The notes under the pieces were generated by a model. That model was not told the origin of the DNA and ran no database searches. It worked only from the letters and a program-made list of their open reading frames with translations. From an archaeon (GTDB taxonomy: Archaea; Nanobdellota; Nanobdellia; Pacearchaeales; JAPDKA01), in contig JAPDKA010000003.1 of NCBI GenBank assembly GCA_029258825.1, forward strand, positions 2,065 to 66,064: DNA of 64,000 nt. The letters run 5' to 3'. Made by a program: the position numbers and the translations under genes. This document shows positions 1 to 64,000 of the stretch, one piece after another (position 1 is the first letter of the stretch; every line of letters begins with the position of its first letter).

Positions 1-415
1 AATTTACTACTTCTCTCGGTTTAAATGCTGGAAATGGATTTTCAATCTTAATTGTGTCCAGACCATATTTCAGATATAAATTTTTAATCAGTTCAGGAAA
101 CCATTTATTGAACTCGTGTATGTTGACTCCACGTTTTTCAAATTCATCAATTATGTCTAGAACAATATTATGAAGAATGTTGCTAAGCTGATTGTTCTTA
201 TTAAATTTGTGTGAATTTGTAGTTTGTTTTTTTTCAGATCTTTCATACTTATTAGCACTTATTACATAGAGATTAGATGGGTCATTTTTATCGATCACTG
301 TATATACAACATCAGGAACCACCTCTCTAAAATAATCGTTAGATAAATTGGGACTTCGTATATTTGTGCTTGACATCAACGCCAATACAAGCTGTACTAA
401 TGTTGCGAATCCCAT
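1..415 (-). CDS. hypothetical protein, partial (runs off window start); N-terminal hydrophobic segment
   Basis: Manual reverse-complement translation from ATG (plus-strand cat at 413-415) is open to position 2: MGFATLVQLVLALMSSTNIRSPNLSNDYFREVVPDVVYTVIDKND... Not in the ORF track because it is truncated by the window edge. Confidence 0.5.
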   Translation of the reverse strand, partial: MGFATLVQLVLALMSSTNIRSPNLSNDYFREVVPDVVYTVIDKNDPSNLYVISANKYERSEKKQTTNSHKFNKNNQLSNILHNIVLDIIDEFEKRGVNIHEFNKWFPELIKNLYLKYGLDTIKIENPFPAFKPREVVN

Positions 416-439
416 GATATAATAAAGATGGACTGCTAT

Positions 440-1324
440 TTAAACCTTTCGGTTTTTACCATTTGTTAGTGAGTGCAAATTTTGCATAATTACACAGGCT
501 TGACAGTTTGGTTTGGCTTTGCAATATGTTTTAGCAAATTCTACAAGCAACGCATGATAGCACTTATAAAGCTTAACGCTACGTGGCAAAGCGTTAACAA
601 ACAAGGATTGCCATTCGCCATAGCTAAACCTGCTTGCTTGCATTGCAAGATGTGTAAAAATATTTGCGATTTTTGATTTTGCTAACGGCTTGATATCTCT
701 CTTGTTATTGTTATCTTTAACAATAGCAAAATACAAGTTTGGTTTAGCAGCAATCCGTTTAAACAGTCTTAACATTATACGTTTTGTATAAGCGTCAATT
801 ACAAATGCTGGCTTGTTAAAAGCATAAAGCAGTATGCTGTCTGCTGTTTCATTGCCTATGCCCTTAATGCTAAGCAATAGCTCCCTAGCTTTTTCAACAG
901 GCATTGCCTGTAGTTTTTTGCTATAGCGCAGCCAAAAACTGGCAAATGTCTTAATGCGGGCCGCTTTTTGCTTGTAAAAGCCAACAGGCTTTATTGCATT
1001 TTGCAACTCCGACAATCTTGCTTTTGCCATTATTTTAGGCAGTAACAATTTTGTTTGCTTTAACCTTGCTATAGCCTTCTCAACATTGCTCCAAGATGTA
1101 TTTTGCGTTAATATAGCACCGATAGCTATTTCAAAGCTAGGGCTAGCGTTAGCATCTATACTGCTATGCTGTTTATGCCAATGCTCATCATATGGCCACC
1201 AATACAGCAAATGTTGTTCTTTATAACCAAGAGCAGATTTAAGATATCCATATAATGCCCTAATAAGGCTTTTGATTAAGTGATGTTTTGTATGCACATT
1301 GGTATCATTGATACTAGCAGGCAT
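440..1324 (-). CDS. nth: Endonuclease III-like HhH-GPD DNA glycosylase with C-terminal 4Fe-4S Cys cluster
   Basis: HhH-GPD hallmark motifs (ILTQNTSWSNVEKA, GIGNETADSILLYAF) and a C-terminal Cys cluster (CKAKPNCQACV) typical of the EndoIII/MutY Fe-S loop. Confidence 0.75.
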   Translation of the reverse strand: MPASINDTNVHTKHHLIKSLIRALYGYLKSALGYKEQHLLYWWPYDEHWHKQHSSIDANASPSFEIAIGAILTQNTSWSNVEKAIARLKQTKLLLPKIMAKARLSELQNAIKPVGFYKQKAARIKTFASFWLRYSKKLQAMPVEKARELLLSIKGIGNETADSILLYAFNKPAFVIDAYTKRIMLRLFKRIAAKPNLYFAIVKDNNNKRDIKPLAKSKIANIFTHLAMQASRFSYGEWQSLFVNALPRSVKLYKCYHALLVEFAKTYCKAKPNCQACVIMQNLHSLTNGKNRKV

Positions 1325-1473
1325 TTTTTGTAATTAAAAATAAATTTCTAATTTTTCTTCAAAATCTAGCAATATAGCATTGATTTTTATTAAATTAGAT
1401 TATTATAAATATTTTTAGATTGAGCAAACTTAGCATCGAAAAATAACCAACATAAAGTTAGAAGATAAAAAGC

Positions 1474-1520
1474 AAATAAAAGGCAAGCAAGTTAAATTCA
1501 TGCCGCTTTGGAAATGGTTA
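1474..1520 (+). repeat. Orphan duplicated 3'-end fragment of the COG1373 ATPase gene
   Basis: The 47-bp string aaataaaaggcaagcaagttaaattcatgccgctttggaaatggtta is identical to 2821-2867 (the C-terminus GKQVKFMPLWKWL of the downstream ATPase), but sits in the intergenic region upstream of that gene. Confidence 0.7.
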
Positions 1521-1574
1521 AAATGTTACAGTATACCGAAACATTTAAATATAAGAATGTTATAGTATAGAGTA

Positions 1575-2882
1575 ATGATAGAAAAAGTAGCCCCTATCAA
1601 TTTTTGGCATAAGGACCAAGATATAGGAATAAAAAGGAAAGAACTTAGCGAAGTGATGCCTTTACTAGATATAAGGGAAACTGTGTTTGTATTAACAGGA
1701 GTAAGAAGATGTGGAAAATCCTATTTGGTAAAGCAAATTCTTGCAGAAAAGATTAGCAATGGTTTAAGAAAAGAGCAAACACTTTATATTAATTTTGAAG
1801 ATGAAGACATAGAACCGTTTATCGCAAGGGGGATTATAAACAAAATATACTCTTCTTATAGGTCACAAATAAATCCTAAGGATTACTCAATTATTGTTCT
1901 GGATGAAGTACACAAAGTTCCGGAGTGGGAAAGATGGGTAAGAACAATGATAGATAGAAAAGAAAATGTAAAAATTATAGTTACAGGGTCTGGTTCAAGT
2001 CTTGGCGAAAAAACACCAAGCTTATTGACTGGTAGGAAAATATCATACAAGCTATTTCCCCTTTCCTTTCAAAGTTTCCTTATCTTTAAAGGAATAAAAA
2101 TTAAAAAATATGAAAAGTATCTGAGTTATTTAGAAGAATATCTCAAATATGGAGGATTTCCTTTAGCTGTATTAACTGAATTACCCATACAAAAATACAC
2201 CTGGCTTCAACAAACATACACAGACATTTTAACAAAGGATATTCTTATAAAATTTAAACTTAGAGAGGAACTAATACTTAAAAGAGTAGCCTATTTAACT
2301 CTTAATTCCTTTGCAAAATTTGTAAGCATAAGGAGGGTTGTCAACAGCATAAAAAGCATAATGAAGTTAAAAATTTCTCCTTCCACTGTAAGTTATTACT
2401 TTGATTATTTTACTTTATCAAACTTATTTTACTTTATACCTATTTTCTCATATAACATAAAAGATCAGGAGCAATACCCAAAAAAAGTCTATTGTGTGGA
2501 TACAGGAATAATAAATTCGGTATTAAAAAGCTTTTCAGAGAATTTAGGAAGGTTAATGGAAAATTTAGTAGCTATACAACTATTAAGAAAAAATTCTTTG
2601 AATGAAAACTTTTGGTTGGCATATTGGAAAGACACGCAAGGCAGGGAAGTAGATTTTATCATTAAACAAGGCACAAAAGTTAAACAACTTATACAAGTAA
2701 CTTATGCTTCAGGCAAAGACGAAATTGATAAACGTGAAATTAGAGCATTGTTAAAAGCAAGCGAATTGCTAAAATGCAGGAACTTGCTTGTTATTACTTG
2801 GGATTATGAAGCTATCGAGCAAATAAAAGGCAAGCAAGTTAAATTCATGCCGCTTTGGAAATGGTTATTGAAAAAATCCTAG
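1575..2882 (+). CDS. AAA+ ATPase, COG1373 family (AAA_14 + DUF4143 architecture)
   Basis: Walker A GVRRCGKSY, Walker B IIVLDEVH, and a C-terminal DUF4143-like region. Paralogous to 5996..7138, 7259..8526 and 54336..55580. Confidence 0.75.
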   Translation: MIEKVAPINFWHKDQDIGIKRKELSEVMPLLDIRETVFVLTGVRRCGKSYLVKQILAEKISNGLRKEQTLYINFEDEDIEPFIARGIINKIYSSYRSQINPKDYSIIVLDEVHKVPEWERWVRTMIDRKENVKIIVTGSGSSLGEKTPSLLTGRKISYKLFPLSFQSFLIFKGIKIKKYEKYLSYLEEYLKYGGFPLAVLTELPIQKYTWLQQTYTDILTKDILIKFKLREELILKRVAYLTLNSFAKFVSIRRVVNSIKSIMKLKISPSTVSYYFDYFTLSNLFYFIPIFSYNIKDQEQYPKKVYCVDTGIINSVLKSFSENLGRLMENLVAIQLLRKNSLNENFWLAYWKDTQGREVDFIIKQGTKVKQLIQVTYASGKDEIDKREIRALLKASELLKCRNLLVITWDYEAIEQIKGKQVKFMPLWKWLLKKS

Positions 2883-3231
2883 TTTGCCGTCGATAAAAGA
2901 ATGTAATAAAAAATATATAATTTTGTTACTAGATATAAGCATTTAGATAACAAAAAAATATGTTTTAAAAATATTAGGTTTTTTACAACACATGTGGGCA
3001 ATTAACCTATATAATAGCAGTATATAGGTTGGGCCTTATTAGAGTTGTTACATCAAAATCCAAGAAGGATAAATATACCATATAAAAGTGACACCACAAT
3101 ATTTATAAAGGGTAAGCCTAAAATGGCAAAAATAGGCTAACTAAAGCATAAATACAGCAAAAACAAACAGAAAGCTTTAAAAAGTGTCAATAAATAGTAT
3201 TGTTCATAACATAGGCGCCTAAAACAACTGA

Positions 3232-3409
3232 CACTGGCCAGTGCAGTGACGACTTCTATAGGGATTACAGTAAGCTTGAATAAGCAATTATGCTCAATAA
3301 GCAACTAGGCCTGCCCAGAAGGGCAAGCTGCAAAAAGCAGCATAGGCCTAGTTGCCGGCTACCAGTTCCAGCAAAATACAGCAGCGTGCTGGAACTGGGA
3401 AGCCAACTA
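3232..3409. other. GC-rich multi-hairpin structured element (candidate small ncRNA or structured 5' leader of the S-layer gene)
   Basis: A locally GC-rich island in an AT-rich intergenic region. It contains a palindrome cactgg/ccagtg (3232-3243). A 10-bp perfect stem caactaggcc (3303-3312) / ggcctagttg (3345-3354) encloses two 5-bp hairpins: tgccc-agaa-gggca and gctgc-aaaaa-gcagc. A 12-bp perfect stem ccagttccagca (3362-3373) / tgctggaactgg (3387-3398) follows. The core is flanked by a 7-bp direct repeat caactag (3303-3309 and 3403-3409). Confidence 0.4.
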
Positions 3410-3436
3410 GAAATAAAATAAAAAAACAAAAATAAA

Positions 3437-3443
3437 AAGGAGG
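3437..3443 (+). promoter_or_regulatory. Shine-Dalgarno-like aaggagg 8 nt upstream of the S-layer ATG
   Basis: The sequence aaaaaggaggtttcaaaATG places a strong GGAGG match immediately upstream of 3451. Confidence 0.6.
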
Positions 3444-3450
3444 TTTCAAA

Positions 3451-5874
3451 ATGAAACTGAACTTGAAAAAAGCATTTCCAGTTTTAGCTACTGGTTTAAT
3501 GTTAGGAGTAACTGCTTTTGGTGCTATGGCTTATGACTTAGGCAGCTGGCCTGCCCCATTCGTTGAAGGTGGCGTGGCCGATGTAACAGTAGTATATGGT
3601 GCAGATGCAATGGCAATTGACGCAGCTGCTGCAGCAGACATTGTTGGTGATTTGCAAGCTGCATTAGGCGGTGTGACAACAGAAACTGGAGAAACGGTAA
3701 CGGGGGAGGCTGTAAAAATAGAAGCAAGTAACAATAAGTTAAACCTTAATGAAACATTCGCTAGTATTGAGGGTGCTGGATTTGACGATGATGAATTGCC
3801 AACAGTATTAGCCGACGGGACATATAGAGCAGATGACGGAGAAGATTTCCCATACATCCAAAAGATAGAATTCGGCTCTAGCTATCCTTTAGCAACATTC
3901 AGAAAGGATACAGATTATACAGATCCAGACAAACCATACCTAATGATATATGGTGACGACTATACAGAATTCCTAAACTATACATTAGACTTTACTAAAG
4001 CTGCAGCAAGTACAAATACCAGTGGTACCTTAGACGACTTTGAAGATACACAAATAGAAATACTAGGTAACACTTACGATATAGTAAATGCAGAAGTCAG
4101 TGGAACCAAGATAACATTAGATTTAATGACCGGTCCTGTAAAAGCGACATTACAAGAGGATGAAGAAGCAACATTTACAGTTAATGGCGAAACCTACACA
4201 GTAAAACTAGTAATGATAGACAGTAATGGAAGAGCGAAATTTATAGTAAACGGTGAAGAAACAGACCCAATTAGTGAAGGTGGTACATACAAATTCAAGA
4301 ACTTTGATATGGAGATGGGTGTAACAGAAGTGTTAAGACAAGATTGGAGCGGTGGTAAAAGACAAGCAACATTCTATCTGGGCTCACAAAAATTAAGAAT
4401 TGAAGATAGTGATTACACTAGCTATGGATTAACAACAAATGTAGAATTAAATGACGAAGATGTAGAGGACTTGTACGCAAATGTATTTACTACATGGGAC
4501 GGAACAGACTTAAAGATAGATAAAATAGTGTTTACATGGTACCCTCAAAATGAGATATTTATAACAGAAGACGAACCTGCAGTATTCCCTGGACTAGGTT
4601 CATTTAAGATTACATTTGAAGGTTTGAAAAAAGCAAAAGAAGAAAAAATTGAAATTAAAGACGCTTCCAGTAGTGCACTAGAGTTAGTAGTGCCTCTAGA
4701 GACAGGTACAGTAACAATACCTTTCTTGTATGGTAATGGTACAACATGGACAGGAATTGGAAAAGATGCTACCCATAAATTAGTAACATCTGGTAGCTCG
4801 ACAGTAATCTATGAGTATGATGATAGTGATGGTTCTGCCGACCAATATTTAATAGTAACAGATACTACAAATTATGAATCGTACTTAGTCTCATTAAGAG
4901 TGTATACAGAGGATGGAACAAACTATACAAAGATAAAAGATGAAGCAACTGGTCAATGGGTCTGCGAAAACTTGAAAGCAGGAGATACTTGTGCTATCGG
5001 CAGCGCTGTAGTAACAATCAACAGTGTAAATGTAGCAGGAAAAACTGTAAACTTAACACTACCAGCAGCACCAAACAAGATATACACAGAAGAAGGACTA
5101 GTAATATACTTGCCATACGATAGTGCAACTGCTGGATGGCCTGCTATTAACTTAACAGCAAAACCAAGCACATATACTTTAAAGATGGTGGAAGAAAGCA
5201 TAGACACTGAAACCAGTGAAGGTGGAGCAGTATTAAACTTCACACTTGGATGGACAAGCGATGCTAAGGCAACTGTATCAGCTGTACCAGATAGCGAAGC
5301 AGATAACGTAATTGGTTATTCAGAAATTGATGATACAGATGACTACGCAGCTTACAGTAAGTTTGGTACATACATTCTTTATAAAACTGGTGGAAGTCAA
5401 GATACAGTAGAAATAACATATCCTGGAGAAGCCGCAGAAATGGTCGCTTATGTAGCAGAGGAAACAGCAAGTATTGTAGTAACAACAGAACCAACGACAA
5501 CAGGTGCAGAACTAGGCAGTGTAACATTCGCAGACACAGAATTAACAGATGAACTTAAAGCAAAGAACTTGATTGTGATTGGTGGTAGTGCTGTAAACAG
5601 AATAGCTGCTGAATTGCTAGACTTGCCATATCCAACATATGGTACAGATGAAGTATGGGTCAATGCAACAGGTGTTGACGGTCCAGGTAAAGCAATAGTG
5701 AAATTGATGGCAAACCCATACACAGAAGACAAATACGCATTGTTAATTGCTGGTTGGGAAGGCACAGACACACAAAGAGCAGCTAAAGCATTGATTGAAG
5801 GTATAGAAGGCCTAGCAGGTAAAGACACTGTATTGCTTGACACAAGCACTGAAAATACTGTAGTTATAGAATAA
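3451..5874 (+). CDS. Secreted surface protein, putative S-layer (glyco)protein
   Basis: N-terminal signal peptide (MKLNLKKAFPVLATGLMLGVTAFGAMA). 807 aa rich in T/G/D/S/A/V with many N-x-S/T sequons and no TM segment after the signal peptide. Strong RBS, a long structured upstream region and a T-rich terminator, consistent with a highly expressed cell-surface protein. The S-layer assignment itself is inferential. Confidence 0.55.
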   Translation: MKLNLKKAFPVLATGLMLGVTAFGAMAYDLGSWPAPFVEGGVADVTVVYGADAMAIDAAAAADIVGDLQAALGGVTTETGETVTGEAVKIEASNNKLNLNETFASIEGAGFDDDELPTVLADGTYRADDGEDFPYIQKIEFGSSYPLATFRKDTDYTDPDKPYLMIYGDDYTEFLNYTLDFTKAAASTNTSGTLDDFEDTQIEILGNTYDIVNAEVSGTKITLDLMTGPVKATLQEDEEATFTVNGETYTVKLVMIDSNGRAKFIVNGEETDPISEGGTYKFKNFDMEMGVTEVLRQDWSGGKRQATFYLGSQKLRIEDSDYTSYGLTTNVELNDEDVEDLYANVFTTWDGTDLKIDKIVFTWYPQNEIFITEDEPAVFPGLGSFKITFEGLKKAKEEKIEIKDASSSALELVVPLETGTVTIPFLYGNGTTWTGIGKDATHKLVTSGSSTVIYEYDDSDGSADQYLIVTDTTNYESYLVSLRVYTEDGTNYTKIKDEATGQWVCENLKAGDTCAIGSAVVTINSVNVAGKTVNLTLPAAPNKIYTEEGLVIYLPYDSATAGWPAINLTAKPSTYTLKMVEESIDTETSEGGAVLNFTLGWTSDAKATVSAVPDSEADNVIGYSEIDDTDDYAAYSKFGTYILYKTGGSQDTVEITYPGEAAEMVAYVAEETASIVVTTEPTTTGAELGSVTFADTELTDELKAKNLIVIGGSAVNRIAAELLDLPYPTYGTDEVWVNATGVDGPGKAIVKLMANPYTEDKYALLIAGWEGTDTQRAAKALIEGIEGLAGKDTVLLDTSTENTVVIE

Positions 5875-5878
5875 ACCA

Positions 5879-5916
5879 ATTTTTCTTTCTTTTTTTCTTT
5901 TTGATTTTTGTTTTGA
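5879..5916 (+). terminator. T-rich archaeal-type terminator after the S-layer gene
   Basis: The run ttttctttctttttttctttttgatttttgtttt sits immediately after the TAA at 5872-5874. Confidence 0.5.
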
Positions 5917-5945
5917 GCTAGGTTAAGATTAGGTAGTATAAAAAT

Positions 5946-5995
5946 AAGGATTTTAATTCCGAAACATTTATAAATAGATAGGAATTAAATTCCTT
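5946..5995. promoter_or_regulatory. 15-bp inverted repeat bracketing a TATA-like box at the start of ATPase gene 5996..7138
   Basis: aaggattttaattcc (5946-5960) and ggaattaaattcctt (5981-5995) have 1 mismatch and are separated by gaaacatttataaatagata, which contains tttataaata. The right arm overlaps the ATG at 5996. Confidence 0.4.
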
Positions 5996-7138
5996 ATGGA
6001 AATATTAGAAAAAACGAACCCTCACTGGTTTGATGAAGAAGATGAAGATTTAATTAAATGGAAAAATAAAACTATCCATATAATCCCAAAATGGATTTAT
6101 GAACTTTCTCTCCAGCCTTTCAGTCTTAATTTTGTTCTTGGCCCTAGAAGGGTTGGCAAAACAACAGGTATAAAGTTGTTAATTCAAGAATTAATTAAAA
6201 GAAAAGTAAAAAGAAAGGAAATAGTTTATGTTAATTGCGACCTCATATCAGAACTCTCTTTCTTTCAACGTATATTAAATTATATCTCTGAAAATAATTT
6301 TAAATTTATTTTCATAGATGAAGCTACGAGCTTAAAAGAGTGGTGGAAGCCCCTTAAAGGATTTATAGACGCTGGCTTGTTCAAAGACAAGGTGATAGTA
6401 GTTACAGGATCGATTACGCTTAAAGTAAAAAAACATGCAGAATTTTTTCCTGGAAGAAAAGGCAAGGGAAAAACAATAGAGGTTTTACCGCTTTCTTTTT
6501 CACAATATGTTAAATTGTTTAATGCTAAAAAGCTTTCTGAAATAAGGAGATTATTTAAAAAATATTTAATAACAGGTGGTTTTCTTGGAGCTTTAGACAA
6601 TGAAAGTGCATTTATGAAAGAATTAATTGATGCAATTAAAAGTGAAATCTTAAAGGTTGGATTAAGAGAAAAACTTGTATTTCAAATTATGAGTTCCTTA
6701 CTAAGAAAAATACCTTCTGCTTTATCCTATCAAAGTATTGCAAGCGAAATTGGAATCGATTATAAGACAGTTGCCCACTATCTTGAAACGCTTGAGGAAA
6801 TGTACTTGCTGGGAATTGCTTATTGGAAAGAAAAACAGGTAAAATGGAGAAAAGAAAAGAAAATATTTTTTAGAGACGCTTTTTTATTTAATACTTTCAA
6901 ATTTTGGGTATCTACAAAGCCTTTAGAAAGTGCTTTATATGAGCATATAGTTCAAGAACATTTGTTCAGAAAATTTGGCGAAATCTATTATTATCGTAAC
7001 AAGTATGAGATTGACTGTATAGCAGGTAACATGAAAGTTGAAGTTAAAGCAGGCAAGCCTTATCGAAAGTATCCGCGTGGTGTTAAGGTTGTTGATGAGG
7101 ACAATATAGCTGAATTTTTGTTAGAGTTAGAAAAATAA
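5996..7138 (+). CDS. AAA+ ATPase, COG1373 family (AAA_14 + DUF4143)
   Basis: Walker A GPRRVGKTT, Walker B FIFIDEAT. Paralog of 1575..2882. Confidence 0.7.
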   Translation: MEILEKTNPHWFDEEDEDLIKWKNKTIHIIPKWIYELSLQPFSLNFVLGPRRVGKTTGIKLLIQELIKRKVKRKEIVYVNCDLISELSFFQRILNYISENNFKFIFIDEATSLKEWWKPLKGFIDAGLFKDKVIVVTGSITLKVKKHAEFFPGRKGKGKTIEVLPLSFSQYVKLFNAKKLSEIRRLFKKYLITGGFLGALDNESAFMKELIDAIKSEILKVGLREKLVFQIMSSLLRKIPSALSYQSIASEIGIDYKTVAHYLETLEEMYLLGIAYWKEKQVKWRKEKKIFFRDAFLFNTFKFWVSTKPLESALYEHIVQEHLFRKFGEIYYYRNKYEIDCIAGNMKVEVKAGKPYRKYPRGVKVVDEDNIAEFLLELEK

Positions 7139-7224
7139 AAGATATAAGAATAGTTATAGAATGGTTTTGGAGAAAAGAGTTGGAGAAGTTTGTTTAATTT
7201 TTATGAATATTTCCTAAAAATAGT

Positions 7225-7246
7225 AAACTTTTTAAATAGTTTTTCC
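7225..7246 (+). promoter_or_regulatory. Promoter (BRE/TATA-like aaactttttaaatagttttt) about 21 bp upstream of the ATG at 7259
   Basis: A tttaaata TATA-like box at 7231-7238. Nearly the same 18-mer recurs at 28111-28128 upstream of the ATG at 28142 at the same spacing. Confidence 0.4.
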
Positions 7247-7258
7247 TAAATTTATTAT

Positions 7259-8526
7259 ATGTTTGATGAAGCATTTGTGATAGAATATTTCGAAAAATTA
7301 TTCGAGAAATTAAAAAAAGAAAAAATAAGGCAAAGAGAACTAAAAATTTCTTTTATAAAAGGAAAAGCCACCGCAATTATTGGCCCTAGGAGGTCAGGAA
7401 AAACTTACTTTGTTCTTAAATTTTTAAAAGAGAATGAATTTATTTTGATTTAGAACATGCAGCATTTAAGGATTCAACTTATAAAGAATTTTTTGAAATC
7501 ATCTCCATTTATGAAGAAAGATTTAAGATTAAAGTAAAAAATGTCCTGCTTGATGAAATTCAAAAGATCGAAAGTTGGGAATCCCTAGTAAGGAGCTTAA
7601 TAGATAGTGGTTACCACGTAATTGTCACTGGTTCAAGTTCAAAATTAGTAAGTAAGGAGATTGCTACACAGCTTAGGGGAAGAAGCTTAAGCTATTTTCT
7701 TTTTCCTCTAAGTTTTAGAGAATATCTAGAATTTCAAAATTTTAAACTCAAAAAACCAATTTCTTTATCAGAAAAAGTCAAAATAATTAATTTTCTGAAA
7801 AAATACTTAGAGTGGGGGGCTTATCCAGAGGTATTGCTTGAATGGAGTAAGAAAGAGAAAATTTTGAGAGAATATTTCGAAACAATCTTGCAAAAAGATT
7901 TTATAGAGAGATTCGAAGTAGTTAATGTAGAAATAGCAAGACTAATTTTTGAATTTGTGTTTCAGAATTTTTCTAAAGAAATAAGCATTAATAAAATTGC
8001 AAATTTTGTTTCTTCCAAGCTTAGGAAGGATGTAAAAAATATTGTTTATAAATATGTTGAAAAACTCCTAGATAGTTTCTCAGTATTCTTCATAGAAAAG
8101 TTTGAAAGTATCTATAAGAGAAAAAGTTTTATGAAAAAGATTTATATTTGTGATATTGGTCTTTCAAACATAATCGGTTTTGAGAAAGATATAGGCAAGA
8201 GAATGGAAAACACAATATTCCTAGAGTTAGTAAGGAAAACTAATGAAAAACCACTTATGGAAATTTTCTACTGGAAAGATTACCAGCAAAGAGAAGTAGA
8301 TTTTGTTGTTAAACAAGGCACAAAAGTTAAACAACTTATACAAGTAACTTATGCTTCTGAAAAGGATGAAATTGATAAGCGTGAAATTAGAGCATTGTTA
8401 AAAGCATCAGAGCTGTTAAGGTGCAAAAACTTACTTGTTATTACTTGGGATTACGAGAGTGAAGAAATTGTTAATGGTAAGAAAATTAAGTTTATGCCTT
8501 TATGGAAATGGTTGTTGAAAATTTAA
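7259..8526 (+). pseudogene. COG1373 AAA+ ATPase paralog disrupted by a single-nucleotide frameshift in a T-homopolymer (about 7439-7446)
   Basis: Frame A (7259-7453) encodes the Walker A GPRRSGKTY and then hits TAG. Frame B is open from 7438 to 8526 with no start codon and continues YFDLEHAAFKD...LLDEIQK...VTGSSS... collinear with the paralogs. Adding one T to the run gaatttattttgat restores EFIFDLEH. The ORF track splits this into 7259..7453 and a Met-started 7834..8526. Confidence 0.7.
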
Positions 8527-8572
8527 AGAGGATAAAGTATTTTTTGAAATACGTACTAAAAAATTGTATTTA

Positions 8573-9895
8573 CTATGGATAAAAACGGTTAATTGTTCTG
8601 GGAAATGCAATAGCGTCTCTGATATGCTGCAAACCGCACAACCACATGATAAGCCTTTCTGTGCCCAAACCAAAACCACTGTGCTTTACTGCGCCATATC
8701 GGCGAGTATCAAAGTAAAACTGATACGCATCTAGATTCTCGCCAGCTTTTTTCAATGCTTTTTTCATTGCTTCAATGTCGTTATCACGTTCGCTACCACC
8801 TATAAGCTCACCCACATTTCTAACAAGCAAATCAAAACATAACGCAACTTTTGGGTTTTCTTTACTTGCTGGCTTATAAAATGCCATAATCTCTTTAGGA
8901 AAATGTGTAACAAACACTGGTGTGTCGAACAAACTCGTAAGTTTTTCTATTTCTAATGTACGCAAATCTTTACCCCACTTTACTTTCATTCCATGTTGTT
9001 CAAGCAATTTTAAAGCCTCATCATAAGTGATACGTTTCCATTTCTTTTGCAATGCTGTTTCTAGTTCAGCTGTATCGCGTTGCAATAACGCAAGTTCTTG
9101 TTTATGCTTTTCCAACACCCTTGCTATAACATGTTTCACCATCTCTTCTGCAACATCCATAATCTCATCCAAACCAAGCCAAGCAGCTTCAACTTCAGTA
9201 TGCCAATACTCTGTTAAATGTCTTGGTGTCCTGCTTTTTTCTGCACGAAAGCTAGGAGCAATAGTAAAGATCTTTTCAAGCGCAAATATAGCAGCTTCTG
9301 CATAAAGTTGCCATGTCTGTGTAAGATATGCTTTTTTATCAAAATACTTAACCTCAAATAGCGTTGGACCTTCTTCAGCAATTCTCGGCACTATTATAGG
9401 AGCATGAAACTCGTAGTAGCCTTTACTAATAAAAAACTCTCTGATTGCCTGAAACACAGTATGGCGTATCTTAAGAATTGCGGTCATCTTTCTGCTTCTT
9501 AACCATAAATGCCTATAATCAAGCAACAACTCTGTAGATTGATATTTACGAATCGGAAAGTCCTCAGCAATACTTATAATGTTGATCTGCTCTACTTGTA
9601 ATTCATAGCCGTTTGGCGCGCGCTTGTCCTTCTTAAGTTTGCCTTTAACCTCAAACGAACTTTCTATTGTTAATTTTTGCGCATTATCCCATGCTTCGCT
9701 ATCAGTTAAGACAACGCATTGAAGTATGCCAGTAACATCACGCAACACAAGAAATATTTTTTCTTTCAACTCCCTTTTTCTGTATACCCACCCACGCAAC
9801 CATACGCTATGCTTGCTTAATGCTTGCTCTGCCAGTTTTTCTTTTTCAGCAAGTTGAATTGCCTCATCAACATGTAAAAATGTAGCAACCTGCAT
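8573..9895 (-). CDS. asnS: Class IIb aminoacyl-tRNA synthetase, most likely asparaginyl-tRNA synthetase (AspRS not excluded)
   Basis: Class II motifs FRAEKSRTPRHLTEYWHTEVEAAW (Asn-type FW rather than Asp-type) and GGSERDNDIE...HSGFGLGTERLIMW...AFPR. Start moved to the internal Met MQVATFLHVDEA (cat at 9893-9895), with a TATA-like tattaaaa about 25 bp upstream. The ORF track's longer N-terminus is probably spurious. Confidence 0.7.
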   Translation of the reverse strand: MQVATFLHVDEAIQLAEKEKLAEQALSKHSVWLRGWVYRKRELKEKIFLVLRDVTGILQCVVLTDSEAWDNAQKLTIESSFEVKGKLKKDKRAPNGYELQVEQINIISIAEDFPIRKYQSTELLLDYRHLWLRSRKMTAILKIRHTVFQAIREFFISKGYYEFHAPIIVPRIAEEGPTLFEVKYFDKKAYLTQTWQLYAEAAIFALEKIFTIAPSFRAEKSRTPRHLTEYWHTEVEAAWLGLDEIMDVAEEMVKHVIARVLEKHKQELALLQRDTAELETALQKKWKRITYDEALKLLEQHGMKVKWGKDLRTLEIEKLTSLFDTPVFVTHFPKEIMAFYKPASKENPKVALCFDLLVRNVGELIGGSERDNDIEAMKKALKKAGENLDAYQFYFDTRRYGAVKHSGFGLGTERLIMWLCGLQHIRDAIAFPRTINRFYP

Positions 9896-10014
9896 AAAAT
9901 AGCAACATAATTTGAGTATTAAAAGGTTTTGCCAAGTTTTGCTCAAAAACCGTGTTGTATTTATAAAGTGGTTATTATCGAAAAGTTTAAAAAAGCGTAT
10001 CTTAACATTTTGTT

Positions 10015-10467
10015 ATGACTAGTAAAATTGAACAAAAAGTTATGGAAATTATAAGAAAAATAGAAAGCAAACCAGATAAAAGAAAACGTGAAATTCTAAT
10101 GTACAAATTAGATGAACTCAAAAATAAATATGATAAGCTCATGCAAATGAGTGATGATGGGTTATGCATTTATAATGCAAACTTAACAAATGAAAAAGAT
10201 TGGTTTTACCGACCAATAACACAAGAAGTAAGAGAATTACTTCTAAAAAGAAAGTTAAGCGAGAATCAATATAAGATTTTAGAACTTACGAAAAACTATA
10301 TTGAAAAAATAATTTATTGGGCCGCAGAGAGCACAAAAATAGAGATAATGAAAGAAATTGAAAAGATTGTTATCGAAAGAGAAATATCAAAAAAAGATGT
10401 AAATGAATTTAGAGATGTATTAAACATAGCTACTGCTTATCTATTATGCTTCCAGCATATTGGTTAA
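10015..10467 (+). CDS. hypothetical protein
   Basis: 150-aa ORF with charged helical composition and no recognisable motif. Confidence 0.45.
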   Translation: MTSKIEQKVMEIIRKIESKPDKRKREILMYKLDELKNKYDKLMQMSDDGLCIYNANLTNEKDWFYRPITQEVRELLLKRKLSENQYKILELTKNYIEKIIYWAAESTKIEIMKEIEKIVIEREISKKDVNEFRDVLNIATAYLLCFQHIG

Positions 10468-10640
10468 GATGGGATCAAACAGAAAGAAACAGAATATATG
10501 CAGAAATTGTTCCTCATATACCTTCTGCTTTAGATTACAGAATAGATAGGGATTTAGGTGTGATAAACGTTAAACCACCAAATCGATTCTGGAAGAGGTT
10601 CTTAAAACGATTATGAATTACAAAATAAAAAGAAAAAAAC

Positions 10641-11261
10641 TTAAACCAGGTGTATTCCAAACTTTTTAAGCAGTAAATAATAAAGCAAGATTACAGAAGT
10701 TATTATGAATAGCACAACGATCAATCTGTGTTTAAAGATGTGTTTTCTATATTTTTCTCTAAACTCATGCCTTGCAACATCTATAAGCTCGTCGCCAAAA
10801 TAAACAGATAAAAAAGTACCAATGCATGACAGCACTATAATAGACCAGAAAGGAACAGGATTAAGTAAAATATGTTTAAAGAGCTTCAAAAGCATTGTAG
10901 TTTCATAAACAGAAGGATTAAACAAAATAGAAGCAGTGTTCAAGGTTATAGCAAGAGCCCACACAGCAATTTCTGAACGTATCATTCTTATTCTTGCAAC
11001 CAAGCGAATAGGAAAATCAAGCAGCAATCCAGCATCACATATCGGCGTGCACAAAACAAAAAAAGACCAGGTTAACAGTGTAACAATAAAGCCATGCTTA
11101 ACACCATAACGAAAAGAAATAAAAATAAAATAGGCAATAACTATTGCAAGAACAGCAAAGAACTTTTTCAATACAAGGTTTTTTGTTTCATGTGCAATGT
11201 ATTCGCTACGAGCAATTTTTTGTGTAATTCTTTGCCTTGCCCTAGCAATAAAACTTGGCAT
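10641..11261 (-). CDS. hypothetical multi-pass membrane protein
   Basis: At least 5 hydrophobic TM-like segments in 206 aa. Confidence 0.55.
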   Translation of the reverse strand: MPSFIARARQRITQKIARSEYIAHETKNLVLKKFFAVLAIVIAYFIFISFRYGVKHGFIVTLLTWSFFVLCTPICDAGLLLDFPIRLVARIRMIRSEIAVWALAITLNTASILFNPSVYETTMLLKLFKHILLNPVPFWSIIVLSCIGTFLSVYFGDELIDVARHEFREKYRKHIFKHRLIVVLFIITSVILLYYLLLKKFGIHLV

Positions 11262-11351
11262 GATTATTTTATTTTTAGACTCATATAAAAAGTTTGCCTT
11301 TACCAGAAAATCATCACAAATTATAGAAAATTCCTGTTTTCTTTTTATTCT

Positions 11352-11813
11352 TTAATCTTTTCTGTTCATTGCTGCATACGCCAGATTTGTTATCCCAAAA
11401 ATTCCTAATAAGATACTAAATATGTATGACCACCTTTTTGTAGGTTCTTCATAAGATAATTCTATATTTTTTATTTTTTTCCCTATATTCTCTAGAACAG
11501 GTTGGTAAACACTTGGATTTTCAGATTCTCCAATTTCTGTAATTATATCCTTTACTTCTTTTTCCAATTTACTTACATCTTCTCTGAACTTTTCATTTTT
11601 TCTGACAATTGCGAGAGTTTTTTGTACATATTCTAGTACATTTTTTGGATTTTCTCCTTCATATTGTTGTTGTATATAACTGGAGATTCCTTCAAGCATA
11701 TGTAGTTCTGGTATATTTTGTTTTGGCTCATAACCATATATAGCAAAAGATAACGTTATGCCTGAAAAAAACATACATGCACCCCCTATAATAAGATCTA
11801 TTATTTTTCTCAT
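11352..11813 (-). CDS. hypothetical membrane-anchored protein
   Basis: N- and C-terminal hydrophobic segments with a charged helical middle. Confidence 0.5.
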   Translation of the reverse strand: MRKIIDLIIGGACMFFSGITLSFAIYGYEPKQNIPELHMLEGISSYIQQQYEGENPKNVLEYVQKTLAIVRKNEKFREDVSKLEKEVKDIITEIGESENPSVYQPVLENIGKKIKNIELSYEEPTKRWSYIFSILLGIFGITNLAYAAMNRKD

Positions 11814-11957
11814 GTTTTTAACATTGTATTTGACATTTATAAATTTTTCGGTTTTTGTTACTTCTATTAAATAATTATAAAAAACTCAACTAGAAATTTT
11901 TAATTTTAGTTATAAATTTAAATTTAAGCTATCCTAAACTTAACCAAAACATTTTTA

Positions 11958-12161
11958 ATGTCTACTATGCTATTAATTAGCATGACAACGCAAGAAATGA
12001 GGACATACCAATGTGAAGCATGTGGTTATAAGTTTAAAGCAACAAGATTGCATAAGATTTGCCCTTATTGTGGTAAAGAAGGTACAGTAAAGCCAGTGAA
12101 AGATGCAGAAACAATACTTAAAGAGGTTGATCAAGAAAATCAGGGAGGATATCAGCAATAA
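11958..12161 (+). CDS. small zinc-ribbon protein
   Basis: CEACGYK...CPYCGK is a CxxC-x17-CxxC motif. The true start may be an internal Met. Confidence 0.5.
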   Translation: MSTMLLISMTTQEMRTYQCEACGYKFKATRLHKICPYCGKEGTVKPVKDAETILKEVDQENQGGYQQ

Positions 12162-12184
12162 AACTATAAAAGCAGATAAAGCAA

Positions 12185-13135
12185 ATGCGTGCAGAAATTA
12201 CCAAAATTCTCGGCGAAGATTTTTTCAGTAATGAGTTTGTTTCTAAGCTTATTACTCAAGCAAAAAAATACAATGCCAAAAGAGGAGTAAGATTACTACT
12301 ACCTGAACAAGACGAAAGGGTTAAGCAAGCAGTAGAAATAATCAAGCAATTAAAAATAGCTTTGCCAATTACAATCGCAAAAAATCTTGCTAAGAAAAAA
12401 ATAATGTTAAAGCCAGAAAAGATATGTAGCATAACAGAACAATTGATAAAGCAAAACACTATTGATGCAGCAATACTTGGTGCGAGCTTTGCAACAAGAT
12501 ATACGTTAAAGCTTGCTTTCAAGTTTATGCATAACGCTAAACGAGTTAGTGGGGCAATGTTAATGTTACCAAAACGCAAAAACAAACCTGTGTTTTTTAT
12601 TGCAGACATCGCAGCAATGCCAAACCCGAATGCTGATCAACTTGCAGAAATTGCACTTCTTACAGCAAGAACGTTTAATGTTGTCAAGTTTTTGTTCAAA
12701 CGTAACGCTAACATAGCTATGTTAAGCTATTCTACATTTGGTTCTGGTAAAGGTGATGATGCGATGAAAATGCGGGAAGCTGTAAAAAAAGCAAGAAGAT
12801 TGCTCAAAGCCAAGCTTAATGCTGTAATTGATGGTGAAATGCAGCTTGATGCAGCATTAATAAAACAAGTGGCAATAAAAAAAGCAAAAGAAATGCATGT
12901 AAAGCCATTAATTAAAGGTAATGCTAATGTGTTAATCATGCCTAACCTAAGCAGTGCAAATATATGCTACAAAGCAATTCAGCATATTGCAGATTATTAT
13001 GCTGTTGGTCCAATATTACAAGGTGTAAAGCCTCCAATAAATGACTTAAGCAGGGGCTGCAGCATTGCTGACATTGTCTTGCTTGCTGCCTTCACTACGT
13101 TGCAAGTTCATAAATCAATTTCTGAATCAATCTAA
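12185..13135 (+). CDS. pta: phosphate acetyl/butyryltransferase family (Pta/Ptb-like)
   Basis: Family motifs DGEMQLDAA, PNLSSANICYK, GPILQG, INDLSRGCSIADIV, and an overall length of 316 aa. Confidence 0.7.
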   Translation: MRAEITKILGEDFFSNEFVSKLITQAKKYNAKRGVRLLLPEQDERVKQAVEIIKQLKIALPITIAKNLAKKKIMLKPEKICSITEQLIKQNTIDAAILGASFATRYTLKLAFKFMHNAKRVSGAMLMLPKRKNKPVFFIADIAAMPNPNADQLAEIALLTARTFNVVKFLFKRNANIAMLSYSTFGSGKGDDAMKMREAVKKARRLLKAKLNAVIDGEMQLDAALIKQVAIKKAKEMHVKPLIKGNANVLIMPNLSSANICYKAIQHIADYYAVGPILQGVKPPINDLSRGCSIADIVLLAAFTTLQVHKSISESI

Positions 13136-13217
13136 ATTTAAAAGTAAAAGATTGTAAGTATAATCATAATTATAGTAACTGTGATTATATGTATAAAACA
13201 TTCAACAAACTTGGCTC

Positions 13218-13685
13218 TTAAAAGTCCAACCTTGTTTGCTTGAAGTATTGATGTAAAAAGTGATGCGCTCTTTCGAGTAGTTCTTTTTGCGTTTTGAACT
13301 TTAGTTTTTTTATAGCTTCATCAAAGCTTAACCAAAAAAACGCATCATGCTCTGTAAGTCTGACTTGCTTTGTATTTGCTTTCGCAAGAAAAAATACAGA
13401 GGTTTTAGCAACAAGTTGATTATTGCGTTTAAATAAAAATCTTACCTCATGCCTAAAACCAGGAATCAGTTCGACATCTAACGATGTTTCCTCTTTAATT
13501 TCACGCAATGCTGCTTGTTTTTCTGTTTCGTTAGATTCAATTTTGCCGCGGGGAAAACCGTAAAACTCTTTAAAGCTATTGCTAGCTTTCCTATAGAGTA
13601 TAAGATATTCTACAGAAGGCCATTTACCATAAAAAACTACTGCGCCAGCAGACTTTTCTTTTTCCATTTTGTTTTTGCTTTTCAA
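13218..13685 (-). CDS. NUDIX hydrolase
   Basis: Nudix box GFPRGKIESNETEKQAALREIKEETSL (GX5EX7REUXEEXGU). Confidence 0.75.
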   Translation of the reverse strand: MKSKNKMEKEKSAGAVVFYGKWPSVEYLILYRKASNSFKEFYGFPRGKIESNETEKQAALREIKEETSLDVELIPGFRHEVRFLFKRNNQLVAKTSVFFLAKANTKQVRLTEHDAFFWLSFDEAIKKLKFKTQKELLERAHHFLHQYFKQTRLDF

Positions 13686-13692
13686 AAGATTT

Positions 13693-14253
13693 TCAACTTT
13701 TTAACTTTAATTCATAAACATATAACGTTTCAAAAAACAACTGCTGTTTCGCAACAATACGCTTTACATAATGCTTAGCTATTGTTTTTTCAACTATGCT
13801 GTCTGTCAAAGAACTAAGCAACAGTAAAATAACACCGTTTGACTTTAAAAAATGCCTTGCTTGTTCCAAAAATTTAACAATAACTTCACAATTTTTTCCT
13901 GCGATAATTGCAATAGCTTCTGTATCAGCAAGATGTACATCGCTAGAAGAAGGTGGCAAATAAGGAGGGTTAAAAACAATCACATCAAATTTTCCTTTAA
14001 TATTGCTAAATAAATCGCTATGAACAACTTTAATGTTTACACCTGCTTTACTGGAATATTGCTTTACCAGTTTTACTGCAGCCATATTAATGTCAGCCGC
14101 AACAACATCGCAACCTGCTTGCGCTGCTGCTATCGCAATAATGCCTGAACCGCATCCCATATCAAGCAAGCTTATGCCTTTACGAAAGTATTTTGTTGCT
14201 GTTTTTAACATTAAAAAAGAATCTTCTCTAGGCATATAAACAGCTTCATACAT
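13693..14253 (-). CDS. HemK/Mtq2-like N5-glutamine (NPPY-type) SAM methyltransferase
   Basis: SAM motif I LDMGCGSGIIAI, catalytic FNPPY, and a small size (186 aa) typical of archaeal Mtq2-like enzymes. Confidence 0.65.
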   Translation of the reverse strand: MYEAVYMPREDSFLMLKTATKYFRKGISLLDMGCGSGIIAIAAAQAGCDVVAADINMAAVKLVKQYSSKAGVNIKVVHSDLFSNIKGKFDVIVFNPPYLPPSSSDVHLADTEAIAIIAGKNCEVIVKFLEQARHFLKSNGVILLLLSSLTDSIVEKTIAKHYVKRIVAKQQLFFETLYVYELKLKS

Positions 14254-14254
14254 C

Positions 14255-14983
14255 TTATTCTTGCGGTTTTAACTCAAGTATAAGTTTTTCGTTTTCAAGC
14301 CTGTAATTGATAATAGGCAATGCCAACGGAATAAGTTTGAAATAAACTTTATCTTTTGCTACTGCTTTAATCTCTATGGAATTATGTAATTTTGTTATAA
14401 ATACGTCTTTTTCACTTTGCACTCCAGGCATGTCTATTTCATAAACAATTCTGTCGCTTAACCTCTTTACACTCGATTTTGCTTCCTTCTTCGGTAATTT
14501 TGCTATTTTTTTGATGGTTTTTTCATCCAGTTTTGCTGTTTTCTTAATCGGCTCGACTTTAACTTTTATAGGCACTTCACTAACTTTTCCCTTACCAATA
14601 CGTCTAACTTCTATTTTTGGTTTTTTGCCAGTGCTTGTGGAAATGCTTATGCTTATACCGCTAACTTTCGGTTTTGTTTGCTTTTCATTTGCCAATTGTT
14701 TATCTATTTCCCTAAACTGTCTTTCTATCTCTTCAAGCAAACCAGAAAAGACTGTAGAGAAGTTCTTCATCATTGCTGTGGCAAAATCATCAAAGCCAAA
14801 ACTACCAAAGCTTGGTTGCATTAATTCGTCAATTCTATCAAGCAAACCATCTGGCTCAATAAGCTTTGCACCGCAATACGGACAATACCTAAAACGTGAA
14901 TCTATAAGCTTGCCGCATTTTTTGCATCGTTTTTTCATGTTTATATGCAAGACTTCGCTTTTTAAATGTTTTTGCTTCTGCAA
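14255..14983 (-). CDS. zinc-ribbon protein fused to an Hsp20/alpha-crystallin-like C-terminal domain
   Basis: N-terminus CKKCGK...CPYCGA. The C-terminus IVYEIDMPGVQSEKDVFITKLHNSIEIKAV resembles the sHSP ACD core. The likely real start is M16 (cat 14936-14938). Confidence 0.5.
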   Translation of the reverse strand: MQKQKHLKSEVLHINMKKRCKKCGKLIDSRFRYCPYCGAKLIEPDGLLDRIDELMQPSFGSFGFDDFATAMMKNFSTVFSGLLEEIERQFREIDKQLANEKQTKPKVSGISISISTSTGKKPKIEVRRIGKGKVSEVPIKVKVEPIKKTAKLDEKTIKKIAKLPKKEAKSSVKRLSDRIVYEIDMPGVQSEKDVFITKLHNSIEIKAVAKDKVYFKLIPLALPIINYRLENEKLILELKPQE

Positions 14984-14991
14984 AAAAACAA

Positions 14992-15996
14992 TTAGATTGT
15001 TCTTAATGCTTCATAAATTCTGCATAAACATTCGAGTCGAGAAAATATTTCAGCTTGTTTTTGTTCTAAACGGTCAACATTAAATTGTTTTTTACTTTCT
15101 TCAATTAAACCATGAATTTTCTGGTTGAGAGGTGCTTTAACCTCAAGTTGAACATTATGATTTGTATCATCCAATACGCCTTCCAAAACATCACAATGCT
15201 TATCTTTATTCCACATAACATTTACCACATTATTAGCAAAACCGAAATACCTCTCTGCGTTTTTATTCAGTTCGATCCACACATCAACAGGTTGTTCGTT
15301 CTTGTCATGCGTACTAAATTTTATTAACGAATACATATCATTTTTCTTTACTACAGTTATATCTTCTGAAGTTATATCAAAGCCCATCTCTTGCATTATA
15401 CTTATAACATGACTACCTATATCGAGCCAAATTTGTTCCCAACTTAATTGTTGGCTCAGCTTTAACTTACTTGGCCCAACACTATAGCCTATCTTAAATA
15501 CATGTTTAAATATGTCGTGTTTGTTTACTATTTCTTTATATTTTGCCACATCGAAAACAAGCTGGCAGTCTTCATCAACAAATGTTTTTGTGTTCTTTGC
15601 TTCATTAAATATTTCATTTATCTGCTTAAACATTTGTTCTCTAGCTATGTCTTCGCCATTTCCAGCGTAAACAAGCACAAACGGTTTTTCAATGAGCATT
15701 GCTTTTGGATGCAATTCAAGCGATTGAAGAGCATGATCATAATGTAAATCAGGAGGGCTAACTATACTAACATAGTCTACATGATGACTATCGCGAATAG
15801 CCTTTTCTAAATTTGTATAAGTAACGATCTCTATTTTTCTACCAATTCTTTCTGCCTCACTCTCCAGTTGATCAACAATTTCTGACAATTTATTTTCATC
15901 ACGCCTAACAAGAATAAGTTTATCACAATGTTTTAGCCACTCCTTTGCATGCTTAAAGCCAAATTTGCCGACACCAACAATTACTGCAGTAAGCAT
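14992..15996 (-). CDS. Gfo/Idh/MocA-family NAD(P)-dependent oxidoreductase
   Basis: Rossmann-type N-terminus VIVGVGKFG and the family signature LIEKP. Confidence 0.55.
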   Translation of the reverse strand: MLTAVIVGVGKFGFKHAKEWLKHCDKLILVRRDENKLSEIVDQLESEAERIGRKIEIVTYTNLEKAIRDSHHVDYVSIVSPPDLHYDHALQSLELHPKAMLIEKPFVLVYAGNGEDIAREQMFKQINEIFNEAKNTKTFVDEDCQLVFDVAKYKEIVNKHDIFKHVFKIGYSVGPSKLKLSQQLSWEQIWLDIGSHVISIMQEMGFDITSEDITVVKKNDMYSLIKFSTHDKNEQPVDVWIELNKNAERYFGFANNVVNVMWNKDKHCDVLEGVLDDTNHNVQLEVKAPLNQKIHGLIEESKKQFNVDRLEQKQAEIFSRLECLCRIYEALRTI

Positions 15997-16059
15997 AAAA
16001 TATCAAAAATCACAAAATTTAAAAAATTTTTGGATGAATTAACTTTTGTGTGGTAACAG

Positions 16060-16950
16060 TCAATCTTCAAAGAAATAATCCATTGCTTCTCGTATGTTTT
16101 GTACTTCTACAACGTTAATGCCAACTTCCTCGCCAATGTCTACTCTCTTTGGTATTTGCTCAATAGTGCAGAATTCAGCCATTCCGAATTTTTCACAATG
16201 TTTTTTTGTTTCATAGATAACCTCTTTGCTCTGAGTAAGAGGGACTAAAAATGTTGTCATGCCAGCTTGTTTTGCAGCCTCAGCTTTTGCTTTTATATCA
16301 CCAACCGGCCCGATAGTACCATCATGATTAATACTTCCTGTTATACTTACATTAGGCTTTATTGTTTTGTTTAGCAATGCAGCAATCGTTGCTATTGTTA
16401 TAGCAGCGCCAGCAGAAGGACCTCCAACAACACTGGCATTAGCATAAATATAGTAAACAAGATCGTAATTGCTTACATTAATACCAGTAACTTCTTGTGC
16501 TACTTTTCTGGCTATCCTTATACTGTTTTGTGTATCTGCCCAATATAACAGATTGTTAATATCAACCAAAGTTCTGCCACTCCCTTTAGCTGCCTCTACC
16601 GCAATGATTGTTATAACACCGTTACCGTCCCTGTCTACTGCTGGTACATAAATAGTTTTTATACTTGCGTTTGTTAAACTTAGACCTTGCTTTGGTAATT
16701 GAATCTGCTCAACATGTTTTTGTTTTTCAATTTTTTCAATTTTTAAAGGTAAAAAGGAATCATGACTCAATAAAGTATAATTAAGCTTATAAGCGAAATA
16801 ACTCAATAAGCAAATTAATAGTAAAGAAAAAACAAACAAAGCAAGGCGTTCCCTCTTTACAGTTTTTAATTCTGCTTTTGCAATAGCATATTTTTCAAAT
16901 AATTGTTGATAACTTTTAGCGCTATTTGTTTTTATTTTGCGTTTTTTCAT
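16060..16950 (-). CDS. membrane-anchored Lon-like S16 peptidase (proteolytic domain only, no AAA+ module)
   Basis: Single N-terminal TM segment (LALFVFSLLLICLLSYFAY). The Lon protease C-domain has the catalytic Ser motif VGGPSAGAAITIA and a downstream Lys (GDIKAKAEAAK). Confidence 0.65.
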   Translation of the reverse strand: MKKRKIKTNSAKSYQQLFEKYAIAKAELKTVKRERLALFVFSLLLICLLSYFAYKLNYTLLSHDSFLPLKIEKIEKQKHVEQIQLPKQGLSLTNASIKTIYVPAVDRDGNGVITIIAVEAAKGSGRTLVDINNLLYWADTQNSIRIARKVAQEVTGINVSNYDLVYYIYANASVVGGPSAGAAITIATIAALLNKTIKPNVSITGSINHDGTIGPVGDIKAKAEAAKQAGMTTFLVPLTQSKEVIYETKKHCEKFGMAEFCTIEQIPKRVDIGEEVGINVVEVQNIREAMDYFFED

Positions 16951-17028
16951 TTCACCTCTTTTTTTCGCTTTCTTTTCCTTTCTTTGCCTTTTCTTTTCTG
17001 TTTTTATTTTTTAAAATAACTGATAAAG

Positions 17029-17133
17029 TGGGCCCGGTCGGATTTGAACCGACGACCCCTGGTTTTCTTAGACCTGCCAAAATGGCAGTGGCCATATAAG
17101 ACCAGTGCTCTAACCAGGCTGAGCTACGGGCCC
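17029..17133 (-). tRNA. tRNA-Ile, anticodon UAU, with an approximately 30-nt intron at the canonical 37/38 position
   Basis: The reverse complement reads GGGCCCG-TA-GCTC-AGCCTGGTTA-GAGC-A-CTGGT-CTTATA[intron TGGCCACTGCCATTTTGGCAGGTCTAAGAA]A-ACCAG-GGGTC-GTCGG-TTCAAAT-CCGAC-CGGGCCC-A. It folds as a standard cloverleaf: 7-bp acceptor stem, D-arm, 5-bp anticodon stem, T-arm GTCGG/CCGAC, positions 34-36 = TAT, U33, A37. The intron contains a CTGCCA/TGGCAG helix consistent with a BHB motif. No encoded CCA. Confidence 0.8.
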
Positions 17134-17270
17134 ACCTAGTGTATACTACATAAATTGGTTTTAAAAGTTTTTCTTCAAAAGTTTTTCTCTACGATTTTTG
17201 GATAAAACTGTAAATAAGTAACCAAACAACTAACAAAATATTTAAAAATCATCATTGCCTAACAAACAAC

Positions 17271-18680
17271 ATGAGAAACATAATAAAAATAAAAAGCTAT
17301 TTCAAAAATTATTTCTTTGTAAGTATTTTGTTGTGTTTTGCTTTACTTGGTTTGCTTATCATTAGTGCTCAAACAACTCATGCATTGGAACTAAGCAAGA
17401 CATATCTGCAAAAAACAATAGTTGCTGAACTTTATAGTGTTCCTGTAAAGTTTAATTTAACCATAGTCAACGACGCTGGTGAAGATAAAATAAGGATATT
17501 TACGCTGCTTCCTATCTTGATGTTTCCAAATGAGGAAATAACTATTCCTGCCAATGCTGCAAAGACAATAGCTGTAACAGCTTATCTTAAAGAACGCAAG
17601 CCTGGAAAATTTACTTATAGCTATTATATCAAAAGTCAAAATGAAGGTCTAATCAAAGATAGTTTTACAGTAGAAATAGTGCCATTAGAAGAAGCATTAC
17701 AAATAATTCTGCCTGACTCGATTAGCGTTAACGACAAACAAGTTAACATCACAATAAAAAATAATAAAGCGATAAACTTTGGTAATATTACACTCTCTTG
17801 TCATGATTTACTTGAGTTTGACAAAACAATCACGCTTATGGCGAAAGAAGAAAAAACAATTCCAGTGAATGTAAGTCAAAACATACATAACGCATTAGCA
17901 GGGTTAAATGAAGTAAATATAGCACTAAACATTAATAATGAACAGATAACAATAAAAAAACTTGTTAATGTTGAAGCACACGAATCAATTGATGAAACAA
18001 CCCAAGAAATACAAAAATTTTTGCTTAGGAGAAAAATAATAACAAAAACAAATACAGGAAATAAAGAAGTTACAGCAACAATCGTAATGAAGTTCAAACC
18101 TATAGAGAGAGCATTCACAAGTTTCAACATTAAACCTGATAAAAGCTTGAGAGAAGGTAATTGGCAAATATTCAGTTGGCAAAAAACATTACAGCCTGGC
18201 GAGTCTTTTAGCGTTGTTGCCACAACAAATTATGCATGGATTTTTATTGTGTTGATTGTTATTGCAGGCATTGCTATTGCTTTAAGACAAACAAAAGAAA
18301 GAGAAGTTGAGATCATAAAAAAAGTGAAAAAGCTGAAAACAAAACAAGGATATTTTGCAATAAAAGTAGTTCTAAACATAAAAAACAGAAAAGACAAACT
18401 AACCGATGTAAGGCTTGTTGACGAATTGCCAGAAGTGATGCAAGTATATGAAAGCGATAAACTAGAAATAACATTGCCGCACGAACAAAAACAAGGAAGG
18501 CTCATATGGCATCTCGGTGAAATGGAAAAAGGAGAAGAAAGACTCATAGAATACATAGCTTATTCTAAAGTTAAGTTAATAGGAAAAATTGAATTGCCAC
18601 AAGCAATTTTAGAGTTTAAACTCAAAGGCAAGCCACACACAGTAAAAAGCGAAAAAGTCTATATCATTGAGGAAGAATAA
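17271..18680 (+). CDS. hypothetical secreted/membrane-anchored protein
   Basis: N-terminal signal/TM segment (FFVSILLCFALLGLLIISAQT) and a second TM near residue 320 (AWIFIVLIVIAGIAIAL). 469 aa. TATA-like aatatttaaaaat about 20 bp upstream. Confidence 0.6.
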   Translation: MRNIIKIKSYFKNYFFVSILLCFALLGLLIISAQTTHALELSKTYLQKTIVAELYSVPVKFNLTIVNDAGEDKIRIFTLLPILMFPNEEITIPANAAKTIAVTAYLKERKPGKFTYSYYIKSQNEGLIKDSFTVEIVPLEEALQIILPDSISVNDKQVNITIKNNKAINFGNITLSCHDLLEFDKTITLMAKEEKTIPVNVSQNIHNALAGLNEVNIALNINNEQITIKKLVNVEAHESIDETTQEIQKFLLRRKIITKTNTGNKEVTATIVMKFKPIERAFTSFNIKPDKSLREGNWQIFSWQKTLQPGESFSVVATTNYAWIFIVLIVIAGIAIALRQTKEREVEIIKKVKKLKTKQGYFAIKVVLNIKNRKDKLTDVRLVDELPEVMQVYESDKLEITLPHEQKQGRLIWHLGEMEKGEERLIEYIAYSKVKLIGKIELPQAILEFKLKGKPHTVKSEKVYIIEEE

Positions 18681-18713
18681 GCACAAATACAGAAATAATT
18701 CGATACAGCCAAT

Positions 18714-19046
18714 TTATATTTTAACAATATTCAAATTGAATTGCTCAAGCATAAACTCGAAATGTTTCTCTGTATGACCAAACTGGATTAAGGCAATCTT
18801 GCTATATTTTTGCTTTAGCATGTTTACTGCATTGAGTGCAAGATCGCAGAAACCATAACAAGTATTGAGCCAAATAAAGATAGCACATTTATGCTTTATT
18901 TTTTTATTTAGCTCATCAACGATGGAAGTCGCAAATTGCTTTATGCCGTCTGGCAATTGTAAAATAATGGCATCATAGCCATTCTTGCTTATTATAGCAG
19001 CGATTTTATCTATATCTAACTCAAAAGGTAATGTCGCTTTTGCCAT
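18714..19046 (-). CDS. dph2: diphthamide synthase Dph2-like N-terminal domain only (truncated; possible gene remnant)
   Basis: YDAIILQLPDGIKQ...HKCAIFIWLNTCYGFCDLA...IALIQFGHTEKHF matches the N-terminal domain of archaeal Dph2 (LIQSPEGL...NYGACD...ALIHLGH). The ORF is only 110 aa against about 340 aa for full Dph2. Confidence 0.55.
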   Translation of the reverse strand: MAKATLPFELDIDKIAAIISKNGYDAIILQLPDGIKQFATSIVDELNKKIKHKCAIFIWLNTCYGFCDLALNAVNMLKQKYSKIALIQFGHTEKHFEFMLEQFNLNIVKI

Positions 19047-19078
19047 ACAAACATAACTAAAAAAATATTTAAATAGCT

Positions 19079-19702
19079 TTGCATGTAATTATTTTAATGC
19101 CTAATCAAGTGCCTGAACAAAATGTTAATGAGCTTTACGGTGAGAGAGACCACATTATAAAAGTTCTTTCAAAAGTAAAAAAAGCATTAAAACAAAAAAA
19201 CATTATTGAGCTGAAAAACTTAAGCAACATGACAATACATTCAGCTTCTATTCATCAGCAAGAAGATTTTATAGCGTTAGCAGTAATCATATATAGCATA
19301 GCAAAAATTGTGGAAAGAACAAAATATATGGAGTATGAGCAATGGCCAGAATTTTATGTATCTGTAACAAGCTATCTTGATAATGCTATAAAAGCACTAA
19401 AACAAAAAAACATACAACAATTTAGGAAATCCTTAATTAACATAAGGCAACAAATCGAAATGCTTACAGGCAAGTTTGGCGAATACATAAGAGAGGTATT
19501 TAGAAAGGCAATGATAAACAAAGCAAGCAGGATATATGAGCATGGTATAAGCATGGAAAATACTGCAAAGTTGTTGGGTATAACTTTGTTTGAGCTTGCA
19601 GAATATGCAGGAAAAACAGGCATAAGCGATGTTGATTTAAGCATAACTAAAAGCTTAAATGAAAGGTTAAACATAGCCAAGCGCATTTTCGGAATTGAAT
19701 AA
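19079..19702 (+). CDS. hypothetical protein with putative C-terminal HTH
   Basis: GISMENTAKLLGITLFELAEYAGK resembles an HTH; otherwise no motif. Confidence 0.4.
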   Translation: MHVIILMPNQVPEQNVNELYGERDHIIKVLSKVKKALKQKNIIELKNLSNMTIHSASIHQQEDFIALAVIIYSIAKIVERTKYMEYEQWPEFYVSVTSYLDNAIKALKQKNIQQFRKSLINIRQQIEMLTGKFGEYIREVFRKAMINKASRIYEHGISMENTAKLLGITLFELAEYAGKTGISDVDLSITKSLNERLNIAKRIFGIE

Positions 19703-19727
19703 AATTAGGTAAATTAAGCAAAAAAGA

Positions 19728-20411
19728 ATGGATAAAATGGAAAACAACAGAATACTTATACTTGATTCGAGTAGCATTATTACATTAGCATTAACGAGTT
19801 TACTGTTTGTTCTTGAAAAATTAAAGCAAAAATTTAACGTGCGATTCGTGACAACACAATATGTGCTAAATGAATGTGTTAAAGTACCATTGAACATAAA
19901 ACGTTTCGAGCTTGAAGCATTGATGATAAAAAAACTAGTCGATGACGGTATAATTGAAATAATTAAGGTCGACAATAAAGATGTAAATGAAATAATGAAT
20001 AAAGCCAATACTGCATACAAAGCCAGAAATGATTATATAAAGCTTATTCATGCAGGTGAAGCTTCATGCATTGCACTATATAATAAATTACAAACACAAG
20101 AAAAAGCCATAGTTATAGATGAAAGAACTACACGTATGTTGTGTGAAAATCCAGAAAATCTTAGAAGATTGCTGGAGAGAAAATTGCATACATATGTCAG
20201 TATGGATAAAAATAAATTGAAACAATTTTCCGGCATTAATGTAATACGAAGCAGCGAAATCGTTTTTATTGCATTGAAGCAAAGTATAATAACAGAAGCT
20301 ATAAGTAAAACAAGCAATAAACAAGCAATTGATGCATTGCTTTATGCTTTAAAGTTTCATGGATGCGCGATAAGCAAACAAGAAATTAACGAAGCTAAAT
20401 CGATGGTGTAA
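19728..20411 (+). CDS. hypothetical protein, possible PIN-domain nuclease fold
   Basis: ILILDSSSII at the N-terminus, then TTQYVLNEC, then GEASCIALY...AIVIDERTT, matching the spacing of PIN acidic residues. Low confidence. Confidence 0.35.
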   Translation: MDKMENNRILILDSSSIITLALTSLLFVLEKLKQKFNVRFVTTQYVLNECVKVPLNIKRFELEALMIKKLVDDGIIEIIKVDNKDVNEIMNKANTAYKARNDYIKLIHAGEASCIALYNKLQTQEKAIVIDERTTRMLCENPENLRRLLERKLHTYVSMDKNKLKQFSGINVIRSSEIVFIALKQSIITEAISKTSNKQAIDALLYALKFHGCAISKQEINEAKSMV

Positions 20412-20480
20412 ATTTATGTTGTATTTCTTTCGTCTCTGTCTGGCATTAAATTTATAAATCCTAAAGATTGAATTAGGGAT

Positions 20481-21467
20481 ATGAAAAAGAAAAAAGAGGT
20501 AAAAACTCTTGAGGTTTGGACAGAAAAATATAGGCCAAAAGATTTTAGTGAGATTGTTGGGCAAGAAGAGATAGTAAAACGTGCAGAAGCATTTGTAAAA
20601 GAGCGTAATATGCCCCACTTATTGTTTGCAGGTCCTGCTGGCAGTGGTAAAACAACACTTGCTTTGGTTATAGTACAAAAGCTGTATGGGGATGCTTGGC
20701 GAGAGAACTATCTTGAGTTAAATGCAAGTGATGAGCGCGGCATTAATGTTATACGTGAGAAAGTTAAAGATTTTGCGAGAACAAAAGCGCTAAGTGATGT
20801 TCCGTTTAAAATCATTTTCCTTGATGAAGCAGATGCATTAACAAAAGAAGCACAACAAGCATTAAGAAGAACTATGGAAAATTTTACACGCACATGTAGA
20901 TTTATTTTAAGCTGCAATTACAGCAGCAAGATTATAGATCCAATACAGTCAAGATGTAGCATTTTTAGATTTAGAGCATTAACACTAGACGATATAGCGA
21001 AAGTGCTAAAACGTATTGCAAAGTCTGAGCATTTGAAAATTGACGATGCTGCGATAAAAGCGTTGTATGAGTTTAGCAATGGGGATTGTAGAAGGGCTAT
21101 AAACTTGCTTCAGGCAAGTGCTTCTGTTAGCAATCACATTACTGAAGCACTTGTATATAAAATAGTAGCACAGGCAAAACCTAAAGAAGTGCAAGAAATG
21201 ATACAGCTTGCGCTGAAAGGCGACTTCGCTAAAGCAAGAGAACTGCTACTTAACATGTTAACAAGAGAAGGTATTAGTGGTATTGATGTGATAAAAGCGA
21301 TACAGCGTGAGTGCTTAGCGCTAAATATAGACGATACAGCAAAACTGAAAATTATAGAGAAAGTTGGTGATGTTGAATTTAGGCTTGTTGAAGGTAGCGA
21401 CGAATTTATACAACTTCAAGCATTACTTGCATTTCTTGGCCTGTTTGGTTTGGAAATGAAAAAATGA
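20481..21467 (+). CDS. rfcS: replication factor C small subunit
   Basis: WTEKYRPKDFSEIVGQ, Walker A GPAGSGKTT, IIFLDEADALT, the SRC motif IDPIQSRC, 328 aa. Confidence 0.9.
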   Translation: MKKKKEVKTLEVWTEKYRPKDFSEIVGQEEIVKRAEAFVKERNMPHLLFAGPAGSGKTTLALVIVQKLYGDAWRENYLELNASDERGINVIREKVKDFARTKALSDVPFKIIFLDEADALTKEAQQALRRTMENFTRTCRFILSCNYSSKIIDPIQSRCSIFRFRALTLDDIAKVLKRIAKSEHLKIDDAAIKALYEFSNGDCRRAINLLQASASVSNHITEALVYKIVAQAKPKEVQEMIQLALKGDFAKARELLLNMLTREGISGIDVIKAIQRECLALNIDDTAKLKIIEKVGDVEFRLVEGSDEFIQLQALLAFLGLFGLEMKK

Positions 21468-22651
21468 AAAAGAAATTTCAAGCAATGTTAGAAAATTGGG
21501 CTGAAAAATACAGGCCAAGAAATCTTTCTGAGGTAATTAACCAGGAACAAGCAAAACTTAAGCTCAAACAATTCTTGATGCAGTGGCATTCAAAACAAAA
21601 GCCAAAGATAAAAGCTGTACTTATGTATGGTCCTGCTGGAACTGGAAAAACAGCATTAGCATATGCTTTAGCTGCTGAGTTTGATATGGAAGTGATAGAG
21701 CTAAATGCAAGCGACTTTAGAGATAAAAGAAGTATTGATGCAGTGATAGGAAATGCAATGCAACAGCAAAGTTTGTTTGCTAGAAAGAAATTAATCATTG
21801 TCGATGAAGTGGAAGGCATAAGTGGAAAAGAAGATAGAGGAGGCTTAGCTGAACTTAGTAAATTCATAGATAAAGCCACATGGCCGATCATATTGATAAG
21901 CAATAATCCTTTTGACAAACGATTGTTTGTGCTAAGGCAAAAATGTTTATTGCTAGAAATAAAAAAACTTGACTACAGAAGTATTATCAAAATACTACAA
22001 CGTATATGTAAGCATGAAAACATTAAAGCTAGTAGTGATGCATTAAAAAGAATTGCTGTAAATGCGAAAGGTGATGCGAGAGCTGCAATAAATGATTTGC
22101 AAGTTATTGCTGCTGGAAAAAATCAATTATCGCTTGATGATGTTAATGCTTATCTCGAACTTGCAACACGCGACAAAGAAGAAACAATATTCAATGCACT
22201 ACGTCTTGTTTTTAAATCACGTTATCCTGTGTATGATGCTTTTAATAATGTTGATGCCCAACTTGACGAAATACAATACTGGATTGATGAAAACATAACA
22301 AAAGAATATAAAGGCCTAACACTCATTAAGGCAATAGATGCTTTAAGTAAAGCGAATATCTTTCTTGCGCGTATTCAAAGATGGCAATACTGGCGTTTTA
22401 TTGTATATGCTAATATTTTTCTTACTGCTGGAATAACTCTAGCAAAATTTCATGATGGCAAAATACGGGAACAAGATTTAAGCAGAGGTTTTGTTGCTTA
22501 TTCCAGGCCTGTAAAGTTTCAAAAATTATGGGAAGCAAAACAGAATATCCAACATAATGAACTCATAGCAAAACTCGCATCAAAAATGCACTGCTCAAAA
22601 CGAAAAACAATTAACGAATGGCCTATTCTGAAGATTGCGCTTGGCAAGTAA
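21464..22651 (+). CDS. rfcL: replication factor C large subunit
   Basis: WAEKYRPRNLSEV, GPAGTGKTALAYALA, ELNASD, IIVDEVEG. Overlaps rfcS by 4 nt (ATGA). Confidence 0.85.
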   Translation: MKKKFQAMLENWAEKYRPRNLSEVINQEQAKLKLKQFLMQWHSKQKPKIKAVLMYGPAGTGKTALAYALAAEFDMEVIELNASDFRDKRSIDAVIGNAMQQQSLFARKKLIIVDEVEGISGKEDRGGLAELSKFIDKATWPIILISNNPFDKRLFVLRQKCLLLEIKKLDYRSIIKILQRICKHENIKASSDALKRIAVNAKGDARAAINDLQVIAAGKNQLSLDDVNAYLELATRDKEETIFNALRLVFKSRYPVYDAFNNVDAQLDEIQYWIDENITKEYKGLTLIKAIDALSKANIFLARIQRWQYWRFIVYANIFLTAGITLAKFHDGKIREQDLSRGFVAYSRPVKFQKLWEAKQNIQHNELIAKLASKMHCSKRKTINEWPILKIALGK

Positions 22652-22672
22652 CCTTTGATAGAGGCTGTTAGA

Positions 22673-23407
22673 TTAAACACACAACTCCAAAATCTTGCCG
22701 CGTTTGCCGACATTGATTACCTTTGTTTTGTAAACTTTTTCTTCTATACCTTCTGCTTCATGCGCATGACTGCATATGAGCAAATCTGGTTTGAATTCTT
22801 TTATTGCTTTTCTCACTGCAGCACTCGCCGGAACTTTACTAGTCAGTTTTTCCATTAACGTGCCTTTTGGATGCACATGAGTAACCATAAGCTTAAATTT
22901 TGCATCTTTCACTTTCTCAAAACCTTGCTTTAATAAATCAAATAGTTCATCTTCACTAACTATAAGCTTAGGACCGACACCTACAGCACCTCCAGCACCA
23001 AATATACCTATATCACCAATTCTAACAGCATAACCATGAATGTTCTTTGCCTTCGGCGCATACAAATCTGCCAAAAAATGTGCAGTAGCTACAGTCTCGT
23101 GATTGCCTGGAATAAGCAGCACTTCTATATTGCGTTTAACAAATGGCCCTATCAAGTAAGCTGTTGAACTTTCAGCCATTGTTATATCACCAGTCAAAAT
23201 TACAAGATCAACATGTTGTTTTTCTGCAAGCTCAGCGAGACGCTCAACTTGTTTTATATCTCCATGAATATCACCAATAGCCATAATTTTTATTTTTCTT
23301 TTTGTTTTTGCTTTTTGTTTCTCGCTTTTATCTTGCTTTTGTTTTTTGCTTACTTGGCCTTTGCCTTGCTTAGTAATTTTTGTTGATTTTGTTTTGGTTT
23401 TCTGCAT
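22673..23407 (-). CDS. calcineurin-like metallophosphoesterase with Lys-rich N-terminal tail
   Basis: Motifs IGDIHGD, LVILTGDIT, GNHE, and the N-terminal K-rich low-complexity tail. Confidence 0.65.
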   Translation of the reverse strand: MQKTKTKSTKITKQGKGQVSKKQKQDKSEKQKAKTKRKIKIMAIGDIHGDIKQVERLAELAEKQHVDLVILTGDITMAESSTAYLIGPFVKRNIEVLLIPGNHETVATAHFLADLYAPKAKNIHGYAVRIGDIGIFGAGGAVGVGPKLIVSEDELFDLLKQGFEKVKDAKFKLMVTHVHPKGTLMEKLTSKVPASAAVRKAIKEFKPDLLICSHAHEAEGIEEKVYKTKVINVGKRGKILELCV

Positions 23408-23412
23408 TTTGA

Positions 23413-24540
23413 CTAACGAGTTACTTTTAATTGTTCAAATTGTTGTTGCAATTTGACAATGCTTGGCTTAGCCAAATACTTTCTCGCCGGTTCGAGCAGT
23501 TTAATTAAATAATCAGCAAGGGCATTTTTTAGATCAAGAGGGTGCAACTTGCCCTGCCTAAAATCTTGTTCAAGATGGTCATAGCTATGATAACAAACAT
23601 CACCACCATACTTTTCTGGCCTGTGCACTTCAAGTATAGCTTGTTGGTTAAACACAAACTGTTTAGCCCATATCAAAACAGGATTATAGCATGTTTCCTT
23701 TTCTGGACAAAATGCTTTTCTAAGTTTTGTTTTTATTTGTTCTGGTGTGTCTGTAATAAAAATAGCACTCTGCGGTTTGCTCTTACTCATTTTCATCTCG
23801 CTAAGTACTTGTTTCAGTTCATTGCTTGTTATAGGCCATTTTGGTGGTTGCGTTAATCCAGGCACTAAAGGATGATGCACTGCTATAGGTTTGTATGGCT
23901 TATTATTATGCATTAATTTTGCATATTTCAATTTTAATGCTACTTCTCTTGCAATAACATGCGCTTTTCTTTGATCAATGCCTGCATGAGCAAGATTAAT
24001 GCCCTGAACGAAAATATCTGCTACCTGCATTGGTGGATACAACAATGTAGCAAAGTTAACGGCTTCGCCTTCTTTACGGCCAGCAATAGTAATAGCACGC
24101 ATTACCCTATGTAATGTTAAATGCTTGCATATATCAACAACAGTTAACCAATATTCATCATTTTTTTCATACAATTTAGAGCCCAAAACAAAATTAACTT
24201 TTGATTCATCAACATGAGCAACTTTCAATGATGCTATTAACATATGCTTAAAAAATTCTGCACCGATCTTATGTATTGTTTCAAGATCTCCACCAAGTTT
24301 GTTATTTATCCAACTGTGCCAATCTGCAAGAAAAATACTACAATGCACATTTGCTTTTAAAAAATCAGCAATCTTAAAAGCTGTCATTAAGCCACTGCCT
24401 ATATGCAGTTTTCCAGAAATCTCAAAGCCGATATAATGCTTTAACTTTACACCTGTCTCTAACATAACACGCAGATCATCAATTGTTAGCACTTCCTCTG
24501 TATTTCTTGTAATCAAATTAAGCTTCTCCACAGTATCCAT
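23413..24540 (-). CDS. tyrS: tyrosyl-tRNA synthetase (class I, archaeal type)
   Basis: HIGS (HIGH-like), GIDQRKAHVIAREV, KMSKS, and an AFCP tail, all resembling archaeal TyrRS. TrpRS is less likely. Confidence 0.75.
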   Translation of the reverse strand: MDTVEKLNLITRNTEEVLTIDDLRVMLETGVKLKHYIGFEISGKLHIGSGLMTAFKIADFLKANVHCSIFLADWHSWINNKLGGDLETIHKIGAEFFKHMLIASLKVAHVDESKVNFVLGSKLYEKNDEYWLTVVDICKHLTLHRVMRAITIAGRKEGEAVNFATLLYPPMQVADIFVQGINLAHAGIDQRKAHVIAREVALKLKYAKLMHNNKPYKPIAVHHPLVPGLTQPPKWPITSNELKQVLSEMKMSKSKPQSAIFITDTPEQIKTKLRKAFCPEKETCYNPVLIWAKQFVFNQQAILEVHRPEKYGGDVCYHSYDHLEQDFRQGKLHPLDLKNALADYLIKLLEPARKYLAKPSIVKLQQQFEQLKVTR

Positions 24541-24633
24541 ACAAGCATAAAAGACAATTCACTTTTAAACTTTTGGTTTTGTTTGCTCTAATCTACAACA
24601 GAGAAAAATCTAAAATGGTTAAACAAAGGTTTG

Positions 24634-25359
24634 TCAACCTATAGTTTCCCTAATTTTGAAAAATTGCAATATCTCATGCGCAATTATTTTAGAATCTTTT
24701 TTTGAATTGACATTTATCCCATGTGTATAGTGATCAAACCAGATAATTTTTTTGTTCTTGTTCGGAATTTTTTTGAAAATATAGAGAGCACTTTTTGGAT
24801 TAGTAATATCATCTTTTTTTGATTGAAAAATCAATGTTGGACAATTTATTTTTTTGAGCTCTTTTTTATTTCCATCTATTAGAGAATCTTTAATCTCAAG
24901 AATGTTTTTAATTGGCAAACCATGAAATATACCTTTGTTCTTTTTGTTGATTATTTTTAATATAATCTTTGCGGTAGAATAAGCAATAGATAAAATCTTG
25001 GATAAAAATATCGGGGTTCCTATCAAAATTAGTCCATCTACTTTATATTTTGAAGCAAGTTTTATCGAAATATTTCCTCCAAGACTTACACCGCCAACAT
25101 AAATTTTGTCACACTTTTTTCTAAACTTGAGAAACTCTTTTTCGGCATATCGTATCCATTTTTTTGTAGGAGTAGACCAAAAATCTTGGAAATAGGTTTC
25201 TCCATTTTTTCCTGTTCCATGCCCAGGAAGCAAGGGACAACAAGTTTTTATTCCATTTTTGTTAAGAAAAAAAGAGATTTTTTCCAGTTCTTTTGGAGTT
25301 TTCGTTATTCCGTGAATAAGAAACGCACCTATTTTTTCCATCTCAAAAAAGAAGTGCAC
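24634..25359 (-). CDS. alpha/beta-hydrolase fold esterase/lipase
   Basis: Nucleophile elbow GGVSLGG and a C-terminal HGI His. Confidence 0.6.
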   Translation of the reverse strand: MHFFFEMEKIGAFLIHGITKTPKELEKISFFLNKNGIKTCCPLLPGHGTGKNGETYFQDFWSTPTKKWIRYAEKEFLKFRKKCDKIYVGGVSLGGNISIKLASKYKVDGLILIGTPIFLSKILSIAYSTAKIILKIINKKNKGIFHGLPIKNILEIKDSLIDGNKKELKKINCPTLIFQSKKDDITNPKSALYIFKKIPNKNKKIIWFDHYTHGINVNSKKDSKIIAHEILQFFKIRETIG

Positions 25360-25450
25360 TAATTTTTAAATTTTTCTTTTTCGCCATGGTTCAAAAAGCC
25401 ATAAAACTATAATAAAAAACTTTTTAAATGCATAAAGCAGAGAAACAAAC

Positions 25451-26020
25451 ATGGCAAAAGGGCTATATGGCTTTTTACAGCAGTTGTGGAAGAAACCAGA
25501 AACAGTTCCTGATTACAAACAAAAATTAATGTTATGGCGAAAGCAAGCTGCAATCGTCAGAGTTGAAAAACCAACAAGGCTCGATAAAGCAAGAAGATTG
25601 GGCTATAAAGCTAAGCGTGGCTTTGTTGTTGTTCGTGTTCGTGTTAAGCGTGGCGGTCATAAAAGGCCAAGACCAAGAAAAGGTAGAAAAGTGAAAAACT
25701 TAACTATTAATAAAAACCTAAAGATGAACTACAGGTGGATTGCTGAACAAAGAGCTGCAAGAGCTTACCGCAATCTTGAAGTGCTAAATAGTTATTGGGT
25801 TGGAAAAGATGGTCAGTATTATTATTATGAAGTTATTCTTGTTGATCCAAATATGCCTGAAATAAAAGCAGATAAGGACATATCATGGATAATAAATAAT
25901 CGTGGCCGGGCCTTTCGTGGTTTGACATCTGCAGCAAGAAAAGCAAGAGGATTGCGAGTTGGAAAGAGAGCAAGCAAAGTAAGACCAAGTTTAAGAGCTA
26001 AAGGTAACAGAGGTAAGTAA
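25451..26020 (+). CDS. rpl15e: 50S ribosomal protein L15e
   Basis: LGYKAKRGFVVVRVRVKRGG and the basic composition are characteristic of L15e. Confidence 0.85.
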   Translation: MAKGLYGFLQQLWKKPETVPDYKQKLMLWRKQAAIVRVEKPTRLDKARRLGYKAKRGFVVVRVRVKRGGHKRPRPRKGRKVKNLTINKNLKMNYRWIAEQRAARAYRNLEVLNSYWVGKDGQYYYYEVILVDPNMPEIKADKDISWIINNRGRAFRGLTSAARKARGLRVGKRASKVRPSLRAKGNRGK

Positions 26021-26069
26021 TCGGTTATTCTTTCAACATTTTTTACGCAATATTGGTTAGTGTCAGCAA

Positions 26070-28040
26070 GTGTCGATAAGTTTTTTAATATGTACACCAT
26101 TGCTTATTATGCTTTACATAGAACTCGCAGAGCTTTACGAGAAATTAGAAGCAACTACAAAAAGACTAGAAAAAACTTTTCTGCTTGCAAATTTTCTGAA
26201 AAAAGCAATTGGGATGTTTAAGCAAAAAAAACTTAGCGAAGAACAACTTAAAGATCTTGCTTATCTTGTACAAGGTAAAATAATGCCAACATGGAGCGAA
26301 TCTGAAATCGGTATAAGCTCGCAATTAATTATCAAATGTATCTCAAAAGCAACAGGAATTAACGAAGAACAAATAGTGAAGCTATGGAAAGAGGTCGGCG
26401 ATCTCGGTAAAGTTGCTGAAACTGCTAGTAGTAAGAAAAAACAAGTTACATTGTTTAGCAAAGCATTAACAGCAAGTAAAGTTATTGAAAATCTAAGAAA
26501 AGCAAGTAAAGTTGAAGGAGAAGGCAGTGTTGACAAAAAAATCATGCTTGTTGCAGAACTGCTAACAAATGCTCAACCAAAAGAAGCCCGTTACATAGTA
26601 AGAACGATTCTTGAAGAATTGCGTATTGGTGTTGGAGAAGGTATTGTTCGTGATGCAATAGTCCAAGCAACAATGCCGATAGCTACGCCATTATTTGTAA
26701 AATGCAAAAATTGCAATGCAATTGTGCCGCAACAAAATTATTGTGTTAATTGTCAAAAACAACTTGATGCAGAGGCGCTTAATGGAGATAAGCTAAGCTA
26801 TGAAGAAGTTGTAAAACTTATACAGCATAAAAAGCAATTGCCAAATGTAATAGTTGCATCAAGCATAGATGAAGCACGCAAGATTTATCAGCTGTTTATT
26901 GATAAAGTGCAAGAAGCGTATGATATTTCTGCAGATTTTGGCGAAGTGTTAATCAAAGCTGCGAGAAGCATTTACGAACTTGACAAGATAGAACTAAAAC
27001 CAGGAAAACCTGTAAAGGTGATGCTTGCATTAAAAGCATCAAACATTGAAGAAGCATTCAGTAAAGTTGGTAAGCCGGCACAAATCGAATATAAATATGA
27101 TGGATTTCGCGTGCTTATTCACAAAAGTAAAGATGGAAAAATCAAGATTTTCACAAGGCGTCTAGAAGATGTGACAAAACAATTTCCAGAAATTGTGCAA
27201 TATGTTAAACAGCAAGTAAATGCTGAAAGTTTTATTATTGACGGTGAAGCTGTCGGCTATGATCCAAAAACAAAGAAATATAGACCATTCCAAGAGATAA
27301 GTCAAAGAATAAAGCGTAAATACCATATTGCAGAGATGGCAAAAGAATTGCCTGTAGAAGTGCATATTTTTGATATTCTTTATTTAAATGGTAAAAGCAC
27401 AATCAAACTTAAGTTTGGTGAAAGGCGTAAACTGATAGAAAAAATTATTAAGCCTGTACCATATAAACTTGTTCTTGCTAAGAAGTGTGTTACTTCAAGT
27501 GTTGAGGAAGCAGAAGCATTCTACAATGAAGCGCTTGATAATGGCCAAGAAGGTGTGATGTTCAAAAACCTTGAAGCACCATACAAGCCTGGCGCTAGAG
27601 TCGGTTATATGCTAAAGCTTAAGCCGGAAAAAGCGACTCTTGATTTAGTTATTGTTGGTGCAGAGTGGGGTACAGGTAAACGAAGCGGTTGGCTAAGTAG
27701 TTTTGTTGTTGCGTGCTATGATAGCATTACTGGGCGTTGGTTGACAGTTGGTAAAGTAGGCACGGGTGTGAAAGAAAAAGAAGCCACAGGGCTGACGTTT
27801 GAACAGCTTACAGAAATGTTAAAACCACTGATTATTGAAGAGAAAGGGAGAGAAGTAAAAATAAAACCACAGGTTGTTGTTGAAGTAATGTACCAAGAGA
27901 TACAAAAAAGTCCAACTTATGAAAGTGGATATGCCTTACGTTTTCCACGTATAATTAGATTAAGACCAGATAAAGCACCGGAAGAGGCCGATACGATTGA
28001 TACAATAATAAAATACTACAAAGAACAGGGTGCAAAGTAA
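26070..28040 (+). CDS. lig: ATP-dependent DNA ligase with an inserted C4 zinc-ribbon segment
   Basis: KYDG adenylation motif EYKYDGFRVLIHK, the C-terminal OB domain, and N-terminal LAELYEKLE. The probable true start is the internal Met at 26109. CKNCNAIVPQQNYCVNCQKQ lies in an insertion of about 80 aa between the DNA-binding and adenylation domains. Confidence 0.85.
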   Translation: MSISFLICTPLLIMLYIELAELYEKLEATTKRLEKTFLLANFLKKAIGMFKQKKLSEEQLKDLAYLVQGKIMPTWSESEIGISSQLIIKCISKATGINEEQIVKLWKEVGDLGKVAETASSKKKQVTLFSKALTASKVIENLRKASKVEGEGSVDKKIMLVAELLTNAQPKEARYIVRTILEELRIGVGEGIVRDAIVQATMPIATPLFVKCKNCNAIVPQQNYCVNCQKQLDAEALNGDKLSYEEVVKLIQHKKQLPNVIVASSIDEARKIYQLFIDKVQEAYDISADFGEVLIKAARSIYELDKIELKPGKPVKVMLALKASNIEEAFSKVGKPAQIEYKYDGFRVLIHKSKDGKIKIFTRRLEDVTKQFPEIVQYVKQQVNAESFIIDGEAVGYDPKTKKYRPFQEISQRIKRKYHIAEMAKELPVEVHIFDILYLNGKSTIKLKFGERRKLIEKIIKPVPYKLVLAKKCVTSSVEEAEAFYNEALDNGQEGVMFKNLEAPYKPGARVGYMLKLKPEKATLDLVIVGAEWGTGKRSGWLSSFVVACYDSITGRWLTVGKVGTGVKEKEATGLTFEQLTEMLKPLIIEEKGREVKIKPQVVVEVMYQEIQKSPTYESGYALRFPRIIRLRPDKAPEEADTIDTIIKYYKEQGAK

Positions 28041-28110
28041 ATGTAAAATAATTTTTGAGAGTTTTTTGATAATTTTTTCAAAACTAATAAATAGTAACAA
28101 ACACCAAAAG

Positions 28111-28128
28111 CTTTTTAAATAGTTTTTT
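28111..28128 (+). promoter_or_regulatory. Promoter (ctttttaaatagtttttt) about 20 bp upstream of the ATG at 28142
   Basis: Same motif and spacing as 7225-7246. Confidence 0.4.
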
Positions 28129-28141
28129 CTTAGGTTTAAGC

Positions 28142-28498
28142 ATGGCAAAGTTAGTAGAAGTTATGAAAACTGAAATTGAAAACTTTGGCATTTTACCTTT
28201 CTTGCGAAAAAAGGATTTAGAAGTGCAAATATTACAAGAAAGCAAGCAAAAAACTGTAAAATGCTACATAAATGGTAAACCTGCACAGATTTACATCGTT
28301 CAATGTGTCGATGAAAACAATGAAAATTGCATACTCCTTTATTCTTTGAAAGGAAACAGAAAAATGAAGAGTGCATCAATGCCTTATTATTTTGCTGAAA
28401 ATATCTTAAAAAAAGTGAAAGAAGTAAAGCCACCTGAAATTAACGGTTGGTACATACCACTCAAATTTGTTGCCTTTCCAATTTACAAAATTGGCTGA
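28142..28498 (+). CDS. hypothetical protein
   Basis: 118-aa ORF downstream of a promoter-like motif, with no recognisable domain. Confidence 0.45.
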   Translation: MAKLVEVMKTEIENFGILPFLRKKDLEVQILQESKQKTVKCYINGKPAQIYIVQCVDENNENCILLYSLKGNRKMKSASMPYYFAENILKKVKEVKPPEINGWYIPLKFVAFPIYKIG

Positions 28499-28858
28499 TA
28501 ATAATTTAACTCTACAGACTCTACAGACTTATACGCTTCCTGGCTACTGGTTAGTTGAAGAAGGGTTGGTAACTTATCTTGAATTTTTTATATAGATAAC
28601 AAAACAGAAAAAATTTTGGAGTACTCAAAAATACAAGATTGGTGCTGTAAGTTCTATGGAAAAGCTGCGATGAGATGGTACAGTTTCTTAAAAAATAAAA
28701 AAATAATGTAAATAAAAAAAATAAAAAGTTATTTCAAGTTATTAGAAAAATCTGAAGAAGAAAAAAATTTTTGGAAAAAGCTACATAATTCAGCAATAAA
28801 TCAAAATAGGTTTGTGAAATGAATTAATTAAGTTCGATGTCGATAATTTTTTATATAT

Positions 28859-29461
28859 ATGCTTCTTATCAAAACTATGCAATTTGATGAACTGTTAAAG
28901 TCACGATACTCTTGCAGACATTTTAGCATTGTTAATGGCAAACCTGAAAAGATATCATTGGACAAACTTATAGAGATATGCAATGCTGCAAGACTCACGC
29001 CAATGGCAGGAAACATATATAGCATCAAACTTATTCTTGTTACAGATAGGGAAAAAATAATTAAGCTTGCACAAGCCAGCATGCAATCATGGGTTGCTAA
29101 TGCTTACGCAATTATTGTAGTTTGTACAGATGGAAAGCAAACGAGGATTGCTTACGGCAAAGATGCTGAACGTTATTTGCCACAACAAGCAGGTGCGGCA
29201 ATACAAAACATGCTTCTTAAAGCAACCGAGTTAGGCATTGGTAGTTGTTGGGTTGGTGCATTTTATGAAGAAAAGGTTAAAGAAATATTAGGAATTCCAG
29301 ACGACATCAAGGTGGAAGCGATGGTTGTTTTAGGCATGCCAACAAAAAATAAGTTAAAAAAAAGGTTACTCAAACAAAAACCAAAACCAGAATTAAGAAA
29401 CATTTTATATTTTGACAAGTGGAAAGGAAAACGATACAAAGAGAAAGTTCCGGGAGCATAA
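28859..29461 (+). CDS. nitroreductase-family flavoprotein
   Basis: LLKSRYSCRHFS at the N-terminus and AIQNMLLKATELGIGSCWVG. C-terminal K-rich tail. Confidence 0.7.
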   Translation: MLLIKTMQFDELLKSRYSCRHFSIVNGKPEKISLDKLIEICNAARLTPMAGNIYSIKLILVTDREKIIKLAQASMQSWVANAYAIIVVCTDGKQTRIAYGKDAERYLPQQAGAAIQNMLLKATELGIGSCWVGAFYEEKVKEILGIPDDIKVEAMVVLGMPTKNKLKKRLLKQKPKPELRNILYFDKWKGKRYKEKVPGA

Positions 29462-29483
29462 TTGTTTTGAAATTTTTTGAATA

Positions 29484-29536
29484 AATATTCATAATTCTGT
29501 TATGAATATATATTCATAACTAGTTCATCACTAGTT
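29484..29536. terminator. palindromic hairpins between the convergent nitroreductase and rtcB genes
   Basis: atattcataa (29485-94) / ttatgaatat (29500-09) is a perfect 10-bp inverted repeat with a 5-nt loop, plus aactag...ctagtt. Archaeal terminators are usually T-tracts, so a terminator function is inferential. Confidence 0.3.
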
Positions 29537-29542
29537 GATACT

Positions 29543-30997
29543 TTAACCTTTCAAAACGCCGAGAGGGGTAAAACGAGCAATTTTGATGTTTATACCATAA
29601 CCAACAACAGAATCAACTACTGCATCAACATCTTTGTATGCTTCAGGTGTTTCTTCTGCCAAACCCTTAAAGCCAGGACTTCTTGTTAATATGCCTCTCT
29701 TCTCTAAACGCTCTTTAACTTCTTTGCCTCTAAATAACTTTAATGCTTTATGCCTTGACATAGTCCTGCCCGAACCATGACAGCTACTACCAAATGTTTC
29801 ACGCATAGCTTTTTCTGTTCCTTCAAGTAAATAGCTAGCAGTACCCATACTACCAGCAATGAGCACAGGCATATCAGGAAAACTTCTTGTTGCACCTTTA
29901 CGATGCACATAGAGCCACTGCTGCTTACTTGTGCCAGGCAAAAAGTGCTTTTCATATTTAACAATATTATGACATATACTATAAATGAGATGCATATCTA
30001 AATCCTCCCATGAACTACCAAATACTTTTTCAAAGCTTTGTCTTGTCCAATGCAAAATGATTTGCCTGTTAGTGAATGCAAAATTAACTGCAGCTTGCAT
30101 TGCTTTAAAATAATCCTGACCTTCTTTACTGTTGACAGGAGCACAAACAAGTTGAGGATCCGGCAATTTAATGTTGTATTTTTTAACAGCACTTGCGTGA
30201 ATCTTCAAATAATCTGTTGCAACTTGATGGCCTAGTCCTCTTGAACCTGTATGAAGCATAATTGTTATTTGCCCTTCATGTGTAATGCCATATTTCTTCG
30301 CTCTTGCCTTATCATAAATTTTGTCAACTCTCTGTATTTCAAGAAAGTGATTACCACTGCCTAAAGTGCCAAGCTGTTCTAAACCACGACGTTTTGCAAG
30401 ATCGCTAACTTTACTTGCATCAGCACCATGCATCACGCCATGTTCTTCAGTCGCTTTTTTATCTTTTTCATTTGCGAATCCGTGCTGTATTGCCCAATCA
30501 ACGCCATTAGCAAGAACTTGATCAAGCTCATGAATGCTTAACTTAAGCCTTCCAGTTGCACCAACACCACAAGGAATAGCATCAAACAATACATCCAACA
30601 ATTTACTAAGTTTTGGTTTGACATCATCAACGCTAAGGTTTGTCCTTATTAACGACACACCACAATTAATATCAAAGCCACACATACCAGCACTAATAAC
30701 ACCATCCTCATTAAAAGCACCGACAGCGCCCATAGGCAAACCATAACCCCAATGCATGTCAGGCATAGCAAGAACAGGCTCAACCACACCAGGAAGCATG
30801 GCAACATTACTAAGTTGCTGCACAGCTTGATCTTCGGCAGCATCAATAATTGCTTTATTTGCGATTATTTTTGCATTAACATGCATTCCAGCACGGGCTG
30901 TTTTTGGCAATAACCATTCATAATCGCTAATTTTTCTCAATTTTTCCTTCCACATAATGCTTAAACACAGTAAGGGTTTAAAAATGTAGCGAGACAA
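29543..30997 (-). CDS. rtcB: RtcB RNA ligase (tRNA-splicing ligase)
   Basis: RtcB signatures DMHWGYG, CHGSGR, GVCAP, HNH-like. The likely true start is MWKEK (cat 30953-30955). Confidence 0.85.
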   Translation of the reverse strand: MSRYIFKPLLCLSIMWKEKLRKISDYEWLLPKTARAGMHVNAKIIANKAIIDAAEDQAVQQLSNVAMLPGVVEPVLAMPDMHWGYGLPMGAVGAFNEDGVISAGMCGFDINCGVSLIRTNLSVDDVKPKLSKLLDVLFDAIPCGVGATGRLKLSIHELDQVLANGVDWAIQHGFANEKDKKATEEHGVMHGADASKVSDLAKRRGLEQLGTLGSGNHFLEIQRVDKIYDKARAKKYGITHEGQITIMLHTGSRGLGHQVATDYLKIHASAVKKYNIKLPDPQLVCAPVNSKEGQDYFKAMQAAVNFAFTNRQIILHWTRQSFEKVFGSSWEDLDMHLIYSICHNIVKYEKHFLPGTSKQQWLYVHRKGATRSFPDMPVLIAGSMGTASYLLEGTEKAMRETFGSSCHGSGRTMSRHKALKLFRGKEVKERLEKRGILTRSPGFKGLAEETPEAYKDVDAVVDSVVGYGINIKIARFTPLGVLKG

Positions 30998-31041
30998 AAC
31001 ACGGAAATATTTAAAAGTAAAAAAATAATCAAAAAAGCAAA

Positions 31042-31518
31042 ATGAAAATAATTGTCACGTATGGTGTTGGAAAAGCCAGCACAGAGTTGGCAGCATTTCA
31101 CAATGCATTGAAAGATGCAGGCATAGAAATGTTCAACATTATAAAATTAAGTTCTGTCATTCCGGCCAATGCTACAGTTATAGTAGACGAAAACAAACAG
31201 CTTATTAATCAATTAAAGAAAAATGCAAAAGTGGGCGATAAACTTTATGCTGTGATAGCTGAAAAAGCCGGTAACAAAGTAGCAGCAGGTCTTGGATGGA
31301 GCATAACAGATAACGGTGGTATTTTTGTGGAGCATGTTGGTAAAAATAAGCAGGAAGTTGAAATGCTGATAAGAAAAAGTCTATCAGATATAGGCTTGAA
31401 CAATGTGCAAATGAAAATTGTTGAAGCAGCAACACAAAGCGAAAGCGAAATTGCTTGTGCAGTCGTTTGTGCCGTATATGCTATTGGGGGGTGGGATAAC
31501 TGTAAAAAAATTTATTAA
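31042..31518 (+). CDS. pdaD: pyruvoyl-dependent arginine decarboxylase
   Basis: GVGKASTELAAFHNALKDAGIEMFNIIKLSSVIP resembles PdaD, including the Ser-Ser self-cleavage site. 158 aa. Confidence 0.7.
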   Translation: MKIIVTYGVGKASTELAAFHNALKDAGIEMFNIIKLSSVIPANATVIVDENKQLINQLKKNAKVGDKLYAVIAEKAGNKVAAGLGWSITDNGGIFVEHVGKNKQEVEMLIRKSLSDIGLNNVQMKIVEAATQSESEIACAVVCAVYAIGGWDNCKKIY

Positions 31519-31539
31519 TGTTAGATTCTTTATAGTATC

Positions 31540-31818
31540 ATGGAAAGAAAATGGTATGAAATGCTGGATGAAGAAACAAAAAAACATTTTGAGAGGTTGG
31601 TGCTTGCTAGTTATTTGCATAAGCATGCATTTGAAAAAGCAGAAAGGCCTGCAATTGCCCAACTATGGATAGCACTAGCCATGTTAAGCAAGAAGAATGA
31701 AGAACTAACAAAAAAAATTAATGAAATAACGCAACAAATAAGCAGAAAAAAGCAGGCTAAGAAAAAAGCAAGCAAAACGAGAGCAAAAAAGGCAAAAATA
31801 AAAGCGAAAAAGAAATAA
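31540..31818 (+). CDS. hypothetical small basic protein with Lys-rich tail
   Basis: 92 aa with a C-terminal K/A-rich low-complexity region. Confidence 0.35.
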   Translation: MERKWYEMLDEETKKHFERLVLASYLHKHAFEKAERPAIAQLWIALAMLSKKNEELTKKINEITQQISRKKQAKKKASKTRAKKAKIKAKKK

Positions 31819-31853
31819 CGTTAAATCGGCAAGTTTCATATCTCTATGCATTG

Positions 31854-33077
31854 TTATCTTAATTGGTGTTCGATTTTCATAAGCCTTAATATCTTTGCCA
31901 TGCGTTCTCTTCCTGTAATGCCTACTTTAACATAATCTGCATGCCATGCAACAGCTAAATCAGCAAGCCAGTCATCAAGAGTCTCGCCAGAACGATGAGA
32001 AAAAACAAGTTTAATCTTATGCTTAATCGCAAGATCAACTATTTGTTTTGTTTTTATCAAACTACCAACCTGATTAGGCTTGATTATTATCGCATTTACT
32101 GCTTTCATCTTTATTGCTTTTTTTAACCTATCTATGTTTGTAGCAATAAGATCGTCACCACAAACTACAGCTTTGTTTTTGGTTTGTTGCAATAACAATG
32201 CAAAATAATCAAAGCTGTCTTCGGCAAATGCATCTTCAATATAAAAAAGATTGAACTGTTTTGTTATTGTGTTAACAAAACTGAGTTGTTGCTTTTCATT
32301 AAGCTTTGCTTTGCCTGGAAAGTTGTCATAGCAATAGTAATAGCCATTCCACAAACTTGATGCAGCAATATCAAGACCAAGCGATAGTTCTATTGAATAA
32401 TTTTTATTTATAAACTCCTTTACAGAGTCAAGCAATCTTAACACTGCAACATTGTCTAGTTGCGGACAATAAGCATTTTCATCTGTATAAGTAAACTTTA
32501 CTTTTGATTTTTTTAACATAACACCTATTTGTTTGTATGCTTGCATATTGATGAACTGTGCTTCAGCAAAAGATTTTGCTTTTGGCAATAGCAGAAATTC
32601 TTGAAAATCTGGTTTGATATGCTGAATGCTATGCTTGCCGCCCCCGATTGCGTTGCCTAAAGGTAAAGGCATTCGTTTAGGCTTTTTTTCTGCTAGGAAT
32701 TGCCATAGCTCAACTTGCTGGAGTTTTGCAAAAGCCCTAAGCAATGCCAACTCAAGAGCAAGCAAAGCATTACCACCTATATGCTTAAGCTGTTGAGTTG
32801 CATCATATTGTTTTGCAAGTTGTTCAAGTTTTGCAAGATCATCAAATTGCTCAATTTTAAAGTTGCTTGCTATTAGTTTTTTGCCTATCTCATTAACAAA
32901 ATTTATACTTTGTTTTATACCACCAACAGCAATGTCGCACACTTCATAAGCACTTTTACTTTTACCTTTTGGCACTGAAGCAGAAACAACAAAATTATCG
33001 CATTTAACAATAACTTCAATAGTCGTATCATTACGCGAATCTGTGATTGCCCTTGCCTTTATGCTTCTTAAATGCAT
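31854..33077 (-). CDS. eno: enolase (phosphopyruvate hydratase), divergent
   Basis: C-terminal signature SHRSGETLDDWLADLAV and an N-terminal RAITDSRNDTTIEV barrel start. Confidence 0.7.
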   Translation of the reverse strand: MHLRSIKARAITDSRNDTTIEVIVKCDNFVVSASVPKGKSKSAYEVCDIAVGGIKQSINFVNEIGKKLIASNFKIEQFDDLAKLEQLAKQYDATQQLKHIGGNALLALELALLRAFAKLQQVELWQFLAEKKPKRMPLPLGNAIGGGKHSIQHIKPDFQEFLLLPKAKSFAEAQFINMQAYKQIGVMLKKSKVKFTYTDENAYCPQLDNVAVLRLLDSVKEFINKNYSIELSLGLDIAASSLWNGYYYCYDNFPGKAKLNEKQQLSFVNTITKQFNLFYIEDAFAEDSFDYFALLLQQTKNKAVVCGDDLIATNIDRLKKAIKMKAVNAIIIKPNQVGSLIKTKQIVDLAIKHKIKLVFSHRSGETLDDWLADLAVAWHADYVKVGITGRERMAKILRLMKIEHQLR

Positions 33078-33165
33078 AACATTAAAGACATAATATGGTA
33101 TAAAAAAGCTTCGAAAAACAAAAAATGCGCAGTAGATTTAAATAACTTCATAAATTATAAGTCGC

Positions 33166-33870
33166 ATGAATTTTGCAAATAAAAGATTAAGCAGGATAAA
33201 TTGGGAAAGATATCACAATCCAAAATTAATAGAAAAATATAAAGAAAAAGCTATTGAAGGGTTGACAACAGAGGAAAAAGACATAATAAAGCAATACTGT
33301 CACAAATTTTTGAAAAAAAGAAACGTGAATGTGTTAGTTATAGGTAGCGGAAATGGACGAGAAATCTTTGGAATAAAAAATGAGTTCAACGTTAATTGGA
33401 AGTTTGTAGGCATAGATTATTCCCTGCCATTAATAAAACAAGCTAAAGAGATAAGAAAAAAATTCAATATAAAGAATGTTAGCTTCATTTGCAAGGATAT
33501 CACAAAAATAAAATTAAAAAAGAATAGTTTTGATATAGTTCTCGCATTTAACTGTTTTCTTGATCTGATCATTGGAAAAAACAAAGAAAAGCTAATTAAG
33601 AAAATTTCTGAATGGTGTAAACCTGGCGGGATTATTATATTCAATCTTAACCGAATACGTAACTTTTTACCTGAAATGTTTATCAAAATAATAAGAAAAG
33701 ATTTTTCTTTTGTGATAATAATGAATGATGAAATAGGGATCAAAACAGCTGTTAACCCGCTTCCTTCCTTTATTTACAAAAAGATTATCTTCAAAAAATA
33801 TTTAAAAATTATAAAAATTATTTTATGCAAACATACTTACTATATTGTTTGTACTTCAATTAGAAATTAA
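33166..33870 (+). CDS. class I SAM-dependent methyltransferase
   Basis: VLVIGSGNGRE (motif I), IDYS, DIVLAFNCF, and PGGIIIF. Confidence 0.5.
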   Translation: MNFANKRLSRINWERYHNPKLIEKYKEKAIEGLTTEEKDIIKQYCHKFLKKRNVNVLVIGSGNGREIFGIKNEFNVNWKFVGIDYSLPLIKQAKEIRKKFNIKNVSFICKDITKIKLKKNSFDIVLAFNCFLDLIIGKNKEKLIKKISEWCKPGGIIIFNLNRIRNFLPEMFIKIIRKDFSFVIIMNDEIGIKTAVNPLPSFIYKKIIFKKYLKIIKIILCKHTYYIVCTSIRN

Positions 33871-33875
33871 GAACG

Positions 33876-34325
33876 TTACTCCTCAAGTTCGCCTTCTTCA
33901 GCAGGTTTTTCTTCTTCGGTTTCTTCCTCTTCGACACCTTCAAGCATTTCTCTGACAGTTTCTTCAACAACTTCTTTTTCTGCCTCTTTCTTTTCCTCTT
34001 CAAGCTCTTCTTTTGGTTCAACAACTTCTTCAAGCTCAACAGCTTCTTCTTCAAGTTGCTCTATTTTTAGAGGAGCAGGCCTACGTATCGTGATAGGCAA
34101 CACACCCGCCATGAACTCAAGCTCAGCAATTTTTATAGGATCATAACGCACAGCACGGAGTTCATCATCGCTAAGTTTTAATAGTATAGGCGCATTCATG
34201 CTTATTTGCAATGCCCTCGCACCGATTATTCTAGCAATTTCAAATCTAGTGTAGTGCCTATAAATAGAAGGTATTTCTTCCTTAATACGGACTTGCAACG
34301 AATCTTTAAGGTATTCGCGCTTCAT
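33876..34325 (-). CDS. rpoK: DNA-directed RNA polymerase subunit Rpo6/RpoK with a long acidic C-terminal extension
   Basis: [22 protein letters not shown] matches the Rpb6/RpoK core. The last 65 aa or so are almost pure E/K/V. Confidence 0.65.
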
Positions 34326-34361
34326 GTTAGCCTAGCGAAGTTTAAGTTTAAAAATCTTGCT

Positions 34362-35204
34362 TTATTTTTCTTTGCTTGTTGCTTTTTTTGTTTTTGCTTT
34401 TTTTAACTCTTTCTTCACAATATCGAGCAAGTATGATGCCGCTTCTATAGCTCTATCAAAAGCACTGCCAAGTTCATCAATTGAAAACGGTTCTATGCCA
34501 TGTTTTTGCAATGCATTTATGACCGGCTTGTTTTTTGGAAATGATACAGCCACACTTATGCCAGCCTCAACAGTTTTTTCTTCAACACTTGTAGGGTCGA
34601 TAAGCAGATTACCATTTATTTTGTAAACAGTTACAAGTATTGGCATTTTATCGTCGACAAGCGGCAATGGCTTGTCTGTAAATTCACCAAACAATACTTT
34701 ATCGTTTTCGTATTTTGGTAGTACTGCAGTTTTCAAGGCTAAAACACTAGCAAGAGCTGCAGCATCAAGCAGGTTGCCATCATCATTGATAGGATAAATA
34801 TCAAGATAGATTGCCCAAACTTTTTCACCAGGTTTTATGCATAGTTTTTTAAAATCAATAAAACCGCTCTCACGAATACCTCTATCAATAATCCTGCTTA
34901 ACTCTATTGCTTTTGCATCGGGTGCGCCTGGCTCAAACTCGTCTGAAGCTAAAGGAATAAGTTCTGCTGACGTGATTAATATGCCTTCCTCCGGCGTATC
35001 AGGAAATGGTTCGAGAGCATTAAGCTTAACACCAGCAATAACCTTCGTATTGCCAAATTCTACCATTACACTGCCTTCAGCATTTTTTGAAACACCGAAT
35101 GTTATTTTTATGTCTCTATATTCGTCTGCTTTTCTGTTATCCAACCTTATATTTTCATCCAACAATTCTGCTATACGCTTTTTTGTTATTTTCGATATCT
35201 CCAT
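34362..35204 (-). CDS. rrp42: exosome complex component Rrp42 (RNase PH-like)
   Basis: RNase PH fold signature RLDNRKADEYRDIKITFG, and position after rrp41. Confidence 0.75.
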   Translation of the reverse strand: MEISKITKKRIAELLDENIRLDNRKADEYRDIKITFGVSKNAEGSVMVEFGNTKVIAGVKLNALEPFPDTPEEGILITSAELIPLASDEFEPGAPDAKAIELSRIIDRGIRESGFIDFKKLCIKPGEKVWAIYLDIYPINDDGNLLDAAALASVLALKTAVLPKYENDKVLFGEFTDKPLPLVDDKMPILVTVYKINGNLLIDPTSVEEKTVEAGISVAVSFPKNKPVINALQKHGIEPFSIDELGSAFDRAIEAASYLLDIVKKELKKAKTKKATSKEK

Positions 35205-35209
35205 TTTAT

Positions 35210-35914
35210 TTATTCATATTTTATTTTTTTCAACACATCAACTTGCAGCTTGTGTATTTTTTCGCATGCTTTTTGGCCTAGTTTTATTGCCTCAAGCAAT
35301 TCCTGCTTTGTTATATCACCATCAAGCTGAAGCAAGCTGATTTTTTTCGATATAGGTAAGTATGCTAATGCAATGTCTGTTGCCATCTTTACACCATTCT
35401 CTTCATAATCCTCCTCATCTTTGGAAACATCAACCACAAGCTTACCGCCGATTTTACCTACAGAAACTGCAGTGACAAGCTCTTTCATAGGTATGCCTGC
35501 ACTAGCTAATGCAAGCGATGCAGCATTTATACCAGCAACCCTTGTTGAAGCATTTGCCTGCATCACATAAACAAAAACATCAACAACAGCATTAGGAAAG
35601 TTTTCAAGCATCAACGCAGGCTCTAAAGCACGTGTTGACACGCTCGAAATCTCTATGCTTCGTCTTGTGGGGCCGGGCCTTTTGCGCTCTTTAACAGAGA
35701 AACTCATCATATCATAGTAAACCCTCAACAAAGCTTTTTCAGGATTTTGCAAATGCTGTGGATAAAGCTGTCTAGGCCCATAAACAGCAGCAATAGCTAC
35801 TGTATCACCGAATGCAAACAATGCCGAACCGTTTGCTTTAGGCACAACATTGATTTCTGCTCTGATCGGTCTAGTTTCATCAAACTTCCTACCATCAAAA
35901 CGTTTGGTGTACAT
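35210..35914 (-). CDS. rrp41: exosome complex exonuclease Rrp41 (RNase PH)
   Basis: RFDGRKFDETRPIRAEINV...GSALFAFGDT. Confidence 0.8.
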   Translation of the reverse strand: MYTKRFDGRKFDETRPIRAEINVVPKANGSALFAFGDTVAIAAVYGPRQLYPQHLQNPEKALLRVYYDMMSFSVKERKRPGPTRRSIEISSVSTRALEPALMLENFPNAVVDVFVYVMQANASTRVAGINAASLALASAGIPMKELVTAVSVGKIGGKLVVDVSKDEEDYEENGVKMATDIALAYLPISKKISLLQLDGDITKQELLEAIKLGQKACEKIHKLQVDVLKKIKYE

Positions 35915-35915
35915 T

Positions 35916-36614
35916 TTACTTCTTTGTTTTTTGTTTTGATTTTTCTATTTCTTTTTTTCTTTGTTCGATAAACTCTTTGACCTTCTCTGTTAAACCATCA
36001 AGCAAAGGCTTTGCTGCAACAAGTTCTATAGCTTCTTTAGCAACAATTTCATCATCTGCTGTTTTACCACTTATCCATATTAGGCCGTTCTGGCCAACAA
36101 TAATTTTTGTGTTTGTTGCTTGTTTAATAGCATTAACCATGCTTCCGCCACGGCCAATGATTCTTGCTACTCTGACCGGTGATACTCTAATGATTAACCC
36201 TGTTGTTAGTTTTTGCATGCCTTTACCTTTCATACTAAGCTCGATGCTTCTCAACTTAACAGAGTTAACTTTAGCCACAATTATATCATGCACATTAAGA
36301 TACTCTGCCAAATCGTCTTTATTAACAAACCTTCCACATTCTGTGATAGGAAGGAAACCAAGATGAGGAGCTAGCACGTCAATTAACCAACCGTTGAACG
36401 TTATGTCTACAACCTGGCCTATGACAGTATTACCAACTCTCGGTATATATGCGCCAGCAAGAGGAATGATTTTTGCTGTATTGTTTTCTATGTTGAGCAA
36501 TCCATGCTTTAATGCAACTATATCTTTTCCAACCCTTCTTGTGCCGTCTCCTGGCAATATATTATAGCCAGAAGCAACGACTTCACCAGGAACAACAATC
36601 TTCCGTTGTTGCAT
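35916..36614 (-). CDS. rrp4: exosome complex RNA-binding subunit Rrp4 (S1 + KH)
   Basis: VVPGEVVASGY at the N-terminus, an S1 domain, and KH motif ARIIGRGGSMVNAIKQ. Confidence 0.8.
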   Translation of the reverse strand: MQQRKIVVPGEVVASGYNILPGDGTRRVGKDIVALKHGLLNIENNTAKIIPLAGAYIPRVGNTVIGQVVDITFNGWLIDVLAPHLGFLPITECGRFVNKDDLAEYLNVHDIIVAKVNSVKLRSIELSMKGKGMQKLTTGLIIRVSPVRVARIIGRGGSMVNAIKQATNTKIIVGQNGLIWISGKTADDEIVAKEAIELVAAKPLLDGLTEKVKEFIEQRKKEIEKSKQKTKK

Positions 36615-36686
36615 TTGTAATAATGTTACTTGCTTTAATTTGGTTTTATTTTATTTGTTAAAAAATATATTTTTGATTTTTGCTTT

Positions 36687-37202
36687 TCAGCTACTCATCA
36701 TTTTCTGCCTTTTTAAATCTTTTGTTTTGTAATTATGAATTTCATTTTTAAGCATAGTTCTTATTTTTTCGATTTGCTCATTTGTTATAGTGTTAATCAG
36801 CTCTTTTATTTCCAAAATTAAATCTCTTAGTTGATCAAAGTTAATTGTAACTTTTTTATTTTTCAAATAATATTGATTATCAATTCTCAACTCTTTATCT
36901 CTTTCAAGCATTTTAGCAATCCCCTTCTTTATGATTCCCTGTCTCTCAAGAAACTTTAAAATTTCTATTGTGCAAATATGTATTTCCGATTTTATACCTA
37001 TACGCATTAGTAATGCATATAACGCAAAGTATTCGCAATAATATTTTGTAGTGGCTAACCACATATTAGATTTTTTCTCTATAGCCCTTAATACAAGTAA
37101 AGTTTCTTCTGCACTTCGTAGGTATTCTCTTGCAAGATTTTCGTTTGGTTCGATAAATTTCACCTCTTTTTTATTAAAACACCACTTTAACTTATCAACC
37201 AT
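36687..37202 (-). CDS. HEPN-domain protein (toxin-antitoxin partner of the adjacent MNT)
   Basis: PF05168-like pattern NLAREYLRSAEETLLVLRAIEK...KYYCEYFALYALLMRIG...SEIH. Overlaps the MNT gene by 16 nt. Confidence 0.55.
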   Translation of the reverse strand: MVDKLKWCFNKKEVKFIEPNENLAREYLRSAEETLLVLRAIEKKSNMWLATTKYYCEYFALYALLMRIGIKSEIHICTIEILKFLERQGIIKKGIAKMLERDKELRIDNQYYLKNKKVTINFDQLRDLILEIKELINTITNEQIEKIRTMLKNEIHNYKTKDLKRQKMMSS

Positions 37203-37735
37203 TTTATTAACTCCTCACTTCCTTGAACAATAAGATGTTTATTAATAATTTCTTTTTTTAAAGTTTCATTTACTTGTTTTAAATTTTCCACATGGATTAT
37301 ATGAAACTTCAAATTAAGCTTCTTCTCTAAAACCACTAATTCTGATTTTTTTAGTTTACCTACAACTAGCATATCTACATCTCTTGCTTTTTTCAAAGAG
37401 TGTGTAGCAGAACCAAAAATTAAGATCGGGTTATCAAATTTATGCAAGTAACTAACAATTTCCTTTAGCAATAATTCTTCTCGACATCTTTTAATCAACT
37501 TTTCTTTTTCAATTATTGTCAAATAATCTATAAGTAGAGGATTATGTTTTAATTTGTAAAATGTTTGTCTACCTTTTTTTTCTTTTGAAATTAAACCGAT
37601 TTTTTCAAATACAGCTAACTGCTTTCTTACAGTTGTATGGGGCGACTTAAGTTTTCTTGAGATCTCTGCTAAATGAACAGGTTCTGAATATAACAATGGT
37701 TCTAAAATTGACCAAATTGAAATTTTTTTAACCAT
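37187..37735 (-). CDS. wHTH-fused minimal nucleotidyltransferase (MNT) of a HEPN/MNT pair
   Basis: N-terminal wHTH (LAEISRKLKSPHTTVRKQLAVFEKIGLI) and nucleotidyltransferase motif ILIFGSATHSLKKARDVDMLVV (GS...DxD). Confidence 0.65.
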   Translation of the reverse strand: MVKKISIWSILEPLLYSEPVHLAEISRKLKSPHTTVRKQLAVFEKIGLISKEKKGRQTFYKLKHNPLLIDYLTIIEKEKLIKRCREELLLKEIVSYLHKFDNPILIFGSATHSLKKARDVDMLVVGKLKKSELVVLEKKLNLKFHIIHVENLKQVNETLKKEIINKHLIVQGSEELIKWLIS

Positions 37736-37833
37736 GTTGTTATTTTTGTAACGAATATTTAAAAATGTTTCGATTCAATTTTTAGAAATACAACAAATTA
37801 AGAGAAGCTTAGAAGCTTTATTTTTAATTATTT

Positions 37834-39015
37834 TTATTTACTCTTTTTTACAAATTTAGCTTTCGCAACACCCCAACGCACAAGCAAGTTTGAGAAAAGT
37901 ACAGGCACGACAAACTTAAACACTATGCTTGAAGCTACAATTATGCTATACAAATCTGATGCAACTAAACCATAATCATACAAAATTTTTATGATAATAA
38001 TACTTGTACTAAATCTAACAGACAAACTAATTCCAAGAAGTAATGATTGTCTTGGAGTTAATTCACGTCTTGCCACAATAAAGCTCGCTAAGAGCTTGGC
38101 ACCTTTCGATACAACAACAACAAGAATGATAAGCAAAGGAAAAGTAAGTAAGTAATGCATATCCAAACTTGCGCCAACCCATAAGAAAAATATTGGTGCA
38201 AAAAAACCGTAACAGATGGCTTTAACTTCATTCTTAATTAACTCTACACGTTGTTTCGGCATGAACGTCTTTAAGCTTATGCCGGCAAGTAAAGCAGCGA
38301 GAGGAGAAGCTTCAGCAAGATTACCGATTCCTAAAAACAAAAACAAAACAAACAAAGCAAATAGCAACAATGTTTCTATGCTAAAGAAAGCAAACTTTTT
38401 GCCGTACTTTTTGAATTTTGTAAACACAACAGTAAGCAAAAACAACATGAATAAGGAAAACAATATAGCGTGAATGCTGAATTGTGTTTTGAAACTAGAA
38501 CCAACCAAAAGCGAAACAAGAATCAATGTAAAAATTTCAAAAATATCATCAAGAGTACCGATACCAATAATAGACTGGCCAAGCTTTGTGTTTATTATGC
38601 CAAACTCATCCAAGATAGGAACAAGAATTGCCTCTCCAACTGTAGCAAAGGAAAGTGAAACAAGAAACGAGATAAACCAAGAATAGTGAAAAACAAAACG
38701 AATAAGCAAACCGCCGAACAATGCTTCAAATAAAATGATGAATAATGTCGCTTTAACAATAAACTTGCTGTGTGTTTTTAATTCTTTTAAGTCTATTTCA
38801 AAACCGATTATAAAAAGTAAGAAATACATGCCTAACTGTGCAAGCAAGATAAACGCTTGTGATGAAGTAATTTCAGAGAAAGGGTTATGAATGGCTAAAA
38901 AAGCTCCTATAAGCAATGCTGCAAAAATCCATGGCACGCGAATTTTTTCAATGGCTCTACCTAGCAAAAACGTCAGCAAAAACATTAATGCCAAAAACAA
39001 AAACAGGTTTACCAT
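37834..39015 (-). CDS. cation:proton antiporter (Na+/H+ exchanger, CPA family)
   Basis: About 12 TM helices, GTLDDIFEIF, and a Kef/NhaP-like architecture. Confidence 0.7.
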   Translation of the reverse strand: MVNLFLFLALMFLLTFLLGRAIEKIRVPWIFAALLIGAFLAIHNPFSEITSSQAFILLAQLGMYFLLFIIGFEIDLKELKTHSKFIVKATLFIILFEALFGGLLIRFVFHYSWFISFLVSLSFATVGEAILVPILDEFGIINTKLGQSIIGIGTLDDIFEIFTLILVSLLVGSSFKTQFSIHAILFSLFMLFLLTVVFTKFKKYGKKFAFFSIETLLLFALFVLFLFLGIGNLAEASPLAALLAGISLKTFMPKQRVELIKNEVKAICYGFFAPIFFLWVGASLDMHYLLTFPLLIILVVVVSKGAKLLASFIVARRELTPRQSLLLGISLSVRFSTSIIIIKILYDYGLVASDLYSIIVASSIVFKFVVPVLFSNLLVRWGVAKAKFVKKSK

Positions 39016-39244
39016 AAACAGAACATTATTTTTGTGTTTTTAAATTCAACGTTGCATTTTTTAGCTTATCGTCAATCTTTTTCAATTCTTTTGTTGCAAT
39101 GATTAACTGTGGTAGAATATCAAGATATAGGGTTGCAATAGGGCTATGGCTAGTTATTTTTCTAACAAAATTATAAACTCTAACAAAATTGTTGCTTTGC
39201 TTGTCGTTTTTTGTTTTGCTTTTTTTCATTTTGCTTGTAGAAGA

Positions 39245-39955
39245 TTATTCTCTAACACCAAGGTCTTTTGTTAATGCTGTTCCATTCGTTAATTTATTTA
39301 GTTTGTTGTAGAACTCTGCCTGTAATGCTGTAGGTATTGTTACAATGCAACGCAATGAGCCATCGTCAAGCCATTCTTCTTGTTGTTTGTTGTATCTAGC
39401 AAGAAAGCTGTATGCTTTTCCTGTGTATGCTGCAGGCACAATTACTTCAAGTTGCATAACCTCAAGCTTTAGTGGGAGTACTTTTTGCAATTCAGAAATT
39501 ACTCTGTTGATTTGCTCGTCAACACTCTTAAATTCATCGATTTTTATTCCCGCTTCTTTTATGGCTTTTTCAATTCTTTCTGGTGATGGTACCGTTCTCG
39601 TTACAGTATCTATTGCATTTCTTGCAAGAAAACTAATGATTTGCTTTAATTTTTCTTCTCTCAATTTTGCTCTGTATTCGGTTGGCAATTGTAATTCACC
39701 ATAAAGCAAGATTTGCTTTGCTATTTTATAAACATCGTCTGTACCAAACGCTTCCACAAGGTCTTGAGTGCTTGGCTTTAATCCTTTTTTATGATCAGTA
39801 AATATTGTTGCTATTGCCAACACATTGCTGAGTTCTAGTTTTAATTGTTCATCATCAAGCTTGTTGAGTTTTTGTTTTAGCTCTATGGCTTTGTCAAGAT
39901 CGACTAGAATTTCAAAATGCTTGCCAGCCTTCTTTATTCTGGCTATAGTCTCCAT
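39245..39955 (-). CDS. sdo1: SBDS/Sdo1 ribosome maturation protein
   Basis: ARIKKAGKHFEILVDLDKA, the FYSB N-domain, and position downstream of psmA. Confidence 0.7.
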   Translation of the reverse strand: METIARIKKAGKHFEILVDLDKAIELKQKLNKLDDEQLKLELSNVLAIATIFTDHKKGLKPSTQDLVEAFGTDDVYKIAKQILLYGELQLPTEYRAKLREEKLKQIISFLARNAIDTVTRTVPSPERIEKAIKEAGIKIDEFKSVDEQINRVISELQKVLPLKLEVMQLEVIVPAAYTGKAYSFLARYNKQQEEWLDDGSLRCIVTIPTALQAEFYNKLNKLTNGTALTKDLGVRE

Positions 39956-39974
39956 AGCAAAAGCCGGCGTTTAA

Positions 39975-40688
39975 TTATTTTACATATTTTTTAATTTGAT
40001 CCTTGCTTAAACGTGTTGCTTTTTCTCCATCTTTAACCATAACAACATCAAGACGATCGATGTTAAACTCATTGCCTAGAAGTTTTTTCATTATGCTAAT
40101 GCCTAACTTGATTGCGTCATCAATGCTCATGCCTTCCTTGTAGCTTTTTCTTAACATTTCTTTAGCTTTTTCATCTTTCTCACCGATTGCTGTTGCTTTA
40201 TACGCTACGTAGTTGCCAGTAACGTCTGTAACATAAAGTTTTTTTTGCTTGTTAGGGTTTACTCCTGCAAACATTACCTCAACGCCGAATGGTCTGGCAC
40301 CACCGTATTGTGTGAATGCTTGTTTAAGATTTGCTACATCTCTAACAACTGCTTCAACATCGATAGCATCATCATAAGTAACTCTGTGTTGCTGCGCTAA
40401 CAATTGTGCACGCTCGATAAGTATGCGTGCATCGCTTAGTATGCCTGCCGCACTTGCTATGATATGATCATCTATTTCGTGCACTTTATACATACTTCCA
40501 CCTTGAATTAAGCTATCTTTAATACGTTTATCTGCAACAATTACAACACCGTCTTTGCATACAAAACCAATAGAAGTCGCGCCGAGTCGCACTGTTTTTT
40601 CAGCATACTCAACTTGCAATAGCCGCCCTTCTGGGCTAAACATTGTAGCTGCTCTATCATAACCCATCAAACCTGCTTGGATGTCCAT
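39975..40688 (-). CDS. psmA: proteasome subunit alpha
   Basis: YDRAATMFSPEGRLLQVEYAEKTV at the N-terminus and GATSIGF. Confidence 0.9.
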   Translation of the reverse strand: MDIQAGLMGYDRAATMFSPEGRLLQVEYAEKTVRLGATSIGFVCKDGVVIVADKRIKDSLIQGGSMYKVHEIDDHIIASAAGILSDARILIERAQLLAQQHRVTYDDAIDVEAVVRDVANLKQAFTQYGGARPFGVEVMFAGVNPNKQKKLYVTDVTGNYVAYKATAIGEKDEKAKEMLRKSYKEGMSIDDAIKLGISIMKKLLGNEFNIDRLDVVMVKDGEKATRLSKDQIKKYVK

Positions 40689-40730
40689 ACTCCTACATAA
40701 TTGAGATAGTTTTTAAATGTATCGATAATT

Positions 40731-41072
40731 TTAATATTTGAACTTCCTTTCATAATTCTTATGATCAAGCCATTCCAAAATTATTAGAAGAATAATTACA
40801 TTACTGCCTTTTATAGTATAAATTAATCTCCAAGCATTGGGAAGGTTGTATTTCCATAGATTATCAAGTTTTCCAAATCTTTTGTGATATTCTTTGGGAA
40901 TTAATCTCTTCGGAATTTGAATACCACAAAAAGGATTTTCTTCTAAATCTCCAAAAGCTCTTTCTAACCACTCTCTTAATTTTTTGTCTTCAGTTTTTGA
41001 GTTTTTTAATTTTTCAAAGGCTTTTTTAACCCGCTCATCGGCAAATACAACTTTTGACTTCATTTCTTCCAA
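40731..41072 (-). CDS. RelE/ParE-family toxin-like protein
   Basis: LWKYNLPNAWRLIYTIKGSNVIILLIILEWLDHKNY fits the RelE/ParE core (hydrophobic-R-hydrophobic-hydrophobic-Y ... ighR/HK..Y). 113 aa. Confidence 0.5.
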   Translation of the reverse strand: MEEMKSKVVFADERVKKAFEKLKNSKTEDKKLREWLERAFGDLEENPFCGIQIPKRLIPKEYHKRFGKLDNLWKYNLPNAWRLIYTIKGSNVIILLIILEWLDHKNYERKFKY

Positions 41073-41329
41073 AATAGATGTTTTTTCTTTAGATATCTAG
41101 CTACAGCTTCTTCATCAAAAATCCATGCAACTTTTCCTTCCTTATCAATAGCTATCTTGCCTGACTTGAGCAAATAATCGAATATTACACAAAAAGTCTG
41201 GTACATAACTTTCCTTGGAAGTTTTTCCCAAATTTTATTTTTTGTAAATTCTCCAGAGTGCTTTCTAATAAATTCTTCTACCATAAGTACAGTATCCAAT
41301 CTTGGGTAATGTAGGATTTGTGTAGGCAT
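41060..41329 (-). CDS. putative cognate antitoxin (small protein overlapping the RelE-like gene by 13 nt)
   Basis: 89-aa ORF immediately upstream of and overlapping the toxin-like gene. No recognisable DNA-binding motif, so the assignment rests on context. Confidence 0.35.
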   Translation of the reverse strand: MPTQILHYPRLDTVLMVEEFIRKHSGEFTKNKIWEKLPRKVMYQTFCVIFDYLLKSGKIAIDKEGKVAWIFDEEAVARYLKKKHLFWKK

Positions 41330-41448
41330 TTTAATTTTTTATTTGTTTTTAGTTATATAAATTTATATATTATATAAACTTATATAATTTATGAAATTTA
41401 AGCTTTATAAACCTTTTGTTCAAATTACTAAAATTACTAATTTAAATA

Positions 41449-44034
41449 CTAATCTATTTGTTGCATTTCTTCAAGTTCATTCAAAAATCGGTTGATTGTC
41501 TTGATTAAATGCTCTGGCTGTGTTCTGATTACGCTGCATGCTTGTTTTAACAATATATCGTCAGTAGCATCAATTGCTTCAACGCTATTAAATTGTTTTT
41601 TGAGCAATTCTGTATCTTGCTCGCTTGGCTGCTTTTTTGCTTTTCTTAACTTTCTCAATTTTTTCCATTTTTTAAACAGCAAATCGATTGCATTCGGTAA
41701 TTGTTGTTTGGTTACTCCAAGCAAGGCGCTTGCTTGTTCAAGCAAGCTTGCTATAGCATTGCTCACTTGTTTTGCTTTTTCACCAGCAACAAACACAAGT
41801 CTATATGTATTGTCAGCAATCTTATCAATGCTAACAATCTTTATCATGCCTGCTTCGCTTGTATTGCTTAAATGTGTGCCGCCGCATGCTTCTATGTCAA
41901 GATTGTCTATTTTTACAATACGCAACTCCTCAACAGGTATAGCACCACCTTGGTAAATTCTAAATCCATATTGTTTTTCAGCAGTAGGCCTGGGCAGTAT
42001 TTCTGTAGTTACATCAATAGCATCGTTAATTACCTTATTTGCGATAGCTTCAATTTGCTGTCTTTGATCATCGCTTATCTGCTTGTAATGTGTTATGTCA
42101 AGGCTTGCCTTTTCATCGCTCACAGCACTACCTGTTTGCCATACATGATTGCCAAGAACTTGCCTGCATGCATAATTAATAATGTGAACAGATGTATGAT
42201 GTTTCATAATGCTCAAACGTCTATCAGCATCAATACTGCAGTTAACTTCATCATGCTGTGTTAAACCTTCAGTAGAATTAACAAAATGCACAATAACATT
42301 ATTATATTTCTTCACATCAATAACTTTTGCTGTAGTTTTCCCATTAGAAATGATGCCTGTATCTGCAATCTGCCCGCCAGATTCTGCATAAAATGCTGTT
42401 TTGTCAAGCACAACAGCATTCAGTTTATGGTTTATTGCCACTATGCTTGCTTTGAATTGCTTAATCATCGGTTTTTCATAAAACAATATTTGTGTTGGTT
42501 CAAGTTTGATATGCTTATTGATATGCTCTAACCATTCTTGCCATTCTTGTTTTGCCTGAATTTTTTTCTTTTTTATTGTTTCAAGAAGTTCGTAAAATTC
42601 TGTTGTGTTTAACTGTATGTTGTTTTTCAAAGCATATTCTCGCAGCAATTCTGGCTGGATGCCTTTACTTTGATAAAGTTCAAGAAGTTCATTGCCAGTT
42701 ATAACAGCACTATTTTCTGCTTTTTTCTTTTCGATAACTTTAACTATTAAATTGGCAAGCTTGTTGCGTGTTTCGTTAAATTTTTTCTGTTCTATTTCAA
42801 ATAGCTCTATAAAACGGTCAAGCGTGCCTTCATTAATTTGTTTGAATTTTGCTATTAACTTTAGTTCTAGCTCGACAAGCTTATGCAGATCAATTTCAAT
42901 GTTTAGAGCATGCATGAAGTTGAAGATACGCCTGAATAAAACACGTAAATTATAACCACCGCCAGTGTTGTTGGGCAATGCATAATCGTCTATAGCTAAA
43001 ATAAGACTGCGCAAGTGATCTGCAATGCTGTAAATAGCTTGTAACGGCAGAATATGCTGTTTATATTCACTAGTGCTTATTCCTATTTTTTTTAATGCGT
43101 CGCTAAAATTAACAGTATCTAGTTCAATGCTTGACAGCTTTTTGAGGAATGATGTATAAATTTGTGAATGCTCATCATAGTTGACAAGTTTTTTCAACAG
43201 CTTTAGCGTGTTTGCATAAACAACATCATACTGTGTTAATGTTCGTTGCATTAGCCAAGTAAATCTGCCAAGCCCAGCACCCATATCAATTACTTTTTGT
43301 TTCATAACTGTAAACTGTTCTGGAGTGCCCAGAAATTCTGTAAAGACGCAATTGCCCAGCTCTAAGCCACCAACAAAATATTCTAAGCTGTAACCAAAAG
43401 CACCAGCACCAAGCCAGGCGTCCTCCTTAAATGTTATATGCTCTGGCTTTATTTTGAACACCTCTGTAAGCATTCTGTAATCAAGTTCAACAGCATTTTC
43501 CTTCCAATAACCTTGTTTACCATCATACAAGCTGTGCTGTCCTATCATTACAAAGCTTGTTGCATGCCTGCCTGTTAAGCCTACTTTATCTATGTCATTA
43601 AAACGCAAGCAAAACTGAGGTATGATTAAAGGATTGGCAGGAAACTCAAACACAGTAGCATCGTTAGTTTTGCGCTGGAATGCAACAATACTAGCAAGAG
43701 TAAAGCTCAAACCTGGAAACCACCTGCACACAACAGGATAACTAAGCAAAGCAACATGCCCATTTTTAACAAAAAAGTTCTTGATTGCTTGCCAAGTTTC
43801 AACATAATCTAGTTTGGCATTAGCATAGCTCTTATCGAGAAAAGTATAGCCAACACAGCCAGCATCATTGCAGTAATCTTGCTCAACAACACTCCAAAAA
43901 TATCTGCCGCATTTCTTACATTTTTGCCTTTTGAAGCCATGCTCAATCAAGAAATCAATCTTCCAGTAGTCTTGCCATTTTTGCTGCAGCTGCTTCAACA
44001 GTTGCAATTTCTCTTGCATAGACAAGCAAAGCAC
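41449..44034 (-). CDS. alaS: alanyl-tRNA synthetase, archaeal type
   Basis: Archaeal N-terminus with CKKCGRYFW, the editing-domain HxxxH...C motif (HHTSVHIINYACRQVLGNHVWQTGSAV), and a C-terminal DHHA1-like region. 861 aa. Confidence 0.9.
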   Translation of the reverse strand: MLCLSMQEKLQLLKQLQQKWQDYWKIDFLIEHGFKRQKCKKCGRYFWSVVEQDYCNDAGCVGYTFLDKSYANAKLDYVETWQAIKNFFVKNGHVALLSYPVVCRWFPGLSFTLASIVAFQRKTNDATVFEFPANPLIIPQFCLRFNDIDKVGLTGRHATSFVMIGQHSLYDGKQGYWKENAVELDYRMLTEVFKIKPEHITFKEDAWLGAGAFGYSLEYFVGGLELGNCVFTEFLGTPEQFTVMKQKVIDMGAGLGRFTWLMQRTLTQYDVVYANTLKLLKKLVNYDEHSQIYTSFLKKLSSIELDTVNFSDALKKIGISTSEYKQHILPLQAIYSIADHLRSLILAIDDYALPNNTGGGYNLRVLFRRIFNFMHALNIEIDLHKLVELELKLIAKFKQINEGTLDRFIELFEIEQKKFNETRNKLANLIVKVIEKKKAENSAVITGNELLELYQSKGIQPELLREYALKNNIQLNTTEFYELLETIKKKKIQAKQEWQEWLEHINKHIKLEPTQILFYEKPMIKQFKASIVAINHKLNAVVLDKTAFYAESGGQIADTGIISNGKTTAKVIDVKKYNNVIVHFVNSTEGLTQHDEVNCSIDADRRLSIMKHHTSVHIINYACRQVLGNHVWQTGSAVSDEKASLDITHYKQISDDQRQQIEAIANKVINDAIDVTTEILPRPTAEKQYGFRIYQGGAIPVEELRIVKIDNLDIEACGGTHLSNTSEAGMIKIVSIDKIADNTYRLVFVAGEKAKQVSNAIASLLEQASALLGVTKQQLPNAIDLLFKKWKKLRKLRKAKKQPSEQDTELLKKQFNSVEAIDATDDILLKQACSVIRTQPEHLIKTINRFLNELEEMQQID

Positions 44035-44136
44035 GATGGTTTTATAAATTTAATCAAAAAATAATAGTCATTTCTTAATATATTCACTTAAAAGTAACGA
44101 AAGGTTTATAAATGAAAAAGAATTAGTAATATCATA

Positions 44137-44934
44137 ATGGGAAACACATACAAAAAGAGCCTGGAGAAAATTGTGGAAGAATTAAGAATAGTAGACCAAT
44201 ATATAAAAAAAGAAAAGCCAAATCTTATAGTAGTACCTTTAAGAGGAGCTGCACCATTTATAGACATACTCAATATAATTGATGACGAGTTCCCAAATGA
44301 AATAGTTGAGTACATCATAGCATCAAGTTGCGTAAAAAAAGTGAGGGAGATCATAAAAAAATCTTTATTTAGTCTAATAGTTGATAAATTATTTGATGGT
44401 GGAAAAATAGTTTTTATTGATGAAGTTGTAAGTGGTAATTCCTTGGTAAGGATATATAAGCAATTTCATGCAGCATTGAATGAATATGCTGAAAGAAAAA
44501 TAATTAGCATTTATGGAAAAGACGTTGATATGACTAGGGAAAATATTCAAAACTATAAAGAATCGCTTATTAAAAAATTTGAAGAAAGACATATAGGATT
44601 AGTAGAAAAAAAGAAGGTAAATAAAAACAAAGAATACCTAGAACTTGTTAATGAAGGGATTGTAATCCCTTTTTATGTTCAGCGTATTCCTACAAGGGAT
44701 CAACCAAAATACAGAATAATACATTATAGAGAAAAACCTTTGGAAGAAGATAGAATAAGATATCTTCCTGAAATTGAAAAGGTGGAAGCATCTCAAGAAT
44801 ATTTAGAATTACTAAAGGATGTCGCCATGATTATCGGTAAGGACCCTGAATCTGTAAAGATAAATAATATTGAGAAAATCTTGAACGCAAACGAATGGCC
44901 TAAACTCTATGATGAATTGAAAGAGAGCGTGTAA
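44137..44934 (+). CDS. hypothetical protein with phosphoribosyltransferase-like (PRTase type I) motifs
   Basis: LIVVPLRGAAPF and IVFIDEVVSGNSL resemble the PRPP-binding loop (hydrophobic4-D-D/E-x2-S/T-G). Confidence 0.35.
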   Translation: MGNTYKKSLEKIVEELRIVDQYIKKEKPNLIVVPLRGAAPFIDILNIIDDEFPNEIVEYIIASSCVKKVREIIKKSLFSLIVDKLFDGGKIVFIDEVVSGNSLVRIYKQFHAALNEYAERKIISIYGKDVDMTRENIQNYKESLIKKFEERHIGLVEKKKVNKNKEYLELVNEGIVIPFYVQRIPTRDQPKYRIIHYREKPLEEDRIRYLPEIEKVEASQEYLELLKDVAMIIGKDPESVKINNIEKILNANEWPKLYDELKESV

Positions 44935-44935
44935 A

Positions 44936-45505
44936 TTAACCACTCAATAAATTTTTACTTGATTGTAAGGTTGCTAATTGATTTAACAGGATAGAATAAG
45001 GAGTATCGGCGTCTGCTAAACCGACAAATTGTATTTCAGGCCTTGGTAATGTGCTTCCTGCTGTTTGAATATTAAGAGAAGCTAAACCAACCATTCTCTC
45101 TCCCAAACCTTGAGAGACAGCCACATCAGTTATCTTATATAAAGGAATACTCTTAATCTTTCGTGAAATAACACCTCCTTTAAAGATAACTCTTTGAGTA
45201 GTTATATAATATTCGTAAGTTTTTATTAAGGCTATATTGTATAGAAATATGATTAGTAGCAATATAACAAAACTAACTGGAACAATAATAGTCAAATTTT
45301 GGTGAACCACGAAGAACGCTATACCTATAAATAAAGTAATAAATAAAGCTGGAATTATGGAATCGAAAAACCATAAAACGAGAAGTTTGCCACTTGGACG
45401 ACCCTGATATAAAATCTTTTCATTCTTTTGTAGGGTAAATCGCATAATATCAAAAATTAGCTTAAGCTTTATAAAATTAACGTGATTCTGTAGCAATAAA
45501 TACAC
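44936..45505 (-). CDS. membrane protein with bacterial-type PH domain (YdbS/DUF304-like)
   Basis: Two TM helices followed by ...TTQRVIFKGG...IPLYKITDV.... The likely start is MRFTLQ (M21). Confidence 0.5.
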   Translation of the reverse strand: MYLLLQNHVNFIKLKLIFDIMRFTLQKNEKILYQGRPSGKLLVLWFFDSIIPALFITLFIGIAFFVVHQNLTIIVPVSFVILLLIIFLYNIALIKTYEYYITTQRVIFKGGVISRKIKSIPLYKITDVAVSQGLGERMVGLASLNIQTAGSTLPRPEIQFVGLADADTPYSILLNQLATLQSSKNLLSG

Positions 45506-45577
45506 ATTTTTATTATTTTTGTCTTTGCTTCAACTAGTGAAGAAAATTTTTATAAATTCATTCTGTTTTGAAAATAA

Positions 45578-45937
45578 ATGAAAAACAAATTAGCTTTAAG
45601 TTTGATCATTCTTGTTGTTCTTATTATAGCAATCATTAGCATATTTTACCATTACCAAAACAAACAACAAGCAAACGAGCAGGAAACAAATCTGGAATGG
45701 AAGCAGCTTCCTGATGGAAGGTGGAAGCTGATAGACAAAGCATGCGCTGAAAAAGACATTCCGCAGTACTTGTGCGTAACAAACTGCTTTGACCATTCCC
45801 ATACAGAAATATGGCAACTATGCAAGGATAAAGGCAAAATAATGACAACAAACACAGGCATAGAAGTGCTCTGCTTTTCCTCTGGCTGTCTCCCAAACAT
45901 AGTCAATGGTGAATGCCAAATAATGTGCGTGTCATAA
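45578..45937 (+). CDS. small secreted Cys-rich protein
   Basis: N-terminal TM/signal segment and 10 Cys in the C-terminal 70 aa. Confidence 0.45.
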   Translation: MKNKLALSLIILVVLIIAIISIFYHYQNKQQANEQETNLEWKQLPDGRWKLIDKACAEKDIPQYLCVTNCFDHSHTEIWQLCKDKGKIMTTNTGIEVLCFSSGCLPNIVNGECQIMCVS

Positions 45938-45982
45938 CAGAACAAGTATAGATTTTTAAAACAGAATTGAAATAAATTTTCA

Positions 45983-46393
45983 ATGAAATTATATCATGGA
46001 TCTCCAAAAAAGTTGAAAGTATTAATACCGAAAAAAGCTAAAGGGATAGAAAAATTCGAAAACCAAAAAGCAATTTTCTTGACAAAATCGTTCCTACAGG
46101 CTGCCCTTTATGCTATAGGCAAAACGCTAAAGGGAAAAACAACCTTTGCATTACCTCCCAGAAAGCTTATCATAGTAGGAAAACATAAACCAAAATCTGG
46201 CTATGTGTATGAAGTTAACGTTAAAGCAAAAAGATTGCCGTTAGGTCAATACACCTATGATAAACCAATCAAGGAATTCAAAGTTTACAAAGTAAATCCA
46301 AAAGATTTTGAAAAACACATAATTTACGTTAAAACCAAACAAGAACTGATGAAGCTCGTTGATAAAGAGAAAAAACGAGGGAGTGCGTACTAG
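45983..46393 (+). CDS. hypothetical protein (N-terminal YHGS motif)
   Basis: 136 aa beginning MKLYHGSP, with no confident family. Confidence 0.4.
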   Translation: MKLYHGSPKKLKVLIPKKAKGIEKFENQKAIFLTKSFLQAALYAIGKTLKGKTTFALPPRKLIIVGKHKPKSGYVYEVNVKAKRLPLGQYTYDKPIKEFKVYKVNPKDFEKHIIYVKTKQELMKLVDKEKKRGSAY

Positions 46394-46630
46394 GACAGTC
46401 TCTTTGTGGGGCTTGTTCATAGCTAGGCAAGAGAGGACATTATCACATCATATATTTTAGATAGGAGCCACAAAAAGATGAGGGTTATTGCAATAGTTAT
46501 TACAACTGCAGCAAGCTTTTTAGGGCTCATAAGATAATTAAGAATCTGTCATTTTTATACATTTATCTTGTGTCTTTATTTTGAAGTAATAGCCGAAATA
46601 CTTAAAAAGAATTAAATTTTATCAATTAAC

Positions 46631-46912
46631 ATGAACCGGGATCGAATGATGAGGGGACTGAAAAGAAGAAGAAGGAGAAATTTAGAATATCAACTGGGAG
46701 AACTGGAGAAAGAAGAGATAAGGGTGGTTGATGGTATGTATGAAGGTGTTTATTTTCCCATCATATCTGATCTTTTTGGAATAAATCTTTATGTAACATG
46801 TGGTAATTGTAGAAGAGGGTTTAGACGAAGAGTTGATAGACTTCCAAAATATCTCGTATGCCCTTATTGTGGATCTATTAACCGTTTCAGACGAATACGA
46901 AAAGTTTTCTAA
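46631..46912 (+). CDS. Arg-rich zinc-ribbon protein
   Basis: CGNC...CPYCGS C4 ribbon and an RRRRR N-terminal cluster. Confidence 0.45.
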   Translation: MNRDRMMRGLKRRRRRNLEYQLGELEKEEIRVVDGMYEGVYFPIISDLFGINLYVTCGNCRRGFRRRVDRLPKYLVCPYCGSINRFRRIRKVF

Positions 46913-47043
46913 TTGGTTTTTGAGTGCTTTTTTTAGATTTTATCTAATGCTATGTTGATTTCTTTATTAATGCGTATTCCTTTATTTCAACCACCATTAT
47001 GAGGTTATTTTTCTTTCTCCATAGAAAGAAATTAGGTCAAAAA

Positions 47044-50013
47044 TTATTTTTTATGAATTACTTCAAAAATCGATTTAATAGTATCGAACCAATATTTTTT
47101 ATAACCCTCCGAAGGCTTATTTTTATCTTTTGTAAACAAGAAAAGAAATACTCTTATTTTGAAATTGTTATGAGTAAAAGCCTTAGGTTTTTCTTTTTCT
47201 TCAAAGAATTTTCTAAACCAGTCAACTTTATGTTGATATTCTGATCTACCTATGCCTTTTGGATCTACAAACACAATAAAGTAGTTGTCTCCCTTAGCAA
47301 ACCAAAATATAAAATCTGGTTTAAACTTTCGAATTTTATTCGATTCAGGATCATAATAAGGTATAAAAACCTCGTCAAAATATTCATCTATTTTACTGAA
47401 TAACCACCAATCTACAGATATACTTTTTATATTTTTCTTAAGGAATTGCTCTAATTTCTCAATAAATTCTACTTCACTTTTTGTTTTTATCACATGTTTA
47501 ATGTAATCAATCTTTTCTTTTTCTGAAAGGATTAAGGGAACATAATAATGGTTTATTATATGTTTTATTCTCAAATCTTTAAATCTTTCTTCCTTTGAAA
47601 GTCTGGCAAGTTTTTCTATTTCGGTAGCGAATTCGTCTATTTTTATCTCACCTTTTTCAAGCATAATTTTTAACTCCTCTTTTCTCTTCTCAGAAAACCT
47701 AAATTGAGAAACATTTCTTATTTTTTCTTTTAGCTCATTCATTTCTTCTTTCGTTTTTAGAAATACTTTAATTTTCTTAAAATGCACTATTTCCTCCTCG
47801 AGTTTCTTAAATCTATCAAATTCTTCGATATCCAAATTAAAGTGACTTATTAATTTTTGTGCTATTACAAATAAGGGTAAAGTCGGATTGTCAACGATTC
47901 TATAATATGTGTTTGCATTTTGAAAACTTTTTTTTATATGTTGCAACAATTCTACAGACAAATTGTTTTGCATAAGTAGAACTCTATCGTCTATTTCATT
48001 AAAGTATTTTTGAAGTAATTCATAATCTTGTTGAGATATAATGAACTTCTGTGGTTCTTTTATTTGATACAATTTTTTACCAGAGAATTTATAAACAGGA
48101 ATTAAAAGTATTTTCTCTTTAGCTTCTTCAACCACTTCCAATTCAAGAGTTTCTTCTATCTCTTTCTCTATTTTTAATGTTTTTATAACTTCTTCCAGGG
48201 CACTTCTGTTTGTACCGAAAATGAATAACGTCTCTAAAGGCTGAACTAAAAAATCTCCACCAATTTCCATGAACATTTCGTCATCTTCTCCTCTATTGTA
48301 AAGATTTTTTAACCTCTTTCTTCTATCTTTAATAGGTTCTATTCTTACTCCTCTTCCAACAGATTGAATGACGAATTTCTTTGCTTCTGTACCAGTACCT
48401 ATATTTATGAAGAGAATTATATTTGGTCTGTTTGAATCCCATCCCTCATAGAAAGCTCTAGATCCCATTAAAATGCTTATATCTTCTCTTCTATCTAGCT
48501 CCTCAAATACACTCTTATCTTCAAATTGTTCGGTCGGAGTATATTTGTAATCTTTCAAGTTGTCTTTAACCCATTTTAGTGCGTTTCCTATTCTAATTAA
48601 TGCAAATGCTTTATGACTACTTTTCAATTTAAGTACTATTTCTTTATTCGTGCCTGGAATAAGGGTATATTCTACTTGACCAAATGAAGAAGAATTATAA
48701 ACAAATTTTAATATGTCTTGGAGAGTTATCTTTTTTAGAATATCTCTTTGAATGATTAGTGGAATACTCTCATACAATAGCAAAGGTTTTTCAGAAAGTT
48801 CTTGTAAGATTTCCTCTTTAGCCTCCTCAAAAATCTTGGTGTTGACATCACCTTTTCCAATTTTTTCTATTTCTTCAAAAAATAATTTTAGATCTGGTTT
48901 CTCTTGCTTTGCTTCTATAAGATTGACTGTGTTAACTAGAGTTAACATCAATGGCTCGTGATAAACATTTTTTACAACTTTTCTTATCTTTTTTGCAATT
49001 TTCTTAACATAAGTCAAAAGAATCAAAGATTTCAAAACAATTTTTTGCTTTTCAGCTCTATTATAATCTTCCTTTTCCCTAAAAGCCCTTATCTCTTGTT
49101 TTAAAATATAAATGTGCTTTCCGTAACCTTGGGAAATAAACTTTTCTAAGTTAAAGTTATAAGCAGTAGTTATTCTATCGTGCTCATCAGTAAATGTTGC
49201 TGAAAAATTAAATAAAAATCCGTTTCTACTCATTATGGAGTAAATAAATTTAGCTTTTGATTCTTGCATTTTACCTTTGTGTGCTTCATCCAAAATTATG
49301 TACCAGTTACCATTATTTTCATAATTTCTAAAATCTATTCTTACGATTCCTTTCTCGTCCACAACATTTGTTGATTTGTAGAAAAATACACAAATTTGAT
49401 TGAAATATGAAATTAAACTCTCTTTTTTTATTTTATCATACTCTGTCAACTCTGCAAGATTTACTTTAAATCCCCTTTCCATTGCCAATTCATTAAATTC
49501 TTCTATATGCTTCTTTAATTGATTTATTAAATCATCTCTATGAGTCAAAATTAGAATATCTTTCTTCGGAATTTCTCCAGCATCCATCAATTTTTTTAGA
49601 ACTTCTATTAATTTTACTATCAACAAAGTTTTCCCGCTTCCGGTAGCCATCCAAAAGGCGGCTCTGTTTATAAAATTCTTGAATTTTATATTTCCATCTT
49701 CTATTGGATAATATTCCTGAAGAATATTGGCTATTTTTCTCTTAACCTTTGCTAATTTTATATCTAAATTTCTTTCTAAATCTTCATCTAAACCATTAAG
49801 CACATATCTTTGATAAAATTTTGATTTATCTGCTTGATCTTCTTTGAAGAAAAGATAAAGTACTTTAATAGCATTTTTCAGTCCTTCTTGTTGAAAATCC
49901 CAAAGTTTTTTCTTTTTTGAAAAACTTACTGTATCTAATAAACTCCAAGGGGTAGGTAAATCATCAAAATTTATTTCTTCAACTATTGATTGGAGGATGG
50001 GTCTAAGGATCAT
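47044..50013 (-). CDS. res: Type III restriction enzyme Res-like protein: SF2 DEAH helicase with C-terminal PD-(D/E)xK nuclease
   Basis: Q-motif LWDFQQEGL, Walker A WMATGSGKT, DEAH box ILDEAHKG, motif III SAT, motif VI QSVGRGVRI. C-terminal FKPDFIFWF...IVFVDPKG is a PD...D-x-K nuclease motif. 989 aa. Confidence 0.75.
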   Translation of the reverse strand: MILRPILQSIVEEINFDDLPTPWSLLDTVSFSKKKKLWDFQQEGLKNAIKVLYLFFKEDQADKSKFYQRYVLNGLDEDLERNLDIKLAKVKRKIANILQEYYPIEDGNIKFKNFINRAAFWMATGSGKTLLIVKLIEVLKKLMDAGEIPKKDILILTHRDDLINQLKKHIEEFNELAMERGFKVNLAELTEYDKIKKESLISYFNQICVFFYKSTNVVDEKGIVRIDFRNYENNGNWYIILDEAHKGKMQESKAKFIYSIMSRNGFLFNFSATFTDEHDRITTAYNFNLEKFISQGYGKHIYILKQEIRAFREKEDYNRAEKQKIVLKSLILLTYVKKIAKKIRKVVKNVYHEPLMLTLVNTVNLIEAKQEKPDLKLFFEEIEKIGKGDVNTKIFEEAKEEILQELSEKPLLLYESIPLIIQRDILKKITLQDILKFVYNSSSFGQVEYTLIPGTNKEIVLKLKSSHKAFALIRIGNALKWVKDNLKDYKYTPTEQFEDKSVFEELDRREDISILMGSRAFYEGWDSNRPNIILFINIGTGTEAKKFVIQSVGRGVRIEPIKDRRKRLKNLYNRGEDDEMFMEIGGDFLVQPLETLFIFGTNRSALEEVIKTLKIEKEIEETLELEVVEEAKEKILLIPVYKFSGKKLYQIKEPQKFIISQQDYELLQKYFNEIDDRVLLMQNNLSVELLQHIKKSFQNANTYYRIVDNPTLPLFVIAQKLISHFNLDIEEFDRFKKLEEEIVHFKKIKVFLKTKEEMNELKEKIRNVSQFRFSEKRKEELKIMLEKGEIKIDEFATEIEKLARLSKEERFKDLRIKHIINHYYVPLILSEKEKIDYIKHVIKTKSEVEFIEKLEQFLKKNIKSISVDWWLFSKIDEYFDEVFIPYYDPESNKIRKFKPDFIFWFAKGDNYFIVFVDPKGIGRSEYQHKVDWFRKFFEEKEKPKAFTHNNFKIRVFLFLFTKDKNKPSEGYKKYWFDTIKSIFEVIHKK

Positions 50014-50720
50014 AGTTTTTCACCAAAGTGTTTCTTATGAAGCTCTTTAATTAAATCTAAAATGTCTTGAAAATTAGTCTCCTCTATTTCTTTTTTAGTA
50101 GCGATATGATAAAGTGAATGTGCCATTTCATTAGCTCTCTCTTTAAATCTATCGGCTAATTGACATATTCTTTCTACAATTTTTCTTTCACTTTCAAAAT
50201 CCTTGCTATAGATACTAAGATTTTTCAATAAAACATTGAAATCGTGATTTCTTTTTCTATTAAAGTCAAAATACTTTTCTTTATGTTCTTTCTTCTTTTC
50301 CGGATATTTTTTCCGTAGAATTTCTACTATCAAGTTTTCTAACACTTTTCTCATTAATACAAAACAGGCAGTATAACATTTATGGGTGTATGTTTTATTG
50401 ATCTCATTGATATGAGCTTTTAGAAATTTGTTGTTAGTTTCAAATTTTGCAATTTCTATGATTTTTCTTTTTTTATATTGTTTAGGTATTTTAATAGTAA
50501 CCTTTTCTATTTTTATATTTTCCATCGACTTTCTATCTTCTTCTGATAAATATTTTGCAACAGAAATTCCTTTTTTTTTAGCAAATATATGTGCTGCGGC
50601 ATTTATTGTAAGTTGGGGGTAGTCCCTTCGTATTTCTGATAGTTTAGTTCTGATACTTCTTTCTTTACATCCGGTTCTTTTTTTTAAAATTTCTAAAATT
50701 TTAGGATTAAGTCTTTTCAT
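50010..50720 (-). CDS. HEPN-domain protein, DUF4145-like (restriction-system-associated)
   Basis: YTACFVLMRKVLENLIVEIL...FKERANEMAHSLYH has the DUF4145-type conserved helix and Rx5H (RANEMAH). The stop overlaps the res ATG (ATGA). Confidence 0.5.
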   Translation of the reverse strand: MKRLNPKILEILKKRTGCKERSIRTKLSEIRRDYPQLTINAAAHIFAKKKGISVAKYLSEEDRKSMENIKIEKVTIKIPKQYKKRKIIEIAKFETNNKFLKAHINEINKTYTHKCYTACFVLMRKVLENLIVEILRKKYPEKKKEHKEKYFDFNRKRNHDFNVLLKNLSIYSKDFESERKIVERICQLADRFKERANEMAHSLYHIATKKEIEETNFQDILDLIKELHKKHFGEKL

Positions 50721-50994
50721 TTTTATCGCTTGATTTCTTACGTTTTGAATAAAGGTAAGATGAAACGCTTCCTCGGTCTTTATATCCTAGAATATCGGCT
50801 ATTTCTGTTGGTGTGAAATTGAGAGAATGTAGTATTTTAACTGAAGTTTCAACTGTAAATTCTTTTTTACCTAAAATTTTGTGCAACTCTATAAAAAATC
50901 TAATAATCGCATTTAATCTTTTTATAACTTTTATGTTCTCGTTTTCTTCGCTCAAACGTTTTTTACTTTTTCTTTGTTTTTTCATCTTTAACAC
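50707..50994 (-). CDS. mini HTH protein, paralog 4 of a tandem array (sigma70-r4/LuxR/HTH_10-like)
   Basis: A hydrophobic helix LNAIIRFFIEL followed by NFTPTEIADILGYKDRGSVSSYL. Overlaps its neighbours at both ends. Confidence 0.5.
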   Translation of the reverse strand: MLKMKKQRKSKKRLSEENENIKVIKRLNAIIRFFIELHKILGKKEFTVETSVKILHSLNFTPTEIADILGYKDRGSVSSYLYSKRKKSSDKNEKT

Positions 50995-51160
50995 CTTTTA
51001 TTTTACTTAAAGGAAGAATGTGACGTACAGTACTATCGTCAATATTTAAAATTTTTCCAATATCTTTTGAGGTAAGACCAACTTGTGCCAGTTGCAGAAT
51101 TAACAAAATAGTCAATTTTTTGTCGATCTCTTCTAACTTTTTTAATATTTTTTCATTCAT
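50963..51160 (-). CDS. mini HTH protein, paralog 3
   Basis: LTILLILQLAQVGLTSKDIGKILNIDDSTVRHIL. Confidence 0.5.
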   Translation of the reverse strand: MNEKILKKLEEIDKKLTILLILQLAQVGLTSKDIGKILNIDDSTVRHILPLSKIKGVKDEKTKKK

Positions 51161-51386
51161 TTTTCTTACCTCTTTTTAATAAGGATTTTTCTTTAGCCAC
51201 ATATTTTTCGGAGATGTCGAGTATTTTAGCAATGTCTTTATTACTTAGACCAAATTTAGATAATAGTTTTACCCCCTCTTTGATTGTGAGTTGTTTACCT
51301 TTAAGATTTAAAAATATAAGTACACTTAATTTTGCGCTTATTTCTTTGAATATTTTTTCTATCTCCCCTACCATTTTATTCACCAT
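51153..51386 (-). CDS. mini HTH protein, paralog 2 (closest to the LuxR/GerE-type consensus)
   Basis: LSVLIFLNL...LTIKEGVKLLSKFGLSNKDIAKILDISEKYVAKEKS resembles GLxNKEIAxxLxISxxTV. Confidence 0.55.
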   Translation of the reverse strand: MVNKMVGEIEKIFKEISAKLSVLIFLNLKGKQLTIKEGVKLLSKFGLSNKDIAKILDISEKYVAKEKSLLKRGKKNE

Positions 51387-51630
51387 TTAAAGCTTTCTTT
51401 AATTTTTCTCTTCGTTTTTTAATTGTTGAAATCTCAACTGCTATATAGGATGGTTTTTTGTTTAGTAATTGTGCAATTTCCTTATAGTTTAATCCTGCAT
51501 TATACAAGGTTGCAATTTTTTCTCTAAGTGTAATTTCTTTTTCTGTATAACCTTCTCTCAAATCTATAAGTAACGCTATAATCATGTTAAGCTTCTTTAG
51601 TAATTGTTCACGAAATTCTTTTTCTTCCAT
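51376..51630 (-). CDS. mini HTH protein, paralog 1
   Basis: MIIALLIDL...ITLREKIATLYNAGLNYKEIAQLLNKKPSYIAVEIS. Confidence 0.55.
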   Translation of the reverse strand: MEEKEFREQLLKKLNMIIALLIDLREGYTEKEITLREKIATLYNAGLNYKEIAQLLNKKPSYIAVEISTIKKRREKLKKALNGE

Positions 51631-51736
51631 AGTAATATTTTAACTAAATTAAACTTTAAAAACTTTTTGGTTATTGTTTTTTTTCCTTGAAAAATGCATT
51701 TTTCAAAAATGTGAAATTTAGTTTTATTTAGTTAAG

Positions 51737-54229
51737 TTACCACCATATTAACGGTTTAATTATCTTGTAATCCAAATCCTTAATGTTAATCTTTTCTTCA
51801 TCTTCAAACTCAACATAATCTTTTCCAACTTTCTTTATCCATTTTCCAAGCAAATTTGAAAGAGTTTCGGCTATGTCAATATTTTGATAAAGTTTTTCTA
51901 AATTAACTTTTACTTTCTTGTTTTTATAATCAATTTCCAAACCTTCCAATAATTTCAAATCTTTCATAAAAATGTATTGATTGTAAGGGTCTTGTGTTGG
52001 ATCAAAGAAGGGATCGGTATCAGCATATTTCACTCTTCTTAAGGTGTCCTCGTATTGTTCTAATTCATAATACTTAAAAAATCCACCACCTTTCCATCCT
52101 ACTTCTTTGGAGATTCCATAAGGTTCGTGATTCCCTTTTCCTGCTAAGACTTCTTTCATTCTTACTAAAATCCCACCTAAAATTTTTCTTCTTTCATCTA
52201 AGAAAGGATAGAAATGATCTCCCATTTCTATACCTATCCATTTTCTGTTCAATTTATGAGCTACTGCTGTAGTAGTACCAATACCTAAAAAGAAATCTAA
52301 TACTATATCTCTCTCTTTAGTACTTACCTCTATAATTCGTTTAAGAAGTCTCTCATGATTTTCTGTAGAAAAACCCCATGCAGGAACGACAGAATAACCA
52401 GGTATGTCCATCCAATTTGTGCCAATTGTCTTTTTATCCAGCAATATCTTAATTTTGTTATTTTCGATCTTCACCTTTCCTAGCTTGTATAATTTTTCAA
52501 TATTCTCTTGCGATTGTACCCATCTTCTAAATCTAGGTGGATAAAATTTTTTACCTTCTAATATAATAGGATCATTTTCCGCTTTAGAAGACGGACGAGT
52601 GCCTAAATCGACCCATTTTGGTTTTATGTCACCCCAGATAGAATTAAATCTAAATTTATCAGTTTTCGAATATACTAAAAGATTTTCGGTTTCTTCAACA
52701 AGATTTTTATCACCTGTCTTAGGAAGTCCTTGATTTCTTTTGATATCTATTTCATTCCTGAAATTTTCCTTACCAAAAATATCATCCATCAAAAATCTAA
52801 CATAATGATTTCCATGATAATCGATTCTCACATAAATACTTCCTGTATCTTTCAAAATTTCCTTAGCCAATCTTAACCTATTTTCCATCATTGTAATCCA
52901 AGCAGAATCTAAGAATCTGTTAATGTACATTGTAAATTCATTGCTTCCTGTGTTGAACGGTGGATCTATATAGATTAACTGTACCTTTTCTCTAAATCTT
53001 GGTAAAATTGTATTCAAAGCTTGCCAGTTTTCACTTTTAATTAACCAACCATCTAGTTCTTCATCCAAATTATCAAACAAACTCAAAATTTCAAGCTCTA
53101 AATCTTTGAAATACTTTGTATCGATTGGTAAATACTGATATTTTGGATTTAGAGATTTTCCTTTAAGAGTTGTTATAAAAATTTCTTTAGGATTAAACCC
53201 ATCATCAACGATTCCCAATTCTTTCCATTCTTTAATCTGCTCTTTAAAATTAGGATGTTTTAAAATTTTTTCAATAATTTCTATTCCTTTTTCTTTCTTA
53301 GCAATTCTATCTAATGTAATCACATAATTGCTATTCAAAACAAACTTTGGTTTCTGCCAAATTTTAACTAATTCATCTTCAAATTGAGAAATAAAATCAA
53401 TTATTTTGTAAGCAACTTCTTTCAAGACTTTTAGTTGTTTTATCCTTTCTGGCGTAAACTGAGTTTTATCTGAATAGACATATTGATAAAGCCACAAATC
53501 AAATTGCTCCTTCAAGAATTTATTAGCATTTTTATTTATAAAATAATCTATTTCGTTTTGCTTTTCAAAAACTCTAAAAGCTCTTTCTAAAGTTTCTTCA
53601 TCTAATACAATACCCTTCTCTTTTAATGCTTTCAAAATATCTTTTACTTTCTTCTTCCTTCTTCTTTCAGAATAATAAACATAAAAAACTATTTTCCTGT
53701 TTTCTATTCCCTTAAGTTCGTAAATTAATTCTCTTTTTTCCCAAGCCTTTTTATGCTGTAATTTTGATACGTCAAAGAAAAACTTAAAGCCGTTAATAGA
53801 CACTTCCATATTTTTTGGTTGAATGTCGGTTTTGACATAATAAAGCATGTGAGTCTTCCAAAACATCACAACATCTTTATTTTCAGTATAAACTCTTTCA
53901 AAAATCCTCTCACTGAAAGGAGTATGTCTAAAGTAAATAGATCCGCTCTCACTAAAGTATCTTTTAAAGAAACTATAAAGTTTATCAAACAATTCTTTTT
54001 TGAATGCTGGGAATTCTTTTGTTTTCTCTTCAATTTCTTCCTTCAGAATTTTGAAAATCTTATCAAAGTATTTTGATTTAATCCTCATTAGATTTATGTA
54101 CCCAGATTCTCCTTCTATCTCTTCACCTATAAAAACATCTTTTAAGGCTTCAAAGAATCTTGTTTCCCCATTTATAAACTGAATGTGCTCTTCACCCAAC
54201 CTTTTAGGCATACAAATTAAACCCAGCAA
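51737..54229 (-). CDS. mod: beta-class N6-adenine/N4-cytosine DNA methyltransferase (Type III Mod-like) with about 400-aa N-terminal extension
   Basis: Motif IV LIYIDPPFNTG precedes motif I LDFFLGIGTTTAVAHKLNRKWIGIE, the beta-class order seen in Type III Mod and M.PvuII-type enzymes. 830 aa. Confidence 0.75.
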   Translation of the reverse strand: MLGLICMPKRLGEEHIQFINGETRFFEALKDVFIGEEIEGESGYINLMRIKSKYFDKIFKILKEEIEEKTKEFPAFKKELFDKLYSFFKRYFSESGSIYFRHTPFSERIFERVYTENKDVVMFWKTHMLYYVKTDIQPKNMEVSINGFKFFFDVSKLQHKKAWEKRELIYELKGIENRKIVFYVYYSERRRKKKVKDILKALKEKGIVLDEETLERAFRVFEKQNEIDYFINKNANKFLKEQFDLWLYQYVYSDKTQFTPERIKQLKVLKEVAYKIIDFISQFEDELVKIWQKPKFVLNSNYVITLDRIAKKEKGIEIIEKILKHPNFKEQIKEWKELGIVDDGFNPKEIFITTLKGKSLNPKYQYLPIDTKYFKDLELEILSLFDNLDEELDGWLIKSENWQALNTILPRFREKVQLIYIDPPFNTGSNEFTMYINRFLDSAWITMMENRLRLAKEILKDTGSIYVRIDYHGNHYVRFLMDDIFGKENFRNEIDIKRNQGLPKTGDKNLVEETENLLVYSKTDKFRFNSIWGDIKPKWVDLGTRPSSKAENDPIILEGKKFYPPRFRRWVQSQENIEKLYKLGKVKIENNKIKILLDKKTIGTNWMDIPGYSVVPAWGFSTENHERLLKRIIEVSTKERDIVLDFFLGIGTTTAVAHKLNRKWIGIEMGDHFYPFLDERRKILGGILVRMKEVLAGKGNHEPYGISKEVGWKGGGFFKYYELEQYEDTLRRVKYADTDPFFDPTQDPYNQYIFMKDLKLLEGLEIDYKNKKVKVNLEKLYQNIDIAETLSNLLGKWIKKVGKDYVEFEDEEKINIKDLDYKIIKPLIWW

Positions 54230-54335
54230 ACTTTTTTAACCTTTTCTATCCCCGCACAGTCAAAAATCCTGCCGACTCAAAACCAACCTTACCAACCATA
54301 TTATAGAGCTTAATGAATTTAATGAATTTTACGTT

Positions 54336-55580
54336 TTACTTTAGTATGTATTTCCACAATGGAACGTATTCAATTTTATTTTCCTTTTTTTCAATATCCT
54401 CAGTTATTATTAAAATTTTCTTTGGTTTAAATTTTTTCTCAAAATAGGAGATATTTCTTATTTCGTTTTTTCCTATTTTCTTTCTGTACTTAACCTCTAT
54501 ACCAACAACATCTTTTCCGTTAACCACGAAGTCTACTTCCTTATTACCTTCTCTCCAATAGTATTTTGCTTGACTCTCAAACAAAACCAAATTTTCTGCA
54601 ATCTTTCCTTTTTCCTCAAAACCGTAAACAAGAGAAAAACAAGGGTGCGAAGGATAATACCTCTTCAATTTTCTTGACGAAGCCCTCCTAGAACCCTTAA
54701 AGTTCCTCAGACTCTTTATTAAAAATCCGTTCTCCAAATAAAAAAGATAATTACTTAAGGCCTGTCTAGTAATGGCCAACTCGTTTGCCACCTCATTTAA
54801 ATTAATCATTATTCCTGGCATATTAGCAATTATTTCGACAATCTTTCCAACTATTTCTGGTTCCCTAACATTAAAAAGCTGTGTAATATCCTTTAATACA
54901 ATCATATCTATTATACCCTCTTTCAAATATCTTTTTGCCAAAGTTTCATTTGCATTAATAATCTCTGGAAAAGGTCTAAGCAAATAGTTATTTAACTCTA
55001 TTTCTACCTCTCTTTTCCACAACCTGACATTTTCTCTGATTTTCTTAATATCTTTACCTTTTAACTCTAAAAATTCTTCAAACAATAAAGGAGTCAAATA
55101 AAAATAAAAGATTCTTCCAGCCAGGCTTTCCTTAGCTTTTAACATAACATTAAGAGAAGCAGATCCAGAAACGAAAAACTTCATATTAGGAAAAGCATCA
55201 TAATAAATCTTTAATTTATTCTGCCAATCTTTCAATTTTTGTATTTCATCGAGAAAAACAAAAATTTTCTCTTTTTGAAGGCTCTTAAGCAAGATTTCCT
55301 TTTCATAAAAGTCAAAAAGTTCTTCTAAACTTATAGAGGATTCATCAAAAGAAAAATAAAGAATATTTAAAGGATTAATTCCTCTCTTAATAAGATAATC
55401 AATTACTTGATACATCAAAGTTGTCTTTCCTGTTCTCCTAAGCCCTACTACGGCTATTATTTGTCTTACTTTCAAATATTTCAAAATTTCGCTAAAAAGA
55501 TTTCTCTTAAATTCTGGAACAAGTTCTTTCCTTACTTCCCCCTCCTTCCACCAAGGATTAAGCATCTCTATTACTTTCAT
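54336..55580 (-). CDS. AAA+ ATPase, COG1373 family (AAA_14 + DUF4143)
   Basis: Walker A GLRRTGKTT and Walker B FVFLDEIQ. Fourth paralog in the window. Confidence 0.7.
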   Translation of the reverse strand: MKVIEMLNPWWKEGEVRKELVPEFKRNLFSEILKYLKVRQIIAVVGLRRTGKTTLMYQVIDYLIKRGINPLNILYFSFDESSISLEELFDFYEKEILLKSLQKEKIFVFLDEIQKLKDWQNKLKIYYDAFPNMKFFVSGSASLNVMLKAKESLAGRIFYFYLTPLLFEEFLELKGKDIKKIRENVRLWKREVEIELNNYLLRPFPEIINANETLAKRYLKEGIIDMIVLKDITQLFNVREPEIVGKIVEIIANMPGIMINLNEVANELAITRQALSNYLFYLENGFLIKSLRNFKGSRRASSRKLKRYYPSHPCFSLVYGFEEKGKIAENLVLFESQAKYYWREGNKEVDFVVNGKDVVGIEVKYRKKIGKNEIRNISYFEKKFKPKKILIITEDIEKKENKIEYVPLWKYILK

Positions 55581-55584
55581 ATTA

Positions 55585-55642
55585 GTTAATTATAATTAAC
55601 TAATATTTAAATTTTTCGTTAACTATAATTAACTAATATTTA
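55585..55642. repeat. Two 25-bp direct repeats in the promoter of the ATPase gene (candidate tandem promoter/operator)
   Basis: gttaattataattaactaatattta (55585-55609) and gttaactataattaactaatattta (55618-55642) differ at 1 of 25 positions. Each carries a tttaaatatt TATA-like box when read on the minus strand; the proximal copy is about 25 bp from the ATG at 55580. Confidence 0.5.
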
Positions 55643-55867
55643 CAAACCTATAGATGTTTTTCTCTCTGAAACCTGCATCAAAGCTAAACTCAAGCAACTT
55701 TTTGAATAATATTTCATATCATAAGAAAAATCTGATGCTGCTCTTAATTTAAGTTGGATTCTCATAGTATAGTTTAGTAACACAATATTTTAAAATTTTA
55801 GTATTACAAAAACTTTAACTGCTAATCCTGCCTGAAACCCACGCCCAAAAAACAAATCTAAAAAACC

Positions 55868-57544
55868 TTAATCTTGCTTAGCGTCTATCACAACCACGTT
55901 AATGCTGTCTCTCAACAGCTTGCTTATTAAATCACCTGTATGAGCTGCTCCGTACACTACACCAAAAACAGAAGTGCTGTGGGAGTTAAGGAATTCTTTT
56001 ATTTTCTCTACCAAAACAGAATCCCTCTTATCAATGGCAAAATGATAATATTCAAGAGGAGACTCAAATAAGTTCAGTTTCAGTTCAAGACCAAGATATT
56101 TCATTAGATCTACAAGGCTCGCATTGGGATTGCTTTTGAAGAACTCTTCTGAACTTTTAATCAACCAATCTGCACTTTCCTCTATTTTTTCTTTAGAACT
56201 TTCTATCTCCTTAAGACGCTCTTCAATATCACGGGAAACAGTTACTGGATTCAATATTTTAAGTATTTTATACAGTCCGCAAACGTAGTTATCAACATCA
56301 CAAGGATACAATTTGCCCTTTTCTCTCTTGTCAGGCGGAGGGCAGTAGAAAGGATCTTCCATTTCTTTAAACAATCTCCAATCTTCAATATCTGAAATAA
56401 ACATCCTCAAAAACATGTATTCGAAATTATCAGAAAAGTTATCAGACCATACGGTATCGAACTTATAAAGGTGGGCAAGCATTTCAGCTATAACAAGTGG
56501 CATAAGAGATAACTTACCAAAGAAGCGGACAAGTTGATAATAAGCATTTATTATTTTAGACCGAATACTTGCTCCTTTACAAGATTCGCCCAGATAATCG
56601 GATAAATGATAAGTAAGAATGGATTCTGCTCGTGCAGAATCTCCTGCTAATGCTAAAGAGTCTGCAGTACAAAGAATCATGAGATCTTTAGACTTCAGAA
56701 CTTCAAAGAAAAAATCTTTTCTATTTTTCCATTCAATATACTCTCTAAGAGAATTGAATGCCTCATCATTTACTTTTCCCTCCTCCGCTGGGAGCAATTT
56801 AATCTGTGGGTTCTTAACTGCTGCAAGCACATCACCACCAAAATAAAGATAAAAGATATCCTCAATAATCGATGCGTTTTCTTTGATTTTTTCCTTCATA
56901 AAGTTAATATATTTCCAATACTTGGGTGGAACAACTTCTCTATTTTTTTCTAATACTGTAAGCATACGATCAGCTTCCTCAACCAAGCTATCTAGCTTAG
57001 CGATATTCTTTTTTGCAACTTGTTTACGTTCGGCGATTCCCTCTTCTGTTTCGAATCCTTCCACAAAAATGTAGGAAAGGCCAAGATTTGCATGCAGTTT
57101 TGATATGATCGAATCGAGGTTTTTTTGACACTTAATAGCAGCCTTCGTGCTTAGATATTCTGTTGAATCGGTAGAGGGCCACCTTATTACTTCATACGAA
57201 TAAAGAGGACTTTTATGTATTTGCGGAAGGTAAATGCATGTTGCTATAGCATGGTCTGCTTTATACAGTTCAACATTAGGAAATTCGCTTTTTCTTATTC
57301 TAAGGGTATCATTACGAGCAGGCACAACCAAATATTCATCTTCAGGTTTATGCTCAACAACTTGCTCTTGCTTTTTTGTCTGAACAGGTGTCACATTATT
57401 AGATGTAGAATTGACTAAGCTGAGTGAAACACAGTTTGGCAACCAAAATGCTAGTGCCACTAATAGGTTTCTAATTAGATTTCTCATTATGAAGTAGTCG
57501 CTTTTTGTTTTATAAAGTTTTCTGTTTTGTGCATGATTCAGCAC
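55868..57544 (-). CDS. hypothetical secreted protein
   Basis: Signal peptide MRNLIRNLLVALAFWLPNCVSL after the probable start M20. 558 aa with no recognisable domain. Confidence 0.5.
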   Translation of the reverse strand: MLNHAQNRKLYKTKSDYFIMRNLIRNLLVALAFWLPNCVSLSLVNSTSNNVTPVQTKKQEQVVEHKPEDEYLVVPARNDTLRIRKSEFPNVELYKADHAIATCIYLPQIHKSPLYSYEVIRWPSTDSTEYLSTKAAIKCQKNLDSIISKLHANLGLSYIFVEGFETEEGIAERKQVAKKNIAKLDSLVEEADRMLTVLEKNREVVPPKYWKYINFMKEKIKENASIIEDIFYLYFGGDVLAAVKNPQIKLLPAEEGKVNDEAFNSLREYIEWKNRKDFFFEVLKSKDLMILCTADSLALAGDSARAESILTYHLSDYLGESCKGASIRSKIINAYYQLVRFFGKLSLMPLVIAEMLAHLYKFDTVWSDNFSDNFEYMFLRMFISDIEDWRLFKEMEDPFYCPPPDKREKGKLYPCDVDNYVCGLYKILKILNPVTVSRDIEERLKEIESSKEKIEESADWLIKSSEEFFKSNPNASLVDLMKYLGLELKLNLFESPLEYYHFAIDKRDSVLVEKIKEFLNSHSTSVFGVVYGAAHTGDLISKLLRDSINVVVIDAKQD

Positions 57545-57572
57545 GAATTTTTATATATTTTCTAATTTTTCT

Positions 57573-58154
57573 TTGAACATGCCAACCACGTTGCTTGATT
57601 TAATAGCATCAGACATTGTTTGGGTTGCTGTGATCGCAATAGTTGTTTTGCTTGGGAAGCACAAGAAAAACACACATAAGTACAGCAAGATAAATGCTGT
57701 ACTCAATTTTAAAATAAAACTAGACAATAGCATAAAAACAATACTCATTCCTGCGTTGTTGAGCATTGCCTTATTCAGTGTGTTTGCACTAACAAGCAAG
57801 CAAAAGATTATTGCTTATGATGTTCCGTTAGCTTATTTATTGATTTCTGCTGTTGTTATTGCACCAATAGCTGAAGAATTGCTATGTAGGGGTATTTTAC
57901 TTGGATGTTTTTTGTATTGTTCAAGATGGATAAAAAACAAATATGCAAGAATCAGCTTTATAGCTGTTGGTTTTCTGCTACAACTTTCTATCTTTGTAAT
58001 TTTTCATTTAAGAACCAAACCTTTCGAAATTGTCATGCTTGCAGCAAATGGTTTTTTATTCAGCATACTTTTTCTTGCATATAGAACAAACTTACTACCG
58101 AGTATAATTGCTCACGCTGTGAGCAATTTAGCAGTAATATTGACGAATTTCTAA
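57573..58154 (+). CDS. CPBP-family intramembrane metalloprotease (CAAX protease / Abi-like)
   Basis: Motifs EELLCRG (EExxxR), FxxxH (IFHLR), and HAVSN (HxxxN). Multiple TM helices. Confidence 0.7.
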   Translation: MNMPTTLLDLIASDIVWVAVIAIVVLLGKHKKNTHKYSKINAVLNFKIKLDNSIKTILIPALLSIALFSVFALTSKQKIIAYDVPLAYLLISAVVIAPIAEELLCRGILLGCFLYCSRWIKNKYARISFIAVGFLLQLSIFVIFHLRTKPFEIVMLAANGFLFSILFLAYRTNLLPSIIAHAVSNLAVILTNF

Positions 58155-58210
58155 TTAAAATTAGTTAAAATTTTTTCAAGAAAATTTGATATATTTAGTA
58201 GAGATTTGTA

Positions 58211-58699
58211 TTAAATTAATCCAAAATAAATAACTCCTGGAATTTTTTCTTTAAAATAGAATTGTAAATATCGGATTTTACGTAATTTTACAACAATTTT
58301 CTCGAAGTGGATTTGCCAATGTTTATGATTATGCTCTGCCGGAAAAGCTATAAACAAAACAGCTTTGTTTTTATAGTTTGTCGATTTTAATTTTTCAATA
58401 TCATTTATTATTCCTTGTATATTCTTTGTTATAGGACGTGTTTTATTTTTTACATTTTCATATCGAATATTAGTATTAACTGTTTTAAGTTCAATTGCCC
58501 AATTTTCAAAAGTGATGTCAATTCTATCTCGTTCGGGGGTTACATCTTTAAAAAATTTGGATAATATATCACATAATTCCACTTTTAACCAACCCTCAAA
58601 TTTGGCCCTTTCTCTCGCAAAAATAGACAAACTTTGACTATTTTCCAACTTTAGTCTAAGTTGATTAATTATTAATTCGGCGACCCTTTCGAATTTCAT
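58211..58699 (-). CDS. hypothetical protein with PD-(D/E)xK nuclease-like motif
   Basis: ...FEGWLKVELCD...DRIDITFENWAIELKTV has the D...E-x-K spacing of restriction-endonuclease-like folds. Low confidence. Confidence 0.35.
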   Translation of the reverse strand: MKFERVAELIINQLRLKLENSQSLSIFARERAKFEGWLKVELCDILSKFFKDVTPERDRIDITFENWAIELKTVNTNIRYENVKNKTRPITKNIQGIINDIEKLKSTNYKNKAVLFIAFPAEHNHKHWQIHFEKIVVKLRKIRYLQFYFKEKIPGVIYFGLI

Positions 58700-58820
58700 T
58701 GTAAATTAAATATATTTAATTTTTTGTTTAATGCTATCAATCTTTTATAGGTGAAACTAGGATCAAAAAGTTTGTTGTACGGATAGCTGTACACAAGCTC
58801 TGTTTTTGGAATTCTAATAA

Positions 58821-59183
58821 TCATTTTTTCCTGACCTTTACAACCAAATGTTGGCCTCTCAAAGCTTCAGCTTTAGATAGTTCCCAGTCCAGCTTCATTA
58901 AACTTTTAACAAAAGGATGAGACAAATTCAATTTATAGTATATAGATTTACCGATCTTTCTCGTTTTTATCACAATACCATATCGTAAAAATTTAGGAAA
59001 AAATTTCTTTAGAGTGTTATAACTAACTCTGCTCTTTCTTGCTATTTCTGTGATAGGAAAATCAAAAAAATGATTCTCCATTAAAAAATCTATTACCCTC
59101 ATTTGAGGCGTGCTACCCATGTATTGCAGAAATATAGATTTTCTCTCCCTCATTCTCCGACCATCCATCCGACCACCCACCAT
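58821..59183 (-). CDS. winged-helix transcriptional regulator
   Basis: PITEIARKSRVSYNTLKKFFPKFLRYGIVIKTRKIGKSIYYKL is HTH plus wing. The real start is probably the internal Met MGSTPQ. Confidence 0.5.
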   Translation of the reverse strand: MVGGRMDGRRMRERKSIFLQYMGSTPQMRVIDFLMENHFFDFPITEIARKSRVSYNTLKKFFPKFLRYGIVIKTRKIGKSIYYKLNLSHPFVKSLMKLDWELSKAEALRGQHLVVKVRKK

Positions 59184-59309
59184 TTATTTTTTGCAAAGCA
59201 ATATTTATTTATCATATCAAATAATACCTACGTATTAATACATGTATCAAACAACAAAAATATTTATAAATCTTTCTATCATTGAAACTTTAATTTCAAA
59301 AATTGAAAA

Positions 59310-59570
59310 ATGCAATCAGACATAGAAACCATAAAAGCACAGATTATGTGGAAACTTGTAAGGAAAGGAAATTGGGGCCACTGCTATGACAGATTAGAAC
59401 ACTTCAAAAGATTTCCCATGCTAGATAAAGCAATAAAAGAATTAGTAAAACAAGAATGGATAATCATACATAAAAAATCAAGATTCAAAGCAATTTCTCT
59501 CAACCCCAAATACAAATATGAGATTATCAAATTCATTGAAGATAAGATGAAATATATCAAAGAAAGTTAA
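59310..59570 (+). CDS. hypothetical small protein
   Basis: 86-aa ORF with no motif. Confidence 0.35.
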   Translation: MQSDIETIKAQIMWKLVRKGNWGHCYDRLEHFKRFPMLDKAIKELVKQEWIIIHKKSRFKAISLNPKYKYEIIKFIEDKMKYIKES

Positions 59571-59686
59571 AAACTGTTTATTGCGAAACCTTTAAAAAGC
59601 TATAAAGAGGTGTTAAGCTAAGTTAAGCTAAGCTTGTGGGGATTCGGGGAGTAGAAAAATGATACTAAACATTTATTTAGGAGGAG

Positions 59687-60685
59687 ATGGCAAAGGCACA
59701 CAAACCACGCAAAGGAAGCTTGCAATTTTGGCCGCGCAAAAGAGCGTCAAAGCTAGTGCCTAGAGTAAACTGGAAACAGCTTGAGGCAAAATATAATGAT
59801 ACTTGTTTGTTAGGATTTTTAGGCTATAAAGTAGGTATGTGTTCTGTACTTGCAAAAGACCTCACAGAGCATTCAATGACAAAAGGCAAAAAAATTGTTG
59901 TTCCTGTTAGTGTTGTTGAATGCCCGCCTATGAAAATTCTAGCAGTAAGGTTTTATAAAGACGGCAAAGCTGCATGTGATGTTTTATCGTGCAATCTTGA
60001 TAAAGAACTAAAGAAAAAACTAAAGCTACCTCAAAAACAACTAACTAAAGACGATGTTCTTGCAAAGCTAAACGAAATAGAGCAAAAACTCGATGAGCTT
60101 GGCTATGATAATGTCAGGCTTCTTGTTTATTCACTTGTGAAAAAAACAAAGATAAAGAAAAAACCAGACATAGCTGAAATTGCTGTTGGTGGCAAAAACA
60201 TAAGAGAAAAATTAGCATACATAAAAGAACTAATTGGCAAGGAAATAGATGTAAAGCAAGTGCTAAAGCCTGACATGCTTATAGATGTGCGCGGTGTAAC
60301 AAAAGGCAAAGGTACACAAGGTCCAATTAAGAGGTTCGGCATAGGAAGAAAGCAACACAAGAGCGAAAAAGGTGTAAGACGTCCTGGTAGCCTTGGTCCA
60401 TGGACACCAAAGAAAGTTTCGTTTAGAGCACCAATGGCTGGTCAACTTGGATTTTTTAAGCGTGTACAGTACAACAATAAAATGCTTGACATAGCAAACA
60501 TAAATGAAAAAGACATTAATCCAAAAGGTGGGTGGACGCATTACGGTTTAATAAGGACTGCATGGATAATGCTAAAAGGCTCTGTGCAAGGACCACCAAA
60601 AAGACCTTTAATGCTTACATATGCCTTAAGGCCAACAAAGAGAACTGAAAAATTAAAGTTGGATGTGCTAGAAATAATAAGTTAA
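59687..60685 (+). CDS. rpl3: 50S ribosomal protein L3
   Basis: Archaeal L3 N-terminus RKGSLQFWPRKRA...GFLGYKVGM. SD-like ggaggag upstream. Confidence 0.9.
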   Translation: MAKAHKPRKGSLQFWPRKRASKLVPRVNWKQLEAKYNDTCLLGFLGYKVGMCSVLAKDLTEHSMTKGKKIVVPVSVVECPPMKILAVRFYKDGKAACDVLSCNLDKELKKKLKLPQKQLTKDDVLAKLNEIEQKLDELGYDNVRLLVYSLVKKTKIKKKPDIAEIAVGGKNIREKLAYIKELIGKEIDVKQVLKPDMLIDVRGVTKGKGTQGPIKRFGIGRKQHKSEKGVRRPGSLGPWTPKKVSFRAPMAGQLGFFKRVQYNNKMLDIANINEKDINPKGGWTHYGLIRTAWIMLKGSVQGPPKRPLMLTYALRPTKRTEKLKLDVLEIIS

Positions 60686-60686
60686 A

Positions 60687-61682
60687 ATGATTAAAGCAAA
60701 TGTATACAACTTGAATGCAGAAAAGGTAAAGCAAATTGAGTTGCCATGGTCTAAACAAGCATTCAGACCAGACATCATTTTTAAGGCATGGGAAGTCTTA
60801 AAGCTCAATGCAAGACATCCATATGGAGCTTATCCTTTAGCAGGCAAAGAGGTTAGCGCAAGCAGCAAGCAAAAGCACAGACGTCATAGATGGAAAAGTT
60901 TATACGGAAGAGGCATTAGCAGAGTGCCGCGTAAAATATTATTGAGGAGGGGTGAACAATTCCATTGGGTTGGCGCATTCATTTCTGGAACTAGAGGTGG
61001 TAGGCGTGCTCATCCACCAAAACCAGAACGTCGCACATTAAAGATAAATGAGAAAGAAAAATTGAAAGCATTGTTAAATGCCTTATATGCATGCAGCGAT
61101 ATCAACATTGTAAAGCAAAGATACAGCAAAATTAAAGATAATGAAGAAATTGCAAAGCATTTAGCAAATATTGGCTTGCCTGTTGTTATAACAGCTCTTG
61201 ATGTTGACAAAGCAAAAACATTCAAGCAGTTTTTAGAAAAAATATTCGATAAAGCAATAGATGTTGTGTTGAAGAAAAAGAAAGTTAGAGCAGGAAAAGG
61301 TAAGATGCGTGGAAGACGATACAAAACAACTGCAGGAATGTTGCTTGTTATTGCAAGCAGTGAGGAAGAAAAAGCAAAAAAGATTAGAAACTTACCAATA
61401 GAAATTGTCAAAGCAAAATTATTAAGCATTAAACATCTTGCTCCTGGCGGTCATGCAGGCAGGATTGTCATGTTCACTGAAAAAGCCATCAATGAACTTG
61501 CAGAAAGATTAAAACAAAAACAAGAAAGCTTAGCAAAAAGAAAAACGAAAAAGATTGAAAAATTAAAGATAAAAGAAACAGAAGAAAAAACAAATCAGGC
61601 AGAACAAAGCAAAGAAAGCGAAAGCAAGAGCAAAACAAGCAAAACAAAAAAGCAAAGTAAAAAGCAAAGTAAATCAAAATAA
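60687..61682 (+). CDS. rpl4: 50S ribosomal protein L4 with K/E-rich C-terminal extension
   Basis: L4/L1e core, then an extension of about 75 aa of low complexity (KQKQESLAKRKTKK...SKKQSKSK). Confidence 0.85.
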   Translation: MIKANVYNLNAEKVKQIELPWSKQAFRPDIIFKAWEVLKLNARHPYGAYPLAGKEVSASSKQKHRRHRWKSLYGRGISRVPRKILLRRGEQFHWVGAFISGTRGGRRAHPPKPERRTLKINEKEKLKALLNALYACSDINIVKQRYSKIKDNEEIAKHLANIGLPVVITALDVDKAKTFKQFLEKIFDKAIDVVLKKKKVRAGKGKMRGRRYKTTAGMLLVIASSEEEKAKKIRNLPIEIVKAKLLSIKHLAPGGHAGRIVMFTEKAINELAERLKQKQESLAKRKTKKIEKLKIKETEEKTNQAEQSKESESKSKTSKTKKQSKKQSKSK

Positions 61683-61691
61683 TAACGCAAA

Positions 61692-61937
61692 ATGGTGCTT
61701 ATCAAACCATTAATGACTGAAAAGCTGTTGAAACTTGTAGAAAGTGAAAACAAAATAGCATTCGAAGTTGAACGCAAAGCAAACAAAAGTGCGATTAAGC
61801 AAGCAGTAGAAAAAATGTTTAATGTTAAAGTCGTCAAAGTTAATACCATGATAAGGAAAAACAAGAAGATAGCAATAGTAAAGCTAGCAAAAGAAAATCC
61901 TGCAATAGACCTAGCAACACAGCTAGGCATAATTTAA
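61692..61937 (+). CDS. rpl23: 50S ribosomal protein L23
   Basis: KPLMTEKLLKLVESENKIAFEV...KVVKVNT. Confidence 0.85.
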   Translation: MVLIKPLMTEKLLKLVESENKIAFEVERKANKSAIKQAVEKMFNVKVVKVNTMIRKNKKIAIVKLAKENPAIDLATQLGII

Positions 61938-61971
61938 TAATTAAACAAAATTAAAGCAATAAAAAGCCAAA

Positions 61972-62676
61972 ATGGGTAAGCGGATCATACAACAAAGACG
62001 TGGAAGAGGAAGCCCGACTTATGCAGTCAGAAAACGTGCATACAGGTTTAAAATAGCTTATCCCCCGCTTGATGTTGAAGGCCAAGCAACAGTCCTAGAC
62101 ATTATTAACTCACCTGGCCATACAGCACCACTAGTTAAGTTAAGCATTAATGGTAAAACATATTATAATCCTGCTGTTCTTGGGATTGCTAAAGATGATG
62201 TTATTGAAATAGGTAGTAATGCTGAAGTAAGGCCTGGTTGTATATTACCGCTTGCCAATATTCCTGTTGGTGTTGAAATATGCAACATCGAGCTAAGGCC
62301 TGGTGACGGCGGTAAACTCGTTAGAGCAAGCGGAACTAGCGCTAAGATTGTGAAAAAACTAGATGATAAAGTGATTGTCCTAATGCCGTCGAAAAAAGAA
62401 AAAGTTTTTGATGCTAGAGCAAGAGCAACTGTTGGCATTGTTGCAGGTTTTGGAAGAAAGGAAAAACCGTGGGTTAAAGCAGGTAAAAAGTGGCATGCAA
62501 TGCATGCCAGAGGTAAGCTTTATCCACGCACAAGTGCAGTAAAGATGAATGCTGTAGACCACCCATTCGGCAGTGGACGTGGCAAGAACATAAAATCAAA
62601 GATAGCAAAACGCAATGCACCACCTGGTAAGAAAGTTGGTCTAATTAGGCCAAGGAGAACTGGTAAGAAAAAATAA
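61972..62676 (+). CDS. rpl2: 50S ribosomal protein L2
   Basis: MGKRIIQQRRGRGS at the N-terminus, GSGRGKN, PPGKKVGLI. Confidence 0.9.
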   Translation: MGKRIIQQRRGRGSPTYAVRKRAYRFKIAYPPLDVEGQATVLDIINSPGHTAPLVKLSINGKTYYNPAVLGIAKDDVIEIGSNAEVRPGCILPLANIPVGVEICNIELRPGDGGKLVRASGTSAKIVKKLDDKVIVLMPSKKEKVFDARARATVGIVAGFGRKEKPWVKAGKKWHAMHARGKLYPRTSAVKMNAVDHPFGSGRGKNIKSKIAKRNAPPGKKVGLIRPRRTGKKK

Positions 62677-62735
62677 AGTAAAAATAAATTGTTAATTAAA
62701 AAACAAAAACACAAATAAAGCACAAACAAGGCAAA

Positions 62736-63134
62736 ATGGCTGAAATGGAAAAGCAAGAGTTTATGTTTAGGGGAAAAACAATAGAAGAGCTAAAACAAAT
62801 GCCGCTCAGCGAATTTGCAAAACTAGTGAAAAGTCGCGAGAGAAGAAGTTTGTTAAGGCAACTTGAACAGATGGAAAAATTTTTGGCAAGATGTGAGAAA
62901 AAGCTTGCTAAAGGAAAACCTATAAAGACGCATTGGAGAGACGCTATTATTGTGCCACGCATGATTGGCTGGACAATTCATGTTCATAATGGTAAGGAGT
63001 TCATTCCTGTTGAAATAAAACCAGAAATGCTGGGCCACAGACTTGGCGAATTTGCACTAACAAGAAAACCTGTCAAGCACTCTGCACCAGGTGTCGGTGC
63101 AACACGAAGCTCAGCATTTTTATCAGTTAAATAA
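62736..63134 (+). CDS. rps19: 30S ribosomal protein S19
   Basis: [34 protein letters not shown]. Confidence 0.9.
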
Positions 63135-63144
63135 AAACGCTAAA

Positions 63145-63759
63145 ATGACAGAAGAAAAAACAAAAGAAGAAACAAAAAAGGAAAAGCAAGAGGAAAAGCA
63201 AACAAAGCAAGAAGCAAATTCAAAGCAAGAGCAAGAGGCAAAGTCACAAGATAAAGCTGAAACTAAAACAGACAAAACTACGCAGGAAACAGAAAAAGAA
63301 AAGGAAAAGCAAACAAAGAAAGAGCAAAAGCAAAAACAGAAAAAACGCGATTATGCTATTGCGAAAGGCATAGACCTGCCTATTTCAACAAAACACAGTA
63401 TTGCAATATGCAGATTTATCAAAGGTAAACATCCGGCTGAAGCAATAGAAATGCTTGAAAAAGTAAGAAAATTAAAGCTTGCTGTGCCAATGCAAGGCGA
63501 AATACCACATAGAAAAGGCCGCATTATGTCTGGCCGTTATCCTGTTAAAGCTGCTGAATACTTTATTAAAGTATTAAAAACAGTCATTGCTAATGCTGTT
63601 CAACTTGGTTTAGATGAAAGTAAGCTTTACATAAGTATTGCAAAAGCTGACAAAGCATCAAGGCCATACAGGCCAAGCAGACATCTTGGAAGGCGTTTCA
63701 AAAGAACTCATTTGCTAATAGAAGTCCGTGAATTAAACAAGCAAAACCCAACAAAATGA
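63145..63759 (+). CDS. rpl22: 50S ribosomal protein L22 with K/E-rich N-terminal extension
   Basis: The L22 core ARDYAIAKGIDLPISTKHSIAICRFIKGK follows a charged low-complexity N-terminus of about 70 aa. Start placed at MTEEK (63145), just after the S19 stop, rather than the overlapping Met at 63091. Confidence 0.8.
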   Translation: MTEEKTKEETKKEKQEEKQTKQEANSKQEQEAKSQDKAETKTDKTTQETEKEKEKQTKKEQKQKQKKRDYAIAKGIDLPISTKHSIAICRFIKGKHPAEAIEMLEKVRKLKLAVPMQGEIPHRKGRIMSGRYPVKAAEYFIKVLKTVIANAVQLGLDESKLYISIAKADKASRPYRPSRHLGRRFKRTHLLIEVRELNKQNPTK

Positions 63760-64000
63760 TAGAGAAAAAATTTGTCGCAGAAAAAAAGCAAGAGTTTAAA
63801 ATTAAGGAATACATCAAGCAGCGCTTTGATTTTATCAGCGATGTTAAAATTGAACGAGTCCCAGTAGGTGAAAAAGTAATTATCAAAACAAGCAGGCCTG
63901 AACTTGTCATAGGAAGGCGTGGTGAAACTTTGATGAATTTAACAGAGAAACTCAAAAAAGAATTCCAACTTGAAAATCCACACATTGAAGTACTGCCAGT
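63756..64000 (+). CDS. rps3: 30S ribosomal protein S3 (partial, runs off window end)
   Basis: MIEKKFVAEKKQEFKIKEYIKQRF...VIIKTSRPELVIGRRGE is the KH domain of S3. Its ATG overlaps the L22 stop (ATGA). Confidence 0.85.
   Translation, partial: MIEKKFVAEKKQEFKIKEYIKQRFDFISDVKIERVPVGEKVIIKTSRPELVIGRRGETLMNLTEKLKKEFQLENPHIEVLP

Follow-up and report, generated by a model that had tools for sequence, protein, structure and literature searches.

The window, which is the whole 64,000-nt stretch of archaeal DNA analysed here, carries a gene for an S-layer protein, and a compact, GC-rich cluster of hairpins (the element) lies directly upstream of it (Table 1). S-layer proteins are typically among the most abundant proteins of a cell. 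Homologues of this one were found in metagenome-assembled genomes labelled Woesearchaeota, Nanoarchaeota or Aenigmatarchaeota. The sequence of the window is also present in two other public assemblies, in which the leader of the S-layer gene is identical. The interval that separates the S-layer gene from the AAA_14/DUF4143 gene upstream contains no called gene.

Four AAA_14/DUF4143 ATPase paralogues are encoded in the 64 kb (1575–2882, 5996–7138 and 7834–8526 on the + strand, and 54336–55580 on the − strand), one of which is truncated; three are located on the two sides of the S-layer gene. Most relatives have other neighbours there: upstream, a divergent HVO_A0114-family gene (PF25212), and downstream, a gene of about 190 aa. 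This difference in neighbours makes the window’s locus look rearranged. Directly upstream of the ATG (55580) of the fourth AAA_14/DUF4143 gene is a tandem AT-rich palindrome, ATATTAGTTAATTATAGTTAAC / ATATTAGTTAATTATAATTAAC (55585–55645, − strand), which looks operator-like and explains another of the strong folds picked up by the sliding scan described below. The only tRNA in the window is a 105-nt, intron-containing tRNA (17029–17133, − strand; 61.7 bits with the Rfam tRNA model), which was missed by ARAGORN, as that program reported zero tRNAs in the whole window. From this intron and the lineage labels of the S-layer homologues, the host is placed among DPANN-type archaea.

Table 1. Features from the distal promoter-like box to the S-layer gene, in window positions.
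Feature	Position	Strand	Sequence or composition	Observation
Distal promoter-like box	3088–3108	+	GTGACACC-N5-TTTATAAA	Conserved in related S-layer loci; putative function, from the archaeal TATA consensus
Proximal BRE/TATA box	3170–3183	+	GAAAGCTTTAAAAA = GAAAGC-TTTAAAAA	Conserved across the ten loci compared
5′-proximal small hairpin	3228–3247	+	Around palindrome ACUGGCCAGU (3233–3242)	Palindrome occurs once in the 64-kb window
Conserved leader motif	3258–3271	+	AUAGGGAUUACAGU	Similar motifs at the same relative place in relatives
Three-way junction	3301–3355	+	P1 and two inner hairpins	All pairs Watson–Crick; sequence conserved in no relative
P1 stem	3301–3312 with 3344–3355	+	GCAACUAGGCCU with AGGCCUAGUUGC	12 bp, perfect
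Inner hairpin 1	3313–3316/3321–3324	+	GCCC/GGGC	4 bp, within P1
Inner hairpin 2	3327–3331/3337–3341	+	GCUGC/GCAGC	5 bp, within P1
P2 hairpin	3357–3404	+	4 + 12 bp, 13-nt loop	Begins one nucleotide past the junction
Unstructured linker	3405–3438	+	34 nt, A-rich (79% A)	Composition and low pairing
Shine-Dalgarno sequence	3439–3444	+	GGAGGU	6 nt before the ATG; conserved motif
S-layer protein gene	3451–5874	+	807 aa, signal peptide, PF05124	Starts 47 nt downstream of the element

The upstream region was compared with the S-layer loci of nine other lineages, whose proteins share about 32–51% identity with that of the window, giving ten loci with the window itself. A search with an alignment of five proteins returned six metagenome loci. 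The distal and proximal boxes were judged against the established archaeal BRE/TATA consensus, in which the TATA centre lies near −26. At ten loci, an octamer of the form TTTAWAWA is preceded by a purine-rich BRE and keeps its position relative to the gene, which points to a probable promoter. The promoter-like ctttaaaaag noticed near 3170 by the first-pass annotation is part of this conservation, since the box around it recurs at the S-layer homologues of all ten loci and is accompanied by a second, distal box. The proximal box follows the consensus GAAAGCTTT(T/A)(T/A)AAA. Its 14-mer is identical in L009, whose S-layer protein is 32% identical to that of the window, and it varies to GAAAGCTTTTTAAA in L012, L014, L015 and L018 and to TAAAGCTTTTTAAA in L017, with close forms in L003, L004 and L016. 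The distal box has the consensus (TA)GTGA(C/T)A(A/C)C(A)TAAGCTTTATAAA, also written (TA)GTGACACC(A)TAAGCTTTATAAA, and sits about 60–75 nt upstream of the proximal box in related S-layer loci. The tandem boxes are kept across DPANN lineages (L003, L004, L009 and L012–L018), even though the S-layer proteins are only about 32–51% identical to the window’s.

The geometry of the proximal box, with its TATA centred near −26, predicts a transcription start at about 3206–3208. A run of five or more T residues is an archaeal termination signal, and no such run occurs in the window’s leader between the predicted start and the ATG. The conserved boxes and the absence of an oligo-T run lead to the expectation that the element is transcribed within a leader of about 245 nt. 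Farther upstream, palindromes of the form CC(T/A)TATATA...TATATAGG / ACCATATATGGT recur ahead of the distal box in L012, L014, L015 and L018, in the interval from the divergent HVO_A0114-family gene to the S-layer promoters. One such palindrome, AACCTATATA-N7-TATATAGGTT, is present at 3004–3030 of the window and may be a binding site for a regulator.

The element had been described as three perfect helices of 10, 12 and 6 bp with two nested 5-bp hairpins in a three-way-junction-like fold. The hairpin cluster is present in the sequence and folds into such a junction, but the figures require partial correction: P1 has 12 bp, P2 has 12 + 4 bp, and the inner hairpins have 4 and 5 bp. The supposed 6-bp helix is the palindrome ACTGGCCAGT at 3233–3242, where the RNA hairpin reaches only about 4 + 3 bp (3228–3247). 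The three-way junction is tight, with AA and AU (4 nt) as its only unpaired nucleotides. In P2, a perfect 12-bp part (3362–3373 with 3387–3398) is joined to a 4-bp extension formed by GGCU (3357–3360) and AGCC (3401–3404). All 37 pairs of the element are Watson–Crick and none is G–U. A switch in which CUAGUUG (3348–3354) would pair with the downstream CAACUAG was considered and rejected, as its energy is negligible compared with that of the 12-bp P1.

The stability of this fold is exceptional. A 191-nt region containing the element has a minimum free energy of −76.9 kcal/mol, with z = −6.4 on the + strand relative to dinucleotide shuffles. When the whole 64-kb window was scanned on both strands in 110-nt segments, positions 3301–3410 ranked first (−64.3/−64.8 kcal/mol); the runner-up among independent loci was the intron-containing tRNA at about −50 kcal/mol. 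The GC content is 56% at the element, compared with about 27–30% in its flanks and 19–30% over the rest of the intergenic sequence. Two properties of the fold count against a role as an mRNA stabiliser. First, the − strand folds equally well (z = −6.8 for the same region, dinucleotide shuffles). Second, a structure made of Watson–Crick pairs only, with no G–U, gives no information on the strand, and its origin could be recent.

The perfection of the arms, with no G–U pair and no mismatch, together with a GC content foreign to the surroundings, is what would be expected of selfish or accidental DNA. The element could be a palindromic insertion resembling a MITE or REP sequence, or a recent local duplication–inversion, tolerated in the leader without a function of its own. 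Its absence from the nearest relatives fits this explanation, and so does the neighbourhood, which looks rearranged when compared with other genomes and has AAA_14/DUF4143 paralogues on either side. A further point in its favour is a 7-nt direct repeat, CAACTAG (3302–3308 and 3404–3410), combined with a weak, gapped similarity of 9–10 nt between the element ends, GCCTGCCCAG and GCTTCCCAG, detected by inspection. The repeat had been taken for a target-site duplication flanking the core. However, the first copy lies within the 5′ arm of P1 and the second overlaps the last pair of P2, so the core is not flanked, and 91% of shuffled versions of the A-rich leader contain an exact 7-mer repeat by chance.

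There are no terminal inverted repeats at the element ends; the inverted repeats are two separate, independent hairpins rather than a single terminal-inverted-repeat hairpin, and one half of the element shows no complementarity to the other. Searches of the 64-kb window and of about 85 kb of related loci revealed no further copy, and scans of viral contigs with both stems gave no match. In a genome collection, the 20-mer AGGCCTAGTTGCCGGCTACC had a single match, which lies within a coding region of a MAG from Sulfolobales and was judged to be chance. Short blastn matches of the P2 arm in the S-layer coding regions of relatives were likewise assigned to chance or codon motifs (GCT GGA ACT GG), and none of these occurs in the window’s own S-layer coding sequence. 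In size, in GC content unlike the surroundings, and in having inverted repeats with a short direct repeat nearby, the element does resemble MITEs. It differs from them in lacking element-spanning terminal inverted repeats, a flanking direct repeat and any other copy among the sequences searched. Moreover, relatives carry different hairpin modules at the equivalent position, which argues for selection for structure there. A MITE-like insertion is thus not sustained, and an origin as functionless DNA of any of these kinds is considered very improbable.

GC-rich islands in AT-rich archaeal genomes are typical of stable RNAs, and the element matches the window’s tRNA in GC content and exceeds it in stability. 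It might therefore be a stable small noncoding RNA of about 105 nt, expressed from a weak promoter of its own or processed from the S-layer leader. Just upstream of the element lies a degenerate version of the promoter box, ACAGTAAGCTTGAATAAG (3267–3284). It is offset downstream by exactly 100 nt from 3167–3184, to which it is identical at 15 of 18 positions, and could be a degenerate third promoter copy or a chance likeness. However, this box has a G at the third TATA position, and a start from it would fall at about 3306, within an arm of P1, which would destroy the stem. Without a convincing promoter of its own or an oligo-T terminator downstream, the independent small-RNA gene put forward by the first-pass annotation becomes a weak candidate. 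Its sequence is also conserved in no relative.

Known RNA classes offer no support for a separate RNA either. The first-pass annotation had proposed an Rfam scan, and no family scores at the element: nothing was found there at the gathering score with the whole window, and the best hits at E ≤ 10 on 2880–3460 had E-values of 0.4–8, far below threshold. In the ten related loci, Rfam 15 at the gathering score returned tRNAs alone. A resemblance to SRP RNA helix 8 had also been suggested, but no SRP match appeared in the window at the gathering score or in 2880–3460 at E ≤ 10. An archaeal SRP RNA is expected to have about 300 nt with helix 5/8 motifs, and the element has only about 105 nt. A tRNA or split tRNA half was rejected because ARAGORN finds nothing and the Rfam tRNA model matches only 17029–17133. 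A C/D box sRNA (C box RUGAUGA, D box CUGA) was rejected on inspection, with no UGAUGA in 3225–3415 and one CUGA at 3227–3230. The lack of an Rfam family, of C/D or H/ACA boxes and of tRNA-like features leaves a stable small RNA quite improbable, whether independent or leader-derived.

Structured leaders are a recurrent feature of the S-layer genes compared. In the nine other DPANN loci, the predicted leaders have 124–317 nt, followed by an A/U-rich stretch and GAAAGGAGG. Each of the ten leaders, the window’s included, has a more stable predicted fold than its dinucleotide shuffles, with z-scores from −1.6 to −7.1 (window −6.9, L009 −7.1, L004 −6.2, L003 −6.0, L018 −4.0, L017 −3.9, others −1.6 to −2.7). 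By GC-corrected folding energy, a leader segment ranks 1–5 of about 300 per locus in seven of the nine other loci, and leader segments differ from non-leader segments with a Mann–Whitney p of 2.6e-13. The hairpin sequences vary by lineage, while their position is constant. Within the closest clade, none of the 81 consensus pairs has been lost between L003 and L004 despite many substitutions, of which four are compensatory on both sides and twelve are one-sided. Many of these pairs are G–U and would therefore work only on the sense strand. A closed multi-branch junction is common to L014 and L018, with a different hairpin-forming sequence in place of one of its hairpins. This junction is of the same design as the window’s three-way junction. 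Two findings from the comparison weigh against a stabilising role of the element. The leaders of L012, L015 and L016 are weakly structured (z about −2), and the closest relatives, at about 50% protein identity, lack the element’s sequence, so that covariation is not measurable for the element itself.

Some of the related leaders have additional features. L003 (2850–2960), L004 (about 2636–2746) and L006 (about 1314–1424) share a conserved 36-codon hydrophobic ORF, MDIKY(V/F)FWLN...VLNLAA, of which the window has no equivalent. Between L003 and L004 this ORF has no indels, and of the 17 codons that differ, seven do so synonymously. A long predicted hairpin with compensatory changes overlaps the ORF, which could encode a small membrane peptide, form part of an RNA structure, or do both. 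The window’s own 43-codon ORF (3290–3421, MLNKQLGLPRR...) is unrelated to it and was rejected as coding, as it has no Shine-Dalgarno sequence, spans the perfect hairpins and is not called by gene callers. The leaders of L003, L004 and L009 also hold runs of 5–8 T, unlike that of the window, and these could be partial terminators or attenuators in archaea.

Within the leader, recurrence of sequence is limited to the two 5′ motifs ACUGGCCAGU and AUAGGGAUUACAGU. The palindrome ACUGGCCAGU is found unchanged in the L003, L004 and L006 leaders, with variants ACTGGCCGGT in L015 and ACTAGCCAGA in L012. A hairpin at the predicted transcript start is also present in L015, L016 and L017, three loci with distinct hairpin sequences. 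Counterparts of AUAGGGAUUACAGU are ATAGGGATGACAGT (L015), ATAGGGATTAAAG (L017), ATAGGGTATTAGA (L016) and ATGGGTGACTACAGT (L012). At the 3′ end of the leader, the 25 nt before the Shine-Dalgarno sequence are 96% A/U with a pairing probability of 0.07, and comparable A/U-rich spacers precede this sequence in most other leaders. The motif (G)AAAGGAGG stands before the start codon in nine of ten loci, and L018 has GAAAGGGGG. The ribosome-binding site of the window is unpaired with the element.

The conserved setting of the element and the 5′ motifs ACUGGCCAGU and AUAGGGAU, which are kept in several lineages and could be protein sites, suggest that the leader might be a cis-regulatory RNA. Such an RNA would bind a protein or sense a signal (S-layer autoregulation, a dedicated regulator or temperature) and tune synthesis rather than simply stabilise the transcript. 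The HVO_A0114-family gene that most relatives have in divergent orientation beside the S-layer gene is in keeping with this. However, the sequence of the hairpin module is itself not conserved, and a junction with only four unpaired nucleotides leaves little room for a ligand pocket. Nor does the leader have an expression platform, as the Shine-Dalgarno sequence lies 34 unpaired, A-rich nucleotides away from the element and no terminator or run of at least five T follows. No Rfam riboswitch or leader model matches. A cis-regulatory role is therefore judged unlikely.

A broader proposal along these lines is that DPANN S-layer genes carry an undescribed class of cis-acting leader RNA, which is regulated and couples envelope synthesis to growth or host contact instead of acting as a passive stabiliser. 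The class would consist of the conserved tandem promoter, the 5′ motifs (ACUGGCCAGU and AUAGGGAU...CCCUAU) and a fast-evolving, very stable multi-branch module, of which the window’s three-way junction and hairpin would be an extreme example. One candidate for the regulator or nuclease that would bind it is the HVO_A0114-family protein encoded divergently in most relatives. This proposal is distinctly unlikely to be correct. No description of structured S-layer leaders in DPANN archaea was found in the literature searched.

A stabilising 5′ leader accounts for the observations best, and on balance the element is taken to form the 3′ two-thirds of a 5′ untranslated leader of roughly 245 nt, where it would be a lineage-specific module that stabilises the S-layer mRNA or blocks nucleases. 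Of the readings considered by the first-pass annotation, a 5′ leader of the surface-protein gene is the one that gains from the comparison, through the proximal box conserved in ten loci, the additional distal box and the finding that structured leaders are common to these genes. The element lies between the predicted start and the Shine-Dalgarno sequence of the S-layer gene, on the sense strand, and structure beyond chance recurs in the homologous leaders. The fold, its exceptional stability, the conserved promoter boxes and the recurrence of structured leaders are seen in the sequences, whereas the start site is predicted from promoter geometry, and transcription, trimming and stabilisation are inferred. 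The first stable hairpin lies about 20 nt and the big hairpins about 95 nt from the predicted 5′ end, which counts against a stabiliser, as classical 5′-terminal stabilisers sit at the very 5′ end.

The stabilising leader may work as follows. Transcription would proceed from the strong BRE/TATA box (3170–3183) and begin at about 3206, and the distal box (3101–3108) may provide another start. The RNA polymerase would pass the hairpins, which are not followed by an oligo-T terminator, and continue into the coding sequence. The AU-rich 5′ part of the leader may then be trimmed. The three-way junction and P2 would form a physical block to 5′-to-3′ exonucleolytic or endonucleolytic decay, and the 34-nt A-rich spacer and the strong Shine-Dalgarno sequence would stay open for ribosome loading. 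The outcome would be a long-lived, heavily translated S-layer mRNA.

If a stabilising leader is indeed present, episymbiotic DPANN archaea with tiny genomes would make their bulk envelope protein by a bacterial solution, with tandem strong promoters and a long structured leader. The conserved pair of promoters, together with the leader, would also be a ready-made strong expression cassette and a marker for the S-layer gene in uncultivated lineages. The element is otherwise ordinary despite its striking stability, and its most likely role is conventional and opens no new mechanism.

Stable hairpins in the 5′ UTRs of E. coli ompA and Bacillus aprE/ermC impede the entry of nucleases and prolong the life of the mRNA, including that of an abundant envelope protein. 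The window’s leader is similar in having stable 5′ UTR hairpins on an envelope-protein mRNA, where they would have the same effect. It differs in that the ompA, aprE and ermC stabilisers act at the extreme 5′ end, whereas the strongest hairpins of the window lie about 95 nt from the predicted start and would require prior trimming.

Trimming of this kind has a precedent in archaea. In methanogens, long and structured 5′ UTRs are found on highly expressed genes, and their processing makes the mRNA more stable and activates it (PMC5499594). The mta transcripts are also stabilised by long leaders, according to work cited in PMC5378194. Like the predicted S-layer transcript of the window, these are archaeal mRNAs with leaders longer than 150 nt and complex structures, and their trimming up to a stem-loop gives mRNAs that are more stable and better translated. 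The methanogen examples differ in belonging to ribosomal-protein, chaperone and methyltransferase genes of Methanosarcinales, and in several of them the structure masks the ribosome-binding site, which is not the case in the window’s leader.

The closest analogues are bacterial: the slpA leaders of Lactobacillus acidophilus and L. crispatus combine the same parts as the window, namely a highly expressed S-layer gene, tandem promoters, a long stable leader and a strong, accessible Shine-Dalgarno sequence. Bacterial S-layer transcripts often have two promoters, and Lactobacillus slpA mRNAs have half-lives of about 15 min, which are ascribed to the structure of their long 5′ UTR (PMC3666127). The two systems belong to different domains of life, with different promoter types and RNase sets, and there is no sequence or structural homology between the leaders. 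Stabilisation was measured for slpA and is predicted for the window, and the archaeal module, a three-way junction followed by a hairpin, is of unusual stability. Without sharing any sequence with them, the window’s leader would thus resemble the known slpA and methanogen leaders in the way it works.

Follow-up and report, generated by a model that had tools for sequence, protein, structure and literature searches.

The minus-strand locus at 17029..17133 of the window, by which we mean the whole 64-kb stretch of DNA analyzed here, is very probably a functional gene for an AUA-decoding tRNA-Ile3(UAU) of a low-GC DPANN-type archaeon, and this is the best explanation of the evidence taken as a whole. 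According to the scheme that we propose, the gene would be transcribed from the minus strand, probably by means of a TATA-like box located about 30 nt upstream. The resulting 105-nt precursor would fold in such a way that C32-A35 pair with UAAG of the intron and form a strict helix-bulge-helix-bulge-helix. The archaeal splicing endonuclease would then cut in each of the two bulges of 3 nt, on the 3' side of A37 and on the 5' side of A38, with the release of 30 nt, and RtcB, encoded 12 kb away, would join the two exons in trans. After post-transcriptional addition of the CCA end, the 75-nt class I tRNA would be charged by IleRS and would read AUA, the top isoleucine codon of the window. We infer cleavage and ligation of the precursor, and likewise charging by IleRS and the modification state of U34.

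The tRNA gene and its intron

The Rfam tRNA model (RF00005) matched the minus strand at 17133..17029 with a score of 61.7 bits (gathering score 29) and an E value of 5.9e-11. The model was covered in full (positions 1-71 of 71), with a 31-nt insert after CUUAUA, and this was the sole RNA family match at gathering level in the 64-kb window. No second tRNA was found in the 64 kb with the Rfam tRNA model, down to E<=1. The pre-tRNA gene is 105 nt long, from G1 at 17133 to A73 at 17029, and reading of the sequence showed no encoded CCA at its 3' end. Exon 1 (positions 1-37; 17095..17133, minus strand) reads 5' to 3' GGGCCCG UA GCUC AGCCUGGUUA GAGC A CUGGU CUUAUA, and thus contains the acceptor strand GGGCCCG, the D arm, the stem CUGGU and the loop nucleotides C32 U33 U34 A35 U36 A37. 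Exon 2 (positions 38-73; 17029..17064, minus strand) consists of A38, ACCAG, the variable region GGGUC, the T arm GUCGG-UUCAAAU-CCGAC, the acceptor strand CGGGCCC and A73. Both the Rfam alignment and dissection of the arms placed the anticodon U34 A35 U36, which reads AUA, at 17096..17098 on the minus strand, where the plus strand has ATA.

Without the 30 nt of the intron, the mature RNA is a class I tRNA of 75 nt, and its minimum free energy (MFE) fold is a cloverleaf of -33.9 kcal/mol. The spliced anticodon loop is CUUAUAA, with the UAU anticodon followed by A37. All of the universal tRNA positions were intact (U8, A14, G18-G19, U33, the UUCAAAU T-loop, G53-C61 and A73), and the 5-nt variable region together with A73 identifies the body as class I with an Ile-type discriminator, not as class II Ser or Leu. 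The original prediction of a tRNA that has an intron and whose UAU anticodon is encoded in the genome was therefore borne out by the Rfam match, the 75-nt cloverleaf and U34 A35 U36. By reading of the flanks, we noted an archaeal TATA-box-like element, TTTTAAAA, at 17159..17166 (minus strand), 26-33 nt upstream of G1, as a putative promoter. A T-rich run, TTATTTT, at 17013..17019 (minus strand), 10-16 nt after A73, is a plausible archaeal oligo-T terminator.

The intron (UGGCCACUGCCAUUUUGGCAGGUCUAAGAA, 30 nt; 17065..17094, minus strand) lies at position 37/38, between A37 and A38, where the homologues have inserts of 16-55 nt. The cut sites of archaeal bulge-helix-bulge (BHB) introns are fixed by an established rule, namely that they lie within two 3-nt bulges. 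Eight registers leave an anticodon loop of 7 nt, and we compared them all. A complete central helix (4/4), an outer run of 5, which is the anticodon stem, and an inner run of 4 were obtained in the 37/38 register alone; the other 7-nt-loop registers would yield Ser or Leu anticodons. The 5' strand of the central 4-bp helix is C32 U33 U34 A35 (17097..17100, minus strand), which pairs with the intron UAAG at 17070..17067. This 3' strand (17067..17070, minus strand) comprises intron nucleotides -6 to -3 and was placed by the register as well as by pairing within the family. The CUUA/UAAG helix is bounded by two bulges of 3 nt each, UA/U and AA/A. The 5' bulge consists of U36 A37 / U(+1) (17094..17096, minus strand) and the 3' bulge of A(-2) A(-1) / A38 (17064..17066, minus strand); from the BHB rule, the cuts are predicted after A37 and before A38, respectively. 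The inner helix h' (17071..17093, minus strand; inner run 4) is formed by GGCC at 17093..17090 with GGUC at 17074..17071, round the hairpin UGCC-AUUUU-GGCA. For the anticodon arm, the strict hBHBh' structure was 0.5-0.9 kcal/mol above the MFE. The intron had been proposed to follow position 37 and to measure about 30 nt, and we found exactly this: 30 nt, in the sole BHB register.

A gene for the RtcB tRNA-splicing ligase is present 12 kb from the tRNA (29543..30997, minus strand; Pfam PF01139, E 4e-159, full-length match). We detected no EndA domain among the open reading frames (ORFs) of the 64-kb window with Pfam.

Conservation of the intron register among homologues

We scanned species-representative genomes with a degenerate pattern that consisted of the archaeal-type acceptor GGGCCC, TAGCTCAG, AGC, a 6-nt spacer and YTTATA. 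The sample of genomes was not random and the counts are lower bounds; the genome of the window itself does not feature among the matches listed. There were at least 76 archaeal-labelled matches, nearly all with DPANN labels, and at least 45 bacterial ones, many of them from CPR/Patescibacteria. The DPANN labels among the matches listed were Woesearchaeota, Pacearchaeota, Nanoarchaeia/Nanopusillaceae/Nanobsidianus, Micrarchaeota/Anstonellaceae, Iainarchaeia, Aenigmatarchaeota and Undinarchaeota, and a few of the archaeal matches listed bear only 'archaeon', Methanosarcinales, Euryarchaeota, Methanobacteriota or Acidilobaceae. In 69 of the 76 archaeal matches listed, A37 was immediately followed by an insert with a 3' end that pairs with nucleotides 32-35, while 41 of the 45 bacterial matches listed were intron-less and 4 were unresolved. 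Forty archaeal genes were parsed end to end; their introns had 16-55 nt (median 31), and the variable region of 5 nt and A73 were found in 40 of 40.

Further, we built a splice-site-anchored alignment of the window gene and 65 archaeal homologues, which together gave 63 distinct sequences. Of the alignment cells, 86.3% were paired in the hBHBh' structure and 46.3% in the best slid register, a comparison that is partly circular, as the search pattern fixed nucleotides 32-37 and the anticodon stem placed the 3' cut. None of 500 shuffles reached the observed pairing, a figure that is inflated by kinship among the sequences. Across the 63 distinct sequences, the central helix was 94% paired, the first pair of the inner helix 92% and its second pair 81%, the last with 21 double-sided compensatory AU<->GC changes. 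The BHB motif is thus conserved in this set, with nucleotides 32-37 preset by the search pattern, while the sequence of the intron diverges.

The closest mature tRNA among the matches listed came from a locus labelled Woesearchaeota (L018) and was 93% identical to that of the window; its intron has another sequence and the same architecture. Among the Nanoarchaeota, relatives of N. equitans, introns of 18 nt at 37/38 were found in a Nanobsidianus (L086) and a Nanopusillaceae (L024) gene. At least two clearly archaeal homologues (L017 and L043) had no intron. Synteny was weak: the only genes found again in the vicinity of the tRNA, in L018 and L033, code for a NUDIX hydrolase and for a DNA ligase.

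ARAGORN placed the intron differently. No tRNA was reported at 17029-17133 in its default run, which does not consider introns, and we did not count this empty result against the gene because intron detection was off. With the option -i, ARAGORN v1.2.41 found the gene and called it tRNA-Ser(tga) with a 30-nt intron at 34/35. An intron placed elsewhere by a predictor had been named beforehand as evidence against the UAU anticodon; ARAGORN returned just such a placement, and we rejected its call on the grounds of structure and family conservation. A tRNA-Ser(UGA) gene, in which the 30 nt would form a non-canonical intron at 34/35, seems to us an extremely improbable reading of the locus. The same call was made for 11 homologues, and a register shifted by 3 nt likewise leaves a 7-nt loop, because the flanks of the intron are A/U-rich. 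However, there is no BHB motif at 34/35, where the central helix reaches 3/4 and the outer and inner runs are 1 each. Archaeal tRNA-Ser and tRNA-Leu belong to class II and have a long variable arm, and the discriminator of archaeal tRNA-Ser is G73; here the variable region has 5 nt, the long class II arm is missing and the discriminator is A73. The family speaks against this reading as well, since under 34/35 the 40 homologues would read UGA (34), UGC (5) or UGU (1), and pairing decreased from 86% to 30% when the partners were slid by 3. ARAGORN -i itself named 29 other family members Ile(tat), as compared with the 11 homologous archaeal genes called Ser(tga), e.g. L007, L029 and L034. It picks arbitrarily between two registers which its scoring cannot separate, and we judged the Ser(tga) call to be a register artefact. 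As about a quarter of these genes are labelled tRNA-Ser(tga) by ARAGORN -i, with the intron shifted by 3 nt, the annotation of DPANN genomes faces a systematic hazard. Because of such mislabels, the AUA decoder could be overlooked and too many Ser tRNAs counted in annotated genomes of this group.

The spread of tRNA-Ile(UAU) among archaea turned out to be wider than had been assumed. The original prediction described a genomic UAU anticodon as known from only a few lineages, notably Nanoarchaeum and Korarchaeum, and as a lineage marker. In this form it was not supported, as the tRNA was reported in ARMAN-2, -4 and -5 in 2011 (PMC3239211) and we obtained at least 76 archaeal matches; this gene type marks DPANN-type archaea broadly and is no rare marker. 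The textbook view of UAU as a feature of just two archaea goes back to older surveys of cultured genomes. Among the papers covered by our literature search, we found no DPANN-wide treatment of TiaS or of UAU tRNA-Ile.

We made several further observations on the homologues. In at least 21 of the archaeal ones, the T-loop is interrupted behind GTTCRA by a further insert of some 13-143 nt, followed by the 3' strand of the T-stem, the acceptor strand and A73 (L011, L021, L022, L023, L025, L030, L033, L036, L039, L045, L048, L057, L061, L062, L073, L080, L087, L090, L092, L106 and L114). These are probably two-intron genes, of which the second intron is non-canonical; the window gene has the canonical intron only and no T-loop insert. 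Six contigs labelled 'uncultured Methanosarcinales archaeon' (L011, L046, L048, L062, L065 and L114) bear a tRNA-Ile(UAU) of the DPANN type, and the intron and exons of L048 are nearly identical to those of a Woesearchaeota MAG (L061). To judge by these sequences, this suggests that the Methanosarcinales labels are wrong or that the contigs are mis-binned. Finally, many CPR/Patescibacteria (Saccharibacteria, Falkowbacteria, Uhrbacteria and others; for example L026, L044, L059, L060, L063, L074, L096, L098 and L112) have an intron-less tRNA-Ile(UAU), with the GGGCCC start that the pattern required. It seems that the UAU answer to AUA has come up in each of the two small-genome radiations, CPR and DPANN.

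AUA codons, TiaS and the host

We analyzed the use of AUA in the 60 ORFs of the window (18,173 codons). ATA was the third most frequent codon (41.3 per 1000) and the most used isoleucine codon, with 44% of all isoleucine codons, so the frequent use of AUA that had been pointed out earlier was confirmed. The meaning of the codon was assessed in a MAFFT alignment of the AlaRS encoded in the window with 119 homologues. At the 28 ATA positions, the residues of the homologues were I in 40%, V in 22%, L in 17% and M in 1.8% of cases. ATT columns gave similar values (I 41%, M 3.2%), and ATG columns differed from both, with M in 38%. This agreement of ATA with ATT columns and not with ATG columns indicates that AUA is read as isoleucine in the host, as a UAU tRNA-Ile predicts.

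The window is a segment of an archaeal chromosome with a GC content of 33%. Pfam identified ribosomal proteins, RFC subunits, exosome subunits, the alpha subunit of the proteasome and an ATP-dependent DNA ligase. The synthetases of the window are AlaRS, a class II enzyme of the Asp/Asn/Lys family and one of the Trp/Tyr family, in addition to RtcB; IleRS is not encoded in the 64 kb. The AlaRS (41449-44034, minus strand) showed at most 50% identity to any of 5.8 billion proteins, its own exact match aside, and its nearest named relatives are from Pacearchaeota and Aenigmarchaeota. It has no C-terminal DHHA1 domain, which most archaeal homologues possess; the top five non-self matches, one of them labelled Pacearchaeota, lack it as well. 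Judging from these sequences, the host is a divergent DPANN archaeon, probably near the Woese/Pacearchaeota radiation.

Some other features of the window were noted in passing. An ORF for a ParE-family toxin (40731-41072, minus strand) lies immediately downstream of AlaRS. The stretch at about 44000-56000 has a GC content of 0.28-0.30, as compared with about 0.33-0.35 elsewhere in the window, and encodes a helicase of the ResIII/SNF2 type (989 aa; 47044-50013) and an N6/N4 DNA methylase (830 aa; 51737-54229); its appearance is that of a restriction-modification or defence island. There are three full AAA_14 + DUF4143 ATPase paralogues and one DUF4143-only ORF, located at 1575-2882, 5996-7138, 7834-8526 and 54336-55580. 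A 110-aa ORF at 18714-19046 (minus strand) matched only the first 56 positions of the Dph2 domain, with 31.5 bits against a Pfam threshold of 33.2, and may be a Dph2 remnant or a stand-alone fragment. We considered and rejected the idea that a gene for diphthamide synthesis is disrupted upstream of the tRNA: the additional ORFs on the minus strand had no domain matches and look spurious within a real ORF for a 469-aa membrane protein.

No TiaS domain was found with Pfam among the 60 ORFs of the window, which is a fraction of a genome that likely measures several hundred kb or more. Nor did we find a CAU tRNA or a TiaS domain within the 8-kb flanks of the 76 archaeal homologues listed. One gene of the window, however, codes for a pyruvoyl-dependent arginine decarboxylase (PvlArgDC; 31042-31518, plus strand; PF01862, E 3.6e-25) and is divergently oriented with respect to RtcB (29543-30997, minus strand). 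PvlArgDC makes agmatine, the co-substrate of TiaS. This enzyme does not imply TiaS, because agmatine also feeds polyamine and hypusine synthesis; we take it as a caution against assuming that TiaS is absent, not as a contradiction. Its presence is a notable observation beside an AUA decoder that apparently has no need for agmatidine, and the host may use its agmatine for polyamine or hypusine synthesis instead.

Two rival explanations accept the gene as a tRNA-Ile(UAU) locus and differ in what they make of it. A genuine tRNA-Ile(UAU) could coexist with TiaS and tRNA-Ile2(CAU) encoded elsewhere in the genome, which would give two AUA decoders and signal no alternative strategy. We consider this unlikely. 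Some bacteria bear both tilS and a tRNA-Ile(UAU) gene in one genome, AUA is so frequent here that extra decoding capacity could help, and our view is that of 64 kb in which PvlArgDC is encoded. Nevertheless, the other uses of agmatine make PvlArgDC a weak pointer to TiaS, and neither a TiaS domain nor a CAU tRNA was seen in the window or in the homologue flanks described above. In all of the archaeal cases described, N. equitans, K. cryptofilum and ARMAN-2/4/5, moreover, UAU is accompanied by the loss of both TiaS and the CAU gene (PMC3239211, PMC8450103, PMC3575796). By analogy with them, the UAU tRNA of the host would replace, and not supplement, the TiaS/tRNA-Ile2(CAU) system. There is very little to recommend the other rival, a decaying or silent tRNA pseudogene. 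The gene is known from sequence alone, and the unconstrained MFE fold of the 105-nt precursor was not a cloverleaf, because the intron competes for pairing; with the four arms forced, however, the fold was only 0.2 kcal/mol above the MFE. A high covariance-model score, universal positions that are all intact, a perfect BHB motif and the putative TATA-like and oligo-T elements on either side all argue against decay. In addition, AUA accounts for 44% of isoleucine codons, and the cell therefore needs an AUA decoder. A functional tRNA-Ile3(UAU) gene remains the reading that we prefer.

Comparison with known AUA-decoding systems

In the canonical archaeal system, tRNA-Ile2(CAU) and TiaS do the same job that we assign to the window tRNA, namely the reading of AUA as isoleucine without reading of AUG. 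There, C34 is converted to agmatidine with the use of agmatine and ATP, whereas the window tRNA has a genomic U34; as its wobble base is U in the genome, TiaS would have no substrate on this tRNA. Mandal et al. 2014 observed that a haloarchaeal tRNA-Ile mutated from C34 to U gains cnm5U and binds AUA and AUU, and also AUG (PMC3895270). The mutant was also a poor substrate of IleRS (PMC3895270). Since it bound AUG and was charged poorly, UAU decoders would, by analogy, need some compensating feature as a safeguard.

Bacterial tRNA-Ile(UAU), e.g. that of Mycoplasma mobile, resembles the window tRNA in that UAU replaces the modified-C system and the modifying enzyme is missing (PMC3575796). U34 of the M. 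mobile tRNA is unmodified (PMC3575796). The bacterial genes differ in being intron-less, as seen in the large majority of the bacterial matches listed, and in an acceptor and body of bacterial type.

The nuclear tRNA-Ile(UAU) of eukaryotes is similar in that UAU reads AUA and in that its intron is nearly always situated right after position 37 and pairs with the anticodon. It differs in that modification by PUS1 needs the intron; to our knowledge, no intron dependence of pseudouridine at U34 and U36 has been described in archaea, and Pfam gave no pseudouridine synthase domain among the ORFs of the 64-kb window. The eukaryotic tI(UAU) intron is required for the formation of pseudouridine at positions 34 and 36 by PUS1 (bioRxiv 10.1101/2025.06.17.660180; PMC11912914). 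In the archaeal loci listed, the intron was present in 69 of 76 UAU genes (about 90%), as compared with 15 of 43 (about 35%) of the other tRNAs called by ARAGORN in the same loci. By analogy with eukaryotes, the 37/38 intron might be kept because it is functionally required for U34/U36 modification, so that AUA is read and AUG is not. If this were true, DPANN archaea would use a eukaryote-like, intron-dependent decoding of AUA, and their escape from the AUG misreading seen in the haloarchaeal UAU mutant would be explained. We rate this role as quite unlikely, because introns are frequent in these lineages, the sequences compared are phylogenetically related and the intron is missing from L017 and L043.

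In the archaea N. equitans and K. cryptofilum, as we propose for the host, a UAU isoleucine tRNA stands in for Ile2(CAU); the two species differ in being hyperthermophiles with short introns. The tRNA-Ile(UAU) gene of N. equitans has an intron. In the tRNAscan-SE 2.0 analysis of 217 archaeal genomes, Ile3(UAU) replaces Ile2(CAU) in these two species (PMC8450103). The same two archaea were found in a survey of 167 genomes, which reported an intron in the Korarchaeum gene, a feature that it shares with the gene of the window (PMC6000648).

The closest parallel that we found is ARMAN-2 (Ca. Micrarchaeum acidiphilum). Fujishima et al. 2011 reported that ARMAN-2, -4 and -5 have tRNA-Ile(UAU) and lack TiaS and tRNA-Ile(CAU), and that the ARMAN-2 pre-tRNA-Ile(UAU) has a 25-nt intron at 37/38 with a strict hBHBh' motif, which was cleaved in vitro (PMC3239211). 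ARMAN-2 and the host are both of the DPANN type, and both genes encode UAU and have a single canonical 37/38 intron with a strict hBHBh'. In both cases, the tRNA is interpreted as decoding AUA in place of the TiaS/tRNA-Ile(CAU) system. The introns differ in length (25 nt in ARMAN-2, 30 nt in the window gene) and are unrelated in sequence, and the host of the window belongs to another, low-GC lineage. The ARMAN-2 gene was supported by in vitro cleavage and by a genome-wide check for TiaS, while that of the window is known from 64 kb of sequence. The gene that we describe is an ordinary further example of a type already known from Nanoarchaeum, Korarchaeum and the ARMAN archaea.

Follow-up and report, generated by a model that had tools for sequence, protein, structure and literature searches.

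The 2.6 kb of DNA that lie between SBDS and rrp4 in the proteasome/exosome superoperon of this Pacearchaeota genome are a derived, lineage-specific insertion. They most probably represent a mobile MNT-HEPN cassette and an antiporter gene inserted at the boundary between psmA-SBDS and rrp4-rrp41-rrp42-rpoK, and not a regulator of the exosome. All coordinates refer to the window, the whole stretch of 64,000 nucleotides that was analyzed. Its minus strand carries, in this order, psmA, SBDS, a 67-aa open reading frame (ORF), a CPA2-type antiporter, wHTH-MNT, HEPN, rrp4, rrp41, rrp42, and rpoK; rrp4 starts 2,630 nt after the SBDS stop. The single-strand order of the archaeal superoperon, psmA-SBDS-rrp4-rrp41-rrp42, is preserved, and the initial annotation, which had placed a same-strand insert between SBDS and rrp4, proved correct in each element and its position. 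The flanking core features are:

39975..40688, minus strand: psmA (proteasome alpha subunit), which flanks the insert upstream; NF003075 277.6 bits (cut-off 219), PF00227 E 7e-52
39245..39955, minus strand: SBDS ribosome assembly factor, final conserved gene ahead of the insert; TIGR00291 203 bits (cut-off 126.55)
36615..36686, minus strand: HEPN-rrp4 spacer containing a T6 run and, ~20 nt 5' of the ATG, the rrp4-upstream element AAATTAAAG, which the relative L005 also has
35916..36614, minus strand: rrp4, first exosome gene past the insert; NF003181 217.3 bits (cut-off 200)
35914..35210, minus strand: rrp41; RNase_PH match on the identical gene in the independent assembly L004
35204..34362, minus strand: rrp42; RNase_PH match on the identical gene in L004
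34325..33876, minus strand: rpoK; NCBIfam RpoK 74.8 (cut-off 57), Rpb6 match on the identical gene in L004

That the extra DNA is an insertion and not ancestral follows from a synteny comparison in which three Pacearchaeota relatives lack it and a fourth has the junction broken. The closest relative (L005/L006, Rrp4 69% identical) has SBDS, a 192-bp spacer, and then rrp4. A second (L017) leaves a gap of 12 bp between SBDS (end 4989) and rrp4 (start 5001), and a third (L007/L008) carries an unrelated 80-aa ORF alone between the two genes. In L018 the SBDS|rrp4 junction is broken altogether. The order psmA-SBDS-rrp4-rrp41-rrp42 without the insert is found in L001-L003, L007, and L017, and SBDS adjoins rrp4 in the more distant Methanomethylophilaceae as well. 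These Pacearchaeota relatives were reached by protein search and contig look-ups; scans of genome and metagenome contigs with Rrp4 peptide patterns returned Methanomethylophilaceae loci alone, which at 38% identity serve only as distant synteny controls. Nucleotide homology between the window and L005 stops at ~39264 on the SBDS side and resumes at ~36655 on the rrp4 side.

The 192-bp spacer of L005 holds the conserved rrp4-upstream element, and the portion that contains AAATTAAAG is a putative promoter. In the Pacearchaeota lineage the SBDS|rrp4 junction is a natural boundary, occupied in L005 by this spacer and its rrp4-upstream element and disrupted in L018. The insert would therefore lie between transcription units and not inside one. 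A second toxin-antitoxin (TA) pair, ParE/RelE-like and unrelated to MNT-HEPN, is located between alaS and psmA, a sign that this compact genome takes in such modules opportunistically wherever intergenic gaps exist.

A chimeric join in this metagenome-assembled contig could in principle produce such an insert, and two contigs of an independent assembly do break inside the HEPN gene, leaving a gap of 169 nt (window 37162..36994). The parts at the two contig ends, however, complement each other within a single intact HEPN gene. One contig (L019) is 100% identical to the window over 45015..37163, from alaS through MNT, and the other (L004) is 99.99% identical from 36993 on, from the 3' part of HEPN through rrp4, so that both junctions, SBDS-antiporter-MNT and HEPN-rrp4, recur there with 99.99-100% identity. 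The HEPN protein also shares 76-78% identity, across residues 1-148/156, with homologues whose genes show the same 16-nt overlap with MNT. An assembly artefact is therefore hardly credible. Paralogues of HEPN or MNT were considered as a cause of the contig break, and none were found in the window.

The insert is best read as two unrelated pieces, a CPA2-type antiporter gene and a self-contained MNT-HEPN cassette. Its features are:

39026..39229, minus strand: orphan ORF of 67 aa with no support as a gene
39166..39153, minus strand: second operator-like site GTTAGAAAAATAAC, preceded by TATA-like TTTATAA at 39177..39171, ~140 nt 5' of the antiporter ATG
37834..39015, minus strand: CPA2-type cation:proton antiporter, 393 aa, membrane domain only; PF00999 128.4 bits (cut-off 26.2), E 4e-37
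37756..37772, minus strand: putative cassette promoter, BRE-like CGAAAC (37772..37767) and TATA box ATTTTTAAATA (37766..37756)
37739..37752, minus strand: palindromic putative operator GTTA-CAAAAA-TAAC, downstream of the TATA box and ahead of the MNT ATG
37187..37735, minus strand: wHTH-MNT, with an ArsR/SmtB-like winged helix (~1-65), a helical linker, and a minimal nucleotidyltransferase (~100-182)
36687..37202, minus strand: AF0298-like HEPN (HEPN-T type), from family profile, AlphaFold model, and fold search

The MNT-HEPN cassette is a unit of ~1.05 kb (window ~37775..36758) that recurs in three other, unrelated DPANN contexts at 74-78% amino-acid identity. It is accompanied there by folD/pur genes, by a gene of the AliA_AliB family (PF01889) together with an integrase fragment, or by a tRNA-synthetase gene. 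Nucleotide homology among the cassettes begins 30-40 nt ahead of the MNT start codon and runs to near the HEPN C-terminus; in the window it stops at ~36758, leaving the final ~24 HEPN codons without nucleotide homology to the other cassettes. The overlap of 16 nt between MNT and HEPN reported at this locus lies at 37187..37202, and the same overlap occurs in L009 and L013/L014. In L011/L012, MNT is kept and HEPN is reduced to its first 18 codons, while a further protein (P0286) is a fused HEPN-wHTH-MNT. MNT homologues up to 79% identical carry the labels Aenigmarchaeota, Woesearchaeota, Nanoarchaeota, and Pacearchaeota; the best non-self Rrp4 reaches 69%. Between cassette loci dN is 0.13-0.17 and dS is saturated, and the cassette is under purifying selection. 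GC content is 0.27-0.31 in the cassette versus 0.29-0.38 in the flanks. The cassette has no match in IMG/VR (viruses) or PLSDB (plasmids), and no direct repeats or target-site duplication flank the cassette or the insert above the AT-rich background. An apparent 25-nt flanking repeat was rejected (931/2000 shuffles).

Four independent loci share, with hardly any change, an element of ~40 nt upstream of MNT despite saturated synonymous sites. It includes the BRE/TATA pair, conserved in the window, L009, L011, and L013, among which the flanking DNA is unrelated; archaeal promoter geometry and this conservation argue for promoter function. The center of the TATA box ATTTTTAAATA is ~26 nt before the MNT ATG, and a leaderless mRNA is therefore implied. 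The operator is identical at 14/14 nt in four independent loci between which dS is saturated, and it is the putative binding site of the MNT winged helix, presumably for autorepression. A scan with sigma-70 promoter and intrinsic terminator models, which are unsuited to archaea, gave no enrichment. Runs of T follow the antiporter (~37800) and HEPN (~36665).

The initial annotation had proposed that a TA module embedded in an essential operon stabilizes the locus or couples a toxin to the RNA-decay machinery. Such co-transcription of the pair with the superoperon, tying the toxin to proteasome/exosome expression or letting the module stabilize an essential locus, would suit the single strand and short gaps (98 nt before MNT, 72 nt before rrp4), as well as the fact that HEPN proteins and the exosome both act on RNA. 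A fused DPANN MNT-HEPN gene (cls.004259, NEQ050-like) is, moreover, typically found in housekeeping contexts (PMC6393860), but almost all neighbors in DPANN genomes are housekeeping genes. The cassette brings a conserved promoter and operator of its own, it occurs elsewhere in unrelated contexts, and the closest relatives lack it at this junction, where L005 has a spacer containing the rrp4-upstream element and L018 a break. With the second TA pair nearby, these observations did not bear the proposal out. It is very unlikely, and we found no evidence for a functional link of the cassette to the exosome. Co-orientation and short gaps would permit read-through from psmA-SBDS across the insert into rrp4.

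The HEPN and MNT assignments proposed initially stand: each protein scores below cut-off on its own, but family profiles, models, and fold searches uphold both. The MNT protein alone is under the Pfam cut-offs (Polbeta 20.7 bits versus 26.9, NTP_transf_2 also below). Its signature F107-G108-S109-x9-D119-x-D121 is invariant in 51 MNT homologues, and an invariant H145 is found where the third nucleotidyltransferase carboxylate might be expected. The top Foldseek match of its model is MntA (6m6u_A), and it matches PADLOC PDC-M05A at E 7.4e-11. The N-terminal domain is predicted to be an ArsR/SmtB-type winged helix and a putative DNA binder: Foldseek places it with SmtB, CzrA, and SqrR at probability 1.00, the MNT profile matches PDB ArsR-family entries at E 1e-4, and NF033788 is matched at E 8.9e-8 (31.8 bits, under the cut-off of 55).

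Taken by itself, the HEPN protein of the window reaches 18.8 bits against PF05168, under the cut-off of 22. PF05168 is matched by 52/69 members of the HEPN family (best E 6e-14), and a profile of the 69 members matches the AF0298 structure 2hsb at E 2.4e-13. The AlphaFold model has a pLDDT of 96.7, and its top Foldseek matches are HEPN structures with 2hsb first. The profile also matches 9xbd/9xbc, for which a literature search found no paper; a chain of 9xbd named 'nucleotidyltransferase domain-containing protein' matches the MNT profile weakly (E 0.16). An exact-sequence look-up of the window HEPN returned no record. Within the family R106 is invariant and H75, Q110, and Y111 are nearly so. 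The canonical Rx4-6H RNase motif is absent, the residue at R+5 being Y111 (R-I-D-N-Q-Y) and not His, and the catalytic mechanism may for this reason differ from that of HepT. H75, conserved in at least 90% of members, follows model helix 46-68 and precedes helix 75-87, and it aligns with the His of 'SKTHRGT' in AF0298. HEPN proteins of the AF0298 type keep the Arg, lack the motif His, and have an alternative His between helices 2 and 3; they are predicted to retain an alternative active site (PMC3710099).

From these parts a mechanism can be proposed for the cassette. The BRE/TATA promoter would give a leaderless bicistronic mRNA, as its geometry and conservation suggest, and the ArsR-like winged helix of MNT would bind GTTA-N6-TAAC and repress its own promoter. 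The HEPN start lies in the 16-nt overlap with the SD-like GTGAGGAG upstream, and the HEPN cistron may be translated from this internal site across the overlap. The HEPN protein is presumably an RNase that uses R106 and the alternative H75, in line with the family analysis (PMC3710099). By analogy with type VII HepT/MntA, MNT with its intact GS-x9-DxD motif would neutralize its HEPN partner, most likely by nucleotidylylation of Tyr111 beside R106. The module would then act as a selfish or defense-type element, resembling the PADLOC candidate PDC-M05, that came to occupy a free intergenic gap.

The pair resembles the type VII HepT/MntA systems exemplified by Shewanella SO_3165/3166, Aphanizomenon, and Legionella (PMC7641770, PMC11586414) in having the MNT gene first with an overlapping HEPN gene, in the GS-x9-DxD motif, MntA-like fold, and HEPN-fold partner, and in a conserved Tyr next to the conserved Arg. 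It differs in that its HEPN belongs to the AF0298-like/PF05168 clade and not to DUF86, has Tyr in place of the motif His and another conserved His (H75), and is paired with an MNT bearing an N-terminal ArsR-like winged helix, which is missing from the MntA chains of ~120 residues that match the C-terminal domain alone. AF0298 (2hsb), the best profile and fold match, shares the retained Arg, the missing motif His, and the alternative His, whereas the DPANN subfamily adds an N-terminal W-C segment and E-x-H-x-C residues. In the comparison with the entries 2hsb and 9xbd/9xbc an R-x3-[D/Q]-Y segment is aligned, and the two PDB sequences differ at the aligned position (Tyr versus Phe). PDC-M05 is an NTase and HEPN candidate defense system (PMC12988326) with a comparable two-gene architecture, enriched in archaea; its component PDC-M05A is matched by MNT, but the window HEPN matches no PADLOC model at E <= 0.01.

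A wHTH-nucleotidyltransferase and a non-canonical HEPN might also be a pair conserved in DPANN for regulation or nucleotide modification, with HEPN as a nucleotide- or RNA-binding partner in a cellular role other than TA. Conservation is unusually high (74-79% identity across differently labelled DPANN lineages, with dN of ~0.15 well below dS), the His of Rx4-6H is absent, W7, C8, E73, and C77 are family-specific and nearly invariant, and an important role has been argued as possible for the fused DPANN MNT-HEPN gene (PMC6393860). The patchy distribution and varying contexts speak against such a role, however, as does the MNT with an 18-codon HEPN remnant in L011/L012, a typical decay of a dispensable module, and AF0298-type HEPN proteins are predicted to have an alternative active site (PMC3710099). 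This possibility is unlikely, though of the alternatives weighed here it deserves the most credit.

As a mobile module, the cassette is an ordinary case of a kind already described. MNT-HEPN insertions in conserved operons are known from the lysine operon of T. thermophilus HB8 and from D. radiodurans (PMC2701414). Like the cases in PMC2701414 and PMC6393860, it is a mobile MNT-HEPN next to housekeeping genes and absent from the syntenic site of relatives; unlike them, its host is the archaeal proteasome/exosome superoperon and it consists of unfused wHTH-MNT and HEPN. The understanding of the exosome operon and of HEPN/MNT systems is unchanged. As the insert documents, a gene string that ranks with the most conserved in archaea can acquire cargo at its internal boundaries in streamlined DPANN genomes, and a compact DPANN-wide wHTH-MNT/HEPN cassette with recognizable promoter and operator could serve as a convenient model for the regulation of archaeal type VII-like TA systems.

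The CPA-family antiporter of the initial annotation is confirmed by PF00999 well above cut-off; it scores 94.3 bits against TIGR00932, under the cut-off of 238.3, and Pfam and NCBIfam profiles detected no domain beyond Na_H_Exchanger. The 67-aa ORF exists as an open frame where it was reported, but its status as a gene did not hold up: searches of Pfam, NCBIfam, and PADLOC returned no match, and none of the fetched loci has a homologue. Its region is more likely leader or promoter DNA of the antiporter. Two identities were rejected for this ORF, that of the 80-aa ORF of L007, which occupies the same position but has no sequence similarity, and that of a decayed MNT N-terminus, for which hhalign and hmmsearch were both negative.

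Inside this ORF lies the second operator-like site GTTAGAAAAATAAC, on the same strand as the first and 1.4 kb from it. With at most one mismatch to the operator consensus derived from the other loci, the window has 2 matches against 0.11 expected, and the exact N-pattern has 0.018 expected occurrences per window; the site is also present in the independent assembly L019. Together with the TATA-like box, it raises the prospect of a three-gene regulon in which wHTH-MNT acts as a transcription factor that also controls the antiporter. No other locus, however, has the antiporter beside the cassette or a second copy of the motif, which is elsewhere confined to MNT promoters. The site is ~140 nt away from the antiporter ATG, the similarity spans 26 nt only and is not significant by generic local alignment (31/500 shuffles), and the operator-count test is partly post hoc. 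Such a regulon is improbable, slightly more so than a non-TA role. Were the second operator functional, an archaeal TA antitoxin would control a neighboring cellular gene; the TA autoregulator would govern a gene of ion homeostasis, with the 2.6-kb insert acting as one regulon inside the superoperon.

The 3' end of the antiporter weakly resembles the rrp4-upstream region of L005 (37/2000 shuffles), a similarity that was given no weight. Gaps of 10-15 nt behind SBDS and the 67-aa ORF pack the antiporter closely against its upstream neighbors, and its homologues, 61-70% identical, are found in DPANN lineages, Methanohalophilus, and a bacterium, in unrelated contexts.

The proteasome/exosome superoperon psmA-SBDS-rrp4-rrp41-rrp42(-rpoK) of this organism, which its Rrp4 homologues place in Pacearchaeota, carries a genuine lineage-specific insertion: a mobile MNT-HEPN module, candidate for a toxin-antitoxin or defence role, and a transporter gene occupy a gap between genes in a compact genome. 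The minus strand carries every gene from 44034 to 33876:

From 44034 downward, minus strand: alaS, first of the run
Between alaS and psmA, minus strand: 89-aa ORF overlapping a 113-aa ParE/RelE-like ORF
40688..39975, minus strand: psmA (PsmA 277.6, curated cut-off 219)
39955..39245, minus strand: SBDS (203, curated cut-off 126.55)
39229..39026, minus strand: 67-aa ORF
39015..37834, minus strand: antiporter, 393 aa (PF00999, 128 bits)
37735..37187, minus strand: wHTH-MNT protein, 182 aa
37202..36687, minus strand: HEPN protein, 171 aa, overlapping the MNT gene by 16 nt
36614..35916, minus strand: rrp4 (Rrp4 217.3, curated cut-off 200), followed by rrp41, rrp42 and rpoK
After rrp42, minus strand: rpoK (RpoK 74.8, curated cut-off 57)

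RNase_PH matches are recorded for genes identical to rrp41 and rrp42. These scores, the gene overlap and the SBDS-to-rrp4 distance of 2,630 nt bear out the coordinates and gene content of the initial annotation, which had also suspected an insertion. Synteny agrees, as the insert is absent from the junction in relatives. The closest relative (L005/L006; Rrp4 identity 69%) has a 192-bp spacer between SBDS and rrp4, L017 (62%) has a 12-bp gap (SBDS end 4989, rrp4 start 5001), and L007/L008 (62%) holds only an unrelated 80-aa ORF. L018 (59%) retains rrp4-rrp41-rrp42-rpoK-enolase with psmA/SBDS not upstream, while in Methanomethylophilaceae (L001-L003; 38%) SBDS adjoins rrp4. The insert is thus a derived, lineage-specific feature, and the superoperon can open or break at the SBDS/rrp4 junction. 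The window and L005 still resemble each other over about 40 nt 5′ of rrp4, which would fit an rrp4 with start signals of its own.

Both sides of the insert recur in ERZ25515926, an independent assembly from the same population: one contig (L019) is 100% identical to window 45015..37163 and another (L004) 99.99% identical from 36993 onward. Both contigs end inside the HEPN gene, leaving a 169-nt gap between window positions 36993 and 37163. A chimeric join at the insert is very unlikely because the contig ends carry complementary parts of one intact HEPN gene. The break could stem from differences between strains or from a repeat in another part of the genome; the 64-kb window contains no paralogue.

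Homologous MNT-HEPN pairs (74-78% amino-acid identity) sit in unrelated neighbourhoods: beside folD/purN/purH (L009/L010), between an AliA_AliB-family (PF01889) gene and an integrase fragment (L013/L014), or, in an Aenigmarchaeota genome (L011/L012), with MNT after a tRNA-synthetase gene. No antiporter lies near the cassette in any of these loci, and antiporter homologues (61-70% identical) from DPANN lineages, Methanohalophilus and a bacterium occur in different contexts again; the two halves of the insert thus have separate histories. In the Aenigmarchaeota genome (L011 6001..7129; L012 880..2325) MNT is intact and HEPN is reduced to its first 18 codons; next comes a metallo-beta-lactamase-fold gene that matches the Anti-Pycsar Apyc1 family. 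This MNT is either an orphan antitoxin/regulator or has had its HEPN partner replaced. Nucleotide homology among cassettes runs from 30-40 nt upstream of the MNT ATG to near HEPN codon 148. The last ~24 codons of the window HEPN share none, and homologues of the protein are shorter by 14-16 residues. Cassette GC is 0.27-0.31 irrespective of flank GC. Searches for repeats flanking the cassette or insert, and for cassette copies in IMG/VR and PLSDB, came back empty.

Individually, the two window proteins score below their Pfam cut-offs (Polbeta, 20.7 bits against 26.9; HEPN, 18.8 against 22). Their assignments in the initial annotation hold on family and structural evidence. MNT has 214 homologues, nearly all about 182-189 aa; F107-G108-S109-x9-D119-x-D121, the NTase signature, is invariant in 51 homologues. 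In its model (pLDDT 88), the C-terminal half matches MntA from the MntA-HepT system of Shewanella and the N-terminal half SmtB/CzrA/SqrR-type winged helices; NCBIfam and PDB profile matches concur on an ArsR-like wHTH. One 336-aa relative (P0286) joins the two as a HEPN-wHTH-MNT fusion, so the two families are functionally tied. PADLOC assigns MNT to PDC-M05A (E 7e-11), part of a candidate NTase-HEPN system enriched in archaea whose antiviral role is not yet shown (PMC12988326).

An exhaustive HMMER search yields 340 cluster representatives of HEPN homologues (E <= 1e-3). The family profile matches the AF0298 HEPN structure 2hsb (E 2.4e-13) and two 'HEPN domain-containing protein' entries, 9xbd and 9xbc; 52 of the 69 aligned sequences match PF05168. 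The AlphaFold model (pLDDT 96.7) finds as best Foldseek matches 2hsb, sacsin HEPN, the AMPylated HEPN toxin 7ae6 and other HEPN-MNT entries. Across the 69 sequences Y54, Y55, Y58, G69 and R106 are invariant, and W7, C8, Y27, W48, E73, H75, C77, Q110 and Y111 nearly so. The canonical Rx4-6H motif is absent, the sequence there being R106-I-D-N-Q-Y111. AF0298-like HEPN-T proteins likewise retain the Arg, lose the motif His and carry another conserved His in a helix 2-3 insert (Anantharaman et al., PMC3710099), a pattern that the window HEPN fits with H75 as the alternative His. W7-C8 (window 37184..37179) and E73-x-H75-x-C77 (36986..36972), nearly invariant in the DPANN subfamily, could form a metal or redox site; the subfamily's cysteines are not found in AF0298 itself.

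The cassette also brings its own regulatory signals. The loci share an upstream element reading cGAAAC, TTTATAAATA, (T)TGTTA-CAAAAA-TAACAA, ATG. Its TATA box is centred ~26 nt 5′ of the MNT ATG, a spacing that, as read from sequence, is that of a leaderless archaeal promoter, and the palindrome occupies a position at which a bound repressor would prevent initiation. All four independent loci have the same 14-nt core, GTTACAAAAATAAC; between them synonymous sites are saturated (pS 0.62-0.86) and dN is only 0.13-0.17, so purifying selection acts on the element and on both genes. Ahead of the HEPN ATG, within the end of the MNT gene, stands an SD-like GTGAGGAG. At window 37739..37715 (minus), operator and first MNT codons resemble a tandem 21-nt repeat (16/21 nt identical; GTTACAAAAATAACAACATGG, then GTTAAAAAAATTTCAATTTGG), which may represent two adjacent binding sites.

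The operator core occurs a second time, as GTTAGAAAAATAAC, at 39166..39153 (minus) with TTTATAA in front (whole site 39153..39177), within the 67-aa ORF and ~140 nt ahead of the antiporter ATG. The antiporter could thereby come under control of the wHTH-MNT protein. The consensus from other loci, allowing one mismatch, has two window matches against 0.11 expected, and an exact N-pattern match is expected 0.018 times per window, both figures being partly post hoc; across ~200 kb of other loci, MNT promoters are the sole places where the motif is found. The similarity covers only 26 nt, and the site could also be a relic or chance match. The ORF is probably non-coding leader DNA and lacks homologues.

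In the proposed mechanism the wHTH would autorepress the cassette promoter, HEPN would act as an RNase using R106 and H75, and the MNT domain would neutralise it by analogy with type VII HepT/MntA systems (PMC7641770, PMC11586414), likely through nucleotidylylation of Y111 beside R106. At the position aligned with Y111, the 9xbd and 9xbc sequences differ by Tyr versus Phe, a hint that the depositors regarded the Tyr as important; no publication describing these entries was found.

The suggestion that the module couples a toxin to RNA-decay expression is without support, because the cassette carries its own signals, is found in many contexts and sits at an operon boundary, and because an unrelated ParE/RelE-type pair fills the alaS/psmA gap. 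Read-through transcription is possible. The insert belongs to a known kind of mobile module. MNT-HEPN modules have already been reported within conserved operons of one strain and not its relative (Makarova et al., PMC2701414), and housekeeping contexts are typical of a fused MNT-HEPN gene of DPANN archaea (PMC6393860).

The toxin-antitoxin-like pair in the alaS/psmA gap (40731..41329, minus) has a 13-nt overlap and low GC (0.29-0.32); the 113-aa toxin matches PF05016 (27.1 bits, cut-off 23), and the 89-aa ORF has no family match. Genes upstream of psmA in L007 and L017 differ from the window's. A class I methyltransferase gene (33166..33870, plus), with the region's lowest GC (0.26), lies between rpoK and enolase, where L005, L007, L017 and L018 have no called gene; it may be another lineage-specific insertion. 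A low-GC stretch (0.26-0.30) at 47044..55580 (minus) looks like a restriction-modification or defence island, encoding a 989-aa ResIII/SNF2-type helicase, three small HTH proteins, an 824-aa N6/N4 DNA methylase and an AAA_14/DUF4143 ATPase. The sole Rfam match of the window is a tRNA at 17029..17133 (minus), which probably contains an intron since it spans 105 nt against a 71-position model.

Follow-up and report, generated by a model that had tools for sequence, protein, structure and literature searches.

The interval between alaS and rpl3 is probably a variable mosaic in the chromosome of a deeply branching DPANN archaeon of the Woese/Pacearchaeota type, whose central part, at about 46.5-55.75 kb, is a defence islet gained by horizontal transfer and consisting mainly of a Type III restriction-modification (RM) system (Table 1). 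The acquired locus is real but ordinary, a known kind of mobile defence islet, and it is smaller than first claimed, the initial annotation having taken all of 44137-59570 for one acquired AT-rich block. Positions are those of the window, the whole 64-kb stretch of DNA that was analysed. Horizontal acquisition is upheld for ~46.53-55.75 kb by composition, synonymous codon choice, and DNA that is 78-83% identical to that of unrelated genomes, but not for the whole 15.4 kb.

Table 1. Features of the interval and its neighbours, with positions in the window.
Feature	Position	Strand	Remarks
alaS	41449-44034	-	left neighbour of the interval
265-aa protein (+), bPH_2 membrane protein (-)	44137-45505		left flank; composition marginally atypical
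119-aa secreted Cys-rich protein (g3, 45578-45937), 136-aa protein	45578-46393	+	assessed by NGC codons and rho(GpC)
Compositionally foreign core	46531-55750		~9.2 kb; boundaries approximate
93-aa Arg-rich protein with CxxC...CxxC zinc ribbon	46631-46912	+	converges on Res
Res, Type III restriction subunit	47044-50013	-	SF2 helicase and C-terminal PD-(D/E)xK nuclease motif
236-aa protein, N-terminal wHTH-like domain and C-terminal DUF4145/HEPN-like helical bundle	50010-50720	-	candidate effector of the cassette
Four tandem overlapping paralogous small HTH genes	50707-50994, 50963-51160, 51153-51386, 51376-51630	-	HTH_38 above cut-off
Mod, Type III modification methyltransferase	51737-54229	-	likely start 54211
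COG1373-type ATPase (AAA_14 + DUF4143)	54336-55580	-	candidate defence gene
22-bp perfect palindrome and near-copy 33 bp away	55582-55642		directly upstream of ATPase start codon
539/558-aa secreted protein (-), CPBP/Rce1-like membrane protease (+)	55868-58154		both host-like in composition
162-aa protein (-), 120-aa wHTH protein (-), 86-aa protein (+)	58211-59570		right flank; deviant composition
rpl3	59687-60685	+	right neighbour of the interval

Gene content and composition

The genes that had been named from the sequence were largely borne out: Res matches Pfam ResIII (E=6e-16), Mod N6_N4_Mtase (E=3e-40), the ATPase AAA_14 (E=3e-33) and DUF4143 (E=2e-17), the CPBP protease an Rce1-like family (E=5e-14), and the bPH_2 protein the domain of that name (E=2e-16), and alaS and rpl3 are as described. 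The labels "PRTase-like" (44137-44934) and "PD-(D/E)xK-like" (58211-58699) found no support in Pfam, NCBIfam, PHROG, PADLOC, or PDB sequences and reflect short motifs only. The 265-aa protein and the 162-aa, 120-aa, and 86-aa proteins of the right flank had no family matches, and family searches with the 93-aa zinc-ribbon protein were likewise without a match.

The interval is modestly lower in GC (30.06% versus 33.98%) and no other 15.4-kb stretch of the window is poorer in GC, in keeping with the earlier picture of an AT-rich block. The AT bias, however, is confined to nine core genes (46631-55580), with a median GC of 0.278 and a K/I/F/E/N fraction of 0.46 (p ~1e-3 in comparison with 51 genes of the host). 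As a group, the nine genes of the flanks are host-like in GC (p=0.19), GC3, and K/I/F/E/N content (p=0.76), and the amino acid bias ascribed to the block as a whole therefore holds for the core alone. Genes as AT-rich as those of the core are also scattered elsewhere in the window.

Dinucleotide, tetranucleotide, and codon statistics do distinguish a core of ~9.2 kb from the rest of the window. Markov log-likelihood places change-points at 46528 and ~55750, the latter trailing off weakly as far as 56957. In 2-kb windows the tetranucleotide correlation with the host reference is 0.10-0.43 in the core versus 0.80±0.10 elsewhere, and the dinucleotide delta* between the core and the remainder of the window is 0.20-0.236, compared with 0.03-0.09 for other 8.75-kb stretches. 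We also tested gene by gene the use of NGC codons (AGC, GGC, TGC, and CGC), whose host fraction is 0.25. A significant deficit was found in the zinc-ribbon gene (1/33, p=8e-4, with a rho(GpC) of 0.11), Res (4/121, p=5e-11), the 236-aa gene, Mod (6/113, p=2e-8), and the ATPase gene (3/60, p=4e-5).

The ATPase matches PADLOC PDC-S01 (E=5e-61) and has three divergent paralogues elsewhere in the window. The palindrome upstream of its start codon, with two matches in the window and none expected by chance, may represent an operator or a duplicated promoter. Having a foreign composition in common, the ATPase and zinc-ribbon genes may have been acquired together with the RM genes or separately.

Flanking genes and the extent of the acquired DNA

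Some of the flanking genes look native. The 119-aa Cys-rich gene is host-like (11/20 NGC codons, rho(GpC) 1.74), and neither the 558-aa gene (17/90) nor the CPBP gene (7/26, rho(GpC) 2.15) departs significantly from the host. The CPBP gene carries the host codon signature and is therefore probably native, outside the acquired island. The remaining flank genes are ambiguous: the 265-aa gene has 4/35 NGC codons (p=0.04), the bPH_2 gene 2/29 (p=0.01), the 162-aa gene 0/20 (p=3e-3), the 120-aa gene 3/27, and the 86-aa gene 2/11, while the 136-aa gene (2/15, not significant; rho(GpC) 1.23) is too short for a call. The 120-aa wHTH protein has a 61%-identical homologue in one relative (L011). The flanks may thus be partly native genes and partly small accessory genes.

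That the whole of 44137-59570 is a single acquired defence island, as first proposed, is unlikely. It would account for the low GC of the full stretch, for the low rho(GpC) and few NGC codons of the 265-aa, bPH_2, 162-aa, and 120-aa genes, and for the lack of synteny upstream of rpl3: in 31 relatives, across up to 10 kb (less at contig ends), one wHTH gene alone has a homologue in the window. Against it, the flank genes as a group match the host, and the 119-aa, 558-aa, and CPBP genes, with their host signature, interrupt the supposed block and split it into at least three pieces. Elsewhere in the window, too, there are scattered genes as deviant in the NGC test as several flank genes, and on the other side of alaS lies a ParE-like toxin pair of deviant composition. 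Nor do the two conserved loci serve as anchors, as alaS is absent from the region upstream of rpl3 in all 31 relatives. A search for att- or tRNA-like targets at the interval found none; no integrase, tRNA, or repeats mark its boundaries, and no integrase, transposase, tRNA, or flanking direct repeats were found bounding the core.

Assembly of the Res-Mod block

In the Logan assembly of SRR22064148, the Res-Mod block (46884-54202) is a separate contig joined to its neighbours by overlaps of only 17 and 30 bp, and the junctions of the block therefore depend on the SPAdes contig alone. An assembly chimera, in which this 7.3-kb segment belongs to another organism in the sample and was spliced into the contig, would also fit the three Logan breaks within 8.3 kb (the neighbouring contigs are 16-20 kb long) and the low contig coverage of ~8x. 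We nonetheless regard a chimera as very unlikely. The SPAdes contig (NODE_10) crosses both junctions with a sequence identical but for 2-4 mismatches, and each break falls within an open reading frame that runs on correctly past it, at the 3' end of the zinc-ribbon gene and in the first codons of Mod. Moreover, genes of the foreign type share Logan contigs with native ones: one contig spans the ATPase gene and native genes through rpl3, and another the native-side 136-aa gene and the zinc-ribbon gene.

The Type III RM genes and their cassette

Mod is a full-length match to PADLOC MTase_III PDLC03638 (E=5e-296) and also matches the Mod subunit of EcoP15I (4zcf_A, E=7e-17). Res carries the motifs GSGKT, DEAH, QxxGRxxR, and "PDF...VDPK", and had no match to PADLOC REase_III or among PDB sequences, including solved Res structures. 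By family, Mod would act as a beta-class DNA methyltransferase that marks host recognition sites; the Mod-Res complex, by means of the helicase/ATPase of Res, would signal from one unmethylated site to another on incoming DNA, which the C-terminal PD-(D/E)xK nuclease of Res would then cut.

The closest relatives of both proteins lie on contig L044, with Res 82% identical in amino acids (81.3% in nucleotides) and Mod 78% in both. Mod is also 72% identical to a sequence on L045 by tblastn (73% to the called protein P0123) and 59-64% identical to proteins of Methanocaldococcus, Thermococcus, Peptococcaceae, and Patescibacteria. L044 carries RND efflux and an OEP gene, together with an island comprising tRNA-Lys, a P4-type integrase, and a DUF3987 primase, and its host is probably a diderm bacterium. 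The best non-self relatives of the host's own AlaRS and L3 are 50% and 55% identical, respectively. Judged by these identities, Res and Mod are phylogenetically incongruent with AlaRS and L3; the acquired DNA is 78-83% identical to unrelated contigs, versus at most 55% protein identity for AlaRS and L3.

Between mod and res, and co-oriented with them, lie the four HTH genes and the 236-aa gene. Neighbouring cassette genes overlap at their ends, as does the last of them with res, and a gap of ~100 bp separates mod from the first; this arrangement suggests a single transcript for the whole. The small HTH genes are interrelated (E=1e-5 to 1e-9) and match HTH_23 and GerE at sub-threshold level only. 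Their homologues stand upstream of 236-aa-like genes in L046, L048, L049, L050, and L056. The 236-aa family has 185 members without a Pfam domain, with matches of up to 74% identity. The "HEPN" label given to the gene at 50010-50720 finds an echo in weak DUF4145/HEPN similarity, but every score is sub-threshold: DUF4145 matches occur in 25 of 38 family members (best E=2e-4), and the Foldseek list for the AF2 model (pLDDT 87) is weak, though enriched in HEPN proteins (E>=0.29). H201 and H205 are invariant in the family.

The five-gene cassette is a separately mobile module, because DNA homology to L044 is confined to Res (47062-50018) and Mod (51740-54165), stopping at the gene ends, and the cassette occurs without RM genes elsewhere. 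L044 and L045 have a different cassette between mod and res. In L046 and L050-L053, from Bathyarchaeia and other contigs, the HTH and 236-aa genes adjoin tyrosine integrases, and in an IMG/VR archaeal virus contig (L048) they lie 0.9 kb upstream of the large terminase. Such neighbours could mean that the HTH array and the 236-aa gene are a viral regulatory remnant of a decayed provirus or integrative element, into which the RM genes were recruited. This is still harder to credit than a chimera, as no integrase, capsid, terminase, or replication genes were found in the interval, the order Mod-cassette-Res recurs with the same cassette inside an RM operon in L049, and L056 retains 77 nt of the Res 5' end after the cassette. 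A cassette moving between RM operons and mobile elements would fit L049 and L056 better than a provirus at this site. The cassette most likely supplies one or more regulators together with a second-line effector, RNase-type or otherwise, that is coupled to RM; alternatively, it may control RM expression.

Synonymous codon choice and amino acid bias

In host genes AGC makes up 31% of Ser codons, GGC 30% of Gly codons, TGC 47% of Cys codons, and CGC+CGT 25% of Arg codons; in the core the respective shares are 10%, 4%, 9%, and 4% (p down to 2e-11). When core proteins are back-translated with host codons, delta* is 0.170 versus 0.236 for the real sequence, and about half of the oligonucleotide deviation is thus explained by amino acid composition alone (K/I/E-rich, Ala-poor proteins). 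The codon signal itself is independent of amino acids.

Strongly disfavoured, and the least probable account of all, is that nothing was transferred and the block stands out only through the K/I/E/F/N-rich, Ala-poor proteins of an AT-rich genome: the back-translated core (tetranucleotide correlation 0.53) does resemble the low-GC genes of the host (delta* 0.16, correlation 0.50), and Res and Mod, when pooled, have an RSCU distance (0.08) inside the host range, but the real sequence lies 5-7 SD beyond its back-translated controls, synonymous choice differs at Ser, Gly, Arg, Thr, and Cys (p=1e-6 to 2e-11), and the DNA identity to unrelated contigs reaches 78-83%, while AlaRS and L3 have no relative above 55% in protein.

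Comparison with known systems

The acquired RM genes resemble the EcoP15I/EcoP1I type in three respects. In Mod, a beta-class N6/N4 methyltransferase, DPPF (motif IV) precedes FxGxG (motif I), and a variable target-recognition region separates the two; Res joins a DEAH helicase of SF2 to a C-terminal PD-(D/E)xK motif; and the two genes share a strand, with mod upstream of res. In that type mod and res abut, whereas here five extra genes (1.7 kb) intervene; Res is too divergent for a sequence match to EcoP15I Res or PADLOC REase_III, and the host is a DPANN archaeon. The L044 island (contig Ga0190367_1000002) has the closest Res and Mod, in the same order and orientation and at a similar GC (29%). 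Its RM genes, however, sit in a classical integrative island with tRNA, integrase, and primase, while the window has no integrase or tRNA, and its mod-res gap holds a 40-aa basic protein and a 188-aa proteasome-beta-like protein instead of the HTH/236-aa cassette.

In bacteria, archaea, and dsDNA viruses, DUF4145 HEPN domains are found in R-M operons, fused to HTH or other domains (Anantharaman et al. 2013, PMC3710099). Like these, the 236-aa protein joins a wHTH-like domain to a helical domain weakly similar to DUF4145, and it occurs in an RM operon and on a virus contig. Unlike them, it has sub-threshold Pfam scores, and its family does not conserve the canonical Arg of the Rx4-6H motif; membership among the DUF4145 HEPN proteins is therefore not established.

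Effectors of the PrrC/RloC type are accessory nucleases embedded in Type I RM loci, in the form of an ABC-ATPase-fused anticodon nuclease. The locus described here shares with them a candidate nuclease-type accessory gene inside an RM operon, but differs in being Type III, in the small size of the protein and its lack of an ATPase, and in the accompanying array of small HTH genes. By analogy, the arrangement suggests that the 236-aa protein may be a second-line effector guarded by the RM proteins.

A transferred restriction-modification operon in a foreign core

Between alaS and rpl3 lies a horizontally transferred Type III restriction-modification (RM) operon with an accessory cassette, located beside a candidate defense ATPase. 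RM genes that cross distant lineages and cluster with other defense candidates are textbook behavior, and the main result is therefore ordinary. The initial annotation had described all of 44137-59570 as a single AT-rich, K/I/F/E/N-biased defense-type island, suggestive of horizontal acquisition. This is indeed the lowest-GC 15.4-kb stretch in the window (window GC 33.0%), although by a small gap (30.06% vs. 33.98%), and acquisition holds for a core at ~46.53-55.75 kb, whereas the size and uniformity of the island were overestimated. Nine genes at 46631-55580 (median GC 0.278) carry the AT and K/I/F/E/N bias (p~1e-3 against 51 host genes), while the nine flank genes are indistinguishable from host genes (GC p=0.19; KIFEN p=0.76). 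AT content is itself a weak criterion. Neither GC3 nor pooled RSCU distance, each taken alone, separates the island; of the codon and GC measures, specific codon families alone do.

The core also stands apart in its oligonucleotides. Relative abundances in the host are 1.81 for GpC, 0.82 for GA/TC and 0.88 for CC/GG, against 0.91, 1.21 and 1.25 in the stretch 46950-55700, where the dinucleotide distance delta* is 0.225, compared with 0.03-0.086 in every other 8.75-kb stretch. Tetranucleotide correlation with the host in 2-kb windows is 0.10-0.43 across ~46-55.5 kb and 0.80±0.10 elsewhere, and a second-order Markov log-likelihood scan places change-points at 46528 and ~55750, beyond which a weak tail reaches 56957. 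When the core proteins were back-translated with host codon frequencies, delta* was 0.170±0.009 and the correlation 0.53±0.045 (host low-GC genes gave 0.16 and 0.50), so that about half of the oligonucleotide signal is amino-acid driven. The actual core sequence (delta* 0.236, correlation 0.31) is 5-7 SD more deviant than this control, and an artefact purely of amino-acid composition was rejected on these grounds.

Codon choice differs in the same region. AGC makes up 31% of Ser codons in the host and 10% in the core, GGC 30% and 4% of Gly, TGC 47% and 9% of Cys, and CGC plus CGT 25% and 4% of Arg, with p down to 2e-11. The host preference for AGC, GGC, TGC and CGC (NGC codons) offers an easy way to mark foreign genes in this genome independently of amino-acid content. 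Tested gene by gene, foreign-type, marginal and host-like genes stand side by side (see table), so the flagged interval is mosaic, its one clearly foreign core spanning 9.2 kb; a single 15-kb island was rejected because of the host-like 119-aa, 558-aa and CPBP genes. Distinct composition and codon usage, one hallmark of an integrative genomic island, were found for ~46.53-55.75 kb only. Outside 44-60 kb, the host GpC excess is extreme, carried by the NGC codons and by GCA/GCT-containing tetranucleotides, and is a useful marker of native genes. Three isolated NGC-poor genes elsewhere in the window, for an alpha/beta hydrolase, a TrmB plus Pol-beta nucleotidyltransferase-like protein and a 153-aa protein, may likewise have been acquired as single genes. 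A 35-aa ORF (MSPKKLAAVVITIAITLIFLWLL...; an ORF call only) with one hydrophobic helix and host-like, GC-rich codons sits precisely on the left change-point of the core.

Features of the locus and the surrounding window, with NGC codon counts tested against the host fraction of 0.254
Feature	Position	Strand	Assignment	NGC codons	Codon type
COG1373-type copy	1575-2882	+	AAA_14/DUF4143 group
COG1373-type copy	5996-7138	+	AAA_14/DUF4143 group
COG1373-type copy	7834-8526	+	AAA_14/DUF4143 group
153-aa protein gene	11352-11813	-	no assigned family	1/26
tRNA, 105 nt	17029-17133	-	Rfam, 61.7 bits
Hydrolase gene	24634-25359	-	alpha/beta hydrolase	1/38
Nucleotidyltransferase-like gene	37187-37735	-	TrmB + Pol-beta	0/24
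ParE-like toxin gene and small upstream partner ORF	40731-41329	-
alaS	41449-44034	-	archaeal-type AlaRS
bPH_2 gene	44936-45505		membrane protein		marginal
35-aa ORF	46423-46530	-
Zn-ribbon gene	46631-46912			1/33	foreign
res	47044-50013	-	ResIII/SF2 helicase	4/121 (p=5e-11)	foreign
236-aa gene	50010-50720	-	wHTH/DUF4145-like	1/32	foreign
Four HTH genes	50707-51630	-	84, 73/77, 65 and 92/95 aa
mod	51737-54229	-	N6_N4_Mtase	6/113 (p=2e-8)	foreign
COG1373-type ATPase	54336-55580	-	AAA_14 (E=3e-33), then DUF4143 (E=2e-17)	3/60 (p=4e-5)	foreign
Palindrome pair	55582-55642
CPBP/Rce1-like protease	57573-58154		PF02517 (E=5e-14)	7/26	host-like
162-aa gene	58211-58699			0/20	foreign
rpl3	59687-60685	+	start of rpl3-rpl4-rpl23-rpl2 operon
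119-aa protein gene			secreted	11/20	host-like
558-aa protein gene			secreted	17/90	host-like
265-aa gene					marginal

The Type III genes and their relatives

Mod has the features of a beta-class DNA methyltransferase (N6-adenine/N4-cytosine) whose target-recognition region is internal. It matches PF01555 (E=3e-40), the PADLOC model MTase_III PDLC03638 over its full length (E=5e-296) and EcoP15I Mod (4zcf_A, E=7e-17), and its DPPF motif precedes FxGxG, placing motif IV before motif I. The centre of the gene (~52280-52748) could not be aligned to L045 or L049, two contigs with related loci, as expected for a swapped or variable TRD. Res matches Pfam ResIII (E=6e-16), with SWI2_SNF2 and DEAD also matching, and the motifs GSGKT, DEAH, QxxGRxxR and 'PDF...VDPK' are visible in its sequence; no match was found to the PADLOC REase_III models or, by PDB sequence search, to solved Res chains.

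Both genes are read from the minus strand, mod being the upstream one, and the stops and starts of the cassette ORFs and res overlap (51386/51376, 51160/51153, 50994/50963, 50720/50707 and 50013/50010), so mod and res are predicted to form one operon with mod first. The locus differs from the typical Type III layout in that five genes are inserted between mod and res. By analogy with the family, Mod would methylate host recognition sites, Mod-Res would communicate between unmethylated sites in an ATP-driven manner, and incoming DNA would be cut by the C-terminal nuclease of Res. In Type III systems such cleavage is ATP-dependent and requires a pair of unmethylated sites in inverse orientation, and Mod hemi-methylates its targets.

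Relatives of these proteins are found far from the host. Mod has homologues at 78%, 76%, 73% and 70% identity and is 59-64% identical to proteins in Methanocaldococcus, Thermococcus, Desulfurococcales, Aenigmatarchaeota, Peptococcaceae, Patescibacteria, Thermodesulfobacterium and others, values that far exceed the 50-55% ceiling of host housekeeping proteins. The nearest locus is on L044 (Ga0190367_1000002), a 452-kb JGI contig of 29% GC whose RND-efflux and OEP genes indicate that it is probably from a diderm bacterium. Its island holds a tRNA-Lys, a P4-type tyrosine integrase, a DUF3987 primase, Mod, two small genes, Res and a HEPN gene. Res is 82% identical to its L044 counterpart in amino acids and 81.3% in nucleotides over 2,969 nt, Mod 78% and 77.8%, and DNA homology is confined to the genes (47062-50018 and 51740-54165). 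Judged by these identities, the locus cleanly exemplifies a recent transfer between lineages, and probably between domains, into a DPANN archaeon with a small genome.

A foreign segment in a metagenomic contig may also arise by misassembly. Logan contigs of SRR22064148 break at 45907-45936, 46884-46900 and 54173-54202, and the Res-Mod segment (46884-54202) stands as a contig of its own, joined via 17-30-bp overlaps, as it might if it had been wrongly assembled into the window. A chimeric join of this kind is nevertheless unlikely, because the SPAdes contig is continuous there and each of the two breaks falls inside a reading frame that carries on correctly. Heterogeneity among strains, low coverage or a second, related RM locus in the same sample could explain the Logan breaks. 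Apart from these breaks, four Logan contigs of that run match the window at 100% identity, and the ENA/NCBI MAG contig ERZ25515926 NODE_10 (67,950 bp) differs from it by 2-4 mismatches. Exact-protein look-ups returned only this source sample (the ENA contig and the four Logan contigs), with no alternative 'empty' junction among them.

The cassette between mod and res

The transferred operon carries four small HTH genes and a 236-aa gene, all on the same strand, beginning ~100 bp from mod. The HTH genes are mutually paralogous (E=1e-5 to 1e-9). The 236-aa protein belongs to a family of at least 185 proteins, with up to 74% identity, from Aenigmatarchaeota, Bathyarchaeia, Hadesarchaea and unbinned contigs, and in its AlphaFold model (pLDDT 87) a wHTH-like domain at the N-terminus is followed by a bundle of helices at the C-terminus. 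DUF4145, a HEPN-superfamily family that Anantharaman et al. (PMC3710099) describe from R-M operons as well as from dsDNA viruses, is matched by 25 of 38 family members, all scoring under the gathering cut-off (best E=2e-4). Foldseek returned no PDB match at E<0.29; the weak list at E>=0.29 is dominated by the HEPN structures Csm6, SsR10, AF_0298, HepS and HepT (TM up to 0.63), and BFVD gave no significant fold match. Across 38 homologues His201 and His205 are invariant, whereas the Arg position of the Rx4-6H motif is mostly T, S, E, K or N, the window protein having R. Given the sub-threshold matches and the unconserved Arg, the HEPN label of the initial annotation is best softened to HEPN-like, short of established membership.

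Related modules occur in several settings. The contig L049 has the order Mod, two HTH genes, 236-aa homologue, Res. On five further contigs (L046 and L050-L053), HTH genes and a 236-aa homologue adjoin a tyrosine integrase without RM genes, and on the IMG/VR virus contig L048, six related HTH genes and a 236-aa homologue lie 0.9 kb upstream of a large terminase. L056-L058 carry the closest 236-aa homologue (74%) followed by ~77 nt of homology to the res 5' end (L056 2001-2078) and no res gene, a pattern pointing to an RM locus that has decayed or been rearranged. From this distribution, the cassette is separable from the RM genes. In L044 and L045 the slot between mod and res is instead occupied by genes for a basic protein of 40-55 aa and a proteasome-beta-like protein of ~190 aa. 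These slots lie at L044 12506-13191 and L045 9313-10055; the basic protein is 95% identical between the two contigs, and the larger L044 protein (188 aa) matches the Pfam Proteasome family.

The neighboring ATPase and flanking genes

The genes named in the initial annotation are present, namely Res, Mod, a COG1373-type ATPase, a CPBP/Rce1-like protease, a bPH_2 protein and several small HTH proteins, but its 'PRTase-like' and 'PD-(D/E)xK-like' labels drew no support from any family or structure database. The ATPase matches PADLOC PDC-S01 over its full length (E=5e-61), and we regard a defense role for this family as a candidate; a literature search on COG1373 and defense found nothing useful. 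Three further copies, one with DUF4143 only, are 28-33% identical to the core copy, giving four in 64 kb, and coincide with segments (1545-2608 and 5869-8304) whose composition is more weakly 'island-like'. With three divergent copies within 8.5 kb at the window start, the presence of the ATPase in the core is not special. Directly upstream of its start codon is a 22-bp perfect palindrome, TTAGTTAATTATAATTAACTAA, with a 2-mismatch copy 33 bp away. The pair occurs nowhere else in the window, with 0 matches expected by chance, and may represent an operator or a promoter duplication.

The CPBP gene, being host-like in composition, falls outside the acquired core. For the core and flank proteins that have no assigned family, NCBIfam, PHROGs and PADLOC gave nothing or weak sub-threshold matches; the 265-aa and 162-aa proteins had no PDB sequence match, and viral-contig scans with the ATPase, 162-aa and 120-aa proteins found no relatives. 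Directly beyond alaS, the ParE-like toxin gene and its partner ORF have deviant dinucleotides (delta* 0.23-0.30), so that accessory genes flank alaS on both sides.

Host and insertion site

L3 is at most 55% identical to that of Woese-/Pacearchaeota and other DPANN MAGs in a genome-contig scan, and AlaRS has a best non-self match of 50% in a protein search and relatives of only 42-43% in a metagenome scan. By these identities the host is a deeply branching DPANN archaeon without close sequenced relatives. The nearest relatives (AlaRS 50%, L3 55%) share no synteny at this locus, and the lineage gave no sign of a conserved gene order here: within up to 10 kb upstream of rpl3, 31 relatives (L3 <=55%) share with the window only one wHTH gene. 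The att or tRNA-like targets sought at the boundaries were not found. There are no att sites or flanking direct repeats at the core, and repeats at the boundaries stay within the 95th percentile for shuffled sequence. None of the ORFs in 44137-59570 has an integrase or transposase domain, and no tRNA lies within 27 kb of the locus (ARAGORN none; Rfam one, at 17029-17133). That tRNA, the only one in the window, is probably intron-containing and was missed by ARAGORN in bacterial mode. The reading of the interval as a provirus remnant was rejected.

A possible exchange slot

Speculatively, the cassette would supply regulators and a second-line effector, or alternatively control RM expression. 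Two slot modules have been seen, the HTH array with a wHTH/HEPN-like protein (the window and L049) and the basic protein with a proteasome-beta-like hydrolase (L044 and L045). The HTH array with the 236-aa gene recurs in RM operons, integrase elements and a virus, is uncharacterized, and is a reasonable target for defense-system screens. A further reading, which we think rather unlikely, is that the mod-res gap in this Type III lineage would be a cassette-exchange slot for alternative modules, which would also travel alone on integrase elements and archaeal tailed-virus genomes. If this were true, the module in a DPANN archaeon could also affect the host-symbiont pair. It would act as an RM-guarded second-line effector of the abortive-infection type, a role that we liken to that of PrrC in Type I loci.
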